Below are positions 1 to 64,000 of a stretch of DNA of 64,000 nt, in pieces. The stretch is taken from IMG/VR virus record IMGVR_UViG_3300025030_000012. One strand, 5' to 3'. The notes beneath the pieces are model-generated. The model was not told the origin of the DNA, searched no databases, and saw nothing but the letters and a program-made list of their open reading frames with translations. How positions within the stretch are numbered: position 1 is the stretch's first letter; every line of letters begins with the position of its first letter. The translations under genes were made by a program, and so were the position numbers. Source of the stretch: a virus.

Positions 1-2
1 AC

Positions 3-3000
3 CAGACGCAGACGCCAACACGACAAGAAGTCCACGCCGCGATGCTCGCCTGGCGCGAGGCGGTGAAGAAAGGGGACCAGAAAGCGACCGACGAGGCGTT
101 CAGCAAATGGCGGGATCTGCGGCATCGGGAGCAGGGGATAGGTGAATCCAGCGCCGCTCTCATACAAGACCAGACGCAGACGAACCCCGACATCCGCCGC
201 TCGGTAGGTGAATCTCCGATCACCACGCAGGCCCGGCTGCAAAACGTCGCCTTCGACTCGGCCAAAGTTCAATGGCAGGACTTCGTGAAGTCGGACCGAA
301 CCTTGAGCCATGTCTACAAGGTCAATACGCCGTTCCATTTGGCTGAAGCAAACTGGAAGGATGGGACGCCGATCTATCCCGGCTTCAAGCCTGTCTACGA
401 AGAAGGGCAGGCGGCGAACTACACCGTGGCCAGGCTGGCGAATGAAGCTGCAGACCTCGCCAAAGACCTGATGCCGCGGATCGAGACGGTCAAAGATGCC
501 CTGCCGGAATGGCTCGGCGGCACGAAGCAGAACAGCCTGAACCGTGAGGGGGTCGAGAAACTGAGCGACGCCCTGATGGCTGGGACTTTGTCCGGTGGTG
601 GTAACCCATTGGAAGGCCGCAAGTGGACCAATGCTGAACTGAAATCCGGGATCACGGAAAGCAAGGAAGGTGCTATTGAAGGGCTCCAGTTAGGCTTCAG
701 GCCGTTGAACGACACCGAGATAGGCGTCTACCATCAAGCTCTGGACTCGGCCGCCTACTCGCTGGAAGAGCACTCCAAAGGCATCCTGTGGCGGCTGGCC
801 GACCAAAAGAAGATCGCCTTGGACGGTGCCATGTCGCTCGAGGAGATGGCCGGGACCGCCGTCGAGGAAGCCCAGGACCGTGTCGGCATCCTACGGACGC
901 AGCAGGAGGACGTGGCCGAGCGCATCAAGGGCGCCCAAGGGGAAGACCTGACCAGAGCCCGGACCGAACTCGGCCGGATCGACCGCAAAATCCAGGAACT
1001 CGATGGTTTCGCCGATCAGGTGAAGGACATCGAGAAAAAGACCAACGGTCTGATCGATCGCGGCTACTTCCCGGCCCTGCGGTTCGGCGAGCACTTCGTC
1101 AACGCCACGGACATGAAGCAGGACGAGGATGGAAACGTCATTCGGACCGAGCGCCACTTCAGCCGGCACGAGAACCAGACTCAGGCGAACATCGCCAAGC
1201 GCGAGGTCCAAAGGCTTTACCCGGAAGCCATGGTGACCTCCGGAATCATGCCCATGGAAGCGAGCAAGCTTTTTCAAGGGCTGAATCTGGACGCCCTCGA
1301 GCTGTTCGCCGAGCACTTGGTCGACGACCAAGGAAATCCGATCAGCAAAGACCCGCTGATGCAGCAGTATTTCCGGCTCGCGGTTCAAGAGCGCAGCAGC
1401 CTGCATCGGGAGCAGCACCGCAAGGGGATCCCCGGTTACTCGAAGGACGTGCCGCGCGTCATGTCGCAGTTCACGACTTCGATGGCTTCTTCAACGGCTC
1501 GGCATTACCACGCCAGCAAGATGATGGCCGCAGTCAAGAACATCCGGGCCGGCGATCTCCAGGACTACGCGACCCGGTACGTGAAGTACCTGCAAGATCC
1601 GAAGGAAGAGGCGAGCTTGGTCCGTTCCGTGCTCGCCAACTACTACATTCTCGGCTCGATCGCCTTCGGTGCCGTGAACTCGGTCCAGCCGGTCTTGATG
1701 ACCGCACCGTACTTGACGCAGTACACCAGTTGGGCGAGCGCGATGAAGCACCTTGGAACCGCCTCGCTCGATATCGTGCGCGGCAAGAAGACGTGGACCG
1801 CAGACGAGCGTGCAGCCTACGAGCGCGCGAGCAAGGAAGGAACGGTCTCCCCGCAGGAACTCCACCAGATCACGGCTCACGGTCGGGCGCAGATGCTCGG
1901 CGATTCACCCCTGTGGCAGAAACTTGAGGCGTTTGCGAACAGCATCGGCATGGGACTGCCGGGCAAGATGGCGCTGCGTAAGGTGCAATTCATGTGGGGG
2001 TCCATTTATGCCTTGACCGAGCAGTTCAACAGAGGAACGACTTTCCTCGCTGCTTATCGCTTGGCGAAGGAACTCAAGAAGTCCGACCCTTACGCTTTCG
2101 CCAAGGAAGCTGTGGACACAACGCAAGTTGTATATTGCGTTGACACCGATACCGAGATCCTTACTGCTGCCGGATGGAAACGGCATAACCAGTTACATAT
2201 CGGCGACTCTGTCTATGCCGTGGATGGCGAAGGTTGTGTGGTAGAGGACAACATACATGACGTACACGTATTCCCCGGTTCTCACGAGATCACTGAATTC
2301 CGTAACGGTAATGGGCTGAGCATCGTGGTCACGGATGACCATAGAAATGTCATTCAAAACTACAGTAGTCGTGACAAAAAGTGGCAATCAATTCGGTATG
2401 TAAAAACCAGTGATCTGAAGGGCTGTAATTTCTTTTTGCGCGCACCGCTTGGTAGTTCCATGAAGCGTGTTGCGCGCTATACCGACGATCAGGTTCGATT
2501 GCTGGCGTGGGTGGCGGCCGAAGGTTCTTTCTTTGCCCATCGTGGTTGTAAGATTAAGAGAGGCGTAGTCATAGTTCAGAGTCAGAGCCACAATCCAGAA
2601 TACGTTAACGAGATTCAAGACCTTCTAATTCGTCTCGGCGGTCATTTCAACAGGACCGAACACTCTCCAGCGAAGCGCGGCGACTGGATGATTGCGTGGA
2701 CTCTCCGTAAGCCGCTGTGGTCGTTCATTGGTGCGGAACTACCTGGTAAGCGAGTGACAATGGAGTTGCTATCGAAGCTTACTGTGCCGCAGATGGCTAT
2801 GTTCCTTCATACCTTTGGGAAAGGAGACGGACATTTTCCACTTGAAGGAGGAATGACAATATCACAAAAGAGCATTGAGACGCTGCATACACTTCAGGCC
2901 ATGGCAGTATTGTCAGGACAATCGTCAACCGTATATGAACGTGTTGGCACACACGATTTCGGCGCTCTTTACGTTGCCAAAAATAGCAAGCGCGCTTACG

Positions 3001-4076
3001 TAAAGGAATTCACAACAACGCGCAAGACAGTAGATACGGTATGGTGTCCGCAGACGGCGCAAGGGACGTGGATAGCGCGGCGCAATGGTAGGACATTCAT
3101 TACCGGAAACTCGAAAGCAAACCGCCCCGAATGGGCGCGCGGGCCGATAGGTTCAGTCGTGATGACCTTCAAACAGTTCAACATCAGCTACATCGAACTG
3201 GCGAAACGTCTCTACACCACGGACAAGAAAGCCTTCGGCATCCTGATGCTGCACCTGTTTGTTCTGGCCGGCGCCGCCGGACTCCCGTTTGCCGAGGACA
3301 TCGAGGATATTCTCGACACTATCGGACAGTGGATGGGGTACGACACCAATACCAGGGCGTCGCTGCGCAAAGCCGTAGCCGGCATGGTTGGTGAGGACAT
3401 CGGCGACTTCTTGTTGCACGGCGTCAGCGCCATTCCAGGAATGCCGATCGACGTGTCGGTCCGTATGGGATTCCAGAATCTCATCCCTGGCACGGCGATG
3501 CTCAAAGTTTCGGAACCGGACGCGACCCGCGATATCCTCGAATTGCTCGGTCCGGCCGGAACCCTGGTGAAGAATCTGAAGACCGCCGTCCAGGAAGCCG
3601 GCATGGGACGCTTTGACAAGGCCAAATTACTCGCTCCGCTTGCAATCCAGAACGTCCTGAAGGGTGCGGATATGTGGGCCACGGACGAATACAAGGACAT
3701 GAAAGGCCGCAAGGTCATCGACGTGGACAAGGTGGACTCCATGTTCAAGATGATTGGGTTGCAGCCTTCCAGTGTCGCCCGGCAGACCCGTCTCGCCGGA
3801 GAAGTCTATCAGGACATCGCGCTCGCCAGAGCGGTTGAGACGGCTATCGCCGACAAGATCGCGCAGTCGATCAACGAGGACAAGCCGGAACTGCGCGAGG
3901 AAGCATTCGCTGAATTGCAGCGGTGGAATGAGCGGAACGTCGATATGCCGATACGGATCAACCGGGCTCAAATCCTGCGTCGCGTGCAGGAGATGCGCAG
4001 CACGAGGGAAAGCCGCGTCATCAAGTCGGCGCCCCGTGAAATGCGTGGCGCGGTGGCGCAGCAACTGACACCATGA
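3..4076 (+). CDS. Giant virion-associated polyvalent protein, C-terminal part (PLxRFG domain), 5'-truncated, intein-containing
   Basis: The frame is open from base 3 (QTQTPTRQEVHAAM...). It contains GYFPALRFGEHFV (PLxRFG-type motif), and the exteins rejoin as DTTQVVY|SKANRPEWARG. It lies at the end of the virion gene block. Confidence 0.75.
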   Translation, partial: QTQTPTRQEVHAAMLAWREAVKKGDQKATDEAFSKWRDLRHREQGIGESSAALIQDQTQTNPDIRRSVGESPITTQARLQNVAFDSAKVQWQDFVKSDRTLSHVYKVNTPFHLAEANWKDGTPIYPGFKPVYEEGQAANYTVARLANEAADLAKDLMPRIETVKDALPEWLGGTKQNSLNREGVEKLSDALMAGTLSGGGNPLEGRKWTNAELKSGITESKEGAIEGLQLGFRPLNDTEIGVYHQALDSAAYSLEEHSKGILWRLADQKKIALDGAMSLEEMAGTAVEEAQDRVGILRTQQEDVAERIKGAQGEDLTRARTELGRIDRKIQELDGFADQVKDIEKKTNGLIDRGYFPALRFGEHFVNATDMKQDEDGNVIRTERHFSRHENQTQANIAKREVQRLYPEAMVTSGIMPMEASKLFQGLNLDALELFAEHLVDDQGNPISKDPLMQQYFRLAVQERSSLHREQHRKGIPGYSKDVPRVMSQFTTSMASSTARHYHASKMMAAVKNIRAGDLQDYATRYVKYLQDPKEEASLVRSVLANYYILGSIAFGAVNSVQPVLMTAPYLTQYTSWASAMKHLGTASLDIVRGKKTWTADERAAYERASKEGTVSPQELHQITAHGRAQMLGDSPLWQKLEAFANSIGMGLPGKMALRKVQFMWGSIYALTEQFNRGTTFLAAYRLAKELKKSDPYAFAKEAVDTTQVVYCVDTDTEILTAAGWKRHNQLHIGDSVYAVDGEGCVVEDNIHDVHVFPGSHEITEFRNGNGLSIVVTDDHRNVIQNYSSRDKKWQSIRYVKTSDLKGCNFFLRAPLGSSMKRVARYTDDQVRLLAWVAAEGSFFAHRGCKIKRGVVIVQSQSHNPEYVNEIQDLLIRLGGHFNRTEHSPAKRGDWMIAWTLRKPLWSFIGAELPGKRVTMELLSKLTVPQMAMFLHTFGKGDGHFPLEGGMTISQKSIETLHTLQAMAVLSGQSSTVYERVGTHDFGALYVAKNSKRAYVKEFTTTRKTVDTVWCPQTAQGTWIARRNGRTFITGNSKANRPEWARGPIGSVVMTFKQFNISYIELAKRLYTTDKKAFGILMLHLFVLAGAAGLPFAEDIEDILDTIGQWMGYDTNTRASLRKAVAGMVGEDIGDFLLHGVSAIPGMPIDVSVRMGFQNLIPGTAMLKVSEPDATRDILELLGPAGTLVKNLKTAVQEAGMGRFDKAKLLAPLAIQNVLKGADMWATDEYKDMKGRKVIDVDKVDSMFKMIGLQPSSVARQTRLAGEVYQDIALARAVETAIADKIAQSINEDKPELREEAFAELQRWNERNVDMPIRINRAQILRRVQEMRSTRESRVIKSAPREMRGAVAQQLTP
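2136..3110 (+). mobile_element. Class 1 intein (325 aa) with LAGLIDADG-type endonuclease region
   Basis: Starts CVDTDTEILT, block B VVTDDH, LAGLIDADG-like LLAWVAAEGS and FLHTFGKGDGH, ends WIARRNGRTFITGN followed by Ser+1. Visibly more AT-rich than the flanks. Confidence 0.9.
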
Positions 4077-4201
4077 CCTCGGCTGCAATCATCGTCGGAT
4101 ACTGTCTGGCTCTGGTCGCGGTCGCCGTCCTCTGCGAACGCTGGTCGCCGCTGGTCATTTTGGCGCTCGTCGGTGTGATTGGCGTTTGGAAGCTGTTTTA
4201 G
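4073..4201 (+). CDS. 42-aa two-helix membrane protein
   Basis: ATGA overlap with the giant gene stop; MTSAAIIVGYCLALVAVAVLCERWSPLVILALVGVIGVWKLF. Confidence 0.55.
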   Translation: MTSAAIIVGYCLALVAVAVLCERWSPLVILALVGVIGVWKLF

Positions 4202-4386
4202 TTTTTCTCGCGGCACCAAAACCGGACATCAGAACATCCTCGATGTCGTCGTCAGGCGGTGGTAGTGGTTTCGACATGGCAAACGCTGCCTTTAACACCG
4301 CAAGTGATGGCGGGTTGTCGCGGTAAATCTTACGGATAATCTTCTTCTTTGGCTTCGTCATTGGACTACTCGGGCTCGGGAAGCTG

Positions 4387-5190
4387 CTATAGGCCGTCAC
4401 GGTGAATCCGCAGTCTCCCGCTCGCCTCGTAAGTCATCGGCAACTGAATCGCATCGCACAGATCGACGCCGGCGAGTTTCTGTAAAGCTGGTATTGCTAG
4501 TCGCGTTCTGAGTTTGCGGATGCGCCACGGCGGTCCTGCTGGCATGTAGATACCACCTTCAGCGATGCAGCCAAGACAGCCTTCAGGGGTGACTTCATCA
4601 TCCCGGTCGTCCACGATGCGCTCCAGTTCCGCGCGCAGTGCCGGACTCATTTCAACGGCCTGTGCATCGGTCGGCCAGTACAGGTTTTGATACGATTCGG
4701 TGAGCCCGTTCTTTGTAATCCAGTGACGCGAGGCGGCGGATAACTGACTCGGATCTTCGTACTGCTCCTGTGTCAGCACACAGGCCCCTTTGTCCTGATA
4801 CCAGCGCTCGGACAACTTGATGAGTTCCGGGTAGCGCCAGTATAGAGGCGTGCCGCGAATCTGCGGATATACAGTCAGCAGACGATCAAATTCTGCGCGA
4901 AGAACATCAGCCTGATTTCCTTCTGTGCCTTCGACCTCGATGGTCACATAAGGGGTTAATGCGTGCCAGCGCTCGTCGTTGTCATCAACCATGATGGCAT
5001 TGAGCGCCCATAGCGGGCGCGGCTCGACGTAGGCCCATTGGATACCGAGTGAACACTTGAAAGCCGTCTTCAGGAAAGAGGCTAGTTCCAGCGCCGGCAT
5101 ACGAGGAATAATCTCTGCCAATGCCTTTACCGGAATCGCAGTCCCGGCCGCAATGGCGGCGAGAGTTTGAAGGAATGATCTGCGGTTCAT
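4387..5190 (-). CDS. Hypothetical protein with twin-arginine (Tat) signal peptide
   Basis: N-terminus MNRRSFLQTLAAIAAGTAIPVKALA has RRxFL, a hydrophobic core and an AxA site. Confidence 0.7.
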   Translation of the reverse strand: MNRRSFLQTLAAIAAGTAIPVKALAEIIPRMPALELASFLKTAFKCSLGIQWAYVEPRPLWALNAIMVDDNDERWHALTPYVTIEVEGTEGNQADVLRAEFDRLLTVYPQIRGTPLYWRYPELIKLSERWYQDKGACVLTQEQYEDPSQLSAASRHWITKNGLTESYQNLYWPTDAQAVEMSPALRAELERIVDDRDDEVTPEGCLGCIAEGGIYMPAGPPWRIRKLRTRLAIPALQKLAGVDLCDAIQLPMTYEASGRLRIHRDGL

Positions 5191-6636
5191 AACACCTCAC
5201 AATGCCCCATCAACTCATCATCCAGCGTGACCTTGACCACGTGCCAGCCGAAGGTATTGGCGTCTTCTTTGATACGGTCTTCAGCAATTTCAGTTGTTGT
5301 GAAATAGAGTTTCCATCCGAAGCCGGGAACATTGGCCGTCCCTGATGCGTTAACTACGAAACCATCAATGATCTGGATCTTCTGGAACACCATGAAGGCA
5401 GTGATCATGCTGCCCTCCTTGAAAGCGGTGATACCCGCGTCTCGAACATTCCGCACAAAATTGGATTCATTTCCATAGCGAGACGGGCACAGTCGGCCGT
5501 ATAGGTGTTGTTCAATTTCCATTCGCCAGAGAGTTCACCAATAGCCGATTGAAACCGAAGTGTCTCCCAAAGACTTTTAGCTCCAAGGTGTCTCTTGGAG
5601 TGAGCGAGCCGAAGCGCCAGATCTTCAAAGCCGACGTAGACGTGAAAGTTTTCCTCCAGCCACCCACGGAAGTCGTCCCGAAACAGCGTCGGCCTCGAGT
5701 CGAGGAAGCACATGGCCGAGTGTTTGCGGGACGAATCCACGGCTGTCAGGCCACGTTCGCCGGATCACTTTCGTCGACGACAGCTCGCTCGACCTCGACT
5801 CCGGCCTTCATCAACCTGACCACGTCCGAGGATGTGGCCGCTTTCGCTGTGAAACGGTCTTTGACGGTGTGCCTGATTGCTTGGGATGGATTGTTGGCTT
5901 CGACCAGATATTGGATTCCGCCAGAGTCAACGTCTGAGAGTTCGTTTACTACGTAGATTCGTGCCATATCATCTCCTTGGGTTAAAGTTGAATCAGTTTA
6001 GGAATAGGCCAGCCGTCACCGGAACTTCCTGCGTTCCGATGTTCCTCTGGGCCTGCGCCCTTTGGTGGCCTGACGGCATGCGATTCTTCTTCCCGGTCCC
6101 CGTATCGTGGGCCTGACGCTTCCTACGTGTTGCCCCGGTTCGTGGCAGTTGCTCGCACACACACTGTCTGCGCTGGCTGGCTAAAGCGCATCGCTTCTGC
6201 TCCGCGCCGGGACGACAACCCGCTTGATACGCTCGGAGTGCGACGCAATCAAGATCACTTATTGCGCAGTTGGAGGTATAGGTCATTTTTTGTCCATCCA
6301 AATACAAAGACCGACCTGGACTACACGGATTGGTCGTCGGAATGTGGAGCAAGCGCCGCAGCACGGCCAAAGCCAGCGGCGACGGTCCCTTGCGGACTTG
6401 GCCGCGGGCGAGATTGGCTAGGCTACGGGGACAGACGTTCATGCTCGTTGCGGTTGTTGTGGCAAATTATAAACCTTGAATGACCGGATGATCTGCCCCA
6501 CTACCGTTGGCGAGCCGTGCTCGTCGGCTACATTGGCGGCGCGTTCCAGGGCGGTATTGATGCGCGCTTGGGCGCACATCTCGCCGTTGTGGCGCTCTTG
6601 CGAGGCAATATCATTCTGGCAGACGCCGCATCTCAT
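5187..6636 (-). CDS. Cluster of small early hypothetical genes (about 5187-5408, 5405-5740, 5746-5967, 6439-6636)
   Basis: Tightly packed or overlapping ORFs, some with SD-like sequences; no recognisable catalytic motifs. Confidence 0.55.
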
Positions 6637-6639
6637 TTC

Positions 6640-6897
6640 TTATTCCTTCTTCGTAGCCGCTTTCACAAGCGTGTGCGGGTACTCCGGCTTGTTCTTGATG
6701 ACCTGCCCGAAGTAGCGCCCCTTACTCTCCGCCGCCATGAAATCGTCGTACACCTTCTGCGGCACGTTGGCGTAGCTGTAGATAGGCCCTTCCGAGGAAG
6801 TCTTGCCGGGGTGGAACTGGATGTAAAGAGTCTGAGTGGCGGCGTCGTAGTCGGTCGCCGCGAGTTGACTGCTGTTAAGGACGGGTTTCAGGTTCAT
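6640..6897 (-). CDS. KTSC domain nucleic-acid-binding protein
   Basis: SSQLAATDYDAATQTLYIQF...YSYANVPQKVYDDFMAAESKGRYF matches the KTSC pattern. Confidence 0.9.
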   Translation of the reverse strand: MNLKPVLNSSQLAATDYDAATQTLYIQFHPGKTSSEGPIYSYANVPQKVYDDFMAAESKGRYFGQVIKNKPEYPHTLVKAATKKE

Positions 6898-7311
6898 GGT
6901 TTTCTCCTTGGTTGACGATCCTTCTCGTAGAGATACAAGCCGCGTTCCAGCAAGATGGAGCGCCAGAATCGTCCGGTCATCATCGCTCCATCACCGAAAC
7001 ATATCTCCGTTTCTCTTTCTTCCAGTTGGTAGCGTGCAACTCGTTGTTTGGGTCTAGCCTGAATACCCTCATTTTGCGAGCATCCTCCAGCGTAATCCCG
7101 AACTGATTCACTGCGGCCGGTTGCTGCTTCGAATTAACCTCCAACAATGCATCAAAACGGGCCTTCCACTCGATGACTTCCTGGTCGGCCTTCAAGGCTC
7201 TGACGCGGTACATATTGCGCTCATCACACACGAGCTTGAATTCACGGCGCAAAACATTCATTTTGCTACGCTCGGTGCGTAGCTGCGTTTCGGCAGACGG
7301 TAATTTCCCCA

Positions 7312-8274
7312 TCAGGAACCTTTCGCCTTCGCCGCACTCTGCTGGATCTCCGCCTTGAACCCCGGCACGTTGAAAAGCTGCTTCTGAGCCGTCGCCGTGC
7401 GGTTGATCGCCACCAGGTCGAGCTTCAGGTAGGCCAGCATCTCCGGGCGGGCTGAAGCTGCAGCACAAATCGCCTTCTTCGCCTCGTGGTCGTCGACCGT
7501 CTGGATTGCTATCCATTTACTACGGAAAGTGGTCCCGACAACCTCCCGCATCTCCGCCGCCGGCTGACTTGTGGCTTGCGCTTCCGCACCGAGGGTCAAC
7601 TGCTGCGCCTTGGCGGCGCCCTCGGCCTCGGCGGACCGGGCCTGCTCGGTAGCCTTGGCCTCGGCCGCCGCACGCGCCTGGGCCTCTTTCCTGGCCTCTG
7701 CCTCGCGCCGGGCGGATTCTTGGGCCGCTTGCTTGTCCCCCTCGTCAATCGCCTTCTGGCGGGCCGCGGCTGCCGCCCGGACCTCGTTTTCGGCCTTCTG
7801 GCGAGCTTCGGCCTCACGGCGGGCCAATTCTTCCTTCTGACGGGTGATTTCGGCTGCTCGTGCCAGCTCGGCTTTGGCTCTGGCTTCGGCCTCGGCCCGG
7901 AGCTTGCGCGCCAGTTCTTCCTTGGCGGCGTTCTCAGCGGCGACACGCTTCTGCTCCTGGGTGCGCCAGCCGAGCAGCTTGCCGTTGTAGCAGGCCACGG
8001 CCGCTTCCAGGTCGTCGATCGCCGGCTTGAACAGGTTCTTGGCTGCTTCGATGATCATTTGGGCCGGGACGATGAATTCCTTGTACTTACCGTCCAAGAC
8101 TTTGACCATGGATTTCGCCCGGTTCGCTTCGCCTGCAACGGCGTCGGCGGTGTCCGGGTCGTCTATCACCCAGGATGCCGCGACGGAAAGCGCCGTCATG
8201 TTGGCTTTGATGAGGGCCTGGGTAGCGGGATCCATGACGAGGGTCGCGCTCAGGGGTTGCTGTTCGGTGTTCAT
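7312..8274 (-). CDS. Coiled-coil protein (possibly Gam-like end-protection protein)
   Basis: Long Ala/Glu/Arg-rich helix next to the exonuclease and recombinase; ATG at 8274 with SD. Confidence 0.45.
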   Translation of the reverse strand: MNTEQQPLSATLVMDPATQALIKANMTALSVAASWVIDDPDTADAVAGEANRAKSMVKVLDGKYKEFIVPAQMIIEAAKNLFKPAIDDLEAAVACYNGKLLGWRTQEQKRVAAENAAKEELARKLRAEAEARAKAELARAAEITRQKEELARREAEARQKAENEVRAAAAARQKAIDEGDKQAAQESARREAEARKEAQARAAAEAKATEQARSAEAEGAAKAQQLTLGAEAQATSQPAAEMREVVGTTFRSKWIAIQTVDDHEAKKAICAAASARPEMLAYLKLDLVAINRTATAQKQLFNVPGFKAEIQQSAAKAKGS

Positions 8275-8297
8275 CCTTTTTCTCCTTTGATGAAAAA

Positions 8298-8906
8298 TTA
8301 CGTCCGATGCTCCTGTAACCAGCGATGCACAGTCAGGCAAGCCAGAAACGTCCCCCAATCGGAATTGCTCTCGAAAACTTGGAGCCTGTAATTCCCGTCC
8401 TTCTGCAGCTTCAATCCAGCACGCCACCGGATTCTCATGTTCGTATCCGGCTGCATCGTGTCCTCGGCGGCGGCGTACCCGGCGAGTTGGCAGCCGGTGC
8501 TCGGATCATCGTAGGCCGAGCGCTTCAAGTCCACGATGCCGCGCCCCTTCAGCTTCGGCAGCTTCGGCGCGCGGCCGAATAGATCCGCGGTGCCTGCGTA
8601 TTTGTACTGGGCATGGAAAACGCGCTTCTCCGACCCATCTACCGCAAACCCGGTGTCATCCTTGAACTTTCTCCAAGCGGCGAGGAACGGGCGCAGCCAT
8701 TCTGGTAGGTTCGCTTCGTCGAGCGTGCCTTCCGTCTCGTACTGCACCATCGCGTGAATGGCCTGACCTTCGGCCCGAGCTTTTACCATGACGCCTTCCG
8801 GGATGTGGGACCAGTTGTTTAGGGATGACAGCACCTGCGTTACGCTCGGTACGATTTTGCCTTCCCAAGCGTACTCGTGGCGTTCTTCGTTGAAGGTCAG
8901 ACTCAC
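8298..8906 (-). CDS. PD-(D/E)XK family phage exonuclease
   Basis: PSVTQVL, GQAIH, SEKRV...YAGTAD...IVDLK, QLAGY motifs. Confidence 0.85.
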   Translation of the reverse strand: MSLTFNEERHEYAWEGKIVPSVTQVLSSLNNWSHIPEGVMVKARAEGQAIHAMVQYETEGTLDEANLPEWLRPFLAAWRKFKDDTGFAVDGSEKRVFHAQYKYAGTADLFGRAPKLPKLKGRGIVDLKRSAYDDPSTGCQLAGYAAAEDTMQPDTNMRIRWRAGLKLQKDGNYRLQVFESNSDWGTFLACLTVHRWLQEHRT

Positions 8907-10402
8907 GTTTCTATTCCAGGCCGATAATCCTGCCACCGTTCAAAGAACAACGTCGAGCCACCTGGCGTCGTGCGCCATGTCGAGGCGACAGCGGCGTGAG
9001 GAATTCTACCTGCGTCACCGTTGTAGTGGCTCGGATTTACAGAGAGAAAATAGTCTTTGAATGAGCCGTCAGGTTCTGCGGTTGAGTTCCTAACCTTGAC
9101 GAAGGTGAGCGGCGTGTCATCGGCGAATTCCTTGCAATATAACTCGCCAAAATCGTCCAGAGAGACCGGCAGCAGGCCGCTGTCCAGAATGTATTTGTCC
9201 TCACCATAGCGGGATACCATGACGCGGCGGACTTCGGCGTTTGTTTCATTCTCTATGTGCTTGACCGTTATCCAGTCCGGGCGCACAATCACGAACGCCG
9301 GGACGAGTACGCCATGCCAGAAATATAGATTTTCAATGTCCGATTCCAAGGCGGCGTAGCTGTCGTTATGCAAACGGCGGCCAGTCTCTGTCGGCTCTAT
9401 ATGAACCGTGGGCTTCGCCACCCAATATAACGTGTCCTCGGTCCAGTATAAAAACCACGCACCAGCGATGAAGGCTTCCAACAGCGGATCTGACCATGCT
9501 TTGACTGCGGGCGTATTCGCGCCGAAGGCCGCAGTAACGATCCATGAGAGATCCCATCGCGCCCACCACCATCCGCTGGATTGTAGGCACCAAGCAGTAA
9601 AACGTTTGATAGACGATAAAGCGTCACGGGCGTCAAGGGCGTCAAGGGCGTCACGGGCGGCACGGGCGTCAAGGGCGTCAAGGGCGGCACGGGCGTCAAG
9701 GGCGTCACGGGCGTCACGGGCGGCACGGGCGTCAAGGGCGTCAAGGGCGGCACGGGCGTCAAGGGCGTCACGGGCGTCACGGGCGTCAAGGGCGGCACGG
9801 GCGGCACGGGCGGCACGGGCGGCACGGGCGTCACGGGCGTCAAGGGCGGCACGGGCGTCACGGGCGTCAAGGGCGGCACGGGCGTCAAGGGCGTCACGGG
9901 CGTCAAAGGCGGCACGGGCGGCACGGGCGTCAAGGGCGTCAAGGGCGTCACGGGCGTCACGGGCGTCAAGGGCGGCACGGGCGTCACGGGCGTCAAGGGC
10001 GGCACGGGCGGCACGGGCGTCAAGGGCGTCAAAGGCGGCACGGGCGGCACGGGCGTCAAAGGCGGCACGGGCGTCACGGGCGGCACGGGCGGCACGGGCG
10101 TCACGGGCGTCAAAGGCGTAAAGGGCGGCACGGGCGGCACGGGCGGCACGGGCGTCACGGGCGTCACGGGCGTCACGGGCGGCACGGGCGTTTGGATTTC
10201 TGTGGCATAAGTCGTCCAAGATCATGTTCACGTTTTTGGACAATGCTGGTTCATCATCCAAGCACCAGCCAGCTTGCAATTGGCGTATCTGTCGGGTGAC
10301 ACCGAGCGCCCTCAAATATATTGTGAGCTGCTGTTCGACAACATTGGCGTCCAGCAGACCAGGATAGTTGCAGGCGTCGATATAGCGTTGTGGCACGCCC
10401 AT
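8903..10402 (-). CDS. DUF6745-like protein with internal (R/L)-(D/A)-A tripeptide repeat
   Basis: Trp-rich C-terminal domain (AWFLYW...RLHN...[10 protein letters not shown]) after a long repeat; adjacent to the RQGDV/HGEVTGHAH partner gene. Confidence 0.65.
9621..10190. repeat. 9-bp tandem repeat, about 63 units (GGGCGTCAC / GGGCGGCAC / GGGCGTCAA)
   Basis: Directly visible; encodes RDA/RAA/LDA on the minus strand. Confidence 0.95.
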
Positions 10403-10406
10403 GATC

Positions 10407-10739
10407 TCAGTCCGCCACGCGCCGTATTTCTTCGCGCTTTTCTTCGATTTGGAACGCCTGCTTATAGACGCCCCTGTCGAGTACCACGGCTGAATGTTCT
10501 TCATGCATCAGGGCGGTTTTTTCCAGTACCTGCAAAAACCGTTCGGCCTTCAAGTCGAAGTAACGTGCTGGTATCGTTTTCCCCTCCTGCACCTTAACTG
10601 TATGCGCGTGCCCGGTGACTTCGCCATGTGCGAGGACAATGCGATCCGGCGGGGTGATGTCGGTTACTCCATTCGGCAGCGACGCGACTTTGGCCAACAG
10701 TACGTCGCCTTGCCTGTAAATTACTTTTCTCTTCATCAT
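10407..10739 (-). CDS. Conserved His-rich small protein (partner of DUF6745-like gene)
   Basis: YRQGDVLL...LAHGEVTGHAH...HEEH. Confidence 0.7.
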   Translation of the reverse strand: MMKRKVIYRQGDVLLAKVASLPNGVTDITPPDRIVLAHGEVTGHAHTVKVQEGKTIPARYFDLKAERFLQVLEKTALMHEEHSAVVLDRGVYKQAFQIEEKREEIRRVAD

Positions 10740-10758
10740 TGTATTACTCCTAAAATGA

Positions 10759-11826
10759 TCAGAACGGTTGCTTGCAGTATGCGGCGACCGCGTTAAAGGA
10801 AAATGCCGGCGCTTCTTCCAACGACTTCCATCCGAACCTCGCACGCACGTCAGTCATCGTCAGCGCCGCCCCTTCCAGCCGCTTGTTGAGAATGGTGATC
10901 TGTTGCGGCGTGAGCCGTGGACCACCGTCGTCAACGAACGGCGGTTTCTCGCCGCGCTCGACTTCGATCGGCGGTTCGTCATCGCCACCAGTTTCCTTCA
11001 AAACGCTTGGCGTGTTTATAGCGTGCGTTCCCGCAGTCGAAGAATGACCATTCGGATTTCCGCCAATCTTCCCAGTAGAACCTTGCGCCGTCGGTTCTAC
11101 TGGAATCGTAGGGTCCGGTTCCGCCCCAGCAGGACTGGAGCCGGCCGATGAAACCGGGTCGGGTCGCTGTGACTCGACGACCTGCGGGGCGGAAGTGGTT
11201 GGCGGATCACCGACCCGCTTTGGTTGTTCAACGAATTCCGCGCTCCCGGCAACCTCTTTCTCAGGCGGGTAGTCCTGAAGTTCCTCGGCCCCCTTCATGC
11301 CGCGCAGCAGGTCGGCGGCGGCGTCTCGGGCGGCGAACCAGAAGGCACGCCACGCCATTTGGCGCCATGGGTAGGTCTTCCACGGGCCTTCCTTGCCCCA
11401 TAGGTTCGCGGTCTTGGCGTTGTCGATTGAGAAGGTGCGCTCCACCGGAGGGCGCCCTGGGCGGGTGATCTTGCACCGCGCGCGCCCGTTCTTCTGGACG
11501 ACCTCGGTGTCGTCCTCGTCGATGACGCAACCGGCTTGCAGCAACAGAGCCTTGCCGATGTCGCCGTAGATCCCTGGCTTGCCGTTGATGACGGCGATGT
11601 TCTGGATCGCTTGCAGCGCCGGCAGGCCGATCTCGGCGCCCATCTGCATCGCAACGAAACAGGCTTCCGGCTTGTCGGCGTAGGCTTTGGGGACCATACC
11701 GGACCCCGCGAAGGCGCTCGCCATGCGGTAGGCTTCCTCGAAGTTGGTCGCCACCAGACCGCCTTGTGGGCGGAATTCGACCGGGGGCCGGTAGGCGGCA
11801 ACCTTCGTGTCTTTATCTTCGCTCAT
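10759..11826 (-). CDS. RecT/Redbeta-like single-strand annealing recombinase
   Basis: GMVPKAY...GAEIGLPALQAIQNIAVINGKP...PWKTYPWRQMAWRA...GMKGAEE; acidic disordered tail; co-located with the exonuclease. Confidence 0.8.
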   Translation of the reverse strand: MSEDKDTKVAAYRPPVEFRPQGGLVATNFEEAYRMASAFAGSGMVPKAYADKPEACFVAMQMGAEIGLPALQAIQNIAVINGKPGIYGDIGKALLLQAGCVIDEDDTEVVQKNGRARCKITRPGRPPVERTFSIDNAKTANLWGKEGPWKTYPWRQMAWRAFWFAARDAAADLLRGMKGAEELQDYPPEKEVAGSAEFVEQPKRVGDPPTTSAPQVVESQRPDPVSSAGSSPAGAEPDPTIPVEPTAQGSTGKIGGNPNGHSSTAGTHAINTPSVLKETGGDDEPPIEVERGEKPPFVDDGGPRLTPQQITILNKRLEGAALTMTDVRARFGWKSLEEAPAFSFNAVAAYCKQPF

Positions 11827-11890
11827 CGTGCTCTCCTATTGTGCGGTGATGATCGGGTTCCGTGCGTGGAAAATCTGCGTCTCGAGTATA

Positions 11891-13216
11891 TTAAGCGGCA
11901 CAGGCGTCCTGGCTCTCACTTGCGCGCACGTACTCTATGACGCTCTCACTCCATCCGTCGATGTGATGCCATGCACCGTAGCCGACACCGTTCTTGTTGC
12001 TGGCGACGTTGATGCAGTACGCCTTACCGCGCGGCGCACAGATGCCGTCAGCACTTTGCTCGTCGGTGATGACAACGATGCGGTCATAGACGTTCTGAGG
12101 ATTGTCGTGAATTGCCTTCAGCGTAGCGGCAAGATACGTTCCTTGATGGGGTTGGCTTGCCACGACGGCATCGCGCAGCGCAAAGCCACGGCGTGGCGGC
12201 ACTTGCACAAGCGTGTTTGAGAATGTCACCACCAAGACCTCCTCGCAGACTTCGCGCAGCAACATCGCTACACCGCAAGCAGCATCGACCCGTTGCAGAT
12301 CGGACTTGCTGGAAATTGGGTGATCCATAGAACCAGACACATCCACGAGCAGCACGGTCTTGCCTGTCAACATTTCTTGTGTTCCGGCGCATTGCAGCAT
12401 CAGCGGTTCAAGGATAGGCTCGAGTTGTGGCATCACTCGCGCAGCCGCGATGAAGCGGAATGGAAGGACGCGCTCGACATTGAGCGTACCTGCATAGCCG
12501 GCAAGCGTTGCATCGCTGACTCCGGCTTGCTTCATGTTGCGAAGGTTGCGCAGAAAAGCCAGCGCTCCAAGCTGCTTCTCCGCCATCAGCCGTTCGAAGG
12601 TGGCTTTCTTGTCGGCACCACCAGACAGCGCGACTTCCCATGTATCCGGCGTGACGAGCTTACCGTCGATCAGACGCTTCCATAGCGCCTCACGTTCGGG
12701 TGTGTCCGGCTTGGCGTGGCACAGAAACAGCGCATCGCGCAATTTCACCGCGCCGTCGCGGTTGTACTTGGCAAGGGCGTACTCGTTGAACTTGAGGAAC
12801 GCCGCAGCGAGCCCGAGCTTGACTTGCTTCGAAACCTTTTCCCGACCTGACTTCCAGTACAGCGCGAGGAACTCGGTTATCTCATCTGCGCGTTGAATAA
12901 CATCAGGCAAGAGCTTCCCGACCAGCGCCTTGTGCTGCGGCAACCGCGCCATTTCACGCACCAGCAACAGCGGAACGTGGCGCAGTTTCATTTTGGTACG
13001 CGCTTCGAAGGCGCAGGCCGCGACGAACTCTGGGCGGCAAAGCGGAATCAGGGAGGCGATGCGCTTGGCGATATCCTCGCCGGATTCGTAGAAGGAATCC
13101 TCCCAAAGAAGGCAGGCTGCGACCGAGCGGCGCAACTGCTGTTCTGGCGTGGTTCGCGCCGCCTGCGCGCCTTCATGGGTTTTCTCGGTGAACTTCTGAG
13201 CTACGTTGACTTTCAT
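11891..13216 (-). CDS. rsr: Ro60/TROVE-domain RNA-binding protein with C-terminal vWA domain
   Basis: TROVE-type LRRSVAACLLWEDSFY...EARTKMKLRHVPL...TWE...ALLR-like AFLRNLRNM; vWA MIDAS LLVDVSGSM and ITDEQ; SD AAAGGAG before ATG at 13216. Confidence 0.93.
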   Translation of the reverse strand: MKVNVAQKFTEKTHEGAQAARTTPEQQLRRSVAACLLWEDSFYESGEDIAKRIASLIPLCRPEFVAACAFEARTKMKLRHVPLLLVREMARLPQHKALVGKLLPDVIQRADEITEFLALYWKSGREKVSKQVKLGLAAAFLKFNEYALAKYNRDGAVKLRDALFLCHAKPDTPEREALWKRLIDGKLVTPDTWEVALSGGADKKATFERLMAEKQLGALAFLRNLRNMKQAGVSDATLAGYAGTLNVERVLPFRFIAAARVMPQLEPILEPLMLQCAGTQEMLTGKTVLLVDVSGSMDHPISSKSDLQRVDAACGVAMLLREVCEEVLVVTFSNTLVQVPPRRGFALRDAVVASQPHQGTYLAATLKAIHDNPQNVYDRIVVITDEQSADGICAPRGKAYCINVASNKNGVGYGAWHHIDGWSESVIEYVRASESQDACAA

Positions 13217-13245
13217 TTCGCCACTCCTTTGAGGGTTAAACTGCA

Positions 13246-13336
13246 TCGGGGAACGGGCTCGCGCGGGTAGCTGGGTTCGATCCCAGCAAAGGCCGAAGCC
13301 CTCTTAACCAGAAGTAACCGCACAATTCACCACCGA
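13246..13336 (-). ncRNA. Y RNA-like ncRNA 3 (YrlA-like tRNA mimic)
   Basis: UCGG/CCGA closing stem, GGUGAA...CCGUUCC motif, 8-bp UUGUGCGG/CCGCGCGA stem, UUCG hairpin and T-arm-like GCUGGG-AUCGAA-CCCAGC. Confidence 0.75.
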
Positions 13337-13343
13337 ATAATGC

Positions 13344-13434
13344 TTGCGGGAACAATCAACTACCGTTTTGTCGTGCGCTGCCTTTCGGCCCGCTTCCGTT
13401 CTCCAATGAAGGAACGGTAATCTTCGCCACGCAA
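13344..13434 (-). ncRNA. Y RNA-like ncRNA 2
   Basis: UUGCG/CGCAA closing stem, GGCGAAG...UUGUUCC motif, AUUACCGUU/AACGGUAGU stem, internal GCC-GAAA-GGC hairpin. Confidence 0.7.
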
Positions 13435-13441
13435 AATCTTT

Positions 13442-13506
13442 GGTTGGGAACAAGCAGCAGCAGGGAGTCAACTTAGAAGGATGAACCTGCTGCCTTCGCC
13501 ACAACC
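13442..13506 (-). ncRNA. Y RNA-like ncRNA 1 (minimal, 65 nt)
   Basis: GGUUG/CAACC closing stem, GGCGAAG...CUUGUUCC motif, GCAGCAGG/CCUGCUGC stem with a pyrimidine-rich loop. Confidence 0.7.
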
Positions 13507-13514
13507 TTGAGTTG

Positions 13515-13543
13515 ACTATAATGATACAAAATCCTCATGTCAA
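13515..13543 (-). promoter_or_regulatory. Sigma70 promoter of the Y RNA-Ro60 operon
   Basis: TTGACA-17 bp-TATAGT; the predicted start site falls at the 5' end of Y RNA 1. Confidence 0.85.
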
Positions 13544-13573
13544 GACCTTAACCAAAATATATTTACGTACCGC

Positions 13574-13604
13574 TTGACAAACCCTAGACAATTTAGCGTA
13601 GAAT
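13574..13604 (+). promoter_or_regulatory. Divergent rightward sigma70-like promoter
   Basis: TTGACA...TAGAAT with a long 19-bp spacer; ATG follows 8 nt after the -10. Confidence 0.5.
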
Positions 13605-13612
13605 TGCTCGCC

Positions 13613-13762
13613 ATGACCTATAAACAGGCGATGTACCACTTCCGCAGGCGCCGCCTGAAGATCAAGGCGCTGCTGGCGAAAGGGCTCACGCCGGCAACGG
13701 TAGCGCGGCGCATTGGGATCTCGCGACAGCGTGTCCACCAGATTTCCAAAGGCCGCACATGA
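13613..13762 (+). CDS. Cro-like HTH protein (49 aa)
   Basis: GLTPATVARRIGISRQRVHQI helix-turn-helix; first gene of the rightward operon. Confidence 0.75.
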   Translation: MTYKQAMYHFRRRRLKIKALLAKGLTPATVARRIGISRQRVHQISKGRT

Positions 13763-14325
13763 AGCCGACCAAGACGCTGCTGCAGGCAATAGCGGTGACC
13801 GTCGAACTCACCGGCACGTCGCTGAGTGAAGATGCCGCGCGCGTCATGGCGCAAGACCTCGCCCGCTATCCAGAAAATCAGGTGCTGCCGGCGCTCACCC
13901 GCTGCCGGCGCGAGATCCGAACCAGGTTGACGGTGGCCGATGTTGTCGCACGCTTGGATGACGGACGCCCAGGCCCGGAACAGGCATGGGCAATGGTCCC
14001 GCGCGACGAGGCGCAGTCCGTGGTCTGGACCGAGGAAATGGCTCAAGCCTACGGCGCCGCTGTCCCACTGATCTTTGAAGGTGACCTCGTCGCCGCGCGC
14101 ATGGCGTTCCTCGAGACCTACCGCAAGTTGGTGCTCGATGCGCGCGACCGCGGCGAGCAGCCGAAGTGGACCCCGAGCCTCGGGACCGATCCATGGGGCC
14201 GCGATGCTGCCATTCTTGCGGCGCAACAACTCGGGCGCCTGACAGCGGCACACATCGACCTACTCCTGGCGCACCGCGAGCAGCCTGCGCTGGCCGTCCT
14301 CAAAGCCATCGAAAAGAAGGAGTAG
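13759..14325 (+). CDS. Putative helicase loader (lambda P-like role)
   Basis: ALTRCRRE...LTVADVV...RPGPEQAW...VAARMAFLETY pattern; adjacent to the replication initiator. Confidence 0.55.
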   Translation: MKPTKTLLQAIAVTVELTGTSLSEDAARVMAQDLARYPENQVLPALTRCRREIRTRLTVADVVARLDDGRPGPEQAWAMVPRDEAQSVVWTEEMAQAYGAAVPLIFEGDLVAARMAFLETYRKLVLDARDRGEQPKWTPSLGTDPWGRDAAILAAQQLGRLTAAHIDLLLAHREQPALAVLKAIEKKE

Positions 14326-14328
14326 CCG

Positions 14329-15330
14329 GTGCCCACAAGAATCCTCCGGGAAGGGATACTGACATCCGATCGCGTCGACCAATTAAGTGAGGCCGCAGAG
14401 CTTTTTTACCGTCGCCTCATGTCCAGGGTTGATGACCACGGAATTCACGACGCAAGACCTTCAATTCTATTGGCCTCCTTGTATCCACTGCGCATCGATC
14501 GTGTAACCGTTATCAACTGTACACAGATGCTTACTGAATGTGTAACAGTTAAGTTATTGTATTTATTTGAGTTCGAGTCAAAGCCCTACCTTCAAATGCT
14601 CGACACTAACTGGCAACATCGGTCTATTCCTAGGTACGGGATACCGGCAAACATTCTTCCGTATAAGAGTTCGTGTACATCCGTGAGCAACGGTGTACTT
14701 AAGTCGTATACGGAGACGAGTACGCAGTCGTGTACGGAGTCGAGGGCGGAGGCGGAGTCGGGCGCGGAGTCGAGTAGTAAACCAAGCAACGTCAAAACAT
14801 CCTCAAGCCTCAATCCGTTAGCATCCGTGAGCAAGCGCGCACGGACCAAAGTCAAAAGCACTGCGACTGGGTCTTCGACGCCAGCCGCGGGAGAACCCAA
14901 AGCGGCACCACCGCAAAAACAAGAACCAGCAGGCAACGCAAAAGCGAACGCCGAAACCTGGGCAGCCTACGCAAACGCCTACGAAGAACGCTACGACGTT
15001 CCACCTGTTCGAAACGCGAAGTCGAATGCGATCGTCGACCAGCTCGTAAAACGCCTTGGGGCTAGTGAGGCGCCCGCTGTGGCCGCGTTCTACTGCCGGG
15101 TGGCAAAGTGGTCCTACGTCGAGGCCAAACACCCCCTGACGCTGCTTCTGCGTGATGCAGAGGGTATCCGGACCGAGTGGGTCACCAACCGCCCGGGCAC
15201 CAGGACCGAAGCGCAAGCCGCTGACCGCAAGCAGGCAAACACCAACACCTTCAGGAAGATGATTGAGGAGGCCGAGCAGCAGGAGGGCGGTGGTGGAATT
15301 CCACCTGCCGACCTGGCTCGTCATGATTGA
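14329..15330 (+). CDS. Phage replication initiator (O-like)
   Basis: RILREGILTSDRVDQLSEAAELFYRRLMSRVDDHG N-terminal domain, Ser/Thr/Glu linker, C-terminal helical domain. Confidence 0.7.
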   Translation: MPTRILREGILTSDRVDQLSEAAELFYRRLMSRVDDHGIHDARPSILLASLYPLRIDRVTVINCTQMLTECVTVKLLYLFEFESKPYLQMLDTNWQHRSIPRYGIPANILPYKSSCTSVSNGVLKSYTETSTQSCTESRAEAESGAESSSKPSNVKTSSSLNPLASVSKRARTKVKSTATGSSTPAAGEPKAAPPQKQEPAGNAKANAETWAAYANAYEERYDVPPVRNAKSNAIVDQLVKRLGASEAPAVAAFYCRVAKWSYVEAKHPLTLLLRDAEGIRTEWVTNRPGTRTEAQAADRKQANTNTFRKMIEEAEQQEGGGGIPPADLARHD

Positions 15331-15362
15331 CAACGCAATTCAACCAACCGCAAGGAGAAAAT

Positions 15363-15620
15363 ATGAAAAAGATCGTGAATGATGTTGCTGGCGAAGGACT
15401 CGAAAAGCTGCTTGGTGAGCGCGTGACGCTGTTCTGCGCCAATTACATCTACACCGGCGTCTTGACGGGCGTCAACGAATCCTGTGTGCTGCTGACACAA
15501 GCCGCGGTGGTCTATGAAACCGGCCCGTTCGGTGACAAGAAGTGGAAAGACGCGCAAGACCTGCCAGACGAATGGTACGTGCAGATCCACGCAATTGAGA
15601 GCTTCGGTCGTCTGAAATGA
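15363..15620 (+). CDS. Small beta-rich protein, possible Sm/LSm-like fold
   Basis: LGERVTLFCANYIYTGVLTGVNESCVLLTQA resembles the Sm1 motif; SD AAGGAG. Confidence 0.45.
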   Translation: MKKIVNDVAGEGLEKLLGERVTLFCANYIYTGVLTGVNESCVLLTQAAVVYETGPFGDKKWKDAQDLPDEWYVQIHAIESFGRLK

Positions 15621-15874
15621 ACCTGAACGTACAACGACGCCTCTTTAAGTGCCGGTCGGGGTCGCGGTCGCGGTCGGGGTCGTGGTCGTGGTCGCGGTCG
15701 CGGTCGCGGTCGCGGTCGTGGTCGGGGTCGGGGTCGTGGTCGTGGTCGGGGTCGTGGTCGTGGTCGGGGTCGTGGTCGCGGTCGTGGTCGGGGTCGGGGT
15801 CGTGGTCGTGGTCGGGGTCGGGGTCGTGGTCGGGGTCGGGGTCGCGGTCGTGGTCGGGGTCGGGGTCTGTCTGA
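15617..15874 (+). CDS. Ser-(Arg/Trp/Gly) dipeptide-repeat protein
   Basis: ATGA-coupled to the upstream gene; RSGSRSRSGSWSWSRS... Confidence 0.6.
   Translation: MNLNVQRRLFKCRSGSRSRSGSWSWSRSRSRSRSWSGSGSWSWSGSWSWSGSWSRSWSGSGSWSWSGSGSWSGSGSRSWSGSGSV
15653..15867. repeat. 6-bp tandem repeat (NGGTCG)n, N = C/G/T, about 36 units
   Basis: Directly visible. Confidence 0.95.
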
Positions 15875-16245
15875 CGATGGGAATCGTGACGTACCCCTAC
15901 CCGGAAACTCCTGCCGAACGCAAGGAACGCGAGAAGGACGGAAAGCCGATGCGCTTTTTCAGTTTCACCGTAGTTGGAACTGACGCCGATGATCGTGATG
16001 AATCGGCCGTCGCGCGTGGACTCGAAGCGGTGAAAAAGATTTTAGCGAAAGGAAAACCGAAATGAAAATTGTCGCCGGCATGCGAGTGAAACTTCCGAGC
16101 GGAAGAACCGGAGTCGTGAAGACACCGGACTTTAATGGCCGGGCTGTGGTCCGGTATGAAATGAATGATGATGGGTTACCGCTCAAAGAGTGGATGCGCG
16201 ACAACGAGGTTGTGATTCATCGGGAATTGTTGACTGAGGTCTGAG

Positions 16246-16668
16246 ATGTCGGTGATTCGCATGACACCTGAGCGATACGCAGAGATTCTGGCGCGAAACA
16301 GCGGTGGATCTCGCAAGCTGACCGGAAAGGCTGCGATGCAGGCCCTCGGGCGGCTTCCGGTTGGAACAATGAATAAAACAGAACGTCAATATTCCGAGTA
16401 TTTGGGTGATTTGGTGTACTCGGGGGAAGTTCTCTGGTGGCGCTTCGAGGGGTTGAAGTTGCGCCTTGCTGACAATACGTTTTATACGCCGGATTTTGCA
16501 GTTCTCGCCAAAGATTTTGTGATGGAATGTCAGGAGGTCAAAGGTCACTGGCACGATGACGCGCGGGTGAAGATCAAGGTCGCTGCGGCCATGTATCCGT
16601 TCCGATTTATGGCGGTCCAGGCAGTAGCGGCGAAGAATGGCGGCGGTTGGAAGACCGAGGAGTTTTAA
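16246..16668 (+). CDS. PD-(D/E)XK nuclease (DUF1064-like, possible resolvase)
   Basis: MNKTE...YTPDF...EVKG motif. Confidence 0.7.
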   Translation: MSVIRMTPERYAEILARNSGGSRKLTGKAAMQALGRLPVGTMNKTERQYSEYLGDLVYSGEVLWWRFEGLKLRLADNTFYTPDFAVLAKDFVMECQEVKGHWHDDARVKIKVAAAMYPFRFMAVQAVAAKNGGGWKTEEF

Positions 16669-17149
16669 CGTGGACATCACGCTCGTTATGAATGGCGAAA
16701 TGAAACTCGAAGGCTTCAATCGAGCCGACAAGCGTGCCTACTCGCGTCTGCGAAAGATCATCAAGGAAATGGAGTGTGGCGAAATTCTTACGATGCGGTA
16801 CTGGTTCAAACGTGATGGCCGTTTTCACAGACTTCATCTAGGGCTTTTGCGCATGTTCTTCGAGAGCCAAGAGTTTTTTGACGACTTCGATAAGTTCCGT
16901 GACTGGTGTCACGTTGGAGCCGGCCACGTCTCATGGGTTCCAGGGAACGATGGTGTGATGGTTGCGGTAGTGAAGTCAATCAACTACGCCGAAGCTGACG
17001 ACGAACAGATGCACGCAATTCATGAAGCTGTGAAGGGATTCTTTCGTACCGACCGCGCCCAGGTGACGATGTGGCCCGGCCTTGATCCAAATATACGGTC
17101 GATTGGCGCCGAGGCGCTGGTGGGGCAATTTGAGAAGGAGGACTGGTGA
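16637..17149 (+). CDS. DUF1367/NinB-like recombination-associated protein (true start likely a few codons downstream)
   Basis: FHRLHLGLL...FRDWCHVGAGH...VKSINYAEADDEQMHAIH. Confidence 0.55.
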   Translation: MAAVGRPRSFNVDITLVMNGEMKLEGFNRADKRAYSRLRKIIKEMECGEILTMRYWFKRDGRFHRLHLGLLRMFFESQEFFDDFDKFRDWCHVGAGHVSWVPGNDGVMVAVVKSINYAEADDEQMHAIHEAVKGFFRTDRAQVTMWPGLDPNIRSIGAEALVGQFEKEDW

Positions 17150-17492
17150 AATGGATACATGGAGGGCCACATGGCCGACAGCAGCATGATTACACCTGAT
17201 TACATTCTGCAATTCATGGCCGCAGGATTTCCAGATGCTCCCGATTTGGCGCTGGCGCCATTCAATGAGAAGCACGCTATCGTAACAGCCACACAAACTA
17301 TTGTTGAACTGCGCGAAGAACTGCTGCAATGCCGGGCAAAGCTCGCGCTGGCCGCAGAAAGCGCGGCTGGTGACGAGGAATTGCGGGATGAACTGCTGGC
17401 GTCCTTGGAAGAAATCGTAGCGGAATGGGGATTTCCGAATACCCCGAAGTGGCATCGTGCCCGCGCCGCCATCGACAAGGTGAGAAGCAACC

Positions 17493-17876
17493 ATGTCTAG
17501 CTGCACAGCAGAATATTACCGAGAATATCGGAAACGTCGGTTGGCCGAGGGCAGACCAATACCGCACGCGCCAAGAATGTTACGAGAGGATGAACGTAAG
17601 TGGGAAGCAATTTACTACGCACGCCCTGCCGTAAAAGCCAAGCGTGCCGCACAGATGCGCGCCTATACCAAGAATCCCGCATTGCGCCTTAAACATGAGG
17701 CCCGCTGGAAAACACAACGGGCTATCGCCAGCGGTCGATTAATCAAGCAGCCGTGTTTTTGCGGGAATCAAAAGGCGCAAGCGCATCACGGTGATTACTC
17801 TAAACCACTTGATGTGCGTTGGTTATGTCTAAAGCACCACATCGAATGGCATACCAGTCATAAGGCTCTTCCATGA
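17493..17876 (+). CDS. HNH-like zinc-binding nuclease
   Basis: PCFCG...AHHGDYSKPLDVRWLCLKHH. Confidence 0.7.
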   Translation: MSSCTAEYYREYRKRRLAEGRPIPHAPRMLREDERKWEAIYYARPAVKAKRAAQMRAYTKNPALRLKHEARWKTQRAIASGRLIKQPCFCGNQKAQAHHGDYSKPLDVRWLCLKHHIEWHTSHKALP

Positions 17877-17944
17877 CTGACGAGCCCGACCCCGCTTCCA
17901 TCGCCGTGCTTGCGCTGGTGAGCGTTTAATTTTTCGGAGGATAA

Positions 17945-18799
17945 ATGAAGACCGGAATCAATAAGGCCATGCTCAAGAGGCTCGAAAATAATTGGATGAT
18001 CCGCACTGATAACGCGGGGGTATCGCATGATGGCTTTAAGTGGGCTCCCGTTGGCGAGTGGACAATTTGCCCACGCTGGAACGAGGACACGAAGGCTGAC
18101 TGCACTTCTGGCGGTCTATTCGGGCAAGGCCCTGGCGGTATGGGTTACGCGCAGAGTGGCACGCGCTTTGTGTTTTGCGAGATCAAAGGCAAACGCATCG
18201 TCGTTGACGGAAATAAGATCAAGACGGAGCACGCCCGAATTCTCTATGTTGGGCAGGACGCATTTAATGCATTGATCTTCGTTTGTCGTTGCAACTGGTG
18301 CGGCTCGCTCAATCTGAGCGGTTGCGACCTGAAGGACATCACGCTGCCGACCTCGGTGGGCGGCTCGCTCGATCTGAGCGGTTGCGACCTGAAGGGCATC
18401 ACGCTGCCGACCTCGGTGGGCGGCTGGCTCGATCTGAGAGGTTGCGACCTGAAGGGCATCACGCTGCCGACCTCGGTGGGCGGCTGGCTCGATCTGAGAG
18501 GTTGCGACCTGAAGGGCATCACGCTGCCGACCTCGGTGGGCGGCTCGCTCGATCTGAGCGGTTGCGACCTGAAGGGCATCACGCTGCCGACCTCGGTGGG
18601 CGGCTGGCTCGATCTGAGCGGTTGCGACCTGAAGGACATCACGCTGCCGACCTCGGTGGGCGGCTCGCTCGATCTGAGCGGTTGCGACCTGAAGGACATC
18701 ACGCTGCCGACCTCGGTGGGCGGCTCGCTCGATCTGAGCGGTTGCGACCTGAAGGACATCACGCTGCCTGACAATCTTAAAAACAAAGTAATTCGATGA
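17945..18799 (+). CDS. Leucine-rich-repeat protein
   Basis: Eight 20-aa units G(S/W)LDL(S/R)GCDLK(G/D)ITLPTSVG after a roughly 115-aa N-terminal domain. Confidence 0.85.
   Translation: MKTGINKAMLKRLENNWMIRTDNAGVSHDGFKWAPVGEWTICPRWNEDTKADCTSGGLFGQGPGGMGYAQSGTRFVFCEIKGKRIVVDGNKIKTEHARILYVGQDAFNALIFVCRCNWCGSLNLSGCDLKDITLPTSVGGSLDLSGCDLKGITLPTSVGGWLDLRGCDLKGITLPTSVGGWLDLRGCDLKGITLPTSVGGSLDLSGCDLKGITLPTSVGGWLDLSGCDLKDITLPTSVGGSLDLSGCDLKDITLPTSVGGSLDLSGCDLKDITLPDNLKNKVIR
18300..18768. repeat. 60-bp near-identical tandem repeat x8
   Basis: Successive 60-nt lines are almost identical; no unique spacers. Confidence 0.95.
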
Positions 18800-21700
18800 C
18801 TCCCATCCTACCCATGACTATCACGCCCGCCGACAGCGGCTACGACATGGTGCGCCTCGTCGTCATCGTTGCCGTCCTGACTTCATCTGCATGGGCATGG
18901 CTCTTGAACGACGAGCGCGCCGCGCATGAGCGCCAGCTTGCCGAGGCCGTCGGCGCACCGCTCAAACTCTCACAGCCACGGATGCTGACTATCGAGTACG
19001 GCAGCGGGGCGAAGGTGAGGATCGCCATCAAGGAAGTCACGCCATGACTGCCCCGAACCATCGTTACTGGTACGACCAAGGCCGCTCCGATCAGCGCCGC
19101 CGGGACTGGCCGGTGATCGCTGCCTGCCTGCTGGCGATTGCCATCATCGTTTTCGTGGGGGGCAAATCATGACTTGGCTGACGCTCGAAGGCACGCGTAA
19201 CGGACGCGATTTTTTCGCCGCCACCATTGAGCTCCCGCGCACGCCCGATCCCTATGAGGCCAAGCGCGAGGCGGCGATACAGACGCTGGGAGAGCGATAC
19301 GTGCTCGACCGCGCCCGCTACGTCACGCGAGGCGACTACTCGCAGCACGAGTCGCACGGCGCGGACGTGGCGCAAACGTTCGAACGGGTCCGCGAGCGAA
19401 CCAAGCCGACAACATTGATAATTCATCAGGAGGCAAAAGCATGATCGTGAAAATGGTAAGCGAAACTGACGACGCCACGGCCCTGGAATGGCTCATCATG
19501 ATGTTCGCGAAGCGGGCAGCATGACCATTACCGAACCCCGCTATTTTCATCTCATGCCGCCCGGCGAATGGAAGCGCCTGTGCGCAGAGGGTACGACTTG
19601 GCGCGGGCTTCAGCACATGGGCTACGCGCAACCTGACTGGTGCTCGTATCCCGATGCGCTGGACGGGTTGATGGGTTGCTGGTCGCTGATTTACCAGAGG
19701 GTGACGGGCGAAGAATATTGCAAGGACTGCGATCTCTACAAACCAAAGGACACGCCATGACCAACGAATCGGAATCCAGCGTCTGCCCTCATTGCGGATT
19801 GAAAATTGGCGAAGGCTATGCCGGAATTCCCTTGTGCCGACAACCGTGGGTAGGTTCATCAGAAGCAATACTGACTTTACCAAATTGCATTCTGCAAAGG
19901 TCCAAAGGTTCCAGCGCCGGAGTGCCTGATAACCGCGAGGCTCAGGTCGGTACCGTTACCGGAGGCACACTCCCCGCTGGACCCCGCTCCGGTTGCGAAG
20001 TGGCCGACATGCTCGCCGGGCATCCACCGCTGGTCAAACGAGAAGCGGGCATGATCTATCTTGATTTGACTGGGGCTAATCACCGTATCAAATCTTTGGA
20101 GCGCGAACTCTCCGCCACCCGCGCCAGCGAGGCGATGTATATCGCGCGGGCACGAAAGGCAGAGAGCGAGCTTGCCGACGCAACAGCCAAATGTGTCCAT
20201 GCGCATGACGCTCTTAACGCCGAACGCGGGCGCGCGGGAGAAGTGGATCGAGCCCTTGATCACGAACGGCAAATAAATGCTGCATCAGCGCGCAATCTTA
20301 CTACGCTCGCACATCAGCTTGCCACCGAGCGCAAGGCGCTGGACGATATTATGCACGCTTCCGCGCAGATGTTAGAGCGGACACGGGAACGGTGCAAAGA
20401 TGCTTTGTCGGAACTCTATGTTGATGCCTCAAAAGCAACGATTGAACAGGTTAATTCAACCATCAACGCCCTCCAACCCGAAGCGCCCGAGCAGGGCGGG
20501 GAGAAATGAGATGACAGATGCCGATTTCCGACCCTGCCCACAGTGCCCGGATGGCTACGTGTGGAACAGCGATGGGTCGACAGGGAAAACGTGCCAACTA
20601 TGCAAGGGGTATGCGGTCGTCAATCCAGACGGCTCGCCATTGACCAAGGAACAACAGGAGGGAAAGCCATGACCACCGACCACACCGCTGACTTCATGCA
20701 GCAAATGGAAGTGAAGTTTGGTCCACTTCCACCTGTCACGCGACAAATGCTTGAGTTTTCATTTCAGCAAGGACTCGCCCAATCCGCCCAGCCGGTGGCG
20801 TGGATGGTGAAATCTAGCTATGGCAACGATGAAATCGAGCAACACTTGTTCGACAACGAAGAGGAAGCGCGCGCGGATATTGCTGGCAACGGCGGCATTC
20901 TCATTCCCCTCTACTCCACCCCACCCGACAGCCTCGCCGTCGCGCAGGCGCTTAAGCAAGCTGAGCAAGAATGTTACAGAGAGCGCGACAAAGCCGATGC
21001 TGGCGAATGGCAAGATGCAAGCGGCTCAGCGTGGGCCTTGGGATTTGGTTTTGCCTGCAATTTGCTCGGCAAGCGAATCCGTGCCCTTATCCCATCCGAT
21101 CTAGTGGCCGAAGCACTACCGACCGCGCAGGCGCTGGAGAAGGCCGAATCGCCCGAGCAGGACGAAAAAGCATGAACCGCAAACAACGCGATCAGAATCG
21201 TGCCAATGCATGGAGAGTTGTGAACAATGCGATTATCTGTCCTGAGTGCGGCGGACGTGGCGCGCACTGGGACGGCTTGCCGGTCACGTTGCAGCACATC
21301 ATCGACAAAACTCAGCCCAGAGGATTTTGGATATGTGCAAAAGTGCCCGAGCAGGGCGGGGAGGATGGAAAATGAGCGAATATGTTCACCTGATTGGAGC
21401 AGAACAAGTGCAATCTGCTGCCGTATCTATGCGCGGCGCAGCGGAAGAAATGCGCCAAGCCGCCATGACAATCGATGGCGCACTCGAGCGCCATAGGCTG
21501 TTCATGGATGATTGGTTGCAGAAACTCGAGCAGGTACTTTCGGAGCGAATACCGTGCCACTGCTCAGTGTGCGGGCACCAGGAGAGACTAGAGTATGACT
21601 AACACTCCCAACCGCACAGACGACAAAGCCGGTCAGCCGGTGGCGTATGGGGTGCAATCAAATGACGATGGTTCCCTCTCGACTAAGATTGCGCCGACAG

Positions 21701-22107
21701 GCTACATGATGTTTGGCAAACTCATGGAGGATCTGAAAAACGATCCATGGGTGACAGCCGGGAGAGCATCAATCGTTCCACTCTACTCCACCCAACGCGA
21801 ATCCCTCGCCGTCGCGCAGGCGCTGGAGCGGGCGCGTATCGCCATGTGTGCAAAATGTCGTGATGGAGATATACCGGAGTTTCAGCCAGACCCCATACCT
21901 ACATGGTGGCATGACGCAGTAGAATGCTGCGCGGCGCCCATCCTGCGTCTTATCCCCGTCGACCTCGCAACCGAGGCGCGGAGGCAGAAGGAGGATGCGG
22001 CAAGGTATTGCGCCATCCGCAGAATGCTGCACTGGTTCAAGCAGTATTTTTCTACCCCGGAGGAAGTTGACGCTGAAGTTGACGCCGCCCGGAAGCAGGC
22101 GACATGA
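18796..22107 (+). CDS. Cluster of about a dozen small accessory/hypothetical genes (Ead/Ea22-like mosaic region)
   Basis: Chain of ATGA-overlapping short ORFs with shared QPVA, PLYST...LAVAQAL and PEQ modules. Confidence 0.6.
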
Positions 22108-22553
22108 GCCTGAATGTAACTCCAATAGACTTTGCCGAAGCAAATGCTTTTGTGGCTACGCATCACCGTCACCATAAGCAAATGCCTGGGTGCAAATTCA
22201 GTATTGCCGTATCAGATGCCGAAGGCAAAGTGCGCGGAGTTGCGATGATTGGAAGGCCGGTCGCAAGAAACTCAGATAACGGCTATACACTCGAAGTGAA
22301 TCGGGTTTGTACGGATGGCGCTAGGAATGCCTGCTCGATGCTTTACGGGGCTGCTTGGCGAGCGGCAAAGGCCCTCGGATACCGCAGACTTATCACCTAC
22401 ACCCTGCCGATCGAAGGAGGGGCAAGTCTCCGAGCGGCAGGATGGAAATTGATAGGCGAACGGGGCGGCGGTAACTGGAATGTACCGAGCCGACCGAGAA
22501 TCGACACAAATGAACTACTGCAAGGACAAAAATTGTTGTGGGAAGCGCCGTGA
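22104..22553 (+). CDS. XF1762-family GNAT-like protein
   Basis: EANAFVATHHRHH...GRPVAR...LEVNRVCTDG...CSMLYGAAWRAAKALGYRRLITYTL...GASLRAAGW. Confidence 0.75.
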   Translation: MSLNVTPIDFAEANAFVATHHRHHKQMPGCKFSIAVSDAEGKVRGVAMIGRPVARNSDNGYTLEVNRVCTDGARNACSMLYGAAWRAAKALGYRRLITYTLPIEGGASLRAAGWKLIGERGGGNWNVPSRPRIDTNELLQGQKLLWEAP

Positions 22554-23063
22554 GCCTGAATGCCCTACTTGACATGGGCCGGGAAAGAATAGCCTTTATG
22601 CAGCAAGACTCTTGGAGAAAAGGGGAGCTGGGACTTGAGGCTTTATGTCCCCGTCCAAACGTAGCTGCGAAGCCGAAGGCGAAGAAGCGAAGAGTGTCGA
22701 GAGTCTATCACCGATTTTGCGGTGTTTTCGGCAATTTCGTTCCCTGCACAATTAGTGGGGGTGTGCGGAGGGTTCAGCTACTACATGTTGTGGATGAAAA
22801 GTTCTTGACAACTACCTGTTGAGTAACGGGTATCTACCGGCATATTTCCCGATCTGCCAGCACCACGGCTTGGCAAGCCTGTAATTGCACAGTCACTTCG
22901 TCGGCGCGGCGGCAGGCGGAGGATGCAGCACTGCTCGATTGGATGGAAGCCAATCCAGGGGAGGCATTTGAGGCAATTGAAAATGCAGGATACAGTTGCG
23001 AAAACTGGACCGCGCCCAATTTTAGGGCGGCGATCACCAGGGCGATGAAGGAAGGGTGATGAC

Positions 23064-23516
23064 ATGAGTGAACTAGAACTAACCGCAAACGGCGACGCCA
23101 AGGTCGAGGTCAAAGACTTGATCGGTCAAGCCCTCGACTTCTGGGTGTGCCTGTGCCTGGGGCAACGCGGGGTCGATATTATGGCGCTGCCGGCCCCCAC
23201 GGCCTATTCCTCGGACTGGAACATGGGCGGACCGCTCATCCAAGCGCAGAACATCGCCGTCACCCCGATGCCGCCGGCGATGATCGAATGGGCCGGGATC
23301 TGGCCGAGACCAGCGAAGGCGAGTAAGCTGATCCTGCCGCAATCGGTGCAGAATGGTCCGGCTCGAGTCGGGATGCACGGGCCGACCCCGCTGATTGCGG
23401 CGATGCGGGCGTTTGTGGCGGGAGTAGCGGGGGCCGGTATCTTGCTGCCGGAGCACTACCACGAGGTCTACAAGCGCGAACTTGAGGCAGCGAACCAGCC
23501 AAGGACAGTGCAATGA
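23064..23516 (+). CDS. DUF2591/NinX-family phage protein
   Basis: ALDFWV...YSSDWNMGGPLI...GPTPLIAAMRAFV. Confidence 0.75.
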   Translation: MSELELTANGDAKVEVKDLIGQALDFWVCLCLGQRGVDIMALPAPTAYSSDWNMGGPLIQAQNIAVTPMPPAMIEWAGIWPRPAKASKLILPQSVQNGPARVGMHGPTPLIAAMRAFVAGVAGAGILLPEHYHEVYKRELEAANQPRTVQ

Positions 23517-24151
23517 TTACCGCGGCTAGAATTAAAGTGTCCGCAAATCGAAGAATAGTAACTGCTGGCACTGTCTTTCGAAGACTGAGTGTTATCTCAG
23601 AAGTTGAACAGCGCGGTGGTCGGCGGTACTTTCGTTGTCTCTGTGAATGTGGAAAAACAACAATAGTCTCGTTGTCAAATCTCGTTGTCAAAAATGGCGT
23701 TGGCTCGTGTGGTTGTCTGCGCCGTTTGCCTTTTATTCACGGCATGGGACACACCAAAATATACAAGATATGGAGCGCGATGGTACGAAGATGTTCATCA
23801 CCACGCGATGCTGGGTTCAAAAACTATGGCGCTCGCGGTATTGTGGTCTGTGAGAGATGGATGACTTTCGAGCGGTTCTATTCAGACATGGGCAACAGAC
23901 CAGATGGTCTAACGCTCGAACGACGCGACAATGAAGGCCCATATTCGCCAGATAATTGCTATTGGGCGACGAGAAGCATTCAAGCGCGGAACACGCGGCT
24001 TACTCTACAATTGACTGTTGGCGGCATCACAAAACCACTTGTCACTTGGGCTGAAGAGGCTGGATTGAACATCAATACAGTGCGAAGTAGGGTACGCGAA
24101 CTTGGGTGGACTCCTGAGCAAGCGTTGGCTGAACCAGCAAGAGGGAAATGA
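23513..24151 (+). CDS. HNH homing endonuclease
   Basis: CLCECG...SCGC...YGARGIVVCERW...TLERRDNEGPYSPDNCYWAT. Confidence 0.85.
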   Translation: MITAARIKVSANRRIVTAGTVFRRLSVISEVEQRGGRRYFRCLCECGKTTIVSLSNLVVKNGVGSCGCLRRLPFIHGMGHTKIYKIWSAMVRRCSSPRDAGFKNYGARGIVVCERWMTFERFYSDMGNRPDGLTLERRDNEGPYSPDNCYWATRSIQARNTRLTLQLTVGGITKPLVTWAEEAGLNINTVRSRVRELGWTPEQALAEPARGK

Positions 24152-24795
24152 TGCTTATTACACCGCAACAGTTAAAAAATATTTGCCCCCATGTCAGAGA
24201 GCCAGATATGTGGTCGGATGCGTTGTCTGCAGCAGCAGAGGAATTTATGATCAACACGCCGCGACGACTGTCCGGGTGGATTGGTCAAATGGCCCACGAG
24301 AGCGCAGAATTTAACGTGGTGGTGGAGAACTTGAACTACGGCGCTGCCGGGCTTCTCGCCACATTCCGCCGGCACTTCACCGAACAAGAGGCGCAATCCT
24401 ATGCACATCATCCCGAACGAATCGCCAGCCGGGCCTATGCCAACCGACTCGGTAATGGCGATGAAGCATCGGGCGACGGCTGGCGCTTCCGTGGCCGTGG
24501 ACCTATTCAGGCTACTGGCCGCGATCTGCACGAGCTGCTTTGCGCTGACCTGGGCATTGACTGCGTGGCACATCCTGAACTTCTCGAACTGCCTGAACAC
24601 GGCGCTCGGGCTGCGGGGCATTTCTGGAAGGTCAACGGGTTCAATCGAAAAGCCGACCTGATGCAGTTCAATCTCATCACCAAAGGTGTAAACGGTATGT
24701 ACCGCTGGAACCGCGAGGGGGATCTGGACCGCGCCGGGTACTACGAGGTTGCCTGCGACGTGTTGGGTGTGATTGATGGGAGTCAGGCCGCATGA
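24148..24795 (+). CDS. Endolysin, glycoside hydrolase family 19
   Basis: AHESAEF...ENLNY...YANRLGNG...DGWRFRGRGPIQATG. Confidence 0.92.
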   Translation: MMLITPQQLKNICPHVREPDMWSDALSAAAEEFMINTPRRLSGWIGQMAHESAEFNVVVENLNYGAAGLLATFRRHFTEQEAQSYAHHPERIASRAYANRLGNGDEASGDGWRFRGRGPIQATGRDLHELLCADLGIDCVAHPELLELPEHGARAAGHFWKVNGFNRKADLMQFNLITKGVNGMYRWNREGDLDRAGYYEVACDVLGVIDGSQAA

Positions 24796-25364
24796 TGATC
24801 CGCATCATCCAAGTGCCGGGCTGGAGTCGGACGAAAAAGCTGATGATGGCATGCCACAATATTGCTGTGGTGGAGCTTCCGTAATGGAAACCCTACATAT
24901 CTATGCTCAAGGGATGTGGCACGAAGAAGCCTACATCATGGGCACACCGTATGCGCTCGGGTGCCTGCGCGCAGCGATAGATGCTGCTATTGCGATTGGG
25001 AAAGGTAATGCGGAATTGTTTGTGAACGATGGTGAGGGGTACACGGTTCACGTTCTAGCGGCGAGCGATTCTGTGATGCAAGAAATGGCGGTCCCATACA
25101 CGGATAAAATGGCGGCAGCGGAACCAAATGAGAGTGGACCGTGGAAATTATTGTGAGGCCGGAAACAATGACCCGTCCGCCCTACGCCACCCGCACCATA
25201 CGTTAAAGCCGTGGAACTGCCGTGAAGCAAGAGCACACATTCCAAGTCACGACCGAGCAGCAGCGCCTGGAGCCGGAACGTATGGCGTGCCAGCGCGGGG
25301 CCGAGGTCGGCGACAGGCTGCGTGCTGCTGTGCTGGCGCGGCATGAAGTGGAGGTGGAGGTGGT

Positions 25365-26108
25365 GTGAAGCGTGAGCCATTATTCAAAACGGAAGCCGCG
25401 ATGTGTGCCGCGTTTATTTCGTGGCTGTCCAGTTACCCGGAGTTTACACCCTTCGCAGAGACTGCGGGATGGGATATCCTGCTTGTTCACGCCGATGGTA
25501 CGCAGATTGGCGTACAGGCCAAGCTCAGATTCAACATGGCGGTACTGAAACAGACCGTGGAGCGCGATCATGGATGGCAAGATATTGGCCCGGATTATCG
25601 CGCTGTTCTCGTCCCGGAAGATTATGACAACCGAGATATTTGCGATGCTCTTGGTCTGACATTAATCCTGCCGTGGAAACATTGGAACGGGACCGTTGAA
25701 TTTAAACCGGATTTTAATGATCATTCCTACCAGCGATGGCATTTCTGTAACCCGGAGAAGCGCCACGAGCTACCGGCTTATGTTCCAGACGTGCCGGCGG
25801 GTGTGCCGAGTCCATCGACACTATCAAAATGGAAAATAGGGGCCTTGGAGATTTGTGCCTTCATTGAATTGCGGGGATATGTTACCCGGCAAGATTTCCG
25901 ACGTGCTGGAATAGATCATCGTCGTTGGGTCCAGGAATGGCTTGATGCCGTACCAGGAAATCCAGGTGCCTGGCGTTGGCGAGTCGGCGCTCATGAATTT
26001 TCAGCGAATCATCCTGTTGTGTATCCACAAATATTGGCGAAAGTCGGCGAGAGAATCGCCGAGGCCGGCGAGGCGCTGCGGTCGGCGGTGCGGGAGGGGG
26101 TGAAATGA
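25365..26108 (+). CDS. Conserved phage hypothetical protein
   Basis: 247-aa ORF with SD; ETAGWDILLV...IGVQAK suggests a restriction-endonuclease-like fold (weak). Confidence 0.5.
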   Translation: MKREPLFKTEAAMCAAFISWLSSYPEFTPFAETAGWDILLVHADGTQIGVQAKLRFNMAVLKQTVERDHGWQDIGPDYRAVLVPEDYDNRDICDALGLTLILPWKHWNGTVEFKPDFNDHSYQRWHFCNPEKRHELPAYVPDVPAGVPSPSTLSKWKIGALEICAFIELRGYVTRQDFRRAGIDHRRWVQEWLDAVPGNPGAWRWRVGAHEFSANHPVVYPQILAKVGERIAEAGEALRSAVREGVK

Positions 26109-26172
26109 TTCACATCATTCAGGGCGATGCGCCAACCAAGATCAAGGTTGAGAGAAGAAGGCGCATATCCAA

Positions 26173-27273
26173 ATGACGGTGCGCATTATCGTCGGGGATG
26201 CCTTGACCGAGCTTACGAAGCTGCCGAGCGAGAGCGTGCATTGCATCCTTAGTAGCCCTCCTTACTGGCGCCAGAGGGATTACGCCATGCCAGGTCAGAT
26301 TGGCCTCGAGTCGACGCCAGAGGAATACATTGATCGTTTGACCTCCGTGTTTTCGGAGTGCAGGCGCGTCCTGCGGGCCGATGGCACGGCCTGGGTGAAT
26401 CTTGGCGACAAGTGGGCCTCCGGTGGTAACGGTGGCGGTGGCGGTGGCAGCTTCATGGAGCAGCGTAGCGAGGCATGGGCGCACGTGAAGGCGAACAAAG
26501 GCTGGCGCTCGCCGCCGACCGGCTACAAGGACAAGGATCTGGTCGGCGTGCCATGGATGCTGGCCTTTGCTATGCGGGCCGAAGGCTGGTATCTCCGACA
26601 GTGCAACATTTGGGCGAAGCCGAACTGTATGCCGGAGTCAGTCACAGACCGCTCGACGGCCTCGCACGAGTACGTGTTCCACTTCTCGAAGCAGAACGAC
26701 TACTGGTACGACGCGGACGCCGCCAGGACGCCACCAGCGCCATCCAGTGAGACGCGCCTAGCCCAGAACGTCAACGCCCAGGACGGCAGCGCAAGGGCCA
26801 ACGGTGGGGGCAAAACGAACGGGCCGATGCGTGCGGTACAGCGCACGGACAAGCAAGCTGGCCACGGCCGGAAAGCGGCTGGCTTCAATGCGCGATGGGA
26901 CGCGAAAGAAGCGTCTGCTAAGGTCGCCGCCGGTAATGCGAGGACCACGGCCGCATCAGCTCCGGGCATTGACGGCAGCAAGCACCAAGACTACGGCGGC
27001 GCTAACCTGCGCTCGGTGTGGTGGATAAGCCCGGCGCAGTACCGCGAAGGGCACTACGCCGTCATGCCGAACGCGCTGGCTGAAATCTGCATCACAGCTG
27101 GGTGTCCGATTGGTGGCACGGTTTTGGACCCATTCGGCGGCGCCGGCACCACCGGCCTGGTCGCCGACCGGTTGCAGCGCAGCGCCATCCTGATAGAACT
27201 CAACTCGGAGTACGCCAACATGGCCCGGGCCCGGGTGACGGCTGACGGTCCGCTATTCGCGGAAGTCGCATGA
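26173..27273 (+). CDS. N4-C/N6-A DNA methyltransferase (beta class)
   Basis: SSPPYW catalytic motif precedes the VLDPFGGAGTTG SAM-binding motif. Confidence 0.92.
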   Translation: MTVRIIVGDALTELTKLPSESVHCILSSPPYWRQRDYAMPGQIGLESTPEEYIDRLTSVFSECRRVLRADGTAWVNLGDKWASGGNGGGGGGSFMEQRSEAWAHVKANKGWRSPPTGYKDKDLVGVPWMLAFAMRAEGWYLRQCNIWAKPNCMPESVTDRSTASHEYVFHFSKQNDYWYDADAARTPPAPSSETRLAQNVNAQDGSARANGGGKTNGPMRAVQRTDKQAGHGRKAAGFNARWDAKEASAKVAAGNARTTAASAPGIDGSKHQDYGGANLRSVWWISPAQYREGHYAVMPNALAEICITAGCPIGGTVLDPFGGAGTTGLVADRLQRSAILIELNSEYANMARARVTADGPLFAEVA

Positions 27274-27289
27274 CGACAGGAGGTAAATA

Positions 27290-27973
27290 ATGGGTGCCCT
27301 ACTCCGTTTCCTGCCCGGCCTCGGGCCAGCCGTCACGGCACTGCTCAATCCCTGGATCTTGCTTGCCGCCATAGCCGTAATTGCCGGCGCCTTCCTAGCC
27401 GGTATGCACGAACAGACCATCCGCTTCGAGGCTGCAGCCAAGACTGCCCAGGACGACGCGATCGAGACTGCCGTGAAGTTCCAAGCCGACCAACGTGCCC
27501 AAAACACAGCTCTATCCAATTCCCTCAACCGAGAAAGGACCGACCGTGAAAATGATCACCGCACTTTCAAGAGCAAGCTCGCCGCGGCAGCCGCAAAGTC
27601 GCTCACAGAGGTCCACTGCCCTGCCGGGAATACTCCGCAAAGACCAGGCGGCAAGGCGTCTCCCTGGCCGGCTGCGGCGCCAGTGGTGGATGGTGGCAGT
27701 TGCCGTATCTCTACTGACGGCGTGCGCCTCTGGAACACAGGGCTTGCCCTCAGCCTTAACCTCGCCGACCGTGGACAGTTCGCTCATGCAGCGGACGCCG
27801 GGGCCGGTCCCGTTGAAATCTCTGACGCCATCGCCAACGTCGGGGCAAACGCTGCCATCCTCGGGGAATGCCGGGACCGGGAGCTTGGGTGGCAAGTGAA
27901 GGCGTGCACAAATAAATGGTGGACTGGCGAACCGTGCGCGGAGCGACTGAGGGAGTTTGAAGGGCGGAAGTAG
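27290..27973 (+). CDS. Inner-membrane spanin (Rz-like)
   Basis: N-terminal TM (WILLAAIAVIAGAFLAGM), periplasmic coiled coil, embedded lipoprotein ORF in the +1 frame. Confidence 0.75.
   Translation: MGALLRFLPGLGPAVTALLNPWILLAAIAVIAGAFLAGMHEQTIRFEAAAKTAQDDAIETAVKFQADQRAQNTALSNSLNRERTDRENDHRTFKSKLAAAAAKSLTEVHCPAGNTPQRPGGKASPWPAAAPVVDGGSCRISTDGVRLWNTGLALSLNLADRGQFAHAADAGAGPVEISDAIANVGANAAILGECRDRELGWQVKACTNKWWTGEPCAERLREFEGRK
27672..27899 (+). CDS. Outer-membrane spanin lipoprotein (Rz1-like), fully embedded; exact start uncertain
   Basis: LRRQWWMVAVAVSLLTAC lipobox (Cys at 27723) followed by a Pro/Ser-rich mature peptide. Confidence 0.7.
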   Translation: MRRQWWMVAVAVSLLTACASGTQGLPSALTSPTVDSSLMQRTPGPVPLKSLTPSPTSGQTLPSSGNAGTGSLGGK

Positions 27974-27976
27974 ACC

Positions 27977-28345
27977 ATGCCGATCAAACCGGAGAATGCT
28001 GCGCGTTATCCGACCGACTGGAAAGCTATCCGGCAGGAGGTGCTTGAGCGTGCCGGGCATCGGTGCGAGCAATGCGGCGTGCCGAATCACTGGCACCGAA
28101 ACAATCTTACTGGTGATGTGTTCGAGGATGAACAGCTAGCGCGAGATTGCTTGCACGTTACCTACATCGTTCTTACCGTGGCGCACTTGAATCACCAGCC
28201 GGAGGACTGCGGCGAGCCGGGCAACCGTCCGAACCTTGCCGCATGGTGTCAGCGCTGCCATCTTGCCTACGACCACGAGCACCACATGCGCAACGCACAC
28301 CAGACGCGGCGCGGGCGCAAGGCAAGCGGGGATCTGTTCGCATGA
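27977..28345 (+). CDS. HNH-like nuclease
   Basis: CEQCG...VLTVAHLNH...NLAAWCQRCHL. Confidence 0.75.
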   Translation: MPIKPENAARYPTDWKAIRQEVLERAGHRCEQCGVPNHWHRNNLTGDVFEDEQLARDCLHVTYIVLTVAHLNHQPEDCGEPGNRPNLAAWCQRCHLAYDHEHHMRNAHQTRRGRKASGDLFA

Positions 28346-28665
28346 CTTACAGAAATCGCCGCCTGCTTGACGTTGCCCATGACGCTCCCTGCATGCTCCT
28401 GCTCGGTGCGCCTGGATGCGGAAATTATCTGTCTGTGCCATGCCATAGCGACGCGCTTCGCCACGGTCGCGGAGTAGGGCACAAGTCTGGAGATGAATTC
28501 GCCGTGCCTGGGTGCCCGGCATGTCATGCAATCTTCACCCGTAAGGATCTTGGGCGAGAGCAATATTCTGTGTCTTGGCTGGCGGCACATGAACGCTACC
28601 TGACGTGGCTGTTTGAAACTGGACGACTGACTGTTAACCACGTGCACTTCTATCCTAGACCTTGA
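28342..28665 (+). CDS. DUF1364/YbcO-like Zn-binding putative nuclease
   Basis: PCML...C...VPCH...GVGHK...AVPGCPACH. Confidence 0.65.
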   Translation: MTYRNRRLLDVAHDAPCMLLLGAPGCGNYLSVPCHSDALRHGRGVGHKSGDEFAVPGCPACHAIFTRKDLGREQYSVSWLAAHERYLTWLFETGRLTVNHVHFYPRP

Positions 28666-28813
28666 CCGGCTGAACTTCAAGCCGTTTCATCGCGCGATAA
28701 ATTGTGCTGACCGCAACGCCATGCTTCAAGGCCGCTTTCAAGATTGCATCCTTGCCGCCCTTGCGCGCCATTTTGACGGCTTTCTCTGTGGCGCTGGATT
28801 GGCGCCCGCTCAT
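28655..28813 (-). CDS. Small HTH protein (52 aa)
   Basis: AALKHGVAVSTIYRAMKR; last gene of the leftward accessory operon. Confidence 0.6.
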   Translation of the reverse strand: MSGRQSSATEKAVKMARKGGKDAILKAALKHGVAVSTIYRAMKRLEVQPVKV

Positions 28814-29169
28814 TGCGGCCCGCAACTATAGGTTGGGCCGCCCTTGATCTGCACTATCCAGCCGGAGACGGGCAGGCGGATAAGCAGCGCCGAGTTGTCG
28901 GCGGTAGTCAGCCAGAAGGTGCGGTCCGCATCGAAGCGCACGCGGGTAGTCCCAACCGTCAGTGTCAGGTCGGTGCGTCCAACTTTCTCCATCATGGCGT
29001 CGAAGTCAGGGCCGCTCCGCTCCCAGGTGGTCAGGTAGGGGACGAAGCGATGCAAGGTCCCCGTGGTTTGGGTATCGACGCGTACAGCCTGGTAGCAGGT
29101 AATCGCCTGCGGTGTCGGCGGTGCATTCAGTGCCGCCAATAAGGCGGTAGCCAGCAGTGTTTGATTCAT
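28810..29169 (-). CDS. Secreted protein with Sec signal peptide
   Basis: MNQTLLATALLAALNA-PP; two Cys; SD AGGAG. Confidence 0.6.
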   Translation of the reverse strand: MNQTLLATALLAALNAPPTPQAITCYQAVRVDTQTTGTLHRFVPYLTTWERSGPDFDAMMEKVGRTDLTLTVGTTRVRFDADRTFWLTTADNSALLIRLPVSGWIVQIKGGPTYSCGPQ

Positions 29170-29576
29170 ACCTTTTCTCCTTCGGTTGTCCAACTCCATG
29201 CGGCCCACGACCGTGAGCCGCCTTCTTTCTGGATCCGGTCCGGCCGGTAGCCGATCCGGTGCAATTCCGCGAGCGTGCAGGGGTGATTCTGGCGATTGTC
29301 GAGGATGCGCGGGCCGTCCTCGGTCTGCGCGACTAGGACGGCGTGATACTCGCCGGTTTCGACGTAGCAGCAAGCCAGCCTCAATGTGTGTGCAGGCCAT
29401 CCGAGATCTGCGAGATAGTTCAGTTTGGCGAGCGCGAAATCCTCGCAGTCATTACCTAATCCATCCGCGCGGTCCCAAAAGTCTGGTTGGTTGTACCGTT
29501 CCGCGTCGCTTTCGTATGGCAGAGCGTTGATATCGTCGTTGACGTGCTGCAGGTCAGTGTGGTTGGGATAGGTCAT
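29166..29576 (-). CDS. Transglutaminase-like cysteine peptidase (BTLCP/LapG-like) catalytic domain
   Basis: VN..IN...D...D.W, DCEDFA (Cys), HAVLV (His), ILDN (Asp) catalytic triad pattern. Confidence 0.88.
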   Translation of the reverse strand: MTYPNHTDLQHVNDDINALPYESDAERYNQPDFWDRADGLGNDCEDFALAKLNYLADLGWPAHTLRLACCYVETGEYHAVLVAQTEDGPRILDNRQNHPCTLAELHRIGYRPDRIQKEGGSRSWAAWSWTTEGEKV

Positions 29577-29794
29577 TGACCGCCTCCGCATTCGACACGG
29601 CTTGGGTAGGTCTGGCAGTAGATCACGAAACCGGCCGGGGCCGAGACCTCGGTCCCTGTCACCGACCTCACGACTGGCGGCGCGCACCCTTGCAGCGACA
29701 CGAGCACCAGGACGCAGATGATCGACGTGACGATCCAGTGTGGATCGCCAACAAAATCCAGGAGCGTGCGCAACGGCTCACGAATGAGTTTCAT
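29573..29794 (-). CDS. Lipoprotein resembling the BTLCP N-terminal segment
   Basis: Hydrophobic core plus LQGC lipobox, then PAGFVIYCQTYPSRVEC; ATGA-coupled to the peptidase ORF. Confidence 0.7.
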   Translation of the reverse strand: MKLIREPLRTLLDFVGDPHWIVTSIICVLVLVSLQGCAPPVVRSVTGTEVSAPAGFVIYCQTYPSRVECGGGQ

Positions 29795-30872
29795 GCTTGA
29801 CCTCCTTCGCTTCAGGATCATCGGCCCCGCCAACCTCGTAGACGGTGCCGCGATGATCTTTTGCAAATGCTACCGCAAACTGGCGTGTATCGGTGATGCC
29901 GCCGGTAAAGGTGCCGTCGGGCCAGAGGATGCCGAAGCGGGTCATTCCGGCGCCTTGACCCCATCGCGCTCGAATGCCTCGCCGATGTCCACGAACAGTT
30001 TGCCCAGGTACTCGCAGCAGTCGCCACCATCTACCGGCTGATCTGGATCGTTGAACCCCATTGCGATCAAGTCGGCAAATATGGACTCGAAGAGGGCGAG
30101 GCGGTTTTTTGATGTGGCCCGACCGGCTTTGCGTTTCGCCCGGTCGCGTTTCTGGAAAGCTTTGACTTCGGCGAGCGGGTCGGCTCCAATGCACTCAAGC
30201 ACTTTGAAACCCTCGGCACTCAATCCTGTAGCCTTGTCGTAGCGTTTCGCTTTCACGTCAACCTCGGCGCGCGTTGGAAAATAAACAGGTAGGCGAGCGC
30301 GAACGGCCAGCCTGCCGCTTTCAGTTCGACCGCGATGGTCGCGGGTGTTTTGTCTCTCATCGGTGTCTCCTTTGTCTGCGGGAAATCCGCATTCGCAAGC
30401 GTCCTTCGGCGCTTGAGAATGGAATCAACCCTTGGCGCGGGCGATGGCGGCGCTTGCCTTTATGGCGGCTAGCATCAGTAAATCACGCGGCGCAGGAGAA
30501 TCCTGAGCTTCAAGAAAATCTTCCAACGCTGCGAGCAGATCATCGGTCGCCGCGCAAATTTTGATTGCCTCTATCGCAGTTGCGTCGAAGCTATTTTTTT
30601 CCAGGGCAGCGAGTGCTATTTCAAAGCTGGTCATTTGAATCTCCAGTTGGTGAGTTCCCGCGCGAGCAGGGGTGGGGGAATCAATTGCTGTCGTCGTGGT
30701 CGTACATGCCGGTTTGCGTCGCCGCATCCCGGTAGAATTCGCCGCCGGTGCGTAGTTCGGCGCGCCAGGCAAGTTGGGCAGATTCGAGCGTGAGGAATTC
30801 TTCTGCTTCCAGGGCGATGCCGTCGTAGCAAATGCCCCAGGTCGTGCCATCCTTGTGGATTCCGCGTTTCAT
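29791..30872 (-). CDS. Small hypothetical genes of the leftward accessory operon
   Basis: Short ORFs, several with SD (about 29791-29945, 29942-30256, 30425-30634, 30681-30872). Confidence 0.5.
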
Positions 30873-30907
30873 GGTTCATCTCCAGTGGTTGATCGGGGTA
30901 CAACTGA

Positions 30908-31001
30908 ACTATGGATCATGCTTCGCAACATGCCAAGAACTATTTTGGATGTCTTTTTCTCGACAGTGGGTGTTGACAATTCGACAGGGCAGGTTTAGGA
31001 T
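30908..31001. promoter_or_regulatory. Divergent sigma70 promoter pair
   Basis: Minus strand: TTGGCA-17-CATAGT (30936 to 30908). Plus strand: TTGACA-17-TAGGAT (30973-31001). Confidence 0.7.
30950..30986. promoter_or_regulatory. Two TGTYN-N6-CGACA palindromic boxes (30950-30965, 30971-30986)
   Basis: TGTCTTTTTCTCGACA and TGTTGACAATTCGACA; the second overlaps the plus-strand -35. Confidence 0.65.
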
Positions 31002-31581
31002 TCGCTCATCGCGTCTGGCCGGCGCGGATCGTAACTAGGGAGCCCCTGCAGCCGACACTGCAGGCGGCGCCCGCCCTTGTCGGAGGTGCCATGCAATACC
31101 CACAATCTCCCTTTTCGACCATTCAGGACAGAACTAAGCCTGCAAAGTCACTCCGCGGGCGCATGTCGTGAACAGCCAACGACGCAGCAAGAAGGCTACC
31201 CGGCGCCATAACCCAGCGCGGCAACCCGGCTCGCACGGCCGGCAACGCATCGAGAACACGCCATAAACGCACCGAACGTCCGGGACTGATCCGGCGCGGG
31301 GCGATAAGGCCCCGAGGAAAGCGATAAACGGGACCGTGCAGAAATGCACCCGCGCCAAAGCGGGTAAGGTGTTCCGTTGTCATCCGAGGCCGGAGCGCTG
31401 GCCGGGTGCCCAAGGATCGCCGGCCGAACCGTGAGCATCCGTAATCATCCGTGCGCAGATCAACACGGATTACCCTCGGGTTCCATCCGCGAATCGGAAG
31501 CCGCGAAGCCTTGAGAGTGTGGCTGTAGGTCTTGACTCAGGAGGGGCTTGCTCAGGTGGTAGTTCAGGGCTATGCTCACCT

Positions 31582-31597
31582 TGTCGGAAATTCGACA
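31582..31597. promoter_or_regulatory. Palindromic box upstream of terS
   Basis: TGTCGGAAATTCGACA. Confidence 0.65.
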
Positions 31598-31632
31598 CCA
31601 CGTTCGACGCGGACTGAATCCACCTTCGACCC

Positions 31633-32616
31633 ATGCCAAGCCTCGACAATTTGAAGCACGAAACAATCGCCCGCCGATTGGCCGCAGGTGACAATCAGAC
31701 CAAAGCACTGATTGCAGCAGGGTATTCGGCCAAGTCGGCATCACAAACGGCGGTCGGAGTGCTTAAGAAGAACCCTGCCATACGCCAAAGGTGCGAGGAG
31801 ATACGCGCCGCCACCAGGGCCATGGAAGAGCGTTTCAATGCCTCCCGCGAGGGCAAAAAAGAGATCACCAGGGCCTACGTTCGAGGTACGCTGCAAGAGG
31901 TCGCCGAGCGCTGCATGCAACACGATCCGGTGCTCGTGAAAGGGATCCCAACCGGCGAGTATCAGTTCGACGCGGCCGGCGCAACTCGAGCTGTGGAGCT
32001 ACTCGGGCGCGACCTGGGCATGTTCGTCGAGCGCAAAGAGATCGGTACGCCTGGCGCCTTCGCCTCGATCGAGGAGCGCCGCGAGGCCGAGCGGCTGCTT
32101 AAGCTGAAGATGGTCAAGTTGGGCATGGCGAGGCCGATGCGCCTCGTCGGGTCGTCGTCGGCTGCGACTGTTGAGAATTCGACACCTGTTGACTGTCAAT
32201 ATTCCGACACTAAGACTACTGTCGAGATTCCGACACCAGAGATCGAAGCCCCGGATCAAACCGGGGATTCCGAGCCCGAAGCGCCCTCGACGCTGGCCGA
32301 GCGCGACCTCGCGCCGCTGCCGCCGGGGATCCTGGAACCGATCAAAGGCCAGCCAGATCCGGCGAGCGTTGAACGGCTGAAGCCCGCACCAGTCGTGGCA
32401 ACCCAAGCTGTCCAAGCAGTGCAGAAGGTCCCAGGCTGGGGCCGAAAGCCATACGAGCCGCCCGTACCGCGGCCTCCGCTCGGTCCGGATCCGGGCCCAG
32501 GCCCCGAGCGCGGCGCCTGGCGTGCCGAGATGCGCCGGCGAGCGAACCTCGATGTGCGCGACGGCACGCCGAACACCTGCGATCGGCACGGTCATCCGCT
32601 CAAGGATAAGCCGTGA
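31633..32616 (+). CDS. terS: Terminase small subunit with long Pro-rich C-terminal extension
   Basis: NQTKALIAAGYSAKSASQTA...NPAIRQR...EVAERCMQ...GATRAVELLGRDLGMF. Confidence 0.85.
   Translation: MPSLDNLKHETIARRLAAGDNQTKALIAAGYSAKSASQTAVGVLKKNPAIRQRCEEIRAATRAMEERFNASREGKKEITRAYVRGTLQEVAERCMQHDPVLVKGIPTGEYQFDAAGATRAVELLGRDLGMFVERKEIGTPGAFASIEERREAERLLKLKMVKLGMARPMRLVGSSSAATVENSTPVDCQYSDTKTTVEIPTPEIEAPDQTGDSEPEAPSTLAERDLAPLPPGILEPIKGQPDPASVERLKPAPVVATQAVQAVQKVPGWGRKPYEPPVPRPPLGPDPGPGPERGAWRAEMRRRANLDVRDGTPNTCDRHGHPLKDKP
32169..32235. promoter_or_regulatory. Three palindromic boxes inside terS (32169, 32194, 32220)
   Basis: TGTTGAGAATTCGACA, TGTCAATATTCCGACA and TGTCGAGATTCCGACA at a 25-26 bp pitch. 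Confidence 0.65.
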
Positions 32617-32697
32617 GAGCCTGCCGCGGCTGCCACATCTCGATCAAGTTCGGAAGCGGAACCGAGAGTGGATGGCATCCAAACGAACCAAGGAGGC

Positions 32698-33042
32698 ATG
32701 ATGATCTATGCGATTCAGGCCGGCGACGGCGGGCCGATTAAGTTTGGTGTGGCCGAGAACCCGGCGGGCAGACTTCGTGAACTCCAGACTGGAAACCCGG
32801 AGCGGTTGCGGTTGCTGACCTCGGCACCAGTTGCTGGCGACAAGGAATGCTTGATCCACCACCACCTACGCGATGAGCGAATGGCTGGAGAATGGTTCAG
32901 GCCAACGACCAAGGCATGGAATGTTGTGTGGGCACTCGAACGTCAGGCGTTCTACACGCAGGACCACGAGCTTGCAAACCACATCTATGACGCAGAACCA
33001 GAGTCGATGGATTGGTTCGCAAAGCGGTTCGACCTGCGTTGA
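32698..33042 (+). CDS. T5orf172/GIY-YIG-like nuclease domain protein
   Basis: IYAIQ...IKFG...RLRELQTGNP...E...H...GEWF. Confidence 0.8.
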   Translation: MMIYAIQAGDGGPIKFGVAENPAGRLRELQTGNPERLRLLTSAPVAGDKECLIHHHLRDERMAGEWFRPTTKAWNVVWALERQAFYTQDHELANHIYDAEPESMDWFAKRFDLR

Positions 33043-33218
33043 CCTCTGGCCGATCGCCCCTTCAGCAGAGGCCGAAGAGGCGAGACCCCTCCCCGGGGTA
33101 CCCCCTCACCTACCCCCAGGCCGGCCCCGGGAGGCGGAAAAGAGGGCGGCAGAGGAGGCTCCAGAATTCATTCCCCCTCACCCGACTTTCCCTCTTTTCC
33201 CAATTTATTTTTTTCTCC

Positions 33219-33234
33219 TGTCGAGATTTCAACA
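33219..33234. promoter_or_regulatory. Palindromic box upstream of the Fis-HTH gene
   Basis: TGTCGAGATTTCAACA. Confidence 0.6.
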
Positions 33235-33383
33235 CTTGTCTTAATCCGTGACAGGTACTACATTGTGGTATGTTTTGAGACTATCGTGCAGTTCTTAAAA
33301 GTGAAAAAACGGTGAAGTTTTGGTGAGGAAATCGTGAAGTTATCGTGAATCGCAGATGACGCTGACAACAATCGCCGTGAATC

Positions 33384-33632
33384 ATGGACATCGTGAGCAG
33401 TGGCAGGGTGCACGCGCAGTTACTGACCGAGGGCTTCTCCTTGCCTGATGAACTGCTCGAGTTGGAGTGCGCCTACATCGAGGCGGCGCTCTATCTTTCC
33501 GGTGGTGTGGTCTCGCGTGCTGCGCGGTCCCTCGGAGTTGGGCGCCCGGCGCTGTACGCGAAGATGAAGCGTTTGGAGAAATGGAAGACGAAGAGGGGTG
33601 GAAAAAAATTTCTATTTTTTCGGGAGAATTGA
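33384..33632 (+). CDS. Stand-alone Fis-type (HTH_8) DNA-binding protein
   Basis: LELECAYIEAALYLSGGVVSRAARSLGVGRPALYAKMKRL is the C-terminal HTH pattern of sigma54 activators; no AAA+ domain. Confidence 0.85.
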   Translation: MDIVSSGRVHAQLLTEGFSLPDELLELECAYIEAALYLSGGVVSRAARSLGVGRPALYAKMKRLEKWKTKRGGKKFLFFREN

Positions 33633-34505
33633 GTGGCTCTTGCGATTGACCTGTTCTGCGGCCTTGGCGGCTGGACCGAGGGTCTGCTTGCCGAGGGTTG
33701 GGACGTGATCGGCTTCGACATTGAGCGCCACAACTACGGGACTGGCGGATACCCGGCGCAGCTTGTACTTCAGGATGTGCTTACCCTGCACGGAAGGCAG
33801 TTTAAGGATGCGGCGCTGATCGTCGCAAGTCCGCCCTGCCAGGAGTTTAGCTACATGGCTATGCCGTGGTCAAAAGCGAAGGCGCAGCGCACCGCGATAT
33901 TGGCCGATCCTGCCGAGCGCAAGCGTCTTACCGCCCTGTTCGACGCCTGCTTTCGGATTCAGCGCGAGGCAATCGAAGCTGCGGGCCACTTCATCCCGCT
34001 GGTAGTAGAGAATGTGCGCGGCGCAAATAAATGGGTGGGTCGGTCACGTTGGAACTACGGATCGTTTCATCTTTGGGGCGACGTGCCGGCGCTGATGCCG
34101 ATGACAAAATCAATCAAGAACAACGGCGGATCATGGTTTGCCATTGCCAACAACACGACAAGCGGGCATAGTAAGAATCCAGTCCTCGCGCTTGCAGGCC
34201 AGAAGGTTCCCGGCTTCCGCTTCGGTAGCGGGAAGTCGTTTCAGACGGCGAGCGTTGAAGGCACAAAAACGATAGGCCACGCGAACATCCGCGACGGCCA
34301 TTCGCACACGCGGCACCTGACGAATCAGGCGAAAAGCGATGGTGTGAAACAAGGTGGCGATTGGTTCAATGCAGAGCAACCATCTCTTTCGCGTATGACG
34401 AGCAGCAAGAGCAACGCCCGCAAAGCCGCCTCTGCCGCAATTGCCAAAATTCCGTTCGCGCTTGCCCGCCATATCGCCAGAGCGTGGAAGCCGGAGGCGG
34501 CATGA
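33633..34505 (+). CDS. Atypical C5-cytosine DNA methyltransferase
   Basis: IDLFCGLGG (motif I), SPPCQEFS (motif IV), VENV (motif VI); divergent C-terminal half. Confidence 0.75.
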   Translation: MALAIDLFCGLGGWTEGLLAEGWDVIGFDIERHNYGTGGYPAQLVLQDVLTLHGRQFKDAALIVASPPCQEFSYMAMPWSKAKAQRTAILADPAERKRLTALFDACFRIQREAIEAAGHFIPLVVENVRGANKWVGRSRWNYGSFHLWGDVPALMPMTKSIKNNGGSWFAIANNTTSGHSKNPVLALAGQKVPGFRFGSGKSFQTASVEGTKTIGHANIRDGHSHTRHLTNQAKSDGVKQGGDWFNAEQPSLSRMTSSKSNARKAASAAIAKIPFALARHIARAWKPEAA

Positions 34506-34768
34506 GCGCCTTCGAAACGCTTGAGCGCACCGGGTGCGATGGGTCGAAGGTACAGGCCCTTGCACGGCGCGTTGCGCAGATTGACCGCAGATGTACGACC
34601 TTTGAGATCACCCGCGCCGAGCGCGACGACCTCCTCCGCGACGCCATGGACATGACCCAGCTCGAGCGCGATGCCTGCACGCTGGAAGAACTGCGGGCCT
34701 TGGACGAAGCCGCAGCCTTGATTGCCAAAGTCCTGAAGTTGGCGTAACGTGACATTTTTGGAGGCACC

Positions 34769-35137
34769 ATGGCTAACGAACTGACCCTATCTGGCCTGCG
34801 GATTCAGTTTGCGAAGGCAAACGTTCCGAGCGTGGATTTTTCCCCACCCTCGCTCTCGGTGACGGTGACCGGGACCGCGAACATGGACAACACGCAGATC
34901 GTCGGCTTTGCGGCCGAGGAAGCGATTCTGCTTGGGGACTGCACGACCGGGGGCTACTGGTATGTCCAGAACATGGACGCCACGAACTTCGTGAGTCTGA
35001 GAGCCGCCACCGGGGCCGCCGACATGATCAAACTCCTGGCCGGTGAGTGGGCGGTATTCAGGTGCCCGGCCACGGCACCCTATGCGATTGCCGACACCGC
35101 GGCGGTGAAGGTCCGTTTCGTGCGATTCGCGCTGTGA
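34769..35137 (+). CDS. Beta-rich putative virion structural protein
   Basis: SD GGAGG; composition similar to the small virion proteins at 50-52 kb. Confidence 0.45.
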   Translation: MANELTLSGLRIQFAKANVPSVDFSPPSLSVTVTGTANMDNTQIVGFAAEEAILLGDCTTGGYWYVQNMDATNFVSLRAATGAADMIKLLAGEWAVFRCPATAPYAIADTAAVKVRFVRFAL

Positions 35138-35289
35138 TGGACAGCGAAAAACTCAAAGCCAAATACCAGGTGGTCGAGACTTTCACCGACCGCGTGCTCG
35201 ACCGGCTGGCGCTCGGGCCGTTTTCCGCTGCTGTCGCGGCCGCCGTCTTGCTCGGCGCAATCGCGTTTGGGATCTGGGTTTCGCGGTGA
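35137..35289 (+). CDS. Small membrane protein
   Basis: C-terminal TM FSAAVAAAVLLGAIAFGIWV. Confidence 0.5.
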   Translation: MDSEKLKAKYQVVETFTDRVLDRLALGPFSAAVAAAVLLGAIAFGIWVSR

Positions 35290-35299
35290 AGTTTTCGGC

Positions 35300-35328
35300 T
35301 TGACAAGCGCCAGCCATTAGGATGAAAT
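35300..35328 (+). promoter_or_regulatory. Promoter for initiator-like tRNA and terL
   Basis: TTGACA-17-TGAAAT, with the tRNA 5' end 6 nt downstream. Confidence 0.55.
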
Positions 35329-35333
35329 GCTTG

Positions 35334-35408
35334 CGCGGGATGGTTGCTGGTAGCCCAGAGGGTCCCATAAGCCCTCGACCGCGAGTTCGATTCTCGCTCC
35401 CGCAACCA
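35334..35408 (+). tRNA. tRNA-fMet-like (CAT), atypical
   Basis: CGCGGGA/TCCCGCA-A-CCA with the C1.A72 mismatch, GGG/CCC in the anticodon stem, T-loop TTCGATT. Confidence 0.75.
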
Positions 35409-35440
35409 AGAATAAAACAGCCGCTCGTCGGCTATACCGC

Positions 35441-35481
35441 GCGGGGCCGGCGAGGGTTGCCAGAACCCTCGCCGGCCCCGC
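35441..35481. other. 18-bp perfect hairpin
   Basis: GCGGGGCCGGCGAGGGTT-GCCAG-AACCCTCGCCGGCCCCGC. Confidence 0.8.
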
Positions 35482-35499
35482 AAACACCATGACAGGGAT

Positions 35500-35525
35500 G
35501 GGGCTCGTTAAGCCCCTTCACTTTT
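35500..35525 (+). terminator. Terminator-like hairpin directly before the terL start
   Basis: GGGGCT-CGTTA-AGCCCC followed by TTCACTTTT. Confidence 0.45.
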
Positions 35526-35526
35526 A

Positions 35527-38151
35527 ATGGATGAAACCAACCTCGAGGAAATGTCGGTCGAGGAATTCCGTGAACTCCAAGCCGAAGCCGACCGCATAGA
35601 ATTCTCCCAGGCGAAAGAAAACTTCGCCGTCTACTGCGGTCTCCACATCCCGGCAGAGGTCGAAAAAGACGACATGCCGAGGCTGCATGAATTGAGCCTG
35701 CCGGCGCGGTACATTCCGGCGACGCATCACCAGTTGATTTGCAAGTTGTTGCAGGCGCTGGAAGAGGGCGAGCTGCATGGGAGGAAGTTCAGGAACCTGA
35801 TTATTCAGGCGCCGCCTGGTAGTGCGAAAGCGCTTGCGCTCGATACGCCGATTCCAACGCCATCGGGCTGGCGCAGAATGGGCGACATGCAGATCGGAGA
35901 TTGCGTATTCGATGAGCAAGGAAAGGTGTGCCGCGTGACATGGGTCAGCCCAATCTTCAAGGACAGGCCGGTCTACAAGGTGCTCACTGACTGCGGAGAC
36001 GAAATCATCGCCGACCATGACCACGAGTGGCGTGCGCGACTTGATAGAAGGCACGGCGCATTCCGAGATCACGAGACACACATCATCGCTCGACGGCGTA
36101 ACAAACGGGCCATGGTAGAGCACGCGAAGGCTCTTGACCTACCAGACGCAAATCTTCCAATCGACCCCTACCTGCTTGGGATGTGGCTCGGAAACGGTAA
36201 CAGCGCAGGACTTCGCATTACTTGCCATCAAGATGATGTTAGCTGGGTGCGCGACGAGCTTGGTCGTCTTGGATATAAGACATCCGATTCATCGTCGCCT
36301 TTGAATTTTGGAGTGCTCGGCGTTCGCCATCTCTTCGTGCAACTCGGTCTAGTCAATGATCCTGCACACAAGACCTATGGGAAAAAATACATCCCCAAGA
36401 TTTACATGCGCGGATCAATAAGGCAACGGCTCGCACTGGTTCAAGGGCTCATTGATTCGGATGGAACGGTTAGCAACAAGCAAGGATCTGCGACGTTCTG
36501 CAACACCAACGAATGGCTGGCATTGCAGTTCAGAGAACTGGTGCGCTCGCTCGGCGTCAAGGCTGGATGGTCGGTGTCAAAGGCAATGCTCTATGGCGTC
36601 CAACATGGTATGGCCTATCACGTTTCCTTCTACATGAAGGAGGCCGCGCGCTCTCCACGAAAGAGCGCAAACGCGAGAGATCAGTACCGAACTCCAAACA
36701 CGTATATCTCAGCGGAGCCATGCGGGACTGCGGATACGATCTGCATCGAAGTTGATTCACCATCTCATCTCTATCTATGTGGCGAGTCAATGACTCCTAC
36801 GCACAACAGCACCTACTGTTCGCATTTATTTCCATCGTGGTATCTCGGCAAACATCCAGCATTTAATGTGATTCAGGGATCACAGACGGATGATCTTGCC
36901 CATCGCTTTGGACGTAGAGCGAGAAACACGTTTGCAAGTGAACTGCATCACAAGGTCTTCAATGTTGGCGTCGCGTCAGATTCGCGCGCAGCAGGTTCTT
37001 GGGAAACAGAGAAAGGTGGCGAATACTTTGCCACTGGCGTTCAACCTTTTGCCGGAAGACGCGCGGAACTCCTTTGTATCGACGACGCCATCCGGGGACA
37101 AGAGGATGCGGATTCGCAAAATGTTCTGGACAAGATTTGGAACTGGTATGTTCATGATGCCTGGCCTCGCCTGAAACCGCACGGAAAACAGGTCATCGTT
37201 TCAACAAGATGGTCAGAGGGGGACATCATCGGCCGCATCATCCCCAAAACCTTCGCCGGCAAAACCGGATGGGTCAAGGGCAAAGACGGCGAGATGTGGT
37301 ACGTCCTCTGTTTGAAAGCCGTGATCGAGACCGAAGAGGACGCCGCCAACGATCCGCTCGGGCGCAAGGTGGACGAGATCCTGTGGCCGGAATGGTTCAC
37401 CCGCGAGATGATGGACACCGCCAAGGTCAAGGCCGGGATCAGAGGCTGGGCCGGGCAGTACCAGCAGATGCCAAGACCCGAAGGCGGAGCCATTCTGCTC
37501 TCGAACTGGTGGCGCGAATGGAAACAGGAACTGCCGAAAGTCGAGTACGTCATCCAGGTCTACGATACGGCTTTCGAGGAAGGCGAGGAAAACTCCTACT
37601 CGGCTCGAACAACCTGGGGAATCTTTTCTCACACAGATACCCTGCAAAAGAAGGATGGTCTCAACGTCGAGCGGACACGATACTGCTGCATCCTGCTTGA
37701 GGCGTGGCGCTCCAAGTGTGAATTCACCGAACTGCGGGATGAGGCGAAACGGGGATACAAGCGATACCGGCCGGACCGGGTGCTGATCGAGAAGCGGGCC
37801 AGCGGCCATTCACTTTTGCAAGAACTCCGCCGCGCCGGACTCCCGGTACGCCCGGCAAATCCGAAGTGGATGGGGCGCTCCAAGCGTGCCCGTGCCTACG
37901 CCGCTCAGACCGTGCTCGAGGACGGCTGCGTCTTCTACCCCTGCAAGTTCAGGGAAGGGACGTGGACGCCTTACTCGTGGGCGCTGCCGGTGGTCGACGA
38001 GGTCGCCGGCTACCCGGATGGAGAATTCACCGATTACGCCGACACTGCCATCCACGCCTGGCTCTGGCTGCGCCAGCACTGGCACCTGAAGCTGACCGAC
38101 GAGGACGAGGACAAGCCGGTGGAGAAACGACGCATCCAGATGTTTGGGTAG
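35527..38151 (+). CDS. terL: Terminase large subunit, intein-containing
   Basis: Walker A APPGSAK|ST, Walker B LLCIDD, STRW motif, nuclease domain DTAF, VLIEKRASG, DYAD. Confidence 0.95.
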   Translation: MDETNLEEMSVEEFRELQAEADRIEFSQAKENFAVYCGLHIPAEVEKDDMPRLHELSLPARYIPATHHQLICKLLQALEEGELHGRKFRNLIIQAPPGSAKALALDTPIPTPSGWRRMGDMQIGDCVFDEQGKVCRVTWVSPIFKDRPVYKVLTDCGDEIIADHDHEWRARLDRRHGAFRDHETHIIARRRNKRAMVEHAKALDLPDANLPIDPYLLGMWLGNGNSAGLRITCHQDDVSWVRDELGRLGYKTSDSSSPLNFGVLGVRHLFVQLGLVNDPAHKTYGKKYIPKIYMRGSIRQRLALVQGLIDSDGTVSNKQGSATFCNTNEWLALQFRELVRSLGVKAGWSVSKAMLYGVQHGMAYHVSFYMKEAARSPRKSANARDQYRTPNTYISAEPCGTADTICIEVDSPSHLYLCGESMTPTHNSTYCSHLFPSWYLGKHPAFNVIQGSQTDDLAHRFGRRARNTFASELHHKVFNVGVASDSRAAGSWETEKGGEYFATGVQPFAGRRAELLCIDDAIRGQEDADSQNVLDKIWNWYVHDAWPRLKPHGKQVIVSTRWSEGDIIGRIIPKTFAGKTGWVKGKDGEMWYVLCLKAVIETEEDAANDPLGRKVDEILWPEWFTREMMDTAKVKAGIRGWAGQYQQMPRPEGGAILLSNWWREWKQELPKVEYVIQVYDTAFEEGEENSYSARTTWGIFSHTDTLQKKDGLNVERTRYCCILLEAWRSKCEFTELRDEAKRGYKRYRPDRVLIEKRASGHSLLQELRRAGLPVRPANPKWMGRSKRARAYAAQTVLEDGCVFYPCKFREGTWTPYSWALPVVDEVAGYPDGEFTDYADTAIHAWLWLRQHWHLKLTDEDEDKPVEKRRIQMFG
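35830..36807 (+). mobile_element. Class 3 (Ala1, WCT) intein (326 aa) with LAGLIDADG endonuclease
   Basis: Starts ALALDTPIPTPSGW; block B DHDHEW, block F DTICIEV, block G TPTHN then Ser+1; LLGMWLGNG and LVQGLIDSDG motifs. Confidence 0.9.
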
Positions 38152-38152
38152 G

Positions 38153-38558
38153 TGGCGGAAGGCTGAAGAATCGAACTCCGAACCCTGCTTAGGTGTCCCC
38201 CTGGTTTTCGACTAAATCGTTTTGCGTGTTTCAGTTCTGATGGCGTGACAGTTGGCGCATACCACGTCACATTTTGCAATCTCAGCATGTAGGACGGCGA
38301 TGTTTTTGATCTTGGCTGTGGCGCTGCCGATAGCGAGGTTCTTCTTGCCACGAACATGATCGAACTGCATCGCGCAGGTAGGATACTCAATGCCGCAATC
38401 GGCGCATGGCCTTGCTTTTGCCAACCCGATCACACGCCTGATCTCGGCGCGACGCTCGCGCGTATAGATCGTCATATACGCCCGCTGTTTCTTTTGGTCC
38501 GAGTATGGCAAGATAGTTGAATACTAACATGGAACGGACCGTTCCAGCGGAGCCTTCC
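38153..38558 (-). pseudogene. tRNA-Ser(CGA) split by an HNH cassette (5' part about 38538-38558, 3' part 38153-38211)
   Basis: GGAAGGC pairs with GCCTTCC-G-CCA; the 3' part begins T-CGA-AA-ACCAG and has a long variable arm and T arm. Confidence 0.7.
38212..38511 (-). CDS. HNH endonuclease inserted in tRNA-Ser(CGA)
   Basis: CADCG...FDHVRG...CDVVCANCH; the TAG stop abuts U33 of the tRNA. Confidence 0.85.
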   Translation of the reverse strand: MPYSDQKKQRAYMTIYTRERRAEIRRVIGLAKARPCADCGIEYPTCAMQFDHVRGKKNLAIGSATAKIKNIAVLHAEIAKCDVVCANCHAIRTETRKTI

Positions 38559-38566
38559 GTTGATGG

Positions 38567-38661
38567 TGGCGGAAGGTGCAGGACTTGAACCTGCGCGGCC
38601 CTACTGAGGTGCCGACTTCATCTTAGCAGGATGATGCATTACCGGGCTCTGCCAACCTTCC
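38567..38661 (-). tRNA. tRNA-Ser(GCT)
   Basis: GGAAGGT/ACCTTCC-G-CCA, TCATC-CT-GCT-AA-GATGA, long variable arm. Confidence 0.92.
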
Positions 38662-38689
38662 GATGATTAGGAAGATCGACTTGATCGGG

Positions 38690-38761
38690 CGAACCGTATG
38701 GGAGTCGGACCCATCTTGACAGGTTGAAAGCCTGTTGGCCTCACCGGAAGCCGAACGGTTC
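38690..38761 (-). tRNA. tRNA-Glu(TTC), variant T-loop, no encoded CCA
   Basis: GAACCGT/ACGGTTC, ACAGG-CT-TTC-AA-CCTGT, T-loop TCCGACT. Confidence 0.8.
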
Positions 38762-38815
38762 CGGTGGTCTCTCGTGTAAGCGCGGTTTTCATGGTGTAAA
38801 AAGTATATCAGGTTT

Positions 38816-38893
38816 TGGTGCGCCCGGAAGGATTCGAACCCTCGACCCGTGAGGTAGAAGCTCACTGCTCTTGATCCACTGAGCTACGGGCGC
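38816..38893 (-). tRNA. tRNA-Arg(TCT)
   Basis: GCGCCCG/CGGGCGC-A-CCA, GTGAG-CT-TCT-AC-CTCAC. Confidence 0.93.
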
Positions 38894-38894
38894 T

Positions 38895-38971
38895 TGGCCC
38901 GCCGAGTAGGATTCGAACCCACAACCTCCGCGTTCGAAGCGCGGCGCTCTTGTCCGTTGAGCTATCGGCGG
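38895..38971 (-). tRNA. tRNA-Arg(TCG)
   Basis: CCGCCGA/TCGGCGG-G-CCA, CCGCG-CT-TCG-AA-CGCGG. Confidence 0.93.
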
Positions 38972-38998
38972 CAGAATTATCTGCGCCGACGCCTGAGT

Positions 38999-39075
38999 TG
39001 GTGCTGCTGGCAGGGAATCGAACCCGCGACCGCTTGCTTACGAGGCAAGTGCTCTACCGCCTGAGCTACAGCAGC
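38999..39075 (-). tRNA. tRNA-Thr(CGT)
   Basis: GCTGCTG/CAGCAGC-A-CCA, CTTGC-CT-CGT-AA-GCAAG. Confidence 0.9.
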
Positions 39076-39124
39076 GATGCGCGTTCGTGTTGTGGTTTCC
39101 ATGACCGGCATGATACATGAATGT

Positions 39125-39199
39125 TGGCGACGCAGAAGGGATTCGAACCCTCATCGTACGGATAGACAATCCGTTGCATTGCCTGTCTGCCACTGCGCC
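39125..39199 (-). tRNA. tRNA-Asp(GTC)
   Basis: GGCGCAG/CTGCGTC-G-CCA, ACGGA-TT-GTC-TA-TCCGT. Confidence 0.9.
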
Positions 39200-39202
39200 A
39201 AT

Positions 39203-39278
39203 TGGCTCCTGGGGTAGGACTCGAACCCACGACCCGCTCCTTAACAGGGAGCCGCACTACCTGCTGTGCTACCCAGGA
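39203..39278 (-). tRNA. tRNA-Asn(GTT)
   Basis: TCCTGGG/CCCAGGA-G-CCA, GCTCC-CT-GTT-AA-GGAGC. Confidence 0.93.
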
Positions 39279-39282
39279 ATTC

Positions 39283-39358
39283 TGGTGGAGATGATCGGAA
39301 TCGAACCGACGCGCTTCCGGTTGCAGGCCGGATGCTCTCCCTGCTGAGCTACATCCCC
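39283..39358 (-). tRNA. tRNA-Ala(TGC)
   Basis: GGGGATG/CATCTCC with G3.U70, TCCGG-CC-TGC-AA-CCGGA. Confidence 0.92.
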
Positions 39359-39365
39359 GAAATTC

Positions 39366-39436
39366 TGGAGCGGTCTGCGAGGATCGAACTCGCGCTGCCG
39401 GCTTGGAAGGCCGTTACACGCCAACGTGGAGACCGC
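39366..39436 (-). tRNA. tRNA-Gly(TCC) with truncated D arm
   Basis: GCGGTCT/AGACCGC-T-CCA, D arm ACG-TTGG-CGT, CT-TCC-AA loop. Confidence 0.8.
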
Positions 39437-39462
39437 GTCGGCGGCATTGTACTTCAAAAGTG

Positions 39463-39539
39463 TGGTACCCCGGAAAGGATTCGAACCTTCAATAGCCTCG
39501 TTCTAAGCGAGGAGACTTTGCCATTTTGTCCACCGGGGC
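39463..39539 (-). tRNA. tRNA-Leu(TAG) with short variable loop
   Basis: GCCCCGG/CCGGGGT-A-CCA, CCTCG-CT-TAG-AA-CGAGG, 5-nt variable loop. Confidence 0.88.
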
Positions 39540-39545
39540 GTTATT

Positions 39546-39630
39546 TGGTGATGAGTGATGGAGTCGAACCACCTATGCCGAGCATGCTTGAGGGTTACAG
39601 CCTCACCGATTGCCGTTCTCGCAACTCACC
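39546..39630 (-). tRNA. tRNA-Tyr(GTA)
   Basis: GGTGAGT/ACTCATC-A-CCA, TGAGG-CT-GTA-AC-CCTCA, long variable arm. Confidence 0.92.
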
Positions 39631-39631
39631 T

Positions 39632-40159
39632 TGGTGGGCCTGCTGGGACTCGAACCCAGAACATCTTCACGCTTGGCTATGACAGTTTGGGCAAAGGAAT
39701 CGAAGATTCTTCTTCCTATCGTCCAACCTATTCCTATTACGATGATCCACATCCAATACCAGAGGCTTACCTTTCCATTCTGGCCCCAACCCACACTGCT
39801 CACATAGATGGGGGACCCCACTCTCAATCAAAGCCCTTCGCAAATACGCCGCACCTTGTCTGTCACCAACATCACGTTTAACTAAAATACTTGCCGCTGT
39901 TCTCCTTGGCTGTTTCTTTCCTTTGTTCCATGCTCTACCTGTGAAATGACTGGTGTCTACCCCAGCCCTCTGCATCCTTCTTCGTATGTGCCCATGGCTA
40001 CCCCCAGGGAGCAATATACCCAAAAATCTCAACACCCCTGTGATGGAGGTTGAATTCTCTGCGGCTTCATGAAGTTGATCATCTGAATAGCGTGGCATTC
40101 GCTATTCTAACACGAAATTACAGAGAGGCAAGCGCGACTGCCAATTGCGCCACAGGCCC
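39632..40159 (-). pseudogene. Leu-like tRNA split by an HNH cassette (5' part about 40126-40159, 3' part about 39632-39681); anticodon unresolved
   Basis: GGGCCTG/CAGGCCC-A-CCA, Leu-type D arm GCGCAATTGGCAGTCGCG, then CTTGC-CT; the 3' part has CCAAG, a variable arm and T arm CTGGG-TTCGAGT-CCCAG. Confidence 0.7.
39667..40098 (-). CDS. HNH endonuclease inserted in the Leu-like tRNA
   Basis: CEQCG...LDVDHRNRNRLDDRKKNLRFLCPNCHSQ; the last codons overlap the tRNA 3' half. Confidence 0.9.
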   Translation of the reverse strand: MPRYSDDQLHEAAENSTSITGVLRFLGILLPGGSHGHIRRRMQRAGVDTSHFTGRAWNKGKKQPRRTAASILVKRDVGDRQGAAYLRRALIESGVPHLCEQCGLGPEWKGKPLVLDVDHRNRNRLDDRKKNLRFLCPNCHSQA

Positions 40160-40200
40160 AGCGTTTAGCTGAGTCGGTATCGCAATCGTAAAGGCGCTTG

Positions 40201-40275
40201 GGGGTGACTGGTGAGAGTCGAACTCACGATAAGGGAGTCACAATCCCTTGGCTTGGCCGCTTGCTGACAGCCACC
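40201..40275 (-). tRNA. tRNA-His(GTG)
   Basis: G-1 GTGGCTG/CAGTCAC-C73, AGGGA-TT-GTG-AC-TCCCT. Confidence 0.88.
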
Positions 40276-40324
40276 CCGAAACGTCCTTCGTCCGGTGCGA
40301 AGTGGGCGGCAATGTCGGGATTTG

Positions 40325-40397
40325 CGGGGGCGGCTGGACTCGAACCAGCGACCAACGATGTCAAAGACCGTTGCTCTACCAACTGAGCTACGCCCCT
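40325..40397 (-). tRNA. tRNA-Gln(TTG), no encoded CCA
   Basis: A1.C72 mismatch, G2-C71, G3-C70, G73; ACGGT-CT-TTG-AC-ATCGT. Confidence 0.8.
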
Positions 40398-40418
40398 TGA
40401 TCGTCTGTCGTTTTAGGT

Positions 40419-40493
40419 TGGTCAGAGCGGAAAGATTCGAACTTTCGACAACCGGCTTCCAAAACCGGGACTCTACCCCTGAGCTACGCTCTG
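40419..40493 (-). tRNA. tRNA-Pro(TGG)
   Basis: CAGAGCG/CGCTCTG-A-CCA, CCGGT-TT-TGG-AA-GCCGG. Confidence 0.92.
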
Positions 40494-40535
40494 AGATAAC
40501 GGGTCGCGGTCGTGGAGAATTGGAATCCATGCGCG

Positions 40536-40564
40536 AGTAAATCACAAATCAGGCCGTACCGCAA
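40536..40564 (-). promoter_or_regulatory. Putative promoter of the tRNA array
   Basis: TTGCGG-17-TTTACT upstream of tRNA-Pro. Confidence 0.45.
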
Positions 40565-40575
40565 CCTGCCCCTTG

Positions 40576-40617
40576 CGTCGAGAATTCGACAGGAGTACGC
40601 TTGTCGGGTTTTCGACA
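40576..40617. promoter_or_regulatory. Two palindromic boxes (40576-40591, 40602-40617)
   Basis: CGTCGAGAATTCGACA and TGTCGGGTTTTCGACA; 26-bp pitch; the second abuts the SD of the next gene. Confidence 0.65.
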
Positions 40618-40627
40618 GGAGGTCAAA

Positions 40628-41040
40628 TGACAACACCTCAATACAAGCGTGACCAAGCGCTGTCCAGGATGAAACAAATAGTGGGCCCCGCGCTAAGACC
40701 GAGCACCACATCAGGTATCACGTCACGTAGTGACCTTGTTCCTCGCACCAAAATCAATATGTCGCCGCAATCACTCCCCGCACCGACAGTGAGCGCACAG
40801 CGAGTGGAGAAATCCATGCCTCCTGGCCGTCCTGGCGTATTCCGAGTGGAGAAATCCACACAGCCAAATCCGGGCCCTGGTCCGAGTAATCCCGCTTTGC
40901 AAAGGCAAATGGTTGACAGGGCGAGACAGATAACGGCTAAAGCTCCTATGCCTCCTAGCCGTCCTGTACCCGTGGCACCGGACGTGCAAATCAGACCACC
41001 GAGCCCCGGCCGAGGTGTGGTGAGCAAGCTCAAGCGGTAA
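40628..41040 (+). CDS. Pro/Arg-rich low-complexity hypothetical protein
   Basis: SD AGGAGG before ATG 40628. Confidence 0.5.
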
Positions 41041-41063
41041 CGATCACCGTTTCAGGAGAGGGC

Positions 41064-43619
41064 ATGAACGGAAACGGACCTCACCCGTTCGATCCGAGCC
41101 ACGAACGCACACCCGGGGCAATCCCGGCGGGAGCTATTGTTGACCTCACGATGCCGATGCCCCAAGGCGACGAGGCGCGCATCACGCAGTCGGGCGAGGA
41201 TGTCATCGTCGATTTCGCCCCGGACAAGCAGGACCTTCCGTTCAACGCCGAGGACGCCAAGGAACATGGCGCCAACCTCGCGCGCTTCATCACCGACACC
41301 GAAAAAGCTCGCATCGCCCAGGACGTGATCCGATGGGTTGATGCCGACGTTGAGGCCCGCCAACCGTGGGTAGACAAACTTGCCGATGGCTTGGTCCTCC
41401 TGGGGGTGGTCAAGGACGCCTCGGACCTGGGTCCGCTTGGAGCTGCCGAGAAAGTCACCCACCCGCTGCTCGCCGAAGCGGCGATTCAGTACCAGTCGCG
41501 CGCCATCACCGAACTGTTCCCCTCCGGCGGGCCGGCAAAATGGGAAGTGCTCGGGGATGTGACCGAGGAGAAGGAAGACTCAGCCGACCGGCTGGCGAAC
41601 TTCCTCAATTTCACCCTCACGATTCAAGACAAGTCCTACTACAACGAATTCGACCGCATGCTATTCGTGCAGTCCTACGAGGGCAGTCAGTTCAAGAAGA
41701 TTTCCTACGATCCGCTAGTCGGAACTCCGGTTTCTCGCTGGGTGCGGGGACAGCACTTTATTGTGCCCTACGGCGCGGCAAGCCTTCAGTCGGCCCCGCG
41801 CTACACCCACGAGCAGAAGATCGAGCACAACGACGTTCTGAAGCTACAAGACATCGGCTTCTACACCGACGATGTTCTGGGTGAACCAACAGGGACCGCA
41901 CCGAGCGATTACAACACCATCAAGGAAAAGAAAGACGAAGCCGAGGGCATGACGCCTTCCATCCTGCTCGGAGAAATGCAGCCGCACATCTTCCTGGAGA
42001 TGCACGCCAACTGGGATCTGGCAGGATTCGAGCACGTCAACGACAAGAAGAAGAAAACCGGGATAGCACTCCCCTACATCGCCCACGTCGAGCGCGACAG
42101 CCAGAAGCTCCTTGGGCTGTACCGAAACTGGAAGGAAGATGATTCACTGCAAAGAAAACGGGTCTGGTTCGTCCACTACCCATTTATCCCGGGCGACGGC
42201 TTCTACTCCTACGGCTACGTGCACCTGGCCTCGGGAATCGCCAGAGCCTCGACCTTCGCCCTCCGTGTTCTCCTGATGGGGTCCGCTTTTGCCTCGATGG
42301 CCGGCGGGTTCAAGACGAAGAGCGCGCGCACCACGGGAAATATCACCCTTCAGGCCGGCGTGTTTCAGGACACCGACATGGAGTTCGAAGAACTGTCGAA
42401 GATGTTCTACTCGCCGAACTTCAAGGAACCCAGTCAGGCCCTGTTTCAGACCTTGGGGCTGCTCGTTGAGGGCGGCCAAAGGCTTTTCTCTACGCAGGAC
42501 GCTATGGTTGGGGACGCCTCGAACACCGGACCCGTAGGAACCACGGTCGCTTTGATCGAGGAAGGCAAGAAGGTCTTTTCCGCAGTGCACAAGCGGGGGC
42601 ACGCGGCTCTCGGGGAAGAACTCCAGATCCTCCGCGACGTGTGGAAGGAATACATCCCGGAAGGCGGATACCCCTACGACATCCCGGGCGAGTCCAGGGA
42701 AGTCATGGCCGAGGACTTCGCCGACTACGCCAACATCGTTCCGGTCTCGGACCCGAACATCTTCAGCTCGACGCAGCGAATCGCCCTGGCGCAGTCAGTA
42801 GGGCAGATGGCGATCGCAAACCCCGCCATGGACCGCCGGGAAGCCGACAGCATGATGCTGAGAGCCCTTCGCATACCGCAGGAGCAAATCAACCAGCTCC
42901 TGCCGGACCCCAAGGACATCAAGCGGGCGGACCCGGTCACGGAAAACGCCCTCATCATGGCCGGCCGTCCGGTAAAGGTTTTCGTCGATCAGGATCACGG
43001 CTCCCATTACCAAGTCCACCAGACTCAGCTCCAGGCCATGCAGGCCCAAGCCCCTCAGAACCCGCTCATCGCAGAACGCATTCCAGTCCTGATGGCCCAT
43101 GTTGCGGAGCACCAAGCCTACGGGGAAAGGCTTGGAATGATGAAAATGCTCGGAATCGAGCTGCCGCCGATGGACTTGGACGCCGACGAGCAGGAAATGC
43201 CGGGCATTCCGCCCGAACTGGACGCCATGATTTCCCAAAGAGCCGCGATTGCAGTCTCCAAGATGCCGCGGCCACCCCAACCACAGGATCTGGCGGCCCA
43301 GGCCGACGACCTGAAGAAGCGCGAGGACGCGCTGGCCGCCGAGCAGGAGAAGCTCGCCAAGGCCCGCGAAGGTATAGCCGGGGAGCAGAACAACCTCATC
43401 ACGCTGCGCGCTCAGGCTGAGAAAGAGTCGATGCGGGCGAAGTACGAGCAGGATCTGGCCGACAAGGATGCCGAGATCCGGGCCCTGAAGCTCCAAGGCG
43501 ACATCGAAAAGCGAGTGAACACCGCCGTCGACCGGGTTGAAAAAGCTCTCACCGACATGAAGAACGCCGCGCTGAAGGCGTCCGAAGCGTCATCCTCTCA
43601 AGGAGCGGCTTCCAAATGA
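41064..43619 (+). CDS. Portal protein (P22-like) with C-terminal coiled coil
   Basis: 851 aa after terL; HPLLAEAAIQYQSRA, F.K...D, GFYSYG, PVSDPN motifs; long helical barrel-like tail. Confidence 0.85.
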   Translation: MNGNGPHPFDPSHERTPGAIPAGAIVDLTMPMPQGDEARITQSGEDVIVDFAPDKQDLPFNAEDAKEHGANLARFITDTEKARIAQDVIRWVDADVEARQPWVDKLADGLVLLGVVKDASDLGPLGAAEKVTHPLLAEAAIQYQSRAITELFPSGGPAKWEVLGDVTEEKEDSADRLANFLNFTLTIQDKSYYNEFDRMLFVQSYEGSQFKKISYDPLVGTPVSRWVRGQHFIVPYGAASLQSAPRYTHEQKIEHNDVLKLQDIGFYTDDVLGEPTGTAPSDYNTIKEKKDEAEGMTPSILLGEMQPHIFLEMHANWDLAGFEHVNDKKKKTGIALPYIAHVERDSQKLLGLYRNWKEDDSLQRKRVWFVHYPFIPGDGFYSYGYVHLASGIARASTFALRVLLMGSAFASMAGGFKTKSARTTGNITLQAGVFQDTDMEFEELSKMFYSPNFKEPSQALFQTLGLLVEGGQRLFSTQDAMVGDASNTGPVGTTVALIEEGKKVFSAVHKRGHAALGEELQILRDVWKEYIPEGGYPYDIPGESREVMAEDFADYANIVPVSDPNIFSSTQRIALAQSVGQMAIANPAMDRREADSMMLRALRIPQEQINQLLPDPKDIKRADPVTENALIMAGRPVKVFVDQDHGSHYQVHQTQLQAMQAQAPQNPLIAERIPVLMAHVAEHQAYGERLGMMKMLGIELPPMDLDADEQEMPGIPPELDAMISQRAAIAVSKMPRPPQPQDLAAQADDLKKREDALAAEQEKLAKAREGIAGEQNNLITLRAQAEKESMRAKYEQDLADKDAEIRALKLQGDIEKRVNTAVDRVEKALTDMKNAALKASEASSSQGAASK

Positions 43620-43982
43620 ATACCGTCACGACCTACGCTTTGCCGAAGCTCCTTGCGATCGCGGTGGCTGCCGCGCTCAACCGCGAATTGCCGCGCATCG
43701 TAGTCCTGGTCAAGCACCTGAGCGAGCGAGGCAGGGTCATGGAAGAACAGCTTGGCTCGGTTTCGATTCCGTACTTCAACGCCATGATGGCAGAGGCTGC
43801 GCATGCTCGCCGATAAACAGGTCAAGGACATCGGCTTCAAGATTGCCGACTTGGAGAAGATGATTCTCTCCGGCACCTTGGAGCCCGAGAAGTACAAGGC
43901 CAAGTGTGCCGAGCGCAGGGCGTATCTGGATGCCATCGAGATCATCAAGACCATTTCCGGCGACGAGGAGGACGACAAGTGA
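43616..43982 (+). CDS. Two small head-module proteins (43616-43816, 43803-43982)
   Basis: Overlapping start/stop junctions between the portal and the GroES-like gene. Confidence 0.5.
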
Positions 43983-44530
43983 GCGTGAGCGCACGAGAAA
44001 AGAATCAGGCAATCGAGGTACTGGACGATGTGCTGAAGACCATGGACGACCCGAACTTGGGCATGAAAGTGCAGGACGATCCCTACTATGGCGTCGATTA
44101 CGAGGAAGACCTGTACGACGCCTTCGATCAGACGGTGCCGCCCGGCGCCCCGCATCCCTCGATCTGGCGCATCCTGGTCGCGCCGTGCATTCCGAGGACG
44201 ATGAGCAAAGGCGGGATCGAACTGCCTCACGCGGTCCGCGAGGCCGAGGAGCACCTGAACTATTTGGGGCGCGTCGTGCACATCGGTCCGCTCGCCGGCC
44301 GCTCGCCGAAGTTTCACATCATCACCAACCGCTTGCTCTACTGGCTCACCGCAGGCGCTTTCGGCTGGGTATCGGCCTGGGACTACAAGGTCGGCGACCT
44401 GATTCTATTCGGACGCTACAACGGACAGAAGATTTTCTTCAAGGGGGCAAGACTCGTCATGATGAATGACGACGAAGTCATCGGCCGCGCCGATTCGCCC
44501 AAGGGATTCAAGATTTACGCCGCAGGATAA
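43979..44530 (+). CDS. groES: GroES/Cpn10-like co-chaperonin
   Basis: RILV...MSKGGIELP...GRVVHIGP...KVGDLILFGRYNG...VMMNDDEVIG. Confidence 0.8.
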   Translation: MSVSAREKNQAIEVLDDVLKTMDDPNLGMKVQDDPYYGVDYEEDLYDAFDQTVPPGAPHPSIWRILVAPCIPRTMSKGGIELPHAVREAEEHLNYLGRVVHIGPLAGRSPKFHIITNRLLYWLTAGAFGWVSAWDYKVGDLILFGRYNGQKIFFKGARLVMMNDDEVIGRADSPKGFKIYAAG

Positions 44531-44547
44531 CCCGCAAGGAGATCACC

Positions 44548-44703
44548 ATGATGAACCGAAGCCAGATGAAGAAGGAAATGCAGGGCGGGAAGAAAACGAA
44601 AGGCGGTGCCGGATCGGGCGGCCCGCTGTGCAAACCCGGCCACGCGGCCAAGAATGTGAACGTGCACAAGAAGATGGCAATGGGCGCTAAAGGCAGCAAG
44701 TAG
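44548..44703 (+). CDS. Small basic Lys/Gly/Met-rich protein (51 aa)
   Basis: SD AAGGAG; MMNRSQMKKEMQGGKKTKGG... Confidence 0.5.
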   Translation: MMNRSQMKKEMQGGKKTKGGAGSGGPLCKPGHAAKNVNVHKKMAMGAKGSK

Positions 44704-44743
44704 GTCCGAAACAAACACGCCCTCGGGCGGAGAAAGGAGAAGC

Positions 44744-45775
44744 ATGGCAACGAAAACAGACGTGATTGACGAATTGATGCCGGACCCGGAAGAAGCTGGC
44801 GGCACGCAGGACGATCTTGAAATCGAGATCGCCGAGGGGGACGAAGGCGGCGGAGTCCGAGTCCCGGACGAGGAAGGTGCCGAGGCCGGCGCCGAAGACG
44901 AGGGGGCCCGGCTCGCCGAGGAAGAAGGCGAGGAACTGAGCGCCGAGGACAAGAAGTATTCGAAGAACGTCCAGGACCGCATCAAGCGCGAGCAGCGCCT
45001 GAGACGCAGGCAGGTCGAAACCGAACGCCAGGCCCGGGAAGCCTCTGACGCGCGCGCGGTCGAGGCCAATGCGCGCGCCGCCGAGGCCGAAAGGCAGACC
45101 GTCGAGGCCCGGCTTCTCACCACCAGCGTGATGGTGCGCAGTTTGAAGTCGGAAATCGGTTCCTTGACCGAGAAAATCACCGTGGCCAAGGAAGGCGGCA
45201 AGACCGAGGACGAGGTCAAGCTTCAACAGCAATTGAACGACGCCCAAGCCAACCTTCGGGAAGCGGAAACCAATCACGGCAGGCTCGAGGAGATCAAGAA
45301 AAACCCTCCAAAATCAGTCCCGGCGGCCGAAAACCCGTATTCGAGGGACTGGCTTGGCGGAAATAACTGGTTCAACGACCCGGAATTCAGCGGTGACGCA
45401 GCCAAAGCGCGTGAAATCGACGCCAAAATGATGAAGGAGGGGAAATTCAGCCCTCGGACAGCCGAATACTTCAAGGAATTGGACAAGCGGCTCCACGACG
45501 AGCTGCCGAGGCTGCGGACCAAGGTCAAAACGGCTGGATTGATCGCGACATTCGCCGGCGCAAAGCCCCAGCCTGACACGCGGCGCGGTGACGCCAGACC
45601 ATCCGCGGCCCTGCCGGCGCAACCACGCCAATCCAGTGCTGAGGCGCCAAAATCCAAGACCAAAGTCGTGCTCACCGCCGCGGATCTGGAGAACATGCGC
45701 AATTTCAAGATGGATCCGACCAATCCGAAACACCTGCAGCGGTACGCGCGGGAAAAAATTGCCCAAGGAGACTGA
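44744..45775 (+). CDS. Capsid scaffolding protein
   Basis: Acidic N-terminus, long coiled coil, position before the capsid genes. Confidence 0.7.
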   Translation: MATKTDVIDELMPDPEEAGGTQDDLEIEIAEGDEGGGVRVPDEEGAEAGAEDEGARLAEEEGEELSAEDKKYSKNVQDRIKREQRLRRRQVETERQAREASDARAVEANARAAEAERQTVEARLLTTSVMVRSLKSEIGSLTEKITVAKEGGKTEDEVKLQQQLNDAQANLREAETNHGRLEEIKKNPPKSVPAAENPYSRDWLGGNNWFNDPEFSGDAAKAREIDAKMMKEGKFSPRTAEYFKELDKRLHDELPRLRTKVKTAGLIATFAGAKPQPDTRRGDARPSAALPAQPRQSSAEAPKSKTKVVLTAADLENMRNFKMDPTNPKHLQRYAREKIAQGD

Positions 45776-45776
45776 C

Positions 45777-46289
45777 ATGGTAAAAACGACAAGTGCCGAA
45801 CGCTCGGTGCACGCTTCCAGAGAGGAAGAAATGCGCGAGGAAACCGTCCATGACGAGGAAGAGGTTGTCTGGGAGCAGAATCTTGCCTTACAGGCCCCGG
45901 CGCCGAGGAAAGGCTTCCGCCAGCGCTTCATCCGGGTCATGCTCCAAGGCAAGGACGATCATACGAACATCTCCAAGAAGCTGCGTGACGGCTGGAAGCC
46001 AAGGGAAGTCGCCACTTTGCCCAAAAACTATGACGTCCCAATCATCGAATCCGGGAGGTTCAGCGGTTTCATCGGCATCCAAGGTGGAGTCCTGATGGAA
46101 ATGCCGGAAAAACGCGCGCAAGCCAGAGAGAAGTTCTACGCCAAATTGACGCGCGGTCGGACCCAGGCTTTGGACTCCCAACTGCAGCAGGTCGGACGGG
46201 TAGCCGGGGGTCGTGGGTTCGGCCCGATCGAGGCGGACAAGAAATCCGTCCCGGTGCGTGAAGTAAGGGTTGCCCCGGACGAGGAATAA
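45777..46289 (+). CDS. Conserved head-module protein
   Basis: APAPRKGFRQRFIR...GWKP...GGVLMEMP pattern between scaffold and capsid. Confidence 0.55.
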   Translation: MVKTTSAERSVHASREEEMREETVHDEEEVVWEQNLALQAPAPRKGFRQRFIRVMLQGKDDHTNISKKLRDGWKPREVATLPKNYDVPIIESGRFSGFIGIQGGVLMEMPEKRAQAREKFYAKLTRGRTQALDSQLQQVGRVAGGRGFGPIEADKKSVPVREVRVAPDEE

Positions 46290-46293
46290 TAAG

Positions 46294-46346
46294 TTGACTT
46301 TCTGGTTTTTGTAGCCGATAGTACTAATACTGTCGAGATTCCGACA
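46294..46346 (+). promoter_or_regulatory. Capsid-operon promoter with downstream palindromic box
   Basis: TTGACT-17-GATAGT, then TGTCGAGATTCCGACA at 46331-46346, identical to the box at 32220. Confidence 0.6.
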
Positions 46347-46471
46347 CATCACCGCGGCCGGGTGGCGCGCGGGCGGACCTTCGGGTCACGCGCAGCACGA
46401 GTCTAGCCGGAACTTCCGGTCAGTCTGCGCTCAATCTTTGAGCAACGCAGTTCTGAAATCGGAGGTTTGCA

Positions 46472-47035
46472 ATGGCAAACGCTGATGCCTATATGGGCTT
46501 CCAGCCCATGGGGCACGTCTACAACTCTCGAATCTCCACCAGGAAGTTCGAGATTGCTTCCGGCTACGCGGTGAATATTTTCACCGGCGACACCGTAGTC
46601 CTCACCACCGGCAAGCTCGCTATCGGAGCGGTCAATTCCGCTGTACTGCTCGGCGTCTTCGCCGGCTGTCAGTTTCTCGATGCTTCCGGTGTTCCCGGGG
46701 CACGTTTCTCCCCCTACTGGCCTGCCAGCACGGTAACAACCGGCGCGGTAGCGGCCATCGCTCATGTCTGGTGCGATCCCGGCATCATCTATCGCTGCCA
46801 AAGCGATACGACCACGGCCTACGTCGATGCCACGCACCTGATGACCTACGCCGACTGCATCCTGACGCACGCTGGTTCGACCCTGACCGGGATCTCCGGC
46901 ATGGAGTTGGATCTGGCCGCGGAAAGCGATGCGCAATTCCAAGTCCTCGGTCTGATCGACGAGCCCGGTAACGCCGTGGGCGTGAATGCGAAGCTTGCTG
47001 TTCGCCTTCGCAAATCCATGTTTGCAACCAATTAG
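46472..47035 (+). CDS. Capsid decoration/cement protein
   Basis: MANADAYMGFQP...IFTGDTV...GVFAGCQF; immediately upstream of the MCP. Confidence 0.65.
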   Translation: MANADAYMGFQPMGHVYNSRISTRKFEIASGYAVNIFTGDTVVLTTGKLAIGAVNSAVLLGVFAGCQFLDASGVPGARFSPYWPASTVTTGAVAAIAHVWCDPGIIYRCQSDTTTAYVDATHLMTYADCILTHAGSTLTGISGMELDLAAESDAQFQVLGLIDEPGNAVGVNAKLAVRLRKSMFATN

Positions 47036-47044
47036 GAGGCGATC

Positions 47045-47956
47045 ATGGCAATGAATCGTGCACAATTCAAGAAACAACTCCAAGACGGACTCAACTCGGT
47101 CTTCGGACTCGAGTACGACCGGCACCCGGAGCGGTGGCGTCACTACATGGATGTCGAAACCGAGAGCCAGAAGTCCTACGTCGAGGACGTGATGCTCGCC
47201 GGGTTCGGCGCCGCCCAAGTCAAGCAGGAAGGGGCCGGGGTTTCCTACGACACGACTTCGGAAACCTACACGGCACGGTACATCTTCGAGACGATCGCCC
47301 TTGCCTTTGCGATTACCGAGGAAGCCGAGGAAGACAACCTGTACGGCTCCATCGGCGCCCGTCTCTCCAAAGCCCTCGCCCGGTCCATGCAGCACACCAA
47401 GGCCGTGCGGAACGCGGACATCATCAACAACGGGTTCAATGTTTCATACCCCGGTGGTGATGCAGTCGCTCTTTTCAGCGTCTCGCACCCGGTCAAGATG
47501 GGCGGGGTCCAGGCCAACAGACCGGCTACCGGCACCGACCTCATGGAGTCCTCGCTCGAGGACATGCTGATCCTGATCGGCACCGCTCTGGACGACCGCG
47601 GCATCCCCGTCGCGCTCTCCCCGGTCCGCCTGGGTATCCCGGTGCAGTTGAAGTTCGTCGCCCAACGAGTGCTCTACTCGAACCTGCAGTCCGACTCGGC
47701 CGAGAACAACGTCAACGCCGTGAAAGACATGGGCATCCTCCAAGGCGGCTTCGTCGCCGACGAGCGCTTCACCGACCCGGATGTCTGGTTCATCAAAACC
47801 GACTGCCCGGATGGCTTGAAGCATATCGTGCGGAAGGCGGTGATGAAGAGGGTCGAGGGCGATTTTGAGACGGGCAACATGCGTTACAAAGCACGTGAAA
47901 GATTTATCCAAGGATGGTCGGATTGGCGGGGAGCCTATGGATCTCCGGGGATTTAG
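47045..47956 (+). CDS. Major capsid protein
   Basis: RAQFKKQLQDGLN..FGLEY, E...L.GFG.A..K.EG..V.YD, ALARSM..TK, RYKARER....WSD. Confidence 0.88.
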   Translation: MAMNRAQFKKQLQDGLNSVFGLEYDRHPERWRHYMDVETESQKSYVEDVMLAGFGAAQVKQEGAGVSYDTTSETYTARYIFETIALAFAITEEAEEDNLYGSIGARLSKALARSMQHTKAVRNADIINNGFNVSYPGGDAVALFSVSHPVKMGGVQANRPATGTDLMESSLEDMLILIGTALDDRGIPVALSPVRLGIPVQLKFVAQRVLYSNLQSDSAENNVNAVKDMGILQGGFVADERFTDPDVWFIKTDCPDGLKHIVRKAVMKRVEGDFETGNMRYKARERFIQGWSDWRGAYGSPGI

Positions 47957-47986
47957 GTAGCGGATTTATAAAGGAAAACTTAATTC

Positions 47987-48015
47987 TTGACCTTCTACTG
48001 AAACTGGTATATCCT
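47987..48015 (+). promoter_or_regulatory. Promoter of the HNH gene
   Basis: TTGACC-17-TATCCT. Confidence 0.5.
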
Positions 48016-48045
48016 TGGATATATCAGCGTAAGTAGGGGGCCAAG

Positions 48046-49215
48046 ATGAGAGTTTGCAGCATAGAAGGATGCGGCAGGGAGCACTACGGTAAAGACTACT
48101 GCCGTCGTCATTATAAGTGGTACGTCGAGTACGGCCACACTGAGGCTCAGAACACGAGATGCGAGATCTGCAGCACCGAACTGACCGGGAAAAGGATCGG
48201 AAGACGATTCTGCGGACTCTCGTGCCAAATGAAGTGGCATCGGCAGTCCGGGTGCTATACGCCGGAGCGGGTCAAAGCGTCGCGCGGTATATGCAAGATC
48301 GATGGTTGCGACAATCCAGTAAAGGCGAAAGGTTTTTGTTCCGTACATGCAATGCGCGAGTGGCGACACGGAGACGCGAATACGCCAATTCGTACAACGG
48401 TGCCATGCACGATTCAAGGTTGCCTGGAAAACGGTGGCTATCACGGTCTCTGCAAGCGGCACTATTCGCAGCAATACCTACGGGACCATCGCGCAGAATA
48501 CAATGCCAGGAACAGCGCTCGCCGGGCCGGCCTGAGATCGGCGACACCGGCATGGTTGACCAAGGAAGATTGGGCCGAGATTCGCCTGATCTACCGTCAG
48601 TGCTTGAAAATCACCATTGCAACCGGGGTAGAGCACCACGTCGATCACGTCTTCCCCCTCAATGGTCATGGAATCTGCGGTCTTCATGTTCCTTGGAACC
48701 TTCAGGTTCTGCCGTGGCAGGAGAATCAGGCCAAGAGCAATGGCTACGGGGACGACGTTCCAACCGTCAAAGTCTGGTCGAACGAGGAACGGGCGGAACT
48801 CTCGAAGATTGCGCTCGGGCGCGACCAGACTCCGTTTCGCACCCCGGAATTTCGCGCGCAGGTCGGTGCCATCTCGAAAGCCGCCTGGGAAGACCCCGCC
48901 TACCGCGAGCGCATGGCAGTTTCGCGCGCAGCAACGGCGGCGACAGACTCCGAACGCTCCCGCAAATCCGCGGCGACCAAAGCCGCCTGGGCGGACCCGG
49001 AGCGAAAGGCAGCACGGGCGGCGGTGATCAGCGCTGCACGTCTTGGGCAGCCGAATGCCGTCATCTGGGACGATTCCAGGCGTCAGGCGCAGTCCGACAA
49101 GATGAAGGCTGTCTTGGCCTCACCCGAGGCGAAGGCGCAGCGCAGCGCGGCCATGCGGGCCCGTTGGGCCAATCCAAAACAGAGGGCGGCGATTCTCGCT
49201 TCTCGCAAGTCGTAA
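48046..49215 (+). CDS. HNH homing endonuclease with Cys/His zinc-finger repeats and NUMOD3-like tail
   Basis: CSIEGC...YCRRHY repeats; HVDHVFPL...GLHVPWNLQVL...N; repeated KAAW.DP. Confidence 0.85.
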   Translation: MRVCSIEGCGREHYGKDYCRRHYKWYVEYGHTEAQNTRCEICSTELTGKRIGRRFCGLSCQMKWHRQSGCYTPERVKASRGICKIDGCDNPVKAKGFCSVHAMREWRHGDANTPIRTTVPCTIQGCLENGGYHGLCKRHYSQQYLRDHRAEYNARNSARRAGLRSATPAWLTKEDWAEIRLIYRQCLKITIATGVEHHVDHVFPLNGHGICGLHVPWNLQVLPWQENQAKSNGYGDDVPTVKVWSNEERAELSKIALGRDQTPFRTPEFRAQVGAISKAAWEDPAYRERMAVSRAATAATDSERSRKSAATKAAWADPERKAARAAVISAARLGQPNAVIWDDSRRQAQSDKMKAVLASPEAKAQRSAAMRARWANPKQRAAILASRKS

Positions 49216-49335
49216 CCAGCGCGCGGCCGTCCTTCGCGCCTTTCCCGGGCGCGTGGGCCGCACGTTCCTTTTCGCTGTCGGCTGGGCGTCAACCTGTGTA
49301 TCTCCGCATGGCCGGCTTGATCTAGGAGATTTGAC

Positions 49336-50313
49336 ATGACACGTTTTCCGCACGGTATTTCCAGTATGGGCATTCCAGTGCTTGGTGGAGCGGGGATCCC
49401 GTTCACCGGCACGTACTACTTCGTCAAGCCGTCGACGGGGTCCGACAGCAATTCAGGGCTAGAACCAGGCAAGGCGCTCAAGACGCTTGCTCAAGCTCAG
49501 ACGAAGGCCACGGCAAATAAGAACGACGTGGTGTACCTGATTGCCGAGAGCAACACGGCGGCGGATACCACGGATTACCAGTCCGCGACGCTGACATGGG
49601 CGAAAGATCTGGTCCACCTGATAGGCATCGGAGCACCATCGATCGTCAGTCAGCGCTCGCGGATCGCGCAACTTTCGACCGCCACTGCGGTAAGCCCGCT
49701 GGTGAACGTGACAGCGAACGGCTGCTATATCGCCAATATCAGCGCCTTCCAAGGCGTTGCCGACGCGACCTCGCTGATCGACGTGCAGGTAACCGGAGCG
49801 AGGAACGTGTTCGAGAACGTGCACTTCGCCGGGATCGGTCACGCGACAATGTCGGCGGCCGGCGCATGCTCGCTGAAACTCGAAGGTGGGGCAGAGAACG
49901 TCTTCCGTGGCTGCGTGATCGGCGTAGATACGATCGATACCGATGCCGATGGCGTAAACCTGCTCTGCGATACGGCAGCAACCCGCAATCTGTTCGAAGA
50001 ATGCCTGTTCCAACTGTGGATTACGGCGACAGGCGCCTCGCATGTCAAGCTCGTGGATACGACCGCAATTGACCGCTGGCTGTGGTTCAAGCGCTGCCTG
50101 TTCGCCTCCGAGTCGGTCAACAAGACCATCGACATGGCCGAAGTGTTCAACATCCCGGCCGGAATCAGCCAAGGCAAGATCATTCTGCAGGACTGCGCGG
50201 CTATGGACGATGGCGGCGCTCCGGTCTGGACAGCGGGCACGGAAGGCATCGTGTGGGCCAACATGCCGGCACCGACTGCTTCAGCGGCCGGTGGCCTGAT
50301 GACCAACCTGTAA
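49336..50313 (+). CDS. Virion protein with beta-helix (pectin-lyase-like) character
   Basis: Repeating N.F.N..F / F..C.F motifs. Confidence 0.55.
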   Translation: MTRFPHGISSMGIPVLGGAGIPFTGTYYFVKPSTGSDSNSGLEPGKALKTLAQAQTKATANKNDVVYLIAESNTAADTTDYQSATLTWAKDLVHLIGIGAPSIVSQRSRIAQLSTATAVSPLVNVTANGCYIANISAFQGVADATSLIDVQVTGARNVFENVHFAGIGHATMSAAGACSLKLEGGAENVFRGCVIGVDTIDTDADGVNLLCDTAATRNLFEECLFQLWITATGASHVKLVDTTAIDRWLWFKRCLFASESVNKTIDMAEVFNIPAGISQGKIILQDCAAMDDGGAPVWTAGTEGIVWANMPAPTASAAGGLMTNL

Positions 50314-50327
50314 CCAGGAGAATAACC

Positions 50328-51740
50328 ATGAGCTTCGATTACGCAGGATACAACCGCAACGGCCAGCTTTTCTACGCGGCCAACGTCTCGACGAAGAACG
50401 TCGTAGCCGTGGCTACCGCAATGACTGGCCTCATCCTCTACAACCCGGCAGGGTCTGGAAAGAACTGCCTCATCGCCGATGTCGGGTTCTCGTGGGTCAC
50501 CGCACCTGCTGCCGTCCACAACCTAGGCATCGGCTTGGCGGCGCCCCACATAACCATTCCGTCGAGCCTCACGGTGGCTGGTTCGCCGACGAAAAGAGCC
50601 GATGGATCGGGTAATGCCGGTGGTTCGATCACGGTGGCCTACGACGCGGCGACGCTGGCCGTTGCGCCTGTGGCAGCGCGCTGGCTTGGCGGGGCCGTCT
50701 ACGGGTCTGGAGTCGGCGAGTCGCCCTATGCGGGCTTCTGGGAGATCCAAGGTGCCCTCATGCTCATGCCGGGTGCCGTCGCCTGCCTGATCGGCTTGAC
50801 GACGACGCTGGCCGGGGTGGGCAGCATCACCTGGGCCGAGGTGCCGGTCTAAGGAGGGCACCATGGCAAACACCGTCACGGTGCGGACTCTCGAAGAGGG
50901 TCCGCGCAACGTCATCGTGCATGTCGCCTTGGAGTCGGATGGCGTCACCGGCGAAGTGGTGAACCAGAAGATACTGGAAGGTCACCGCTTCGTCATCATG
51001 GGGGTCAAGAGTTCCCTATCAGGGTTCGATGTCATCCTCTCCTTCGATGACCTCTCCGATATCCCGGCCTGGGTGTGCACCCCTGACTCGAAGCCGCAGG
51101 ATTTCTTTTCGATCGGTGGCATCGCGGATCCGGGCGGGCTTGACTCGCAGAAAAACCTCCTGCTCTCCACAAGCGGATTCACGTCGGCTGGCGACAAGGG
51201 GACCATGATTATCCACGCGAGGAAAAAACCATGAGCGGCGGACAAGTCGAAGTCGTATCGAGGACCATCTTCGTTCAGGATGAGTTCAAGCGGCCCGCTG
51301 ACACCACGGCCTACACCGCTGGAGACGTGGTTGCCGACTCAACCGGCATCGCTCGGATGCTTCGCTTCGCCAAAGCAGCGCGCAGCCCTGGCGGCGGCGG
51401 CGTCATTCAAAGCTGCTTGCTGGTCGATTCCACTGCAGAGAGCACGAAACCAGACTTGGAGTTGTACCTGTTCGACAGCGTCATCACCATGCAGGACGAC
51501 AACGAAGCTTGGGCTCCGACTGACTTGGAGATGCTTTCCTTTGTCGGCTGGATATCGTTGCCATCGTCTTCGTTCAAGACGTGCGGAGCGAACGGCATTA
51601 TCCAATCGCCCGACAAGGCGCTCGCCTTTGTCTGCGCGCCAAAAGTTGTCGATCTATTTGGTGTCCTCGTAGTAAGGAATGCGTATACACCCGTGAGCGG
51701 TGAGCAGCTTAGAGTAAAACTCGCTATCTTGACGGACTAA
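50328..51740 (+). CDS. Three small virion/tail proteins (50328-50852, 50863-51234, 51231-51740)
   Basis: Coupled ORFs; beta-rich composition. Confidence 0.55.
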
Positions 51741-51743
51741 GCC

Positions 51744-53135
51744 ATGCCGATCGGAACCCGTCGCGCCCTATTCGCGGACACGCGGGATCAGCGTCAACTG
51801 CTCTCTCGCATACTCTCCGACGGTAACACCGCCGCCTGGTATCAGCCCGGCGTCGGGCATGCTCCTACTGACATCCTGAACGCCAGTCTGTGGGCAAACT
51901 GGGTCAGTGGTACTGCCGGGACTGCTGCCGATCTTGCGCAGGCTACGGGGGCAGCGCAGCCGATTGTGCTGTCACACACCGGGACGAACTATGCGTTTTT
52001 TTCTGGTGCCGCGTCTAATTGGTGGAGTTCTCCTCATGCAGCGTGGAACACATTAACGGGATCATTCGATATTGATTTCGAGCTATTTGTTGCAACCAAT
52101 ACACCCACTGTCTTACAGTCGACCTGGATGGCAAAGGATTCTTCTGGCGGAAACATGCGTGACTACTGGTTTGACCAGCAAGTCACAACAGGAAATATCA
52201 GGTTTATTGGGTATATTGGCGATGTAGTGAAGGCATGGAATTCTGGGGCACCATTAAGTGCCACAGTAGGCACTAATATCTTCGTGAGATTCAAAATGAC
52301 CTACGCGGTGGGCGGAACGTCAGTCATGGATTTTTACACGTCAACAGACGGAGTATCGTGGAGTACACACGGTACTCAGGCATCTGTCGCGACAGCGGCG
52401 GCCATAGATTCGGATCCACAAGATGTGATAATTGGCAATAAAGCATGGGATGATTCTCCTCTTAATGGGGGAATAAGGCGGATTCGTGTGTATTCCAGCG
52501 ACAGGGATGCTGGCGGAACATTAACTGGAGATTTTAACGCAAAGACAGCAAGTGAAACATCTACAAATGGTGCGACACTGTCAAGTGGCGGAGCAACATT
52601 TACTCTTGTAAATACCGGCGCAACGCCAGCGCAGATCGTGGGGAGTCCGCAGTTGCTCGGCAATGGTTCAGCGCACTTCATGCAATCCGGGGCTTTCGCG
52701 CTCGCTGCTCCATACGAGTTTTTTGACGTGTTCAAAGCTATCAGTTGGACCTCGGATGACGTGCTGTTCGATGGCCGCGACGCTGATTATGAGTTCGCGG
52801 CGCAGCAGTTCACGGGCACACCACAAATCAGGCTGAAGGATGCCGGGGCCGCGACAACCGGCGTATCCCCAACGCTCAACACGTGGAACATCCTCTATAC
52901 CTCGGTGGCCGCGGACGGCACCGGAACGATCCAGTTGAACAACGGAACTCCGGTCACGGCGGCATTATCTGCCACTGCATTGACGGGACTGACGATGTGG
53001 CGGAAAGGACTGACGGCAGGTGGTTACGGGAATTTCCAACAGAAGGACAAGATACTGCGCGGAACGGTCAGCAGCGCTGCAACGCGGCTCGCTATTCAGC
53101 AGCGGCTGGCTAAACTTCACGGCATTACCCTGTGA
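51744..53135 (+). CDS. Putative tail fibre/receptor-binding protein (lectin/LamG-like)
   Basis: Thr/Gly/Trp-rich beta protein with an internal AT-richer module. Confidence 0.55.
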   Translation: MPIGTRRALFADTRDQRQLLSRILSDGNTAAWYQPGVGHAPTDILNASLWANWVSGTAGTAADLAQATGAAQPIVLSHTGTNYAFFSGAASNWWSSPHAAWNTLTGSFDIDFELFVATNTPTVLQSTWMAKDSSGGNMRDYWFDQQVTTGNIRFIGYIGDVVKAWNSGAPLSATVGTNIFVRFKMTYAVGGTSVMDFYTSTDGVSWSTHGTQASVATAAAIDSDPQDVIIGNKAWDDSPLNGGIRRIRVYSSDRDAGGTLTGDFNAKTASETSTNGATLSSGGATFTLVNTGATPAQIVGSPQLLGNGSAHFMQSGAFALAAPYEFFDVFKAISWTSDDVLFDGRDADYEFAAQQFTGTPQIRLKDAGAATTGVSPTLNTWNILYTSVAADGTGTIQLNNGTPVTAALSATALTGLTMWRKGLTAGGYGNFQQKDKILRGTVSSAATRLAIQQRLAKLHGITL

Positions 53136-53784
53136 AGCCCGCCATGCTGAAACTCACCTACCTCACCCAAGCCGACGCGCAGACCCGCGCCGCCTCGCTG
53201 CACACGCAACTCAAGGCGACGAATTCGCTCTACCGGGCATCCTGTGATCTGTACGATGCTGGAGGGCCGGGCGGTACGGCGCGGTGGGATGTGCCGAAGC
53301 AGGACGTGGACAAGTTCGGCGTTCCACTGGATACGAAATGGCATGTCACGGTGGACAATCGGGTTAGACCTGTGATGACGAAGGCGGAGACGGGTACGAT
53401 TGTCGAGTGGACAGTGGTGGTGAAGTAATGGAATGGCGCGACGTAGCGATGTTGTCGATGTCCGGGTTTTCTGCTGTGCTGTCGGTATTGATCGGCATCG
53501 TCGCGTATTTGCTGAAAATGGAACTGAGCCGCAAGGCTGACGTGAGCGACGTAAGGAATAACACGAAGTTGATCGAGACTCACATCATCGAATATGTGCG
53601 ACGGCACAGTGAAGTCACAGCCGATGTCGGGACTCTGTACTCAAAGCTGGCGGACGAGAAGACCGATCGGCTACAGGACCACATTGACATGCTCGTGGCG
53701 CAGAACAAGGCGCAACAATCGGTGATGGAAACGCTATCCAGCATCACGGCGCGGGTGACGGGCAACGGAAAAGGGACGACATGA
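53132..53784 (+). CDS. Two small proteins: 53132-53428 hypothetical; 53428-53784 N-terminal TM plus coiled coil
   Basis: MEWRDVAMLSMSGFSAVLSVLIGIVAYLLK TM segment. Confidence 0.5.
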
Positions 53785-53963
53785 TGATTAACTCCAAGTT
53801 CGAGATTTATCGCACCCGCACCAAGCAATACCGCTGGCGGCTGCGGGCGGGAAACGGCGAGATCATCGCGCATGGCGAGAGCTACAAGCGGCGCGAGAAA
53901 TGCCATCACGCGATCAAGCTGGTACAGCAATCCGATCTCGCTAACATCGTGACGCTGAAATGA
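53781..53963 (+). CDS. DUF1508/YegP-family protein
   Basis: KFEIY...YRWRLRAGNGEIIAHGESY....C...I..V. Confidence 0.85.
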   Translation: MMINSKFEIYRTRTKQYRWRLRAGNGEIIAHGESYKRREKCHHAIKLVQQSDLANIVTLK

Positions 53964-54292
53964 GCGACGACGGCCCTGAGCGCCGCAAGTTCGGTATCCG
54001 GCGCGACCTGAACGGGTTGGTGCGCGGTAAGGATGGCGAGATATCCGGCAGCAAGCTCGGAACCTACGCCGGGCAGATCATCGCGGCCAAGTTGCTGCTG
54101 GTGAACAGCCTGCCGTCGTGGGACGTGCTGGCGGTCCTGTTCCTGGTCCTGATCGCCCCGGAGGCTTACAAACAGGTCTTGGCGATGCGGTGGGGCGGTA
54201 GTAGCGTTGGACAGGTCACGACGCGCACCGATACGCACGAAAAGTCGGTGCAGGAGATCGTGAGCAAGCCCGCGAAAGAGGCGAAAAAATGA
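53960..54292 (+). CDS. Putative holin-like membrane protein
   Basis: One or two hydrophobic segments and a charged C-terminal tail. Confidence 0.4.
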   Translation: MSDDGPERRKFGIRRDLNGLVRGKDGEISGSKLGTYAGQIIAAKLLLVNSLPSWDVLAVLFLVLIAPEAYKQVLAMRWGGSSVGQVTTRTDTHEKSVQEIVSKPAKEAKK

Positions 54293-54948
54293 CAACGTCA
54301 AACACGTATTCTTGGTCGCCCGAGATCGCTGAGTTTGTCGATATCGCGTTCAGCCGCGCTGGGGTGGACCAACGCACGCTGACCGGGCAGCACGTTCGAG
54401 ATGCCCGCATGTCACTCAACCTCATGTTTGCCGACTGGGCGACCGATGGGGTGCGTAATTTCGTTGTCGAGCAGGCGACGAACCTGACGGTGGTTGTGGA
54501 CCAAGACGATTACGCAATACCGACAGGGACGCTTGCGATTCTGGACCCGATCTTTATCCGCAGTTCACTGGCTACGCCGATTCAACTTCTCAGCCGTGGC
54601 GACTACCAGAGGATACCGGACAAGACGGTTTCAGGAATCATCAAGAGCATGTTCTTCGACCGCCCAACCTTGAAAGCTTGGATGTGGCCGGTAGGAGAAG
54701 CCATCACTGACGCGGTGGGGTATTGGAGGCTTCGCCGGATTCAGGACGTGACTGCGGCATCTGAGACACCTGACGTTGCGTATACGTGGTTTGAAGCCCT
54801 GGCTTCTGGCCTTGCTGCACAACTCGCGCTGATCCACAATCCCGGCAAGTTTCAGATTCTCGAAGGGCTGGCGGCAAGGGCGCTGAAGAGAGCCAGGGAC
54901 TTCGAGAGAGAGCGTACTGACACGACGTTTCAGTTGGCGAGGATCTGA
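54289..54948 (+). CDS. Head-tail adaptor-like protein
   Basis: AF.RAG...ARMSLNLMFADW...RRIQD...W.EAL..GLA..LA. Confidence 0.6.
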   Translation: MTTSNTYSWSPEIAEFVDIAFSRAGVDQRTLTGQHVRDARMSLNLMFADWATDGVRNFVVEQATNLTVVVDQDDYAIPTGTLAILDPIFIRSSLATPIQLLSRGDYQRIPDKTVSGIIKSMFFDRPTLKAWMWPVGEAITDAVGYWRLRRIQDVTAASETPDVAYTWFEALASGLAAQLALIHNPGKFQILEGLAARALKRARDFERERTDTTFQLARI

Positions 54949-55238
54949 TGGCAAAGCTCGCCACCGGAAAATTCGCGTGGTTTCAATGCCAGCGTTGCGG
55001 TATGCGCGGCAGGTACATTGATTCAGTTGCCGACGGCGACAATCCCGGCCTTCGTGTTCACGCCGAATGCAGAGACGTAAAAAATCCGCAGGAGGAACCT
55101 TTCACCGCCGAGGACGGCATTGCCTTGGCGCACCCGGCCCCTGACCTGGATACCGCGGCGGCCGGTGGTGGAGATGGAGCGACGCTCGTTGATAACCTGC
55201 CGCCGTTGACTGGGGGCTACTTCGGTGGGAGTACGTGA
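54948..55238 (+). CDS. Small CxxC virion-module protein
   Basis: CQRCG...C.D..NPQ. Confidence 0.55.
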   Translation: MAKLATGKFAWFQCQRCGMRGRYIDSVADGDNPGLRVHAECRDVKNPQEEPFTAEDGIALAHPAPDLDTAAAGGGDGATLVDNLPPLTGGYFGGST

Positions 55239-55894
55239 TGCCAGGGTTCGGTTGGAATCACACTACGTTGAAAGCCGCCATCATCGCTTTCGTCGAAGAT
55301 ACGGGGACTCCTTTCGCTTCCGACGTGGATATCTGCATCGGCCTGGGTGAACTCGGCCTCCTGAGAGACTTGGACCTCGATATCTTCGATGCGATCGACA
55401 CCGGGGTTTTTACCGCGAGCAGCCAGATCGTTCTCAAGCCGCCGAACTTTGTCGCAGACCGCTCGCTGACGTTCTCATCGGGCGGGAAGACCTACCCGCT
55501 GATCCAGAAGACGCGGGAGTACATCCTTGACTACTGGCCGACAGAGACTACAACGGCCGCCCTGCCGAAGTATTACGCCGATCTGGACGACACGCGATGG
55601 ATCGTCGCCGGAACGCCTTCAACGGCGCATACCTGGACGGCGCACTTTATGAAGCGGCCGGCGGGTCTGTCGAGTACGGTCGCTACGACGTGGCTCGGGA
55701 CAAATTGCCCGGATGCCCTCCTGTACGCCTGCCTCGTCTATGGGGCAGAATACCTGAAGCAAGGCGAATCGCTTCCGATCTGGGAGCAGGAGTACGTCAA
55801 AGTTCTCAGTTCGGCTAGGAACGAAACCCGTCACCATCGCCGCAAGGACTACGCGCCGATGACCATGACGCCGATGCCGCGAGCGGAGCGATGA
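55235..55894 (+). CDS. Head-closure/adaptor protein
   Basis: P.YYA...GTP...WL..N.PDALLYACL..GAEYLK. Confidence 0.55.
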   Translation: MMPGFGWNHTTLKAAIIAFVEDTGTPFASDVDICIGLGELGLLRDLDLDIFDAIDTGVFTASSQIVLKPPNFVADRSLTFSSGGKTYPLIQKTREYILDYWPTETTTAALPKYYADLDDTRWIVAGTPSTAHTWTAHFMKRPAGLSSTVATTWLGTNCPDALLYACLVYGAEYLKQGESLPIWEQEYVKVLSSARNETRHHRRKDYAPMTMTPMPRAER

Positions 55895-57385
55895 ATGGCC
55901 CTCACCGAAATCAAGATCGCGCCCGGTCTTTTCACGGTGACTACGGATCGTGGGGCAGTAAACCGTTGGAAATCCGGTAACAAGGTTCGTTTCCACAACG
56001 GCATGCCGCAGAAGCTCGGCGGCTGGCTGAAGTACGATACGGATACTTTCTCCGGTATCTGTCGTCTCCTGATTGACTTTGCTTCGCTCGCCCTTGTGCG
56101 CTACAAAGCCTTGGGTTGCACCAGCAAGTTCTACGTCGAGACCGGCGGCACTTTCTCCGATATTACCCCCGCAGGTCTGGCGGCCGGCGTGACTGATTCC
56201 ACTGATGGCGGCGCGCAATGCAGCGTCTGGACGGCTGACAACTGGGGCGAAGACCTCATCATCAATCGTCGCGGCGGGTCGATCTACAGGTGGGATACCT
56301 CCACTGGGGTTGGCACGGCTGCAGCGGTGATAGCTGCTGCGCCGACTTCGGCCAACGGCCTGTTCGTCTCGCCCCTGGGGCTGCATCTTGTCCTCTTGGG
56401 AGCCCACAACGGCACCTACCTGGACCCGATGCTGATCCGCTGGTCGAGTAGCCAAGACTACGATACGTGGACCGCTGCTGTCGGTAATACCGCGGGCTCC
56501 AAGCACCTGAGCACCGGCAATCAGATCATATGCGGCATCAAGACGCTCTCTGGCGAGTATGCCATCTTCACCGACAGTCATCTTTGGAGCATGACCTACG
56601 AGGGGCAGGACAACCTGACGTTCGACTTCCACGTCAGGGGAGAGAATCGTGGCATCCAGGGTCCCAATGCAGCCATCGAAGTGGACGGCATAATCTACTG
56701 GATGGGATCAAGGGACTTCATGGTCTACGACGGCACGATCAATGTCCTGCCCTGCGACGTGCACAACACCGTGTTCGGGGATGTGAAGACGCCGCTCATC
56801 AACACGGTCCAAGGCTTCAAGGTCACGGCCCACTTCAACAAGCAGTTCCGCGAAATCTGGTGGGACTACCCGGCCAATGCGCAAACCGAGAACACGAATT
56901 ACGTCATCTACAACATCGACGAGAAGCACTGGTCGTCGGGCACTCGTGTGAGAACGGCCGCCGTCGGAAACTCCGATATCTTCGATTACGTCTATGCAGC
57001 CGGCGCCGATGGTTACATCTATAAGCACGACAGCGGAACCGAGGACGGAACCGCAGCCATGACGGCGACCTTGGAGAGCTACGATATCGAGCTTCCGGGA
57101 AACGCGCAAATGAATGGCTCTGGCGAGTTTTTGGCATTCTGCGGTCGAGCGATACCAGACTTCAAGGCGCTCACCGGAACGGTGGCTATGAGTCTGAAAA
57201 CGAGGAAGTACCCACAGGGAGAGCAAATCACCAAGGGGCCGTACTCGATCACGTCATCGACCGGGAATGTGTCTGTGCGTGCTCGCGGGCGTCAGATAGC
57301 CATTGCCCTCACCAGCACCGCAGTCTCGGATGACTGGCGCTACGGTGGCATTCGCCTCGATTTGCAGCCTGACGGGAAAAAATAA
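55895..57385 (+). CDS. Tail tube/DNA-stabilisation protein (P22 gp10-like)
   Basis: W.SGNKVRF..G.PQKLGGW, WGEDL, LIRWS, IYWMG...F..YDG, FNKQFREIWW.YP. Confidence 0.75.
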   Translation: MALTEIKIAPGLFTVTTDRGAVNRWKSGNKVRFHNGMPQKLGGWLKYDTDTFSGICRLLIDFASLALVRYKALGCTSKFYVETGGTFSDITPAGLAAGVTDSTDGGAQCSVWTADNWGEDLIINRRGGSIYRWDTSTGVGTAAAVIAAAPTSANGLFVSPLGLHLVLLGAHNGTYLDPMLIRWSSSQDYDTWTAAVGNTAGSKHLSTGNQIICGIKTLSGEYAIFTDSHLWSMTYEGQDNLTFDFHVRGENRGIQGPNAAIEVDGIIYWMGSRDFMVYDGTINVLPCDVHNTVFGDVKTPLINTVQGFKVTAHFNKQFREIWWDYPANAQTENTNYVIYNIDEKHWSSGTRVRTAAVGNSDIFDYVYAAGADGYIYKHDSGTEDGTAAMTATLESYDIELPGNAQMNGSGEFLAFCGRAIPDFKALTGTVAMSLKTRKYPQGEQITKGPYSITSSTGNVSVRARGRQIAIALTSTAVSDDWRYGGIRLDLQPDGKK

Positions 57386-58761
57386 TGGACTTCGGTTTCC
57401 CTCGGTTCGGAAACACCTACAACGGCGCGCAGTTGCGCAATTTTTCCACGCGCGTCAGTAATGCGCTCAATAGAATCTACGGCAGAGACCCGCTCTTTTA
57501 TCACAAGAATGGGCTGGCTGGCGTCGTCATCGGTACTGCTGGAATTGCAGGAACTGATGCGACGGGGGCATACACGTTCTTCATTGATCCAGCGGATGGG
57601 GCGGCGAGTTTTGCGGGAGACATTACTGGATCAACGGGCACTTTCTATGGGTCCATATCCATTGGTACTTCACCTAACTGGTTCAAAGCGGACTCAAGCG
57701 GTATCTGGCTAGGCGGGGCGACGTTTGCCACATCGCCGTTCCGCGTCGCTATGGCTGGAACAGGCGTCATGGGAGGTTTCACCCTCGGCGCAACAACGCT
57801 GACCGCGACGAGCGGCGGCAACACGACCATTCTTTCCTCCGGGGCCACGTCTTTTTCCTCCGGCCCGACCGGATCGCCTACCGTGACGATCACGCAGGCG
57901 GGTGATATTGCCGTGTCAGGTAGTGCAATTTTCTCCGGGGCCACAAGCACCAGCAGCGGGCCGCCGGGAAACTCTGCCAACACCGCCGTTTATGTGAGCG
58001 GGGCAAAACACGGAATTGCCGCAATCGCCTCGGGCACATATGCGGCGCTCTACGCGGAAACGAGCGGGGCCGGCGCATCAGGTCCGAGTTTCTACGCGAC
58101 CAACAGCACCACAGGGACGGCAACGAATTGGCCCGTTCATGCCGTCTCGCTGACCGCGACCGTTGCGGCCATACAAGCCACTGCATACGGCACCGGGAAT
58201 GCCATTACCTCAAGTGGGCCGATCAAAATCACCGCAACGACTGCCCCGGCGCTCGACATCTGGAATACCCCGGTTGGAGCATCGAAATTCAGTGTGAATG
58301 GGAATAACGGCAACACGCTTATCGCCGGCACGCTCGGCGTAACGGGCGCGATTACAGGCAATCTCACCGGCAACGCTTCAGGAAGCGCGGCCACCGTGAC
58401 CGGCGCAGCGCAGACGGCTATCACTTCTCTTGGCACCCTTACTGGACTGACGATAGCAGGTAATGTCGATTCTGGTTCAGCGTGGACTCATGCGATCGGA
58501 TACCCAAATCCATTCTCGATTATATATGCGTTAACCCATTACGGTTACAGCATGTTGATGCCGGAAGACACCTCCGGCACGGTCTATAATGACAGTGCAA
58601 GCTTGGGTCAAATATCTATCCATCAGACACACAATCTGGCCGCCGCAAAGTACAAACTCGGTTCTGTACCTGGGACCGGCACCCCGCCCTTTATGTACTT
58701 CAACATCGGCGGCAAAGTTTGTTTGTTCGTTGACGCCACTGGCGCTGGAACGCAATGTTAA
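57385..58761 (+). CDS. Gly/Thr-rich tail needle or fibre protein
   Basis: G/T/A-rich repeats such as GTLGVTG and TSLGTLTGLT. Confidence 0.55.
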   Translation: MDFGFPRFGNTYNGAQLRNFSTRVSNALNRIYGRDPLFYHKNGLAGVVIGTAGIAGTDATGAYTFFIDPADGAASFAGDITGSTGTFYGSISIGTSPNWFKADSSGIWLGGATFATSPFRVAMAGTGVMGGFTLGATTLTATSGGNTTILSSGATSFSSGPTGSPTVTITQAGDIAVSGSAIFSGATSTSSGPPGNSANTAVYVSGAKHGIAAIASGTYAALYAETSGAGASGPSFYATNSTTGTATNWPVHAVSLTATVAAIQATAYGTGNAITSSGPIKITATTAPALDIWNTPVGASKFSVNGNNGNTLIAGTLGVTGAITGNLTGNASGSAATVTGAAQTAITSLGTLTGLTIAGNVDSGSAWTHAIGYPNPFSIIYALTHYGYSMLMPEDTSGTVYNDSASLGQISIHQTHNLAAAKYKLGSVPGTGTPPFMYFNIGGKVCLFVDATGAGTQC

Positions 58762-59031
58762 TAGGAGACAAGATGAAACTAATTGCAGCACTACTGTTGT
58801 TCGTATCAACACTTGAGTGCCAACTGGGAGAGCGGAAATGACCAAAGACGAGTGCATAGCCGTCGTCAAGAATCAAATTGAACTGATGAACGACAACGCC
58901 GGGAACAGGATTACCGTGGCGGTAGCCACTGGTATTTGCTTTTTACATGAACAGTTCGTCAACACATTGGTTGTAACCGAGAAGCCTGACGAGAAGGTTG
59001 CTGACCAGAAAAAGGTCAAGAAGGAATAGCC

Positions 59032-61152
59032 ATGGCACAATTCACAGACCAGCAGATACGCGAGTACATCGATCAGAATCTGAACAACCCGGACCTGCCT
59101 GCGCAGATCGCGGCAGCCGTCGCTGCTGGTCAAGTGACGTTGACAGATATCGCAAGGGTTTCCGGTGGTACTGTGCCCTGGCGGCAAGTAGCACAGTTTG
59201 CAGGGATACAGCCAACACTAACCGGACAAGAAGAAGAACAAATCCGGCAATATGTCATTGCGAATCGCGATAATCCTGCCGCAACCAGGGCAGCTATGGA
59301 GCAGGTCGGGGTTACTGCTGCCGATGTGAAGCGTGCCCTTGAACCAATTCGCGCCCAGGCTATGTCAACGGGCTATGACGAAGCAAATCAATGGCAAGGT
59401 GGGGACATAGGCCAGGGCGCAGGCGTCGATCCGATAGAGTTGCTGAACAAACTGTACTACGACGGCATAACCGTTGACCCGCAAAATACCGATGAGGTAG
59501 GCCGCTGGCTCAAGGCGCGCAATTCACAATCTGCTGCACATACACAACAGTTGCTAGCTGAGTTGTGGGGTGGCGCAGACAAGGTTCCGAAAGACGAGGA
59601 ATATCATCGCTTCGTTGATGCAACATGGCAAAAAATTGGCGACCAGGATCGTGCCGACAATCGGAGGATGAACACGATAGGGAAACTGATGGTAGGTGGA
59701 ATAAGCGGCGTTATAGCAGCGCCGTATTTGGCAGGAGCGATAGGATCGACCACAAGTGCTGGTGCGACGTATGGCGCGGGTGGAGGGGCATTGACTGCGG
59801 CTGAGATTGCAGCAGGAAATGCCGTCACAGCAGGCGGAGCCGGGGCGATCGGCGCGACCGCTGCCGACCTCTCAGGTGCGGCAGGCGTAGAACTGGCGGC
59901 CACTGGGGCGGAGATGACAGCCGCTGAAGCGGTAGCAGCGCAGCAGGCAGCGGCAGCGGCAGCGGCAGCCAAAGCCGCAGGAGTAGAAACGCTCGGCACA
60001 AAAGCTGCGGAAGCCGAAGCAGCGAAGGCAGCGGCTGCAAAAGCCGCTGCGAAGATTGCCGCCGGTGGCGCAGCAGCAATTACGACACTGCCTGATGCGG
60101 ATCACCCTTACGGGACGACAAATGGTGTCTCCAATGCAGGCCCGAACGACGAAGACCCGTATGGTGGAGACACAGAAAAAGCTGCTGAAGACTTACGGAC
60201 GGCGTACGCAACAGGCGATGACAGCATCATTTCGAGCGTGATTGACAAGATATCCAAGGCTTTTAAGCTGGGAAAGGATGTAATAACAAGCCTCGCCGGT
60301 AATCTTGGCCTCACCGGAGGCCAGTTTATCACTGGGGCGGCGCTGCTCGCCGCCATCGCTGCCGATGCCAAGACGGTAAAGCAGAATATCGTCACGACCA
60401 CCCCGGATCAAAAAATTACCGATGCCTCGGGCAATCTCATTGACTTGGCTAGGACGTATGCGCCGGCGATCATGAATTTGTCGGATAACGAGGTTTATGC
60501 AGGAAATCTCGCCGCCAGTTCAGTAGGCGCGACGCAGCCGTATCTGGACCGTTCTGCCGCTTTGACCGAGGCCGGCGCTGCGCCGATCACGCAAGCGCAA
60601 ATCGAGTCCTACATGAATCCATATCTGGATCTGGTGGCAGGCCGGGTAACGGAAGCCGGAAAGATTCAGGAGAACGCGGCGACGCGGCGTGCGGCGATGG
60701 CCGGGGCAGACTTACCAGGCACGACACCAGGCATGGGCAATCAGGCCGATATCGCCTCTGGAATCGTCGGCCGGAACACGCTCGATGCCTTGGGAGTAGT
60801 CTATGCCGGCGGCTTCGACAGGGCGCTCGGCGCGGCAGAGAGAGGAGCTGGACGACAACTGACCGGCGGCACGAATTTCGCGAACCTCGCCACGACAGCG
60901 CAGGAGGCGACAAACGCTCAGATCAGCAATCTGACTGAGACCGGATCGCTGGCGAGAGACGCCGCCATATCCGGGCTCAATGCTGGCGGTAACGTGATTG
61001 ACACGGCACGTCAAGGAATGCCTTCTACAGTCACGACCACGCTTCCTGCGCCGAGTACCACGGCACAACTGGTCGCCGCAGCGGCGGCTTTGAATGCCTT
61101 CGGTAACCGTCCACGGTACGATCCGAATACTGGTAATCTGATACCAAACTAA
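59032..61152 (+). CDS. Putative ejection (DNA pilot) protein
   Basis: Gly/Ala hydrophobic stretches, YMNPY motif, position after the tail genes. Confidence 0.55.
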   Translation: MAQFTDQQIREYIDQNLNNPDLPAQIAAAVAAGQVTLTDIARVSGGTVPWRQVAQFAGIQPTLTGQEEEQIRQYVIANRDNPAATRAAMEQVGVTAADVKRALEPIRAQAMSTGYDEANQWQGGDIGQGAGVDPIELLNKLYYDGITVDPQNTDEVGRWLKARNSQSAAHTQQLLAELWGGADKVPKDEEYHRFVDATWQKIGDQDRADNRRMNTIGKLMVGGISGVIAAPYLAGAIGSTTSAGATYGAGGGALTAAEIAAGNAVTAGGAGAIGATAADLSGAAGVELAATGAEMTAAEAVAAQQAAAAAAAAKAAGVETLGTKAAEAEAAKAAAAKAAAKIAAGGAAAITTLPDADHPYGTTNGVSNAGPNDEDPYGGDTEKAAEDLRTAYATGDDSIISSVIDKISKAFKLGKDVITSLAGNLGLTGGQFITGAALLAAIAADAKTVKQNIVTTTPDQKITDASGNLIDLARTYAPAIMNLSDNEVYAGNLAASSVGATQPYLDRSAALTEAGAAPITQAQIESYMNPYLDLVAGRVTEAGKIQENAATRRAAMAGADLPGTTPGMGNQADIASGIVGRNTLDALGVVYAGGFDRALGAAERGAGRQLTGGTNFANLATTAQEATNAQISNLTETGSLARDAAISGLNAGGNVIDTARQGMPSTVTTTLPAPSTTAQLVAAAAALNAFGNRPRYDPNTGNLIPN

Positions 61153-61161
61153 GGGGCTCAC

Positions 61162-62559
61162 ATGGCCGACGACACCGCAGAACTGATTCAGAGGATACTT
61201 GCTCGTGGTCCGACCGAGGAAGACCTTGCTCGCAAGCGGAGTATGGAATCCGAGAATGTTGGGCAGTTTTTCAAGGATGCTTGGGGAAATCTCAAGGGCA
61301 TTGTCAAGACGCCATACGACGTGCTGGAGAAGGGTATTCCGGCCACGTTTGGAGATCCAGGAGCGGGGCGCCGGGCACGGCAAGCGGCAAGTGAAGCGGC
61401 GGCAATGGGGTATCCAGTAGCCCAGTCAGTCATCCCGGGCGCAGCGCCGACTGGCGCACTTCCTGCACCGCAAGCCGCCCCCGTGGCACCGCCAGCGCCT
61501 GCAGCCGTGGCTCCGGTAGCCCGCGCGCGCGCGCTTCCGCCTCAAGCCGGCGCCATCGGCATGGTGCCGCAGGCCCAGGCGAATGCCTTGGAAGGCGCAA
61601 TTCCTCCCCAAGCTACTCCAGTCGCCGCGCCTGTTGCTCCTCCTGTTGCACCCGTCGCCGCTCCCGTGGTGCCGAAGTCAACGCTGGTCGAAGAATACAG
61701 CAAGGCACTCGAAAAGCTGAAAACAACGGATACTTCAGGGCGTCTCACGGCTGAACAGCAATATCGGTCGGAGCTTTCCTTCTGGCTGAACATGCTCGCC
61801 GCGGCTTCGGAGCCCGGAGCCCGGGCCGGCGGGGCAATCGGCAAAGCCGGTGCGGCAGCATTGGAAGGCATGACTAAGCAAGAAACCGAGAACAAAAAAG
61901 CCGCGATGGAGATGCTGAAGTCGAACAAGGAGGACGTGTATCGGCTGGCGATGCTGGCGGACAAGCAGGGTGACAACGAACTCGCCCAGGCCAAGTTGAA
62001 GGCTGAAATAGCGCACTGGGAGAACATCGACAAAGCGCAGGCCGAGCACTACAAGAACGAGGCCAAACGTCTCGAAAGAGAAAACCTCACGGCCATCGAA
62101 ACGTCGAAGGGCTTCCTTGCCATCGACAAGACCGGACGGGTAGCGCCGTACCTGATTACCGACAAAGACGGCAAGCCATTCATGCCAACGCCAAAGCAGC
62201 AGACTGACCCTCGTGCCGCTGAGATGCAGATGCTGGACCGCTGGACAAAATCGACGCCCGAGCAGAAGGAAGACATCGGTGCATTTTTGCAGGCGCGCGG
62301 GAAGGGGCCGAAGGAAGAACGAGATCGCCAAAAGGAGTTGATTGACAAAGAAATAGTGAAGGCGCTCGCCGATCCGATGAACAAGCTGACCGGCCCTCAA
62401 CTTCGGGAGAAGATCATGAGTGGGTTGACCGGCGCACAGGCAGGGGCTGGATTGCCAAGGTTCAATACATTGGAGGAAGCGCGGGCTGCAAAGAAGGCTG
62501 GCAAGATCAAGGCAGGAGATACGATTATGACTCCGACCGGGCCAATAGTGGTGAAATGA
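61162..62559 (+). CDS. Putative ejection protein
   Basis: Pro/Ala linker plus helical charged domain. Confidence 0.5.
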   Translation: MADDTAELIQRILARGPTEEDLARKRSMESENVGQFFKDAWGNLKGIVKTPYDVLEKGIPATFGDPGAGRRARQAASEAAAMGYPVAQSVIPGAAPTGALPAPQAAPVAPPAPAAVAPVARARALPPQAGAIGMVPQAQANALEGAIPPQATPVAAPVAPPVAPVAAPVVPKSTLVEEYSKALEKLKTTDTSGRLTAEQQYRSELSFWLNMLAAASEPGARAGGAIGKAGAAALEGMTKQETENKKAAMEMLKSNKEDVYRLAMLADKQGDNELAQAKLKAEIAHWENIDKAQAEHYKNEAKRLERENLTAIETSKGFLAIDKTGRVAPYLITDKDGKPFMPTPKQQTDPRAAEMQMLDRWTKSTPEQKEDIGAFLQARGKGPKEERDRQKELIDKEIVKALADPMNKLTGPQLREKIMSGLTGAQAGAGLPRFNTLEEARAAKKAGKIKAGDTIMTPTGPIVVK

Positions 62560-62560
62560 C

Positions 62561-64000
62561 ATGGGCTGGGAAGAAATTGGAGCGCCAGCAGAGGATTGGA
62601 GTGAGATAGGTGCCAGTCCAGAGGAACTTGCTGCTCGCAAGAAGCGCCCAGGCTTCATCCGTGAAGTCGCGCGCCAAGTTGGTGATGCTATTACTCACCA
62701 CGTTCCAGCCGCAATCGCTTCGACCATCGAGGGCGAGAAGCCGTTCAGCGCTACGGAACCACGCAATTTTCTGGATACTTTGGTCGAGCGTGGCCGCACC
62801 AAATCGAAGGAACGCGCTGCGGAGGGCGGTGAATCAGATCCTTTGCTTGGTGGCCTAATTACCCGCAGTGATGTACGCGACAACCTTGGGCCGAGCCTCG
62901 GGTTCTCCGCGGCTGGTATGGGAGCCGGCGTACTGGCTGGAATACCAGCCGGAATTGCTGGCACTGCTGTAGGTGGACTCGCAGGAGGAGCCATTGCCGG
63001 GTATGGCGCTGGTGGTGCTGCAAATTATGCGGCCATGCAGCGCAGTATGGCGAACCAGTTCCTGCGAGATGCTCGGGACAAGGAAGACGCCATTGCCGTC
63101 AAGGCTCGCGGGACGCCGCTCACGGATCAGGAGTGGGTCACTGGCTACGAGCCAAAGTACATAGAAAACGCTCGCGCATCCGGGCATTGGGAGGCGGGTC
63201 CGGAGGTCGCATCGAACGTTGCGCAGTTGGCGCTGCTTTCAACGCCCATAGGACGCATCATCAAGCCTCTGGCGAATAAGGGCCTGTTGACCAGGGGGGC
63301 GGCGAAACTGGGTGGAATGACGCTCGCCGAAGTCCCTTCAGAGGCGCTCACCAACATCAAGCAGCAGCCGCTTCAAGTCGAGTCCGGATTACAAGAGGGG
63401 CCAGCCTACAAGACCGACAGCGCGAGCGACTGGTGGAAGGCGACGAAGGATATCCTGGCTCCGACGCTGATTCAGACCGCATTGATGGGCGGCGCTGGTG
63501 CGGTCGCCGTGAAGGCGCATTCCTACTTGACCGACCGCGACATCGCCAAAGACATACTGGACCGCGCCGTTAGGGGCGATCTCCCAATGCCCACGGCCCC
63601 GCCGGCTGTCGTTCCTGGTGCCCCTCCTTCACCAGACGCGGTACAGGCGGCGGCCGGGGCACCAGTCGAGCCTGTAGTGCCCGTCCTCGAAACCGAGACC
63701 GGACGCATCACCCCGGCTGGAAAACGCCAGCGCGAGGCCGAAAAGAAGGCCAGAGGGGCAGAATTCCGAGACCTGATGCTTTCCGAGCAGGAGGACTTGG
63801 CTCGCCGTAAGGCTGATATCGAGGTCAAGACTGTTGCGGCGCAGCAAGCCTTCCTGGACCAAGCCGAAGCCGAACGCGCCTCGGCGCAGGAGACGCTGGA
63901 CCGCACCATCGAGGGGAACCGGCAGCGGCAGTCCGAAACCGGGCGGTTCGCGGTCCTGGACGGCATTCTTGCCGACGAGGCCATCGTCAACCCGGTCGAA
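62561..64000 (+). CDS. Giant virion protein, N-terminal part (runs off the window)
   Basis: ATG 62561 MGWEEIGAPAEDW...; no stop seen in this frame; glycine-zipper hydrophobic segment. Absent from the ORF track because it has no stop. Confidence 0.7.
   Translation, partial: MGWEEIGAPAEDWSEIGASPEELAARKKRPGFIREVARQVGDAITHHVPAAIASTIEGEKPFSATEPRNFLDTLVERGRTKSKERAAEGGESDPLLGGLITRSDVRDNLGPSLGFSAAGMGAGVLAGIPAGIAGTAVGGLAGGAIAGYGAGGAANYAAMQRSMANQFLRDARDKEDAIAVKARGTPLTDQEWVTGYEPKYIENARASGHWEAGPEVASNVAQLALLSTPIGRIIKPLANKGLLTRGAAKLGGMTLAEVPSEALTNIKQQPLQVESGLQEGPAYKTDSASDWWKATKDILAPTLIQTALMGGAGAVAVKAHSYLTDRDIAKDILDRAVRGDLPMPTAPPAVVPGAPPSPDAVQAAAGAPVEPVVPVLETETGRITPAGKRQREAEKKARGAEFRDLMLSEQEDLARRKADIEVKTVAAQQAFLDQAEAERASAQETLDRTIEGNRQRQSETGRFAVLDGILADEAIVNPVE

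What the first reader, a model, noticed from the sequence alone, without database searches (positions are those of the whole stretch)
11891..13543. Phage Ro60 transcribed with three tandem Y-RNA-like RNAs from one sigma70 promoter
Seen: a TTGACA-17-TATAGT promoter starts right at the first of three closed hairpin modules (65, 91 and 91 nt). Each has GG(C/U)GAA on the 5' strand and (UU/CC)GUUCC on the 3' strand, and the TROVE/vWA gene follows directly. Known: the GNCGAA(G)/CUUG helix is the Ro60-binding element of Y RNAs, and YrlA-type RNAs are tRNA mimics. Module 3 has a UUCG stem and a T-arm-like hairpin. Modules 1 and 2 carry different effector domains (an open pyrimidine loop, and a GNRA hairpin). 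Inference: one Ro60 is loaded with three adaptor RNAs and expressed first in infection. It may redirect host RNA decay (PNPase) or handle cleaved tRNAs from anticodon-nuclease defences. No rtcB/rtcA or RtcR is present, so the unit is uncoupled from the usual bacterial RNA-repair operon.
Basis: partly seen in the sequence, partly recalled or inferred. Interest (0 to 1): 0.88.

Follow-up and report, generated by a model that had tools for sequence, protein, structure and literature searches.

The report
Phage Ro60 with three Y RNAs
An uncultured soil or groundwater phage carries a gene for the ring-shaped RNA-binding protein Ro60, preceded by three small partner "Y" RNAs made from one strong promoter; the signal is real and well supported, but this pairing is already published for other phages and bacteria.

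Summary
On the minus strand, a near-consensus sigma-70 promoter (TTGACA-17-TATAGT) ends 7-8 nt before three stem-closed RNA modules: M1 13506-13442, M2 13434-13344 and M3 13336-13246. A Ro60 gene (TROVE + vWA, 13216-11891) follows.

I built a covariance model from 22 short modules found upstream of Ro60 homologues in other phage contigs. In the 64-kb window it finds exactly these three sites and nothing else up to E = 10. M2 and M3 were not in the training set.

Across 79 modules from 35 sources, 91% of cells pair. 17 of 18 pairs show compensatory changes, and every hit lies on the Ro60 strand. The same arrays precede this Ro60 subfamily in 72 of 80 bacterial loci, mostly Acidobacteriota.

Each window module belongs to a recurring class: short, "GNRA-box", and T-arm-only. 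None matches Rfam YrlA.

The kind is known:
- Chen et al. 2014 reported Y RNAs beside Ro60 in 254 bacteria and 22 phages.
- Hu et al. 2025 showed that Thermus phage phiLo Ro60 binds two Y-like RNAs encoded upstream of its gene and attenuates host PNPase.

This scan has also flagged phage Ro60 with Y-like RNA arrays on other DNA before.

Expression, Ro60 binding, timing in infection and function are all untested here. Verdict: a new member of a known kind, of modest interest.

The parts
13538..13543 (-). -35 hexamer TTGACA of the array/Ro60 promoter
   Evidence: Promoter scan, (11 of 12 matches, 17-nt spacer). The sequence was read directly.
13515..13520 (-). -10 hexamer TATAGT. The predicted transcription start is at A13508/A13507, 1-2 nt before the M1 stem.
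   Evidence: A similarly placed sigma-70-like promoter (at least 9 of 12 matches) precedes 10 of 28 related arrays, against 0.6% of random positions. The start site itself is inferred, not measured.
13442..13506 (-). Module M1 (65 nt), 'short' Y-like RNA. Closing stem GGUUG/CAACC, handle UGGCGAAG...CUUGUUCC, 9-bp stem 2, open pyrimidine-rich loop.
   Evidence: Fold. R1 score 66.8 bits (M1 was in the training set). Near-equivalents with compensatory changes are L005 2271-2337 and L003 2276-2342.
13344..13434 (-). Module M2 (about 91 nt), 'GNRA-box' class. It has the same handle and stem 2, plus a small UUC/GAA hairpin and the conserved insert GGAAGCGGGCCGAAAGGCAGCGCAC (13397-13373). The insert folds as GCG-G-GCC-GAAA-GGC-AG-CGC.
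   Evidence: R1 score 50.7 bits, E 3e-12, not in the training set. The box was found in 10 IMG/VR contigs. In 9 of them it lies inside an R1 module just upstream of a Ro60 homologue.
13246..13336 (-). Module M3 (about 91 nt), 'T-arm-only' class. Handle variant UGGUGAAU...CCCGUUCC, then GGUUACUUC, a UUCG hairpin (13302-13289) and a T-arm-like hairpin (13287-13270). There is no acceptor-like stem and no D arm.
   Evidence: R1 score 38.4 bits, E 1e-8, not in the training set. Its class is aligned with Tenjo, Kikimora, CcrPW, L024 and L030 modules. It does not match Rfam YrlA even at E <= 10.
13224..13229 (-). Ribosome-binding site AAGGAG, 7 nt before the Ro60 ATG.
   Evidence: Read directly from the sequence. 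No terminator-like site lies between M3 and the start codon.
11891..13216 (-). Ro60 orthologue (P0001, 441 aa): a TROVE HEAT-repeat ring plus a vWA domain with the MIDAS motif DVSGS (residues 292-296).
   Evidence: Pfam TROVE 43 bits and vWA_Ro60 30.5 bits, both above their cut-offs. PHROG 850 'RNA-binding protein', E 2.9e-44. phiLo Ro60 (9KOP/9L5Y), E 9e-25. AlphaFold model with pLDDT 83.8 matches 9KOP at TM 0.75, Rsr 2NVO at 0.68 and Xenopus Ro 1YVP at 0.65.

Best explanation
The stretch 13543-11891 (minus strand) is a phage-borne Ro60/Y-RNA cassette.

Proposed mechanism: one strong host-type (sigma-70) promoter starts transcription 1-2 nt before the first of three tandem Y-like RNAs and reads on into the Ro60 gene. 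Host RNases then probably cut the 7-nt A/U-rich spacers and release RNAs of about 65, 91 and 91 nt.

Each RNA has the same 'handle': a closing stem, then the bulged helix UGG(C/U)G(A/U)AG paired with (U/C)UGUUCC, then a 9-bp stem. By analogy with solved Ro-Y RNA complexes, this handle is where Ro60 binds. Each RNA also has a different apical 'effector' part: an open pyrimidine-rich loop, a conserved GNRA-capped hairpin box, or a variable-arm plus T-arm fragment of a tRNA mimic.

The likely result is three alternative Ro60 particles that couple Ro60 to different host partners. Host PNPase, or tRNA-handling enzymes, are the leading candidates. The probable purpose is to reshape RNA decay or quality control early in infection.

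Shown here: the sequence features, the Ro60 fold, covariation, strict linkage to Ro60 in gene and strand, the recurrence of each module class, and the recurrent promoter placement.

Inferred: transcription, processing, Ro60 binding, the partners, the timing and the benefit to the phage.
For: Protein identity: Ro60 by sequence and by fold, TM 0.65-0.75 to solved Ro60 structures.

RNA family:
- In a MAFFT alignment of 22 short modules, 92.6% of cells pair, against 38-56% when the partners are slid. The covariation score is 0.709 against at most 0.18, and no shuffle out of 500 reaches it.
- RNAalifold independently predicts the same two helices.
- Stem 2 was not used to select the modules. It pairs at 92.9%, and 8 of its 9 pairs have double changes.
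- Model R1 finds only M1, M2 and M3 in the window at E <= 10.
- R1 finds 79 modules in 35 sources, all on the Ro60 strand. 17 of 18 pairs show compensatory changes, including GC to AU (70:9) in the otherwise invariant GG/CC pair.
- In five whole phage genomes (840 kb) every R1 hit lies beside Ro60.
- 180 hits in 72 of 80 bacterial Ro60 loci are all upstream and on the same strand.

Links to known Y RNAs:
- T+D modules of the same family in Tenjo and CcrPW give sub-threshold Rfam YrlA hits of 30-56 bits.
- The handle contains the GNCGAAN0-1G motif of bacterial Y RNAs in M1 and M2 (PMC4201824).

Promoter: placement is conserved, 10 of 28 arrays against 0.6% of random positions.

Precedent for function: phiLo Ro60 binds two Y-like RNAs encoded upstream of its gene, forms complexes with host PNPase and slows PNPase by about 70-76% in vitro (PMC12135203).

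Context: the cassette heads a leftward operon (RecT-like, DUF6745) that diverges from an HTH regulator and a replication initiator. This is an early-region layout.
Against: - There is no expression or binding evidence of any kind for this phage.
- Single-sequence folding energies are only modestly better than shuffles, and the whole 294-nt leader gives z = -1.2.
- None of the three modules matches Rfam YrlA or any Rfam Y RNA model, even at E <= 10.
- M3's handle (GGUGAAU) departs from the published GNCGAAN0-1G motif.
- M3's 'T arm' has a 6-nt loop beginning with A, not the canonical 7-nt UUCRANY loop.
- The window has no full tRNA-like (T+D) Y RNA. Chen et al. 2014 reported at least one in each species they examined.
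- No terminator or second promoter separates the RNAs from the Ro60 coding sequence, so they could stay part of the mRNA leader.
- The closing-stem covariation is partly inflated, because my first regex required at least 4 closing pairs.
- A4 is fitted to the model's structure, so its pair counts lean towards that structure.
Confidence: 0.85

Rival explanations
1. The three hairpins are not released as separate RNAs. They form a structured 5' leader of the Ro60 mRNA, which Ro60 binds in cis to regulate its own translation or stability.
For: - One promoter, and no terminator or RNA 3'-end signal between M3 and the start codon, which is 29 nt away.
- In nearly all relatives the last module ends 20-60 nt before the Ro60 start, with only a ribosome-binding site between them.
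- A fourth GUGGCGAA copy lies between the RBS and the ATG in the window.
Against: - In several loci modules of the same family lie downstream of Ro60: L012 3929-5370, L021 3964-4030, L028 3893-3959, L035 3353-3420 and phiLo L032 3484-3547. Position relative to the start codon is therefore not what is conserved.
- Bacterial YrlA and YrlB are detected as discrete Rsr-bound RNAs although encoded beside rsr (PMC4201824).
- The GUGGCGAA at the RBS is shared only with the close relative L004.
- The two roles are not mutually exclusive.
Confidence: 0.1
2. The modules are tRNA-derived decoys or remnants that act without Ro60. They might be baits for anticodon nucleases or tRNA-modifying enzymes, and sit next to Ro60 only by descent.
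For: - 22 of 85 family members carry a circularly permuted T+D tRNA-like domain, and 11 carry a T arm only, M3 among them.
- The phage encodes 14 tRNAs.
- Earlier notes of this scan report Ro60-independent tRNA-like RNAs with other protein partners (unchecked).
Against: - M1 and M2, and 37 'short' modules in all, have no tRNA-like feature. They still keep the covarying handle.
- The conserved part is the handle, not the tRNA-like part.
- Every genome-wide hit lies beside Ro60 on its strand.
- The handle carries the motif known to contact Ro60 (PMC4201824).
Confidence: 0.04
3. The hairpins are chance structures in an intergenic promoter region and have no function.
For: Single-sequence z-scores are modest, -1.2 for the whole leader and -1.7 to -3.0 per module.
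Against: - M2 and M3 were detected independently by a model trained on other genomes, at E 3e-12 and 1e-8, with no other hit in 128 kb of sequence.
- Covariation is extensive.
- Each module's class recurs elsewhere.
Confidence: 0.01

Closest known systems
Thermus phage phiLo Ro60 with Yrl1/Yrl2 (Hu et al., NAR 2025, PMC12135203; PDB 9KOP, 9L5Y)
   Same: - It is a phage-encoded Ro60 with Y-like RNAs encoded just upstream of the gene.
- It is the best sequence match (E 9e-25) and the best fold match (TM 0.75) of the window's protein.
- Neither phage carries a PNPase gene of its own in the stretch examined.
   Different: - The proteins share only about 24-28% identity, and the window protein is shorter (441 against 500 aa).
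- The published Yrl1 and Yrl2 were chosen by a CGAA motif plus RNAfold. They do not match my family model.
- The only R1 hit in the phiLo genome lies downstream of the gene.
- The window has three modules of recurring classes, and covariation supports them. phiLo has binding and cryo-EM data, and the window has none.
Bacterial Rsr with YrlA/YrlB (Salmonella Typhimurium, M. smegmatis) and the YrlA RNAs near Ro60 in 254 bacteria and 22 phages (Chen et al. 2014, PMC4201824; Rfam RF02553)
   Same: - Several Y RNAs lie on the same strand beside Ro60.
- The handle carries GNCGAAN0-1G (M1 and M2).
- The conserved YUAY after the stem appears here as GGUUACUUC.
- The effector parts are modular, tRNA-like in YrlA and not in YrlB.
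- T+D members of the window's RNA family give sub-threshold YrlA hits in Tenjo and CcrPW.
   Different: - No window module reaches Rfam YrlA even at E <= 10.
- The window lacks any full T+D tRNA-like Y RNA. M3 keeps only the variable-arm and T-arm portion.
- There is no rtcBA linkage.
- The RNAs lie upstream of Ro60 and directly at a sigma-70 promoter, which I inferred from sequence and did not compare with the Salmonella operon.
Deinococcus radiodurans Rsr-Yrn1-PNPase (RYPER) complex
   Same: This is the working model for mechanism: the Y RNA handle binds Ro60 and the effector loop tethers PNPase. The fold match to Rsr 2NVO is TM 0.68.
   Different: Yrn1 is a single, larger RNA with a different sequence. 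In that system the complex specialises PNPase for degrading structured RNA, whereas phiLo Ro60 attenuates PNPase. Which of these applies here, if either, is unknown.
Ro60 loci of Xanthomonas phage Tenjo and its relatives, and of Caulobacter phages CcrPW/CcrColossus
   Same: They carry the same Ro60 subfamily (49-54% identity) and the same RNA family in tandem upstream arrays, 5 modules in Tenjo and 8 in CcrPW. CcrColossus is listed among phages with Y-like RNAs in PMC12135203.
   Different: These arrays include full T+D (YrlA-like) modules and the window's array does not. In the GenBank records the arrays are unannotated intergenic gaps.

Membership tests
Ro60 / Rsr (TROVE + vWA ring protein) | TROVE domain and Ro60-type vWA domain detected above the curated thresholds | tested here: met
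   Pfam TROVE scores 43.1 bits against a cut-off of 23, and vWA_Ro60 scores 30.5 bits against 27.7. The TROVE hit covers only residues 196-269, so the N-terminal repeats are divergent.
Ro60 / Rsr (TROVE + vWA ring protein) | Full-length fold like the solved Ro60 rings | tested here: met
   The AlphaFold model (pLDDT 83.8, pTM 0.71) matches 9KOP at TM 0.75, 2NVO at 0.68, and 1YVP and human Ro60 at 0.65, over about 450-520 aligned columns. I did not inspect ring closure itself.
Ro60 / Rsr (TROVE + vWA ring protein) | MIDAS motif DxSxS in the vWA domain | tested here: met
   D292, S294 and S296 (DVSGS) are invariant in 25 homologues.
Ro60 / Rsr (TROVE + vWA ring protein) | Binds Y RNA | not testable with these tools
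   This needs EMSA or a pull-down.
Bacterial/phage Y RNA (Ro60-associated ncRNA) | Encoded next to Ro60 on the same strand | tested here: met
   The modules lie 29-290 nt upstream of the Ro60 ATG on the same strand. All 79 and all 180 family hits elsewhere are on the Ro60 strand.
Bacterial/phage Y RNA (Ro60-associated ncRNA) | The 5' and 3' ends pair into a stem that carries a conserved bulged helix, supported by covariation | tested here: met
   91-93% of cells pair, 14 of 18 (A1) and 17 of 18 (A4) pairs have compensatory changes, and the slid and shuffled controls score far lower.
Bacterial/phage Y RNA (Ro60-associated ncRNA) | GNCGAAN0-1G motif near the 5' end (Chen et al. 2014) | tested here: inconclusive
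   M1 and M2 read GGCGAAG, which meets the motif. M3 reads GGUGAAU, which does not. The family consensus here is GG(C/U)G(A/U)AG.
Bacterial/phage Y RNA (Ro60-associated ncRNA) | A discrete, stable small RNA bound by Ro60 in vivo | not testable with these tools
   No RNA data could be examined for this sequence. This needs Northern blots, small-RNA-seq or a Ro60 pull-down.
YrlA (Rfam RF02553) | Score at or above the Rfam gathering threshold of 69 bits | tested here: not met
   There is no YrlA hit in 13100-13700 even at E <= 10. Relatives' T+D modules reach 30-56 bits.
YrlA (Rfam RF02553) | tRNA-like domain with a T arm, an acceptor-like stem and a D arm | tested here: not met
   M3 has only a UUCG hairpin and a T-arm-like hairpin with a 6-nt AUCGAA loop. 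No module has a D-arm sequence. M1 and M2 have no tRNA-like feature at all.

The most novel reading that the evidence does not exclude
The window shows a Ro60 system that works without any full tRNA-mimic Y RNA. Its three module classes (short open loop, 'GNRA box', and variable-arm plus T-arm fragment) would be distinct, exchangeable adaptor heads on one common Ro60 handle, each recruiting a different host partner.

On this reading the GNRA box GGAAGCGGGYCGNAAGRCAGCGCAC is an undescribed protein- or RNA-docking element that phages and Acidobacteriota share. It is conserved in 10 of the 11 contigs that carry it, always inside a Y module next to Ro60. The phage would deploy the whole set from its first early promoter to take over host RNA decay.
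Probability: 0.25. Interest if true: 0.55.

Novelty: new member of a known kind. Interest (0 to 1): 0.33.

Why it matters
The finding adds a well-supported, unannotated example to the small set of phage Ro60/Y-RNA systems. Its by-product may be more useful: a covariance model and alignment of the shared Ro60 'handle', which recognises about 260 modules in phage contigs and Acidobacteriota genomes. Most of these are invisible to Rfam YrlA because they lack the tRNA-like domain.

This shows that tandem arrays of short Y RNAs with swappable heads are the norm for this short (about 440 aa) Ro60 subfamily. It also points to one conserved head, the GNRA box, whose partner could be looked for.

It does not open a new kind of biology. 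The concept, the phage occurrence and a plausible function (PNPase capture) are already in print.

Tried and rejected
- Rfam search of the whole window at gathering thresholds: only tRNAs.
- Rfam search of 13100-13700 at E <= 10: no Y RNA or YrlA hit, only two chance-level matches.
- ARAGORN: no tRNA or tmRNA in the region.
- My first regex finder (TGG[CT]G ... TTCC plus at least 4 closing pairs) was too loose. It gave about 14 background hits in the window, so I replaced it with the covariance model.
- Public sequencing runs: 20 DNA holders from groundwater and soil metagenomes in 11 studies, and no RNA holder listed. I therefore did not lay reads.
- No whole genome is held for the window, so the host could not be assigned. 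The likeness to Acidobacteriota Ro60 (59-63% identity) is only a hint.
- Autoregulation through the GUGGCGAA copy at the RBS: not conserved beyond L004, so dropped.
- Rfam search around the GNRA box in L044, to see whether the box mimics a known RNA: nothing but a nearby tRNA.
- The published phiLo Yrl1/Yrl2 region does not match R1, so I could not tie the window's handle directly to the RNAs that were shown to bind experimentally.
- R1 finds nothing beside the Ro60 genes of crAss001 or Rhizobium phage TM30. Their partner RNAs, if any, are too divergent for this model.
- The apical 3-bp helix (UUC/GAA against AUC/GAU) is only suggestive. 10 of 14 UUC modules carry a downstream GAA and none a GAU. 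6 of 8 AUC modules carry a downstream GAU, and 3 of those 8 also carry a GAA. It does not apply to M1.
- I did not use complex prediction, which tests protein-protein pairs only.
Full report
**What is in the sequence**

The finding lies on the minus strand.
- A promoter, TTGACA (13543-13538), 17 nt, TATAGT (13520-13515), matches 11 of 12 consensus positions. It is the only promoter-like site between 11700 and 13800.
- Seven to eight bases after the -10 element lie two A residues (13508/13507). The closing stem of the first hairpin starts at 13506.
- Three stem-closed modules follow, separated by 7-nt A/U-rich spacers: M1 13506-13442, M2 13434-13344 and M3 13336-13246.
- After a further 29 nt, which contain AAGGAG, comes the ATG at 13216 of a 441-aa protein (P0001). 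The ORF list gives 13246 as the start, but that ATG lies inside M3 and has no ribosome-binding site.
- The 5' strands read GGCGAAG, GGCGAAG and GGUGAAU. The 3' strands read CUUGUUCC, AUUGUUCC and CCCGUUCC.

Taken alone, the folds are only modestly better than shuffled sequence (z = -3.0, -1.9 and -1.7 per module; -1.2 for the whole leader). The case therefore rests on comparison with relatives.

**The protein is a Ro60**
- Pfam finds TROVE (43 bits) and the Ro60-type vWA domain (30.5 bits), both above their cut-offs.
- PHROG 850 'RNA-binding protein' matches at 2.9e-44.
- The only solved-structure sequence hits are the Ro60 of Thermus phage phiLo, 9KOP/9L5Y, at E 9e-25.
- An AlphaFold model built on 25 homologues (pLDDT 83.8) superposes over its full length on phiLo Ro60 (TM 0.75), D. 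radiodurans Rsr (0.68), and Xenopus and human Ro60 (0.65).
- The MIDAS residues D292, S294 and S296 are invariant.
- At about 440 aa the protein belongs to a shorter subfamily than the 500-540 aa reference proteins.

**The RNAs belong to a large family linked to Ro60**

Ro60 homologues in Xanthomonas phage Tenjo and Caulobacter phage CcrPW are preceded by unannotated gaps of 670 and 1370 nt. These gaps hold 5 and 8 modules of the same build. Some of those modules carry a T arm and a D arm and give sub-threshold Rfam YrlA hits of 30-56 bits, against a gathering score of 69.

I fetched 29 IMG/VR contigs that encode relatives of P0001 (40-69% identity). Most have one to six such modules directly upstream of the gene.

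I aligned 22 short modules with MAFFT (A1) and wrote the structure as a closing stem, a GG/CC pair block, a CG/UG block and a 9-bp stem 2.
- 92.6% of cells pair, against 38-56% when the 3' partners are slid by 1-3 columns.
- The covariation score is 0.709 against at most 0.18, and no shuffle out of 500 reaches it.
- RNAalifold predicts the same helices without being told.
- One caveat: my first regex demanded at least four closing pairs, so the closing-stem statistics are partly built in. Stem 2 was not selected for. It pairs at 92.9%, with double changes in 8 of 9 pairs.

**Specificity of the model**

The covariance model R1, built from A1, gives the following results.
- In both strands of the 64-kb window at E <= 10 it finds exactly three sites: M1 (66.8 bits, in the training set), M2 (50.7 bits, E 3e-12) and M3 (38.4 bits, E 1e-8). 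M2 and M3 were not in the training set.
- Over 35 sources it finds 79 modules at E < 1e-4, every one on the Ro60 strand.
- On that model-fitted alignment 17 of 18 pairs show compensatory changes. In the otherwise invariant first G-C of the GG/CC block the counts are GC 70 and AU 9, with no broken pair.
- In five complete phage genomes (840 kb in all) every hit lies beside the Ro60 gene.
- A scan of species-representative bacterial genomes returned more than 580 relatives of this Ro60. The best 80 are mostly Acidobacteriota/Terriglobia MAGs, on contigs of up to 2.4 Mb.
- R1 finds 180 modules in 72 of those 80 loci, all upstream and all on the same strand.

The cassette is therefore not peculiar to phages. 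It is the normal form of this Ro60 subfamily.

**Each window module represents a recurring class**

Of the 85 modules I tabulated, 37 are 'short' like M1, 22 carry T and D arms (YrlA-like), 11 carry a T arm only like M3, 3 carry M2's box, and 12 are other long forms.

M1 has near-equivalents in L005 and L003 that carry compensatory changes.

M2's apical insert GGAAGCGGGCCGAAAGGCAGCGCAC folds as GCG-G-GCC-GAAA-GGC-AG-CGC.
- An exact-pattern scan of IMG/VR found the box in 10 contigs.
- In 9 of them it sits inside an R1 module directly upstream of a Ro60 homologue of 49-58% identity.
- GCC/GGC changes to GUC/GAC, and the tetraloop varies as GAAA, GCAA or GUAA.

M3 shares the order GGUUACUUC, (U)GGUUGA/AAG, hairpin, T arm with modules in Tenjo, Kikimora, CcrPW, L024 and L030.
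- Its own T-arm hairpin has a 6-nt AUCGAA loop, whereas the relatives have the canonical 7-nt UUCRANY loop.
- It has no acceptor-like stem and no D arm.

None of the three modules matches Rfam YrlA or any Rfam family, even at E <= 10. They are Y-like RNAs, but they are not YrlA members.

**Promoter and context**

A sigma-70-like site with at least 9 of 12 matches, whose -10 ends 4-13 nt before the first module, is present at 10 of 28 arrays. The rate at random positions in the same loci is 0.6%. The design in which the array starts at the transcription start site is therefore conserved.

No terminator-like site lies between M3 and the Ro60 start, so co-transcription is the simplest reading.

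Downstream on the same strand come a RecT-like annealing protein and a DUF6745 protein. Diverging from the promoter region are a small HTH regulator, a PHROG 6028 protein, a replication-initiator-like protein and a resolvase. This looks like an early control region, but timing was not measured.

None of the 28 other large ORFs I scanned carries an RtcB, RtcA or RtcR domain. Two chromosomal Acidobacteriota loci of the same subfamily also lack these neighbours, so the missing link is not a phage speciality.

**Comparison with what is known**

Chen et al. 2014 (PMC4201824):
- They reported YrlA-type Y RNAs within 4 kb of Ro60, on the same strand, in 254 bacteria and 22 phages, often several per genome.
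- They defined the GNCGAAN0-1G motif and the YUAY that follows the stem.
- They noted that further Y RNAs escape bioinformatic detection.

Hu et al. 2025 (PMC12135203):
- They solved the Ro60 of Thermus phage phiLo and identified two Y-like RNAs upstream of its gene.
- They showed binding and ternary complexes with host PNPase, and a 70-76% slowing of PNPase in vitro.
- They list mycobacteriophages, CcrColossus and Bacillus phage G as earlier cases.

This scan has also flagged phage Ro60 with Y-like RNA arrays many times on other DNA. Most of the notes shown there concern a different handle.

**Mechanism and verdict**

Most likely (about 0.85 for identity and about 0.4 for the PNPase-type function), the cassette works as follows. 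It yields three alternative Ro60-Y RNA particles with one handle and three different heads, made from an early host-type promoter, that alter host RNA decay or RNA quality control.

- Shown: sequence, fold, covariation, linkage and promoter placement.
- Inferred: transcription, processing at the spacers, binding, partners and benefit to the phage.

The main rival is a cis-acting leader that autoregulates Ro60. It is weakened because modules of the same family lie downstream of Ro60 in several loci.

This is a new member of a known kind. The useful extras are the handle model, the finding that short, tRNA-less Y RNAs dominate this subfamily, and the conserved GNRA-box head.

Noticed in passing
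window 13217-13224 (-): A fourth copy of GUGGCGAA, the 5' handle motif of M1 and M2, sits between the AAGGAG ribosome-binding site and the Ro60 ATG. Only the close relative L004 has GUGGCG at the same place. The other relatives examined do not.
   Followed up: partly
L032 3484-3547 (Thermus phage phiLo, record positions 29351-29414, minus strand): The only hit of my Y-handle model in the 178.5-kb phiLo genome (27 bits, E about 5e-5) lies 14 nt downstream of the phiLo Ro60 stop and overlaps the annotated CDS phiLo_25. It is not the published Yrl1 or Yrl2, which lie upstream. It may be a third, unreported Y-like RNA.
   Followed up: partly
L044 7940-8060 (-), IMGVR_UViG_3300036859_000186: M2's 'GNRA box' (GAAGCGGGCCGAAAGGCAGCGCAC) also occurs inside a different stem-closed hairpin. 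That hairpin lacks the Y handle, and no Ro60 homologue lies in the 9 kb fetched. Rfam finds nothing there.
   Followed up: partly
L047-L126 (genome contigs): The short Ro60 subfamily (59-63% identical to the window's protein) is very common on large chromosomal contigs of Acidobacteriota/Terriglobia MAGs, with the same upstream arrays of 1-5 modules. This hints at the gene's origin or the phage's host, but neither was tested.
   Followed up: partly
L036 2302-2376 and L035 1852-1936: The GenBank records annotate a 'tRNA-Ser' (Brevundimonas phage Kikimora) and a 'tRNA-Leu' (Microcystis phage Mvi-JY20) immediately upstream of Ro60. These could be the tRNA-like parts of YrlA-type modules rather than true tRNAs.
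   Followed up: no
window 13574-13762 (+): The divergent HTH gene has TTGACA (13574-13579), a 19-nt spacer, TAGAAT (13599-13604) and an in-frame ATG at 13613, only about 9 nt after the -10. Its mRNA may be leaderless. The promoter scan did not report this site because of the 19-nt spacer.
   Followed up: no
window 35334-40493: There are 14 tRNA genes, 13 of them in a minus-strand cluster at 38567-40493. The phage therefore invests heavily in tRNA supply as well as in the Ro60 cassette.
   Followed up: no
L003 and L004, about 40 nt upstream of Ro60: Further modules end in GUUACC instead of GUUCC (for example ...cugUUACCCGCAA). My regex missed them, so the close relatives L003 and L004 have more modules than one search lists.
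   Followed up: no

What the first reader, a model, noticed from the sequence alone, without database searches (positions are those of the whole stretch)
30950..46346. Ten-copy TGTCG-N6-CGACA palindrome set plus a stand-alone Fis-type HTH protein
Seen: 16-bp boxes at 30950, 30971, 31582, 32169, 32194, 32220, 33219, 40576, 40602 and 46331, each within one mismatch of TGTCG-N6-CGACA, with mostly A/T-rich spacers. The boxes at 32220 and 46331 are identical. They sit at the divergent accessory/terS promoters (one overlaps a -35), upstream of terS, between the tRNA and portal operons, just after the capsid promoter, and about 150 bp before gene 33384-33632. That gene encodes only the Fis-type HTH found at the C-terminus of sigma54 activators. 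Known: TGT-N10-ACA is the NifA-type upstream activator consensus bound by that HTH class. Inference: this is a phage late-gene switch built from a bEBP DNA-binding domain without its ATPase, or a way of tying the phage to a host bEBP. Alternatively the triple box inside terS is a TerS-bound pac element.
Basis: partly seen in the sequence, partly recalled or inferred. Interest (0 to 1): 0.8.

Follow-up and report, generated by a model that had tools for sequence, protein, structure and literature searches.

The report
Phage late-promoter operator set, Fis-like protein
An uncultured groundwater/soil phage carries ten copies of one 16-bp palindrome on the core of its packaging and head-gene promoters and inside its small-terminase gene; they look like operators for a dimeric repressor, perhaps the phage's own 82-residue Fis-like protein, but the binder is not established.

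Summary
Exactly ten boxes fit TGTCG-N6-CGACA (fuller consensus TGTCGRRA/TYYCGACA). Four are exact, against 0.08 expected. They score 17-24 bits against 11.4 for the next-best site, and all lie in 30950-46346.

Related metagenomic phage contigs (portal identity down to about 52%) keep boxes at the same functional places:
- about +1 of the terS promoter;
- a cluster of 3-5 in the terS linker;
- the promoter after terS;
- the spacer and +1 of the portal promoter;
- the capsid-operon promoter.

More distant relatives have neither boxes nor the HTH gene.

Half-site changes are one-sided, so these are protein sites, not hairpins. The boxes overlap sigma70-type core promoters, and sigma54 promoters are not enriched. 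This is operator/repressor geometry, not a NifA-type enhancer.

The 82-aa protein is a genuine HTH_8 protein with a Fis-like four-helix model and a predicted homodimer. Its closest solved relative by sequence is the FleQ DNA-binding domain, whose box (GTC-N8-GAC, A/T centre) has the same geometry. PpsR/CrtJ is the closest functional analogue.

The assignment of this protein to the boxes is weakened: one box-bearing lineage shows no HTH_8 gene across 19 kb, and one variant has the gene frameshifted.

A TerS/pac reading is disfavoured. I rate this a new variant of a known kind, of moderate interest.

The parts
30950..30965 (.). Box 1 (one mismatch). Centre is about -50 of the + strand promoter 30973-31001 and about -56 of the - strand promoter 30936-30908.
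   Evidence: 16.9 bits
30971..30986 (.). Box 2. It contains the TTGACA -35 of the TTGACA-17-TAGGAT promoter that drives the non-coding region upstream of terS.
   Evidence: The same box and promoter occur in L009, L010 and L011.
31548..31576 (+). Putative terS promoter (TTGCTC-17-TATGCT).
   Evidence: Read. The same layout (-35 TTGCYY, 16-17 bp, TAYGCT, 5-6 nt, box) occurs in L009, L011 and L014.
31582..31597 (.). Box 3 (exact). It starts 5 nt after the terS -10, with its centre at about +6.
31633..32616 (+). terS (327 aa): N-terminal Terminase_2 domain followed by a long Pro-rich linker and tail.
   Evidence: PF03592; phrog_51
32169..32235 (.). Cluster of three boxes (32169, 32194, 32220) inside the terS linker, centres 25 and 26 bp apart, in mixed reading frames.
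   Evidence: Clusters of 3-5 boxes sit at the same place in L009, L010, L011, L014 and L054. L051/L052 lack the box-bearing segment.
33219..33234 (.). Box 7. It ends 1 nt before the -35 of the promoter of the HTH_8 gene, with its centre at about -44.
33236..33264 (+). Putative promoter of the HTH_8 gene (TTGTCT-17-TACATT), conserved in L009, L010 and L011.
33384..33632 (+). Gene for the 82-aa stand-alone Fis/NtrC-type HTH_8 protein, the candidate box reader.
40573..40601 (+). Putative portal-operon promoter (TTGCGT-17-TACGCT).
   Evidence: Read. The TTGCGT fused to the first box is conserved in L011, L014 and L016.
40576..40591 (.). Box 8. It fills the -35/-10 spacer of the portal promoter, and its first base is replaced by the C of TTGCGT.
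40602..40617 (.). Box 9 (exact). It starts right after the -10 of the portal promoter and ends at the ribosome-binding site of ORF 40627-41040.
46294..46322 (+). Promoter TTGACT-17-GATAGT upstream of gene 46472-47035 and of the major capsid gene 47045-47956.
   Evidence: The capsid assignment rests on homology to the Phage_capsid_4 genes of L014, L016 and L017.
46331..46346 (.). Box 10 (exact, identical to the box at 32220). It starts 8 nt after the -10, with its centre at about +9.
   Evidence: Boxes lie at the analogous place in L014 (15541, 15558) and L016 (7718).

Best explanation
The ten boxes are operators for one sequence-specific dimeric helix-turn-helix protein. Together they form a small regulon. 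It covers the sigma70-type promoters of the terS, portal and capsid operons, the promoter of a conserved non-coding RNA, the divergent accessory-operon promoter, and the promoter of the HTH_8 gene itself.

Most boxes sit on the -35, in the spacer or at +1. Occupancy should therefore block host RNA polymerase, which means repression. The box at about -44 of the HTH_8 promoter allows autoregulation.

The most likely reader is the phage's own 82-aa Fis-like HTH_8 protein. It would bind as a homodimer, each recognition helix reading one TGTCG half-site across a bendable A/T-rich centre, as FleQ does at GTC-N8-GAC boxes and PpsR/CrtJ at paired TGT-N12-ACA palindromes.

The cluster inside terS would be a high-affinity auxiliary site (roadblock, reservoir or loop anchor).

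Shown: the motif, its excess over chance, its conserved positions, one-sided half-site variation, the domain identity of the protein, its Fis-like model and a predicted dimer.

Inferred: that any protein binds, which protein it is, and the sign of regulation.
For: - Non-random set.
- Conserved placement in four other box-bearing lineages despite diverged flanks (L011, L014, L016, L054). Boxes are absent from relatives with 43-47% portal identity, which also lack the HTH gene within 10 kb either side of the portal.
- Variant half-sites change on one side only, with no compensatory pairs. This fits a protein site, not a hairpin.
- The boxes overlap predicted sigma70 core elements, and sigma54 sites are not enriched.
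- Protein: HTH_8 at E 8.9e-12. The closest solved sequence is the FleQ DNA-binding domain. The AF2 model has pLDDT 82 and four helices; its best Foldseek matches are Fis, ZraR and the NtrC4 DNA-binding domain, but with weak E-values of 0.03-0.1.
- Homodimer prediction: score 0.64 against a best control of 0.00. That mark was reached by 20 of 30 proteins solved as pairs of one chain and by 1 of 23 solved as single chains. Runs agree in at least 81% of contacts and partner pLDDT is at least 77. The interface uses residues 6-38 and 49-52, leaving the recognition helix free. Fis and NtrC dimers are solved, so the pass may reflect likeness.
- Published FleQ boxes, GTCaNTAAAtTGAC, share the GTC-N8-GAC geometry (PMC6120874). 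FleQ represses a sigma70-type promoter from a box centred at +6 (PMC3424551).
- PpsR/CrtJ uses paired TGT-N12-ACA palindromes 8-9 bp apart (PMC4452267). The HTH homologue of L011 matches the C-terminus of the PpsR-CrtJ model.
- A box adjoins the HTH gene's own promoter in the window, L009, L010 and L011.
Against: - L014 (portal 58% identical) has 11 boxes at the same functional places. It has no HTH_8 homologue by tblastn or Pfam in 19 kb running from terS into the genes beyond the capsid.
- The annotated sibling contig of L016 lists no HTH_8 between terS and terL.
- L010 carries a 16-bp deletion that frameshifts the HTH gene, yet keeps all seven of its boxes.
- In the window a 113-bp insertion separates the promoter from the ATG, and I see no clear ribosome-binding site.
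- Two other small HTH proteins are encoded in the window, at 13574-13762 and 28655-28825.
- No binding data exist. All promoters are predictions. A repressor of late genes encoded among the late genes gives no obvious timing logic.
Confidence: 0.42

Rival explanations
1. The boxes are operators, but the reader is another phage protein encoded outside the late region. Candidates are the 62-aa HTH_23 protein at 13574-13762 or the 56-aa weak HTH at 28655-28825. The HTH_8 protein would then be an accessory or unrelated regulator found in only one sub-lineage.
For: Boxes without an HTH_8 gene in L014. Broken HTH gene with intact boxes in L010. The other HTH proteins exist. The 28655 gene appears to lie in the minus-strand operon that starts at the box-bearing divergent promoter, by ORF layout only.
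Against: No box lies near 13574. Both Pfam hits are generic or weak. No known geometry links these folds to the motif.
Confidence: 0.2
2. A host transcription factor with a Fis/FleQ/PpsR-like or other dimeric HTH reads the boxes, coupling phage late expression to host physiology. The phage HTH_8 protein, where present, mimics or competes with it.
For: The box consensus is unchanged across lineages in which phage proteins diverge strongly. Boxes occur without a phage HTH_8 gene in L014. The FleQ box geometry is the same, and FleQ acts at sigma70 promoters from +6 and -48. Some boxes carry FleQ-like GTCA/TGAC half-sites.
Against: The host is unknown, and no host genome could be searched. A genome-wide scan for tandem boxes gave only scattered, unrelated hits. 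Placing host-repressor sites on one's own late promoters needs a special rationale.
Confidence: 0.2
3. The cluster inside terS is the pac site, read by TerS. The promoter copies would be secondary TerS sites or autoregulatory sites.
For: From general knowledge, pac sites of headful phages often lie inside terS (P22, Sf6, SPP1). The terS cluster is the most widely conserved location, and it is the only one seen in L054.
Against: - The TerS N-terminal DNA-binding region diverges strongly between the window, L009, L054 and L014, while the boxes stay the same.
- L051/L052 have a window-like TerS N-terminus but lack the box segment and have no boxes in 7.8 kb.
- Perfect 2-fold palindromes and variable spacing (17-41 bp) do not suit a TerS ring.
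- Most copies sit on promoters of other operons.
Confidence: 0.1
4. The boxes act as nucleic-acid hairpins (5' mRNA stem-loops or single-stranded DNA hairpins) or as part of a special promoter, not as duplex sites for a protein dimer.
For: Three boxes begin at about +1 of predicted transcripts. A 5-bp stem with a 6-nt loop is possible.
Against: Every variant breaks pairing on one side, and no compensatory change is seen in about 40 boxes across lineages. Some boxes lie upstream of or within promoters, so would not be transcribed from them. The spacer is itself symmetric (RRA/TYY). I found no phage RNA polymerase among the window's ORFs of about 120 aa or more that were scanned with Pfam.
Confidence: 0.05

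Closest known systems
PpsR/CrtJ repressor of photosynthesis genes (purple bacteria)
   Same: Its C-terminal HTH resembles this one (L011's homologue matches the model's C-terminus). It binds TGT...ACA palindromes that come in pairs 8-9 bp apart at photosynthesis-gene promoters (PMC4452267). It acts without sigma54 (general knowledge).
   Different: PpsR is a protein of about 460 aa with PAS domains and a redox-sensing Cys. Its palindrome is TGT-N12-ACA, not N10. It is a host protein, not a phage protein. Here the pairs are 5-10 bp apart.
FleQ at the pelA promoter (Pseudomonas)
   Same: It is the closest solved sequence relative of the 82-aa protein. Its box GTCaNTAAAtTGAC has the same GTC-N8-GAC geometry with an A/T centre. 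It represses a sigma70-type promoter from a box centred at +6 and has a second box at -48.
   Different: FleQ has FleQ and AAA+ domains, binds c-di-GMP and needs FleN. The phage protein is the DNA-binding part only. The fourth base of the half-site is G here and A in FleQ boxes.
Fis (E. coli) and the NtrC-type DNA-binding domains
   Same: Fis is the best structural match of the model, a four-helix protein. A dimer is predicted through the long helix. From general knowledge, Fis sites have a conserved G/C at about 7 bp either side of an A/T-rich centre.
   Different: There is no N-terminal beta-hairpin arm. Fis sites are 15 bp and degenerate, whereas these are 16-bp sharply defined palindromes. 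Sequence identity is only about 22-26%.
NifA upstream activator sequence TGT-N10-ACA
   Same: The outer triplets and the spacing are the same.
   Different: NifA sites lie 100 bp or more upstream of sigma54 promoters and need an AAA+ domain. Here there is no enrichment of sigma54 promoters, the boxes lie on sigma70 core elements, and NifA is not among the nearest relatives found for the HTH, though it was not compared directly.
Multi-copy phage repressor sites (mycobacteriophage L5 gp71 stoperators; lambda-type operators)
   Same: One short site is repeated many times in a phage genome, at promoters and inside transcription units, and is read by one phage repressor (general knowledge).
   Different: Stoperators are asymmetric 13-mers spread genome-wide in temperate phages. 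Here the sites are palindromes confined to the packaging and head module of a phage with no lysogeny genes seen.
pac sites within terS (P22, Sf6, SPP1), and lambda ori iterons in the linker-coding part of gene O
   Same: Repeated protein-binding sites are embedded in the linker-coding part of a DNA-handling gene (general knowledge).
   Different: The same sites also sit on several promoters. They show no correlation with the type of TerS DNA-binding domain. Genome ends could not be mapped.

Membership tests
Pfam HTH_8 / Fis-family HTH | Profile match above the curated cut-off | tested here: met
   PF02954: 45 bits against a cut-off of 22, E 8.9e-12, residues 26-64
Pfam HTH_8 / Fis-family HTH | Fis/NtrC-like helical fold with the HTH as the last two helices | tested here: met
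   AF2 model with pLDDT 82 and helices 4-13, 20-38, 43-50 and 54-71. Best Foldseek matches are Fis, ZraR, the NtrC4 DNA-binding domain and NtrX (probability about 1, TM 0.55-0.75), but E-values are only 0.03-0.1.
Pfam HTH_8 / Fis-family HTH | Symmetric homodimer | tested here: inconclusive
   Prediction only: score 0.64 against a best control of 0.00 (mark reached by 20 of 30 proteins solved as pairs of one chain and 1 of 23 solved as single chains). Like complexes are solved, so the pass may come from memory.
Bacterial enhancer-binding protein / sigma54 enhancer system | AAA+ sigma54-interaction domain | tested here: not met
   The protein is 82 aa and matches the HTH only.
Bacterial enhancer-binding protein / sigma54 enhancer system | A -24/-12 sigma54 promoter downstream of the sites | tested here: not met
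   66 matches against 76 expected. The only near-consensus site (40973) lies inside an ORF that L011 lacks.
Bacterial enhancer-binding protein / sigma54 enhancer system | Sites about 100 bp or more upstream of the promoter | tested here: not met
   Most boxes overlap a predicted -35, spacer or +1, and two others are centred at about -44 and -50.
PpsR/CrtJ-type repressor system | HTH_8-type domain reading paired TGT-Nx-ACA palindromes on sigma70-type promoters | tested here: inconclusive
   The geometry is similar (pairs 5-10 bp apart on core promoters), but the spacer is N10 rather than N12 and binding is untested.
PpsR/CrtJ-type repressor system | PAS domains and a redox-active Cys | tested here: not met
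   82 aa, with no other domain.
TerS-bound pac site | Located in or next to terS | tested here: met
   Clusters of 3-5 boxes lie in the terS linker in five lineages.
TerS-bound pac site | The site goes with the TerS DNA-binding domain | tested here: not met
   The domain diverges while the boxes stay constant. L051 has a window-like domain but no boxes.
TerS-bound pac site | Packaging series start there (DNA ends or a coverage step) | not testable with these tools
   All runs that hold the phage are kept only as contigs.
Phage operator regulon | A repeated site at several promoters, conserved in relatives | tested here: met
Phage operator regulon | Bound by a phage regulator, with an effect on transcription | not testable with these tools
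   Needs EMSA or footprinting and reporter assays.

The most novel reading that the evidence does not exclude
A phage lineage has taken the DNA-binding module of a bacterial enhancer-binding or Fis-like protein and uses it, or the host protein it copies, as a master operator system on its late sigma70 promoters. The same boxes, inserted as a cassette into the terS linker, would double as a packaging or roadblock signal. Late transcription and DNA packaging would then be tied to one factor, and possibly to a host state such as c-di-GMP or redox.
Probability: 0.12. Interest if true: 0.75.

Novelty: new variant of a known kind. Interest (0 to 1): 0.5.

Why it matters
Regulation of late genes in uncultured podovirus-like phages that rely on host RNA polymerase is largely unknown. 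This finding offers a compact, testable regulon: one 16-bp operator, five or six promoters, and three small candidate regulators.

It matches no PHROG family, and my one literature search on the point turned up no such phage regulator. It would be the converse of the recently described phage protein Htm, which keeps the AAA+ part and lacks the HTH.

The conserved box cluster in the terS linker is unexplained and could link transcription control to packaging.

Tried and rejected
- Close DNA relatives among deposited phages: none.
- Portal-based locus searches in IMG/VR and JGI metagenomes: none.
- No genome is held for the window, nor for the L014 assembly.
- Tandem-box scan of viral contigs: eight unrelated contigs with other HTH types or in-gene iteron arrays, and no HTH_8. 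I dropped these as independent uses of a common palindrome.
- Tandem-box scans of genomes: the first was mistyped with a 7-nt spacer. The second gave 27 scattered hits with no relation to the phage, so it gave no lead to a host.
- Rfam on the window and on 30900-31700: tRNAs only.
- PHROGs gave nothing for the HTH protein.
- Sequencing runs: 20 groundwater and soil DNA runs hold the stretch, all kept as contigs, so ends could not be mapped and I did not use read laying. No RNA holder is listed.
- Hairpin/RNA reading: rejected for lack of compensatory changes.
- Coupling to the methylase: rejected as a core feature. The abutting C5-methylase gene is absent next to the HTH gene in L009 and L011.

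Full report
**Observation**

A scan for TGTCG-N6-CGACA finds the ten listed boxes at the stated coordinates. Four copies are exact, against 0.08 expected. At one mismatch there are 13 hits against 3.3 expected. The three extra hits have G+C-rich spacers.

A symmetric weight matrix built from the ten boxes scores them at 16.9-24.0 bits. Nothing else in the 64 kb scores above 11.4. All ten boxes lie within 30950-46346. The spacer is A/T-rich and itself symmetric, so the full consensus is the 16-bp palindrome TGTCGRRA/TYYCGACA.

**Setting**

The window is part of a novel podovirus-like phage from groundwater and soil metagenomes. Its gene order is:
- terS, 31633-32616;
- a T5orf172/GIY-YIG-like gene;
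- the 82-aa HTH_8 gene, 33384-33632;
- a C5-methylase gene that abuts it;
- terL with an intein, 35527-38151;
- a tRNA array on the minus strand;
- the portal gene, 41064-43619;
- head genes, with the major capsid gene at 47045-47956.

**Where the boxes sit**

All promoters are predicted, not mapped.
- Box 30971 contains the -35 of TTGACA-17-TAGGAT, with box 30950 just upstream. The same region holds the divergent minus-strand promoter.
- Box 31582 starts 5 nt after the -10 of a TTGCTC-17-TATGCT promoter, just before terS.
- Boxes 40576 and 40602 fill the spacer and the +1 region of TTGCGT-17-TACGCT, before the portal operon.
- Box 46331 starts 8 nt after the -10 of TTGACT-17-GATAGT, before the capsid operon.
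- Box 33219 ends 1 nt before the -35 of the HTH gene's promoter.
- Three boxes lie inside the terS linker.

**Relatives**

I reached related contigs through homologues of the HTH, portal and TerS proteins.

L009 and L010 are near-identical to the window. L011/L012 have 92% portal, 81% TerS and 64% HTH identity. L014 has 58% portal and 40% TerS identity. L016 has 52% portal identity. L054/L055 have 60% TerS identity. All of these carry boxes of the same consensus. Placement is conserved while the flanks diverge:
- The terS promoter layout recurs in L009, L011 and L014.
- The portal promoter, with TTGCGT fused to the first box, recurs in L011, L014 and L016.
- Capsid-promoter boxes occur in L014 and L016.
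- Every terS that has the linker segment carries 3-5 boxes.

Four more distant relatives (43-47% portal identity) have a short terS, no intergenic promoters, no boxes, and no HTH_8 within 10 kb either side of the portal.

**Nature of the site**

Across about 40 boxes the departures from consensus are one-sided (TGTTG, CAACA, TGACG, TGTCA, TTGACA). None is compensated on the other arm. The terS boxes lie in mixed reading frames. Spacing between neighbouring boxes varies from 17 to 41 bp. This pattern fits independent binding of a two-fold symmetric protein dimer to duplex DNA. It does not fit hairpins or wrapping around a ring.

**Sign of regulation**

Sigma54 promoters are not enriched (66 found, 76 expected). 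The boxes overlap sigma70-type core elements. Steric repression is therefore the simplest reading, with possible autoregulation from about -44 at the HTH promoter. This rests on predicted promoters only.

**The candidate reader**

The 82-aa protein matches only HTH_8. Its closest solved sequence relatives are the DNA-binding domains of FleQ and ZraR. Its AF2 model (pLDDT 82) is a four-helix Fis-like protein. The best Foldseek matches are Fis, ZraR, the NtrC4 DNA-binding domain and NtrX, with probability near 1 but E-values of only 0.03-0.1.

A homodimer prediction scored 0.64 against 0.00 for the best of three controls. That mark was reached by 20 of 30 proteins solved as pairs of one chain and by 1 of 23 solved as single chains. 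Runs agree in at least 81% of contacts, and partner pLDDT is at least 77. The interface uses the N-terminal and long helices. Because Fis and NtrC dimers are solved, the pass shows likeness rather than proof.

Three published cases fit the site:
- FleQ boxes, GTCaNTAAAtTGAC, have the same GTC-N8-GAC geometry with an A/T centre (PMC6120874).
- FleQ represses the sigma54-independent pelA promoter from a box centred at +6 and also binds at -48 (PMC3424551).
- PpsR/CrtJ binds paired TGT-N12-ACA palindromes 8-9 bp apart (PMC4452267). L011's HTH homologue matches the C-terminus of the PpsR-CrtJ model.

NifA is not among the closest relatives I found, though I did not compare the protein with NifA directly.

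**What weakens the assignment**

- L014 has 11 boxes but no HTH_8 by tblastn or Pfam in 19 kb running from terS into the genes beyond the capsid. None of its small ORFs between terS and terL has a homologue in the window.
- L010 has a 16-bp deletion that frameshifts the HTH gene, yet keeps its boxes.
- The window and L010 have a 113-bp insertion between the promoter and the ATG. L009 and L011 are leaderless or nearly so.
- The window encodes two other small HTH proteins.

The binder could therefore be another phage protein or a host factor.

**TerS/pac alternative**

The TerS N-terminal DNA-binding region differs strongly between the window, L009, L054 and L014, while the boxes stay the same. 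L051/L052 have a window-like N-terminus, but they lack exactly the roughly 30-residue linker segment that carries the boxes, and they have no boxes in 7.8 kb. The cluster behaves as an insertion cassette in the linker, independent of the type of TerS domain. I could not map DNA ends, because all runs are kept only as contigs.

**Verdict**

The reading as a promoter-associated operator regulon is well supported by comparison with relatives (about 0.8).
- the Fis-like 82-aa protein, about 0.4;
- another phage protein, about 0.2;
- a host factor, about 0.2;
- TerS, about 0.1.

The sigma54/NifA framing is not supported. I rate this a new variant of a known kind of system. The terS cluster remains unexplained.

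Noticed in passing
window 31002-31580 (L009:1160-1750, L011:292-948): The roughly 550-bp ORF-free region between the strong TTGACA-17-TAGGAT promoter and the terS promoter is conserved in blocks. Its first hairpin shows several compensatory changes among three lineages (22 of 165 predicted pairs have two-sided changes). It is a candidate large structured RNA with no Rfam match.
   Followed up: partly
window 33265-33383: A 113-bp insertion, shared with L010 and absent from L009 and L011, separates the HTH gene's promoter from its ATG and carries repeated ATCGTGAA words. In L009 and L011 the ATG lies 6 nt after the -10, so the mRNA is leaderless or nearly so.
   Followed up: partly
L010:2573-2806: This near-identical natural variant has a 16-bp deletion in the HTH_8 gene that truncates it to 55 aa. 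All seven of its boxes are intact. It could be a real defective variant or an assembly error.
   Followed up: partly
window 32169-32186 and the same place in L009, L011, L014, L054: The first terS box always lies in the same reading frame and encodes an invariant VENST peptide, even in TerS proteins only 40% identical. The DNA constraint appears to fix the peptide.
   Followed up: partly
L011:2140-2220; L054:2300-2390: Downstream of terS, a small ORF that begins with a CxxC motif carries lineage-specific direct repeats (GTCGTTACG several times in L011; GGTAGTTCACG about five times in L054).
   Followed up: no
window 33630-33635: The stop codon of the HTH_8 gene abuts the GTG start of a C5 cytosine methylase gene (33633-34505). 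Every box contains two CpGs. L009 and L011 have other genes downstream of the HTH gene instead of the methylase.
   Followed up: partly
window 40973-40987: One near-consensus sigma54-type -24/-12 sequence (TGGCAC-N5-GTGC) lies 77 bp upstream of the portal ATG, inside ORF 40627-41040. L011 lacks that ORF, so it is probably chance.
   Followed up: partly
L005:6435-6850; L006:1513-1928: Unrelated low-GC viral contigs carry ten-copy arrays of TGTCG-N6-CGACA at a 20-bp period inside a 645-aa ORF. This resembles an in-gene replication origin with iterons.
   Followed up: partly
window 29166-29687 (-), 22104-22553, 11891-13246 (-), 42-4076: Accessory genes: a LapG/BTLCP-like cysteine peptidase, a Mom-like protein, a Ro60/TROVE protein, and a 1344-aa protein with an intein. 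TerL also holds an intein, and there are 14 tRNA genes.
   Followed up: no

What the first reader, a model, noticed from the sequence alone, without database searches (positions are those of the whole stretch)
38153..38558. tRNA-Ser(CGA) split at the anticodon arm by a self-promoted HNH cassette
Seen: the 5' acceptor/D part (GGAAGGC...) and the 3' part (T-CGA-AA-ACCAG...GCCTTCC-G-CCA) are about 325 bp apart. The HNH stop codon abuts U33. The roughly 26-nt spacer before the HNH start holds an extended -10 element (TG-T-TAGTAT). The 5' strand of the anticodon stem appears to be missing. Inference: a homing endonuclease targets conserved tRNA anticodon DNA and either destroys the tRNA or is removed by an unknown processing route. 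There is too little non-coding sequence for a group I ribozyme core.
Basis: partly seen in the sequence, partly recalled or inferred. Interest (0 to 1): 0.72.

Follow-up and report, generated by a model that had tools for sequence, protein, structure and literature searches.

The report
Phage tRNA-Ser gene split by HNH
A selfish DNA-cutting enzyme gene (HNH) has inserted into the anticodon loop of the last tRNA gene of a phage tRNA array, and the two tRNA pieces have since decayed, so this is a dead tRNA left by an intron-less homing element, not a new kind of tRNA intron.

Summary
On the minus strand, 8 nt after tRNA-Ser(GCT), a 5' tRNA piece (38558-38537) and a 3' piece (38211-38153, U33 to CCA) flank a 99-aa HNH gene (38511-38212).

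- **One former gene.** An intact, HNH-free tRNA-Ser(CGA) in another phage array (L142) matches the joined pieces at 69 of 81 nt. It places the insert exactly between C32 and U33.
- **Dead tRNA.** About 10 nt of the D arm are gone, the anticodon stem keeps 3 of 5 pairs and the variable arm no longer pairs. None of 6000 trial joins gives a tRNA at ARAGORN's default threshold.
- **No intron.** Rfam finds no ribozyme, and only 25 nt of the insert are non-coding.
- **A recurrent habit.** Relatives of this HNH sit in tRNA arrays with their reading frame running into the next tRNA. The closest clade always runs into tRNA-Ser(UGA), and one relative (L112) is nested in a split tRNA-Ser together with a spare tRNA.
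- **A second case.** An unrelated HNH splits another tRNA in the same array, behind the same TGTTAGWAT motif.

Best reading: an intron-less homing endonuclease that targets tRNA anticodon-arm DNA, here without a replacement tRNA. Splicing is not supported. This scan has noted the same kind of element on other DNA (e1-5524843, e1-5467817).

The parts
38567..38661 (-). tRNA-Ser(GCT), the intact upstream neighbour. The same Ser(GCT)-then-Ser(CGA) order is seen in L142, L016 and L035.
   Evidence: ARAGORN, Rfam 55.9 bits
38537..38558 (-). 5' piece of the former tRNA-Ser(CGA). It holds the acceptor strand GGAAGGC, then U8, then CCGCT, then, after a gap of about 10 nt relative to the intact allele, GG-AA-CGGT-C (a degenerate anticodon-stem strand plus C32).
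   Evidence: Sequence. The first 13 nt are identical to the intact L142 tRNA-Ser(CGA) and the rest aligns with gaps.
38530..38546 (-). Perfect 7-bp hairpin TGGAACG-GTC-CGTTCCA across the tRNA/insert junction, followed by a T-rich stretch. It is terminator-like and its function is unknown.
   Evidence: Consensus scan
38521..38529 (-). TGTTAGTAT, an extended -10-like motif 9 nt upstream of the TTG start. Its only other copy in the window (TGTTAGAAT, 40112-40104) lies 5 nt upstream of the second HNH gene.
   Evidence: 2 matches, 0.24 expected
38212..38511 (-). HNH endonuclease gene (99 aa, TTG start). The zinc and catalytic residues C36, C39, D51, H52, C85, N87, C88 and H89 are intact.
   Evidence: PHROG 3106 E 1.3e-22 and PHROG 2255 E 7e-21. 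Invariant columns. AlphaFold model with pLDDT 87.8. Best solved match is the Gme HNH nicking endonuclease 4H9D, Z 5.3, rmsd 3.5 A, 62 residues. No Pfam hit.
38153..38211 (-). 3' piece of the former tRNA-Ser(CGA): U33, anticodon CGA, AA, stem strand ACCAG, a degenerate long variable arm, the T arm (GGAG/CTTC with TTCGATT), the acceptor strand GCCTTCC, G73 and CCA.
   Evidence: Sequence. 11 of the top 20 matches are tRNA-Ser. 45 of 55 nt match the orphan 3' fragment of L112. Aligned to L142. Rfam does not score it as a tRNA.
40126..40159 (-). 5' piece of a second split tRNA (GGGCCTG acceptor, D arm, CTTGC-CT). It is a parallel case in the same array.
Evidence: ARAGORN in intron mode calls a tRNA across 40159-39632.
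39667..40098 (-). Second HNH gene (143 aa, a different PHROG family, starts MPRYSD). Its relatives run into tRNA-Leu(TAG).
   Evidence: PHROG 10822 E 5.8e-45
39632..39671 (-). 3' piece of the second split tRNA: variable arm, perfect T arm CTGGG-TTCGAGT-CCCAG, acceptor strand CAGGCCC, A73 and CCA. About positions 34-43 of this tRNA are absent.

Best explanation
This is the remains of a tRNA-Ser(CGA) gene, the last gene of a minus-strand phage tRNA array.

**What happened.** A 325-nt cassette landed between C32 and U33 of the anticodon loop. The cassette holds a short leader with an extended -10-like motif and a 99-aa HNH endonuclease gene.

**What the HNH is.** It belongs to a large family of small free-standing HNH genes that live in phage tRNA arrays, usually with the reading frame running into the 5' end of the next tRNA gene. 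I infer that it is, or was, a homing endonuclease. It would cut HNH-free tRNA-Ser alleles of co-infecting relatives in or near the anticodon arm and be copied in by recombinational repair, with the tRNA flanks serving as homology arms.

**Why there is no splicing.** No self-splicing vehicle is needed, because a single phage tRNA is dispensable. In related elements the cassette brings or regenerates a working tRNA. Here it does not, so tRNA-Ser(CGA) is simply dead and has begun to decay. The insert is not removed at the RNA level.

**Shown:** the anatomy, the HNH identity, the intact allele elsewhere, the decay of the pieces, the absence of a ribozyme, and the recurrence of the layout.

**Inferred:** nuclease activity, the target site, homing, and promoter use. 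Also unresolved is whether the window's form is a primary insertion or a nested form (as in L112) that later lost its spare tRNA.
For: 1. **One gene, clean insertion.** L142 holds an intact tRNA-Ser(CGA) directly after tRNA-Ser(GCT). The joined window pieces match it at 69 of 81 nt, while other shared isoacceptors of the two arrays match at only 64-72%. The junction falls at C32|U33.

2. **Decay.** About 10 nt of the D arm are absent, 3 of 5 anticodon-stem pairs remain and the variable arm is unpaired. None of 6000 trial joins gives a tRNA at ARAGORN's default threshold. Rfam gives no tRNA hit for the 3' piece alone.

3. **No intron machinery.** No Rfam family, group I or II included, scores in 38140-38566 at E up to 10. 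Only 25 nt of the insert are non-coding.

4. **The HNH is intact.** PHROG E 1e-22, invariant Cys4 and D-H...N...H residues, a confident model, and HNH nucleases as the top structural matches.

5. **Family habit.** In 21 distinct relatives' loci the ORF stop lies from 53 nt inside to 7 nt before a same-strand tRNA. All five lineages at 58% identity or more run into tRNA-Ser(TGA), and the conserved protein end RTE[ST]RK coincides with the tRNA's GGAAG start.

6. **Same scar elsewhere.**
   - L112-L116 (HNH 69% identical) have a 5' tRNA-Ser fragment, the HNH, an intact spare tRNA-Ser(TGA) and a 3' fragment. That 3' fragment is 45 of 55 nt identical to the window's.
   - Orphan 5' stumps also lie upstream of the HNH in L029, L057 and L131.

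7. **Second case in this array.** An unrelated HNH splits another tRNA behind the same TGTTAGWAT motif, and that tRNA also lacks about 10 nt at the junction.

8. **Literature.** HNH genes are the most widespread coding sequences in tRNA arrays (PMC5966550). T4 SegB is a proven homing endonuclease inside a tRNA cluster (PMC2330249).
Against: - No HNH-free allele was found at this locus in a close relative of this phage. The nearest terminase relatives (73% and 64% identical) have no tRNA array there, and L142 is a different phage. Presence/absence polymorphism, the hallmark of homing, is therefore shown only across unrelated arrays.
- Nuclease activity and target are untested.
- The placement at C32/U33 depends on a gapped alignment of a 22-nt piece. 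Apart from its perfect match to L142's opening nucleotides (1-13, acceptor plus 6 more), the 5' piece is only weakly tRNA-like.
- The acceptor strands, T loop, G73 and CCA are untouched while the interior decayed. That could hint at selection on the frame, although homing that refreshes the distal flanks would give the same pattern.
- HNH 1 has a TTG start and no Shine-Dalgarno sequence, so it may be poorly expressed or already defunct.
Confidence: 0.72

Rival explanations
1. The frame is kept for a purpose. The acceptor stem, T arm and CCA of the split tRNA bracket the HNH message, so that RNase P and the 3' trimming enzymes cut it out of the long tRNA-array transcript as a tRNA-shaped mRNA with paired, protected ends. 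The tRNA would be dead as a decoder but alive as a processing signal.
For: - Both split tRNAs in the window keep 7/7 acceptor complementarity, a T arm, the discriminator base and CCA, while their interiors are broken.
- In a thermodynamic fold of the G1-to-CCA transcripts the acceptor helix forms with probability above 0.98.
- By established knowledge, an acceptor/T-arm minihelix is a sufficient RNase P substrate.
Against: - Most family members have no such frame and simply sit between tRNAs.
- Two complementary GC-rich ends will pair in any fold, so one search is weak evidence.
- With roughly 8 changes over 84 nt, leaving 14 acceptor positions untouched has a chance of about 0.2 (my estimate).
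- Homing that renews the distal flanks predicts the same pattern.
- A promoter-like motif and a terminator-like hairpin between the 5' piece and the ORF suggest the message starts downstream of the 5' acceptor strand.
Confidence: 0.1
2. The two pieces are not the two sides of one simple insertion. The 5' piece would be the stump of a displaced tRNA. The 3' piece would be what is left of the cassette's own spare tRNA, or of a regenerated copy, after an internal deletion. That is a nested form like L112 or L029 that later lost the 5' half of the inner tRNA.
For: - Across the family the HNH is normally followed by an intact tRNA whose first bases encode the R-K end of the protein. The window keeps R-K (CGC AAA) followed by 9 nt of unclear origin before U33.
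- L029 shows a 21-nt duplicate of the downstream tRNA's 5' end upstream of the HNH, so a stump and an inner tRNA can share an acceptor sequence.
- Both window cassettes lack the usual intact tRNA.
Against: - The window's 3' piece is closer to L112's outer fragment (45 of 55 nt) than to its inner tRNA (40 of 53 nt).
- The pieces join without loss at C32|U33 when aligned to the intact L142 allele. That is what a simple insertion predicts.
- The outcome, a dead tRNA and no splicing, is the same under either history.
Confidence: 0.12
3. The insert is an intron removed at the RNA level, by a cryptic ribozyme, by a bulge-helix-bulge endonuclease plus ligase, or by a phage RNA repair system. This would yield a working tRNA-Ser(CGA).
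For: - The insert lies in the anticodon loop, the classic site of bacterial group I and archaeal tRNA introns.
- The scan has seen genuine HNH-bearing group I and bulge-helix-bulge tRNA introns elsewhere (e1-689348, e1-4365901).
- The phage carries other RNA-biology genes, including Ro60.
Against: - No ribozyme signal, and only 25 non-coding nt.
- The exons have lost about 10 nt of the D arm and their stem pairing, so even exact removal gives no tRNA.
- The second split tRNA lacks its anticodon region altogether.
- The relatives' layout (L112) includes a spare tRNA, which would be pointless if the host tRNA were spliced.
- tRNA genes with encoded CCA and terminase relatives in phages of bacteria point to a bacterial host without a splicing endonuclease.
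- No RNA ligase was seen among 10 large ORFs scanned, although that scan was not exhaustive.
Confidence: 0.03

Closest known systems
T4 SegB (GIY-YIG) and the T5 tRNA-region HNH nicking endonucleases: free-standing homing endonucleases inside phage tRNA gene clusters (PMC2330249; the T5 enzymes from my own knowledge)
   Same: A small free-standing endonuclease gene sits among phage tRNA genes. It is thought to cut the tRNA region of relatives that lack it and to spread by repair, carrying the flanking tRNA DNA along.
   Different: SegB lies between intact tRNA genes and is a GIY-YIG enzyme. Here the gene lies inside a tRNA gene, in the anticodon loop, and kills it. The enzyme is a minimal 99-aa HNH. 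Activity is untested.
Gene-splitting free-standing endonucleases, e.g. mobE in the nrdA gene of Aeromonas phage Aeh1 (from my own knowledge); T4 mobE in PMC2790892
   Same: An intron-less HNH gene is inserted within a host gene and leaves two pieces.
   Different: In Aeh1 the two protein halves still assemble into a working enzyme. Here the two RNA halves cannot form a tRNA and have decayed.
HNH-encoding group I introns in the anticodon loop of bacterial tRNA genes (tRNA-Asn and others; earlier scan notes e1-689348 and e1-1042184)
   Same: An HNH gene lies in the anticodon loop of a tRNA gene, and the flanks act as homing arms.
   Different: Those carry a ribozyme core of about 200 nt or more and splice. 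Here no ribozyme was found, there is no room for one, and the exons are broken.
'HNH plus spare tRNA' cassettes nested in split tRNA genes (earlier scan notes e1-5524843 and e1-5467817; seen here in L112-L116)
   Same: Same HNH family habit, same target region, and the same 5' stump and 3' fragment flanking the cassette. The window's 3' piece is 45 of 55 nt identical to the L112 fragment.
   Different: The window's cassette has no spare or regenerated tRNA, so the isoacceptor is lost. I found no published description of either form.
HNH endonuclease genes as the commonest coding sequences in tRNA array units of mycobacteria and their phages (PMC5966550, which cites Pope et al. 2014)
   Same: HNH genes are interleaved with arrayed tRNA genes and are implicated in the turnover of the tRNA repertoire.
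   Different: As far as I could read, that work reports co-occurrence. It does not report insertion within a tRNA, reading frames that end inside tRNAs, or clade-specific linkage to one tRNA. I could not read Pope et al. 2014.

Membership tests
HNH (beta-beta-alpha-metal) endonuclease | Significant match to curated HNH profiles | tested here: met
   PHROG 3106 E 1.3e-22, PHROG 2255 E 7e-21 and PHROG 4234 E 2.5e-10, all annotated as HNH endonuclease. Pfam-A gives no hit even at E 10.
HNH (beta-beta-alpha-metal) endonuclease | Catalytic D-H ... N ... H motif with a CxxC ... CxxC zinc site | tested here: met
   C36, C39, D51, H52, C85, N87, C88 and H89 are invariant in 13 sequences.
HNH (beta-beta-alpha-metal) endonuclease | Beta-beta-alpha-metal fold | tested here: inconclusive
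   The model has pLDDT 87.8, with strands at 48-52 and 81-85 followed by a helix at 86-98. The top matches are all HNH nucleases but are weak: 4H9D Z 5.3, Cap5 Z 4.8, T4 endonuclease VII Z 3.6, and Foldseek E is 0.5 or more.
HNH (beta-beta-alpha-metal) endonuclease | Metal-dependent DNA nicking or cleavage | not testable with these tools
   Needs purified protein.
Free-standing homing endonuclease gene | Presence/absence polymorphism at the same site, with an uninterrupted allele existing | tested here: inconclusive
   An uninterrupted tRNA-Ser(CGA) with the same acceptor, opening 13 nt, anticodon loop and upstream neighbour exists in L142, but in a different phage. No close relative of this phage carries the array.
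Free-standing homing endonuclease gene | Patchy spread of close homologues across unrelated genomes at equivalent sites | tested here: met
   Homologues at 58-69% identity lie in at least five unrelated contexts, always joined to tRNA-Ser(TGA). 21 distinct loci have the ORF ending at or in a tRNA.
Free-standing homing endonuclease gene | Site-specific cleavage of the allele that lacks it, and preferential inheritance in mixed infection | not testable with these tools
   Needs an enzyme assay and a co-infection or plasmid-to-phage homing assay.
Group I intron in a tRNA anticodon loop | Ribozyme core detectable by covariance model | tested here: not met
   No Rfam family of any kind scores in 38140-38566 at E up to 10 with relaxed filters, or in 37500-41000 at E up to 1.
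Group I intron in a tRNA anticodon loop | Exons join to a canonical tRNA | tested here: not met
   None of 6000 joins passes ARAGORN's default threshold. The best sub-threshold models have a 2-bp D stem and an unpaired variable arm. About 10 nt are missing relative to the intact allele.
Archaeal-type bulge-helix-bulge tRNA intron | Junctions in two 3-nt bulges around a 4-bp helix, and a host with a splicing endonuclease | tested here: inconclusive
   No formal search for the motif was run. The exons do not give a tRNA when joined. Encoded CCA ends and terminase relatives point to a bacterial host.
HNH-plus-spare-tRNA cassette (as in L112) | An intact tRNA overlapping the 3' end of the HNH reading frame | tested here: not met
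   After the R-K codons the window has 9 nt and a stop, then U33 of the outer tRNA. No tRNA is called at 38153-38260.

The most novel reading that the evidence does not exclude
Small HNH genes of at least two families would form a class of intron-less homing elements specialised on the anticodon loop of phage tRNA genes. Their messages would be built into tRNA processing in one of two ways. Either the reading frame ends inside the next tRNA, so that RNase P removes its stop codon. Or, as in this window, the message is bracketed by the surviving acceptor stem, T arm and CCA of the tRNA it split, which would excise and protect it. The split tRNA would then be a working RNA-processing frame, not a corpse.
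Probability: 0.1. Interest if true: 0.75.

Novelty: new variant of a known kind. Interest (0 to 1): 0.5.

Why it matters
Homing endonucleases are thought to survive inside genes only when carried by a self-splicing intron or intein, or else to sit between genes.

This locus and its relatives show a third way for RNA genes. The element inserts straight into a dispensable phage tRNA gene. It then either brings a spare tRNA or, as here, simply lets the tRNA die.

Three consequences follow:
- It gives a concrete mechanism for the rapid gain and loss of tRNAs in phage arrays.
- It explains orphan tRNA halves that gene finders miss or miscall.
- It offers a set of small, 99-aa nucleases with a predictable and testable target, the anticodon-arm DNA of one isoacceptor.

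It also warns that 'split tRNA' signals in phage genomes need not mean a new kind of splicing.

Tried and rejected
- **ARAGORN with introns allowed.** It found only a spurious hybrid of tRNA-Ser(GCT) with the 3' piece.
- **Brute-force joining of the pieces.** Nothing passed at the default threshold. At 95% of the threshold 15 inconsistent models appeared.
- **Rfam on the 3' piece alone and on the whole locus.** No tRNA, no intron.
- **DNA similarity to 50,697 GenBank phages.** No match.
- **Relatives through the terminase** in IMG/VR, metagenomes and the protein collection. None carries a tRNA array after the terminase.
- **Exact search for the T-arm/acceptor 27-mer in IMG/VR.** Nothing.
- **The window's genome.** It is not held.
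- **Sequence search of the PDB.** Nothing at E up to 1.
- **Look for an RNA ligase or splicing enzyme** among 10 large ORFs. None was found, but most ORFs were not scanned.
- **HNH 2 relatives in IMG/VR** by single-sequence patterns. Only one weak hit.
- **Similarity of the 5' piece beyond the acceptor strand to tRNA-Ser 5' halves.** Not significant, except against L016 Ser(CGA) (p about 0.02, uncorrected).
- **Joining L112's outer fragments.** This also falls below ARAGORN's default threshold, because the D arm is poor.
- **Pope et al. 2014 (PMC3958112).** Not held.
- **Role in terminase-linked DNA packaging.** Considered and dropped. This HNH is convergent with the terminase gene, and its family tracks tRNA arrays, not terminases.

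Full report
**1. What is there**

The window carries a minus-strand tRNA array from 40493 to 38153. ARAGORN finds 13 tRNAs there. Rfam adds one more, a tRNA-Glu(TTC) at 38761-38688.

Eight nt after the CCA of tRNA-Ser(GCT) (38661-38567) the sequence reads GGAAGGCTCCGCTGGAACGGTC (38558-37). Then comes a 325-nt insert (38536-38212). After it the sequence reads T-CGA-AA-ACCAG ... GGAG-TTCGATT-CTTC-A-GCCTTCC-G-CCA (38211-38153).

The insert is 25 nt of leader plus a 99-aa reading frame (38511-38212). Its stop codon TAG abuts U33. The two acceptor strands are 7/7 complementary. The intein-bearing terminase gene on the other strand stops at 38151.

A separate JGI contig (L111) is 99.97% identical across 3.9 kb, so the layout is not peculiar to one assembly.

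**2. The protein**

Pfam is silent, but PHROG families annotated as HNH endonuclease match at E 1e-22.

In an alignment with relatives, the Cys4 site and the D-H, N and H catalytic positions are invariant. The N-terminus MPY(S/A)D shows that the TTG at 38511 is the true start.

An AlphaFold model is confident (pLDDT 87.8). Its best solved matches are all HNH nucleases, though weakly:
- Gme nicking endonuclease 4H9D: Z 5.3, rmsd 3.5 A, 62 residues
- Cap5
- T4 endonuclease VII

**3. Are the two pieces one tRNA?**

Yes. A pattern search for an uninterrupted gene with the same acceptor, anticodon loop and 3' end found L142, a 45-kb IMG/VR phage contig. There an intact tRNA-Ser(CGA) follows tRNA-Ser(GCT) by 1 nt, the same neighbour as in the window.

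The joined window pieces match it at 69 of 81 nt. The other isoacceptors shared by the two arrays are only 64-72% identical.

The alignment puts the insert exactly between C32 and U33. The 5' strand of the anticodon stem survives as A-CGGT. What is missing is about 10 nt of the D arm. This rests on a gapped alignment of a short piece. Taken alone, the part of the 5' piece beyond the acceptor strand is only weakly tRNA-like.

**4. Is it spliced?**

The evidence says no.
- Rfam finds no tRNA, group I, group II or any other family across the locus, even at E 10.
- Only 25 nt of the insert are non-coding.
- None of 6000 trial joins gives a tRNA at ARAGORN's default threshold. Sub-threshold models are inconsistent and poor.
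- Against the intact allele, the D arm is truncated, the anticodon stem keeps 3 of 5 pairs and the variable arm no longer pairs.

Exons that were spliced into a working tRNA would not be free to decay like this.

**5. The family habit**

The HNH has more than 1200 relatives at E 1e-10. Of 80 IMG/VR loci fetched, 26 contain tRNA genes and about 25 have the HNH lying on the tRNA strand within an array.

In 21 distinct loci the reading frame stops from 53 nt inside to 7 nt before the next tRNA. All five lineages that are 58-69% identical to the window's protein run into an intact tRNA-Ser(TGA). The conserved protein end RTE[ST]RK coincides with the tRNA's GGAAG start, and the residues after it are just translated tRNA.

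L112-L116 (69% identical) show the same scar as the window, plus a spare tRNA. In order they carry:
- a 5' tRNA-Ser fragment (L112:733-764)
- a palindrome that contains the anticodon-loop sequence CTTGAAAACC
- the HNH gene
- an intact inner tRNA-Ser(TGA) (1074-1161)
- a 3' fragment (1173-1229) that is 45 of 55 nt identical to the window's 3' piece

Orphan 5' stumps also lie upstream of the HNH in three other loci:
- L029: a 21-nt duplicate of the downstream tRNA-Pro
- L057: tRNA-Met 1-40 next to the tail of an older HNH
- L131: a tRNA-Leu 5' half

Most junctions fall within tRNA positions 29-41, that is, in the anticodon arm. L029, in the D loop, is the exception.

**6. A second case in the same array**

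A 5' tRNA piece (GGGCCTG..., D arm, CTTGC-CT) and a 3' piece (variable arm, perfect T arm, CAGGCCC-A-CCA) flank a second HNH gene of a different PHROG family. ARAGORN in intron mode calls a tRNA across it.

Its relatives (61% and 56% identical) run into tRNA-Leu(TAG) in other arrays. By comparison with them, the window's copy lacks about positions 34-43 of the tRNA, so it too cannot be restored by removing the insert.

The motif TGTTAGWAT occurs only twice in 64 kb (0.24 expected). One copy lies 9 nt and the other 5 nt upstream of the two HNH starts. For HNH 2 it forms a full promoter-like site with the tRNA's own TTGCCT.

**7. Explanation**

An intron-less homing endonuclease cassette inserted into the anticodon loop of tRNA-Ser(CGA).

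The tRNA flanks would serve as homology arms during repair-mediated copying. That also explains why the distal parts (acceptor strands, T arm, CCA) look fresh while the parts next to the insert are worn. Each homing event renews the outer flanks from an intact recipient gene, while the inner flanks travel with the element.

Relatives compensate by carrying or regenerating a tRNA. This copy does not, and no other tRNA-Ser(CGA) is called in the window.

It remains open whether the window's form is primary or is a nested form that lost its inner tRNA. Nuclease activity, target, homing and promoter use are all inferred.

**8. Rivals**

- The acceptor/T-arm frame may be retained to process the HNH message (about 0.1). 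The helix is thermodynamically favoured, but this is weak evidence, and most relatives lack such a frame.
- The two pieces may come from an outer stump and an inner copy (about 0.12). The outcome would be the same.
- RNA-level removal (about 0.03) is disfavoured for the reasons in section 4.

**9. Known and new**

HNH genes in tRNA arrays are well known (PMC5966550). T4 SegB is a proven homing endonuclease in a tRNA cluster (PMC2330249). Free-standing endonucleases that split protein genes are also known.

Three searches of the held library did not turn up a published description of an HNH gene inserted in a tRNA anticodon loop without an intron. Nor did they turn up one of the ORF-into-tRNA habit with clade-specific tRNA linkage.

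This scan has, however, noted the same kind of element on other DNA (e1-5524843, e1-5467817, e1-1119399). I rate it a new variant of a known kind. The window's copy is the decayed, spare-less form.

Noticed in passing
window 38688-38761 (-): A tRNA-Glu(TTC) with an unusual T loop (GGG-TCCGACT-CCC) lies between tRNA-Arg(TCT) and tRNA-Ser(GCT). The whole-window ARAGORN run missed it, but Rfam scores it at 46.2 bits and ARAGORN finds it on the sub-region.
   Followed up: partly
window 39632-40159 (-): A second tRNA, with a long variable arm and of uncertain identity, is split by a second, unrelated HNH gene (143 aa). About positions 34-43 are missing. Its relatives run into tRNA-Leu(TAG). The -10-like TAGAAT ends 5 nt before the ATG, so the message may be leaderless.
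   Followed up: partly
HNH-family loci, e.g. L016:2811-3098, L023:369-686, L118:298-597, L131:1489-1923: In two HNH families the reading frame regularly ends 2-53 nt inside the next tRNA gene. RNase P cleavage at the tRNA 5' end would therefore remove the stop codon from the HNH message. This could act as a built-in brake on expression.
   Followed up: partly
L112:765-787 and L118:260-282: A near-perfect palindrome (GGTTTTCAAAG-C-CTTTGAAAACC in L118) lies just upstream of the HNH start. It contains the tRNA-Ser(UGA) anticodon-loop sequence and its complement. It may be a repair scar at the cut site or an operator that mimics the target.
   Followed up: no
L112:641-729 and L118:151-239: A conserved stretch of about 90 nt between tRNA-Cys and the HNH cassette has a shared hairpin (CCGGG...CCCGG, with one compensatory change) and long-range complementary ends (GCATCTCGA/TCGAGATGC against GGAAATCTC/GAGATTTCC). 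Rfam has no match.
   Followed up: partly
window 35527-38151 (+): The large terminase carries a LAGLIDADG-type intein. The 73%-identical relative P0122 (553 aa) lacks it and the 64%-identical relative P0123 (891 aa) has one. The terminase stop is 2 nt from the end of the split tRNA on the other strand.
   Followed up: no
L140:410-497 and L141:2322-2409: A tRNA-Ser(CGA)-like gene has the same acceptor (GGAAGGC/GCCTTCC-G-CCA) and anticodon loop but a non-canonical T arm (ATGG-CGCAACT-CCAT). ARAGORN does not call it.
   Followed up: no
L057:2733-3000: The tail of an older HNH gene (…KCDVVCANCHIIRT…) and a tRNA-Met 5' half (positions 1-40) lie directly upstream of a newer HNH gene, which is itself followed by an intact tRNA-Met. 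This looks like serial invasion of one site.
   Followed up: partly
L128:10377-11267: In the 64%-identical terminase relative, the position of the window's tRNA array is taken by an 890-nt non-coding stretch. It contains two copies of TTTGATGCTGTGACAGGTTATTTGTCC.
   Followed up: no
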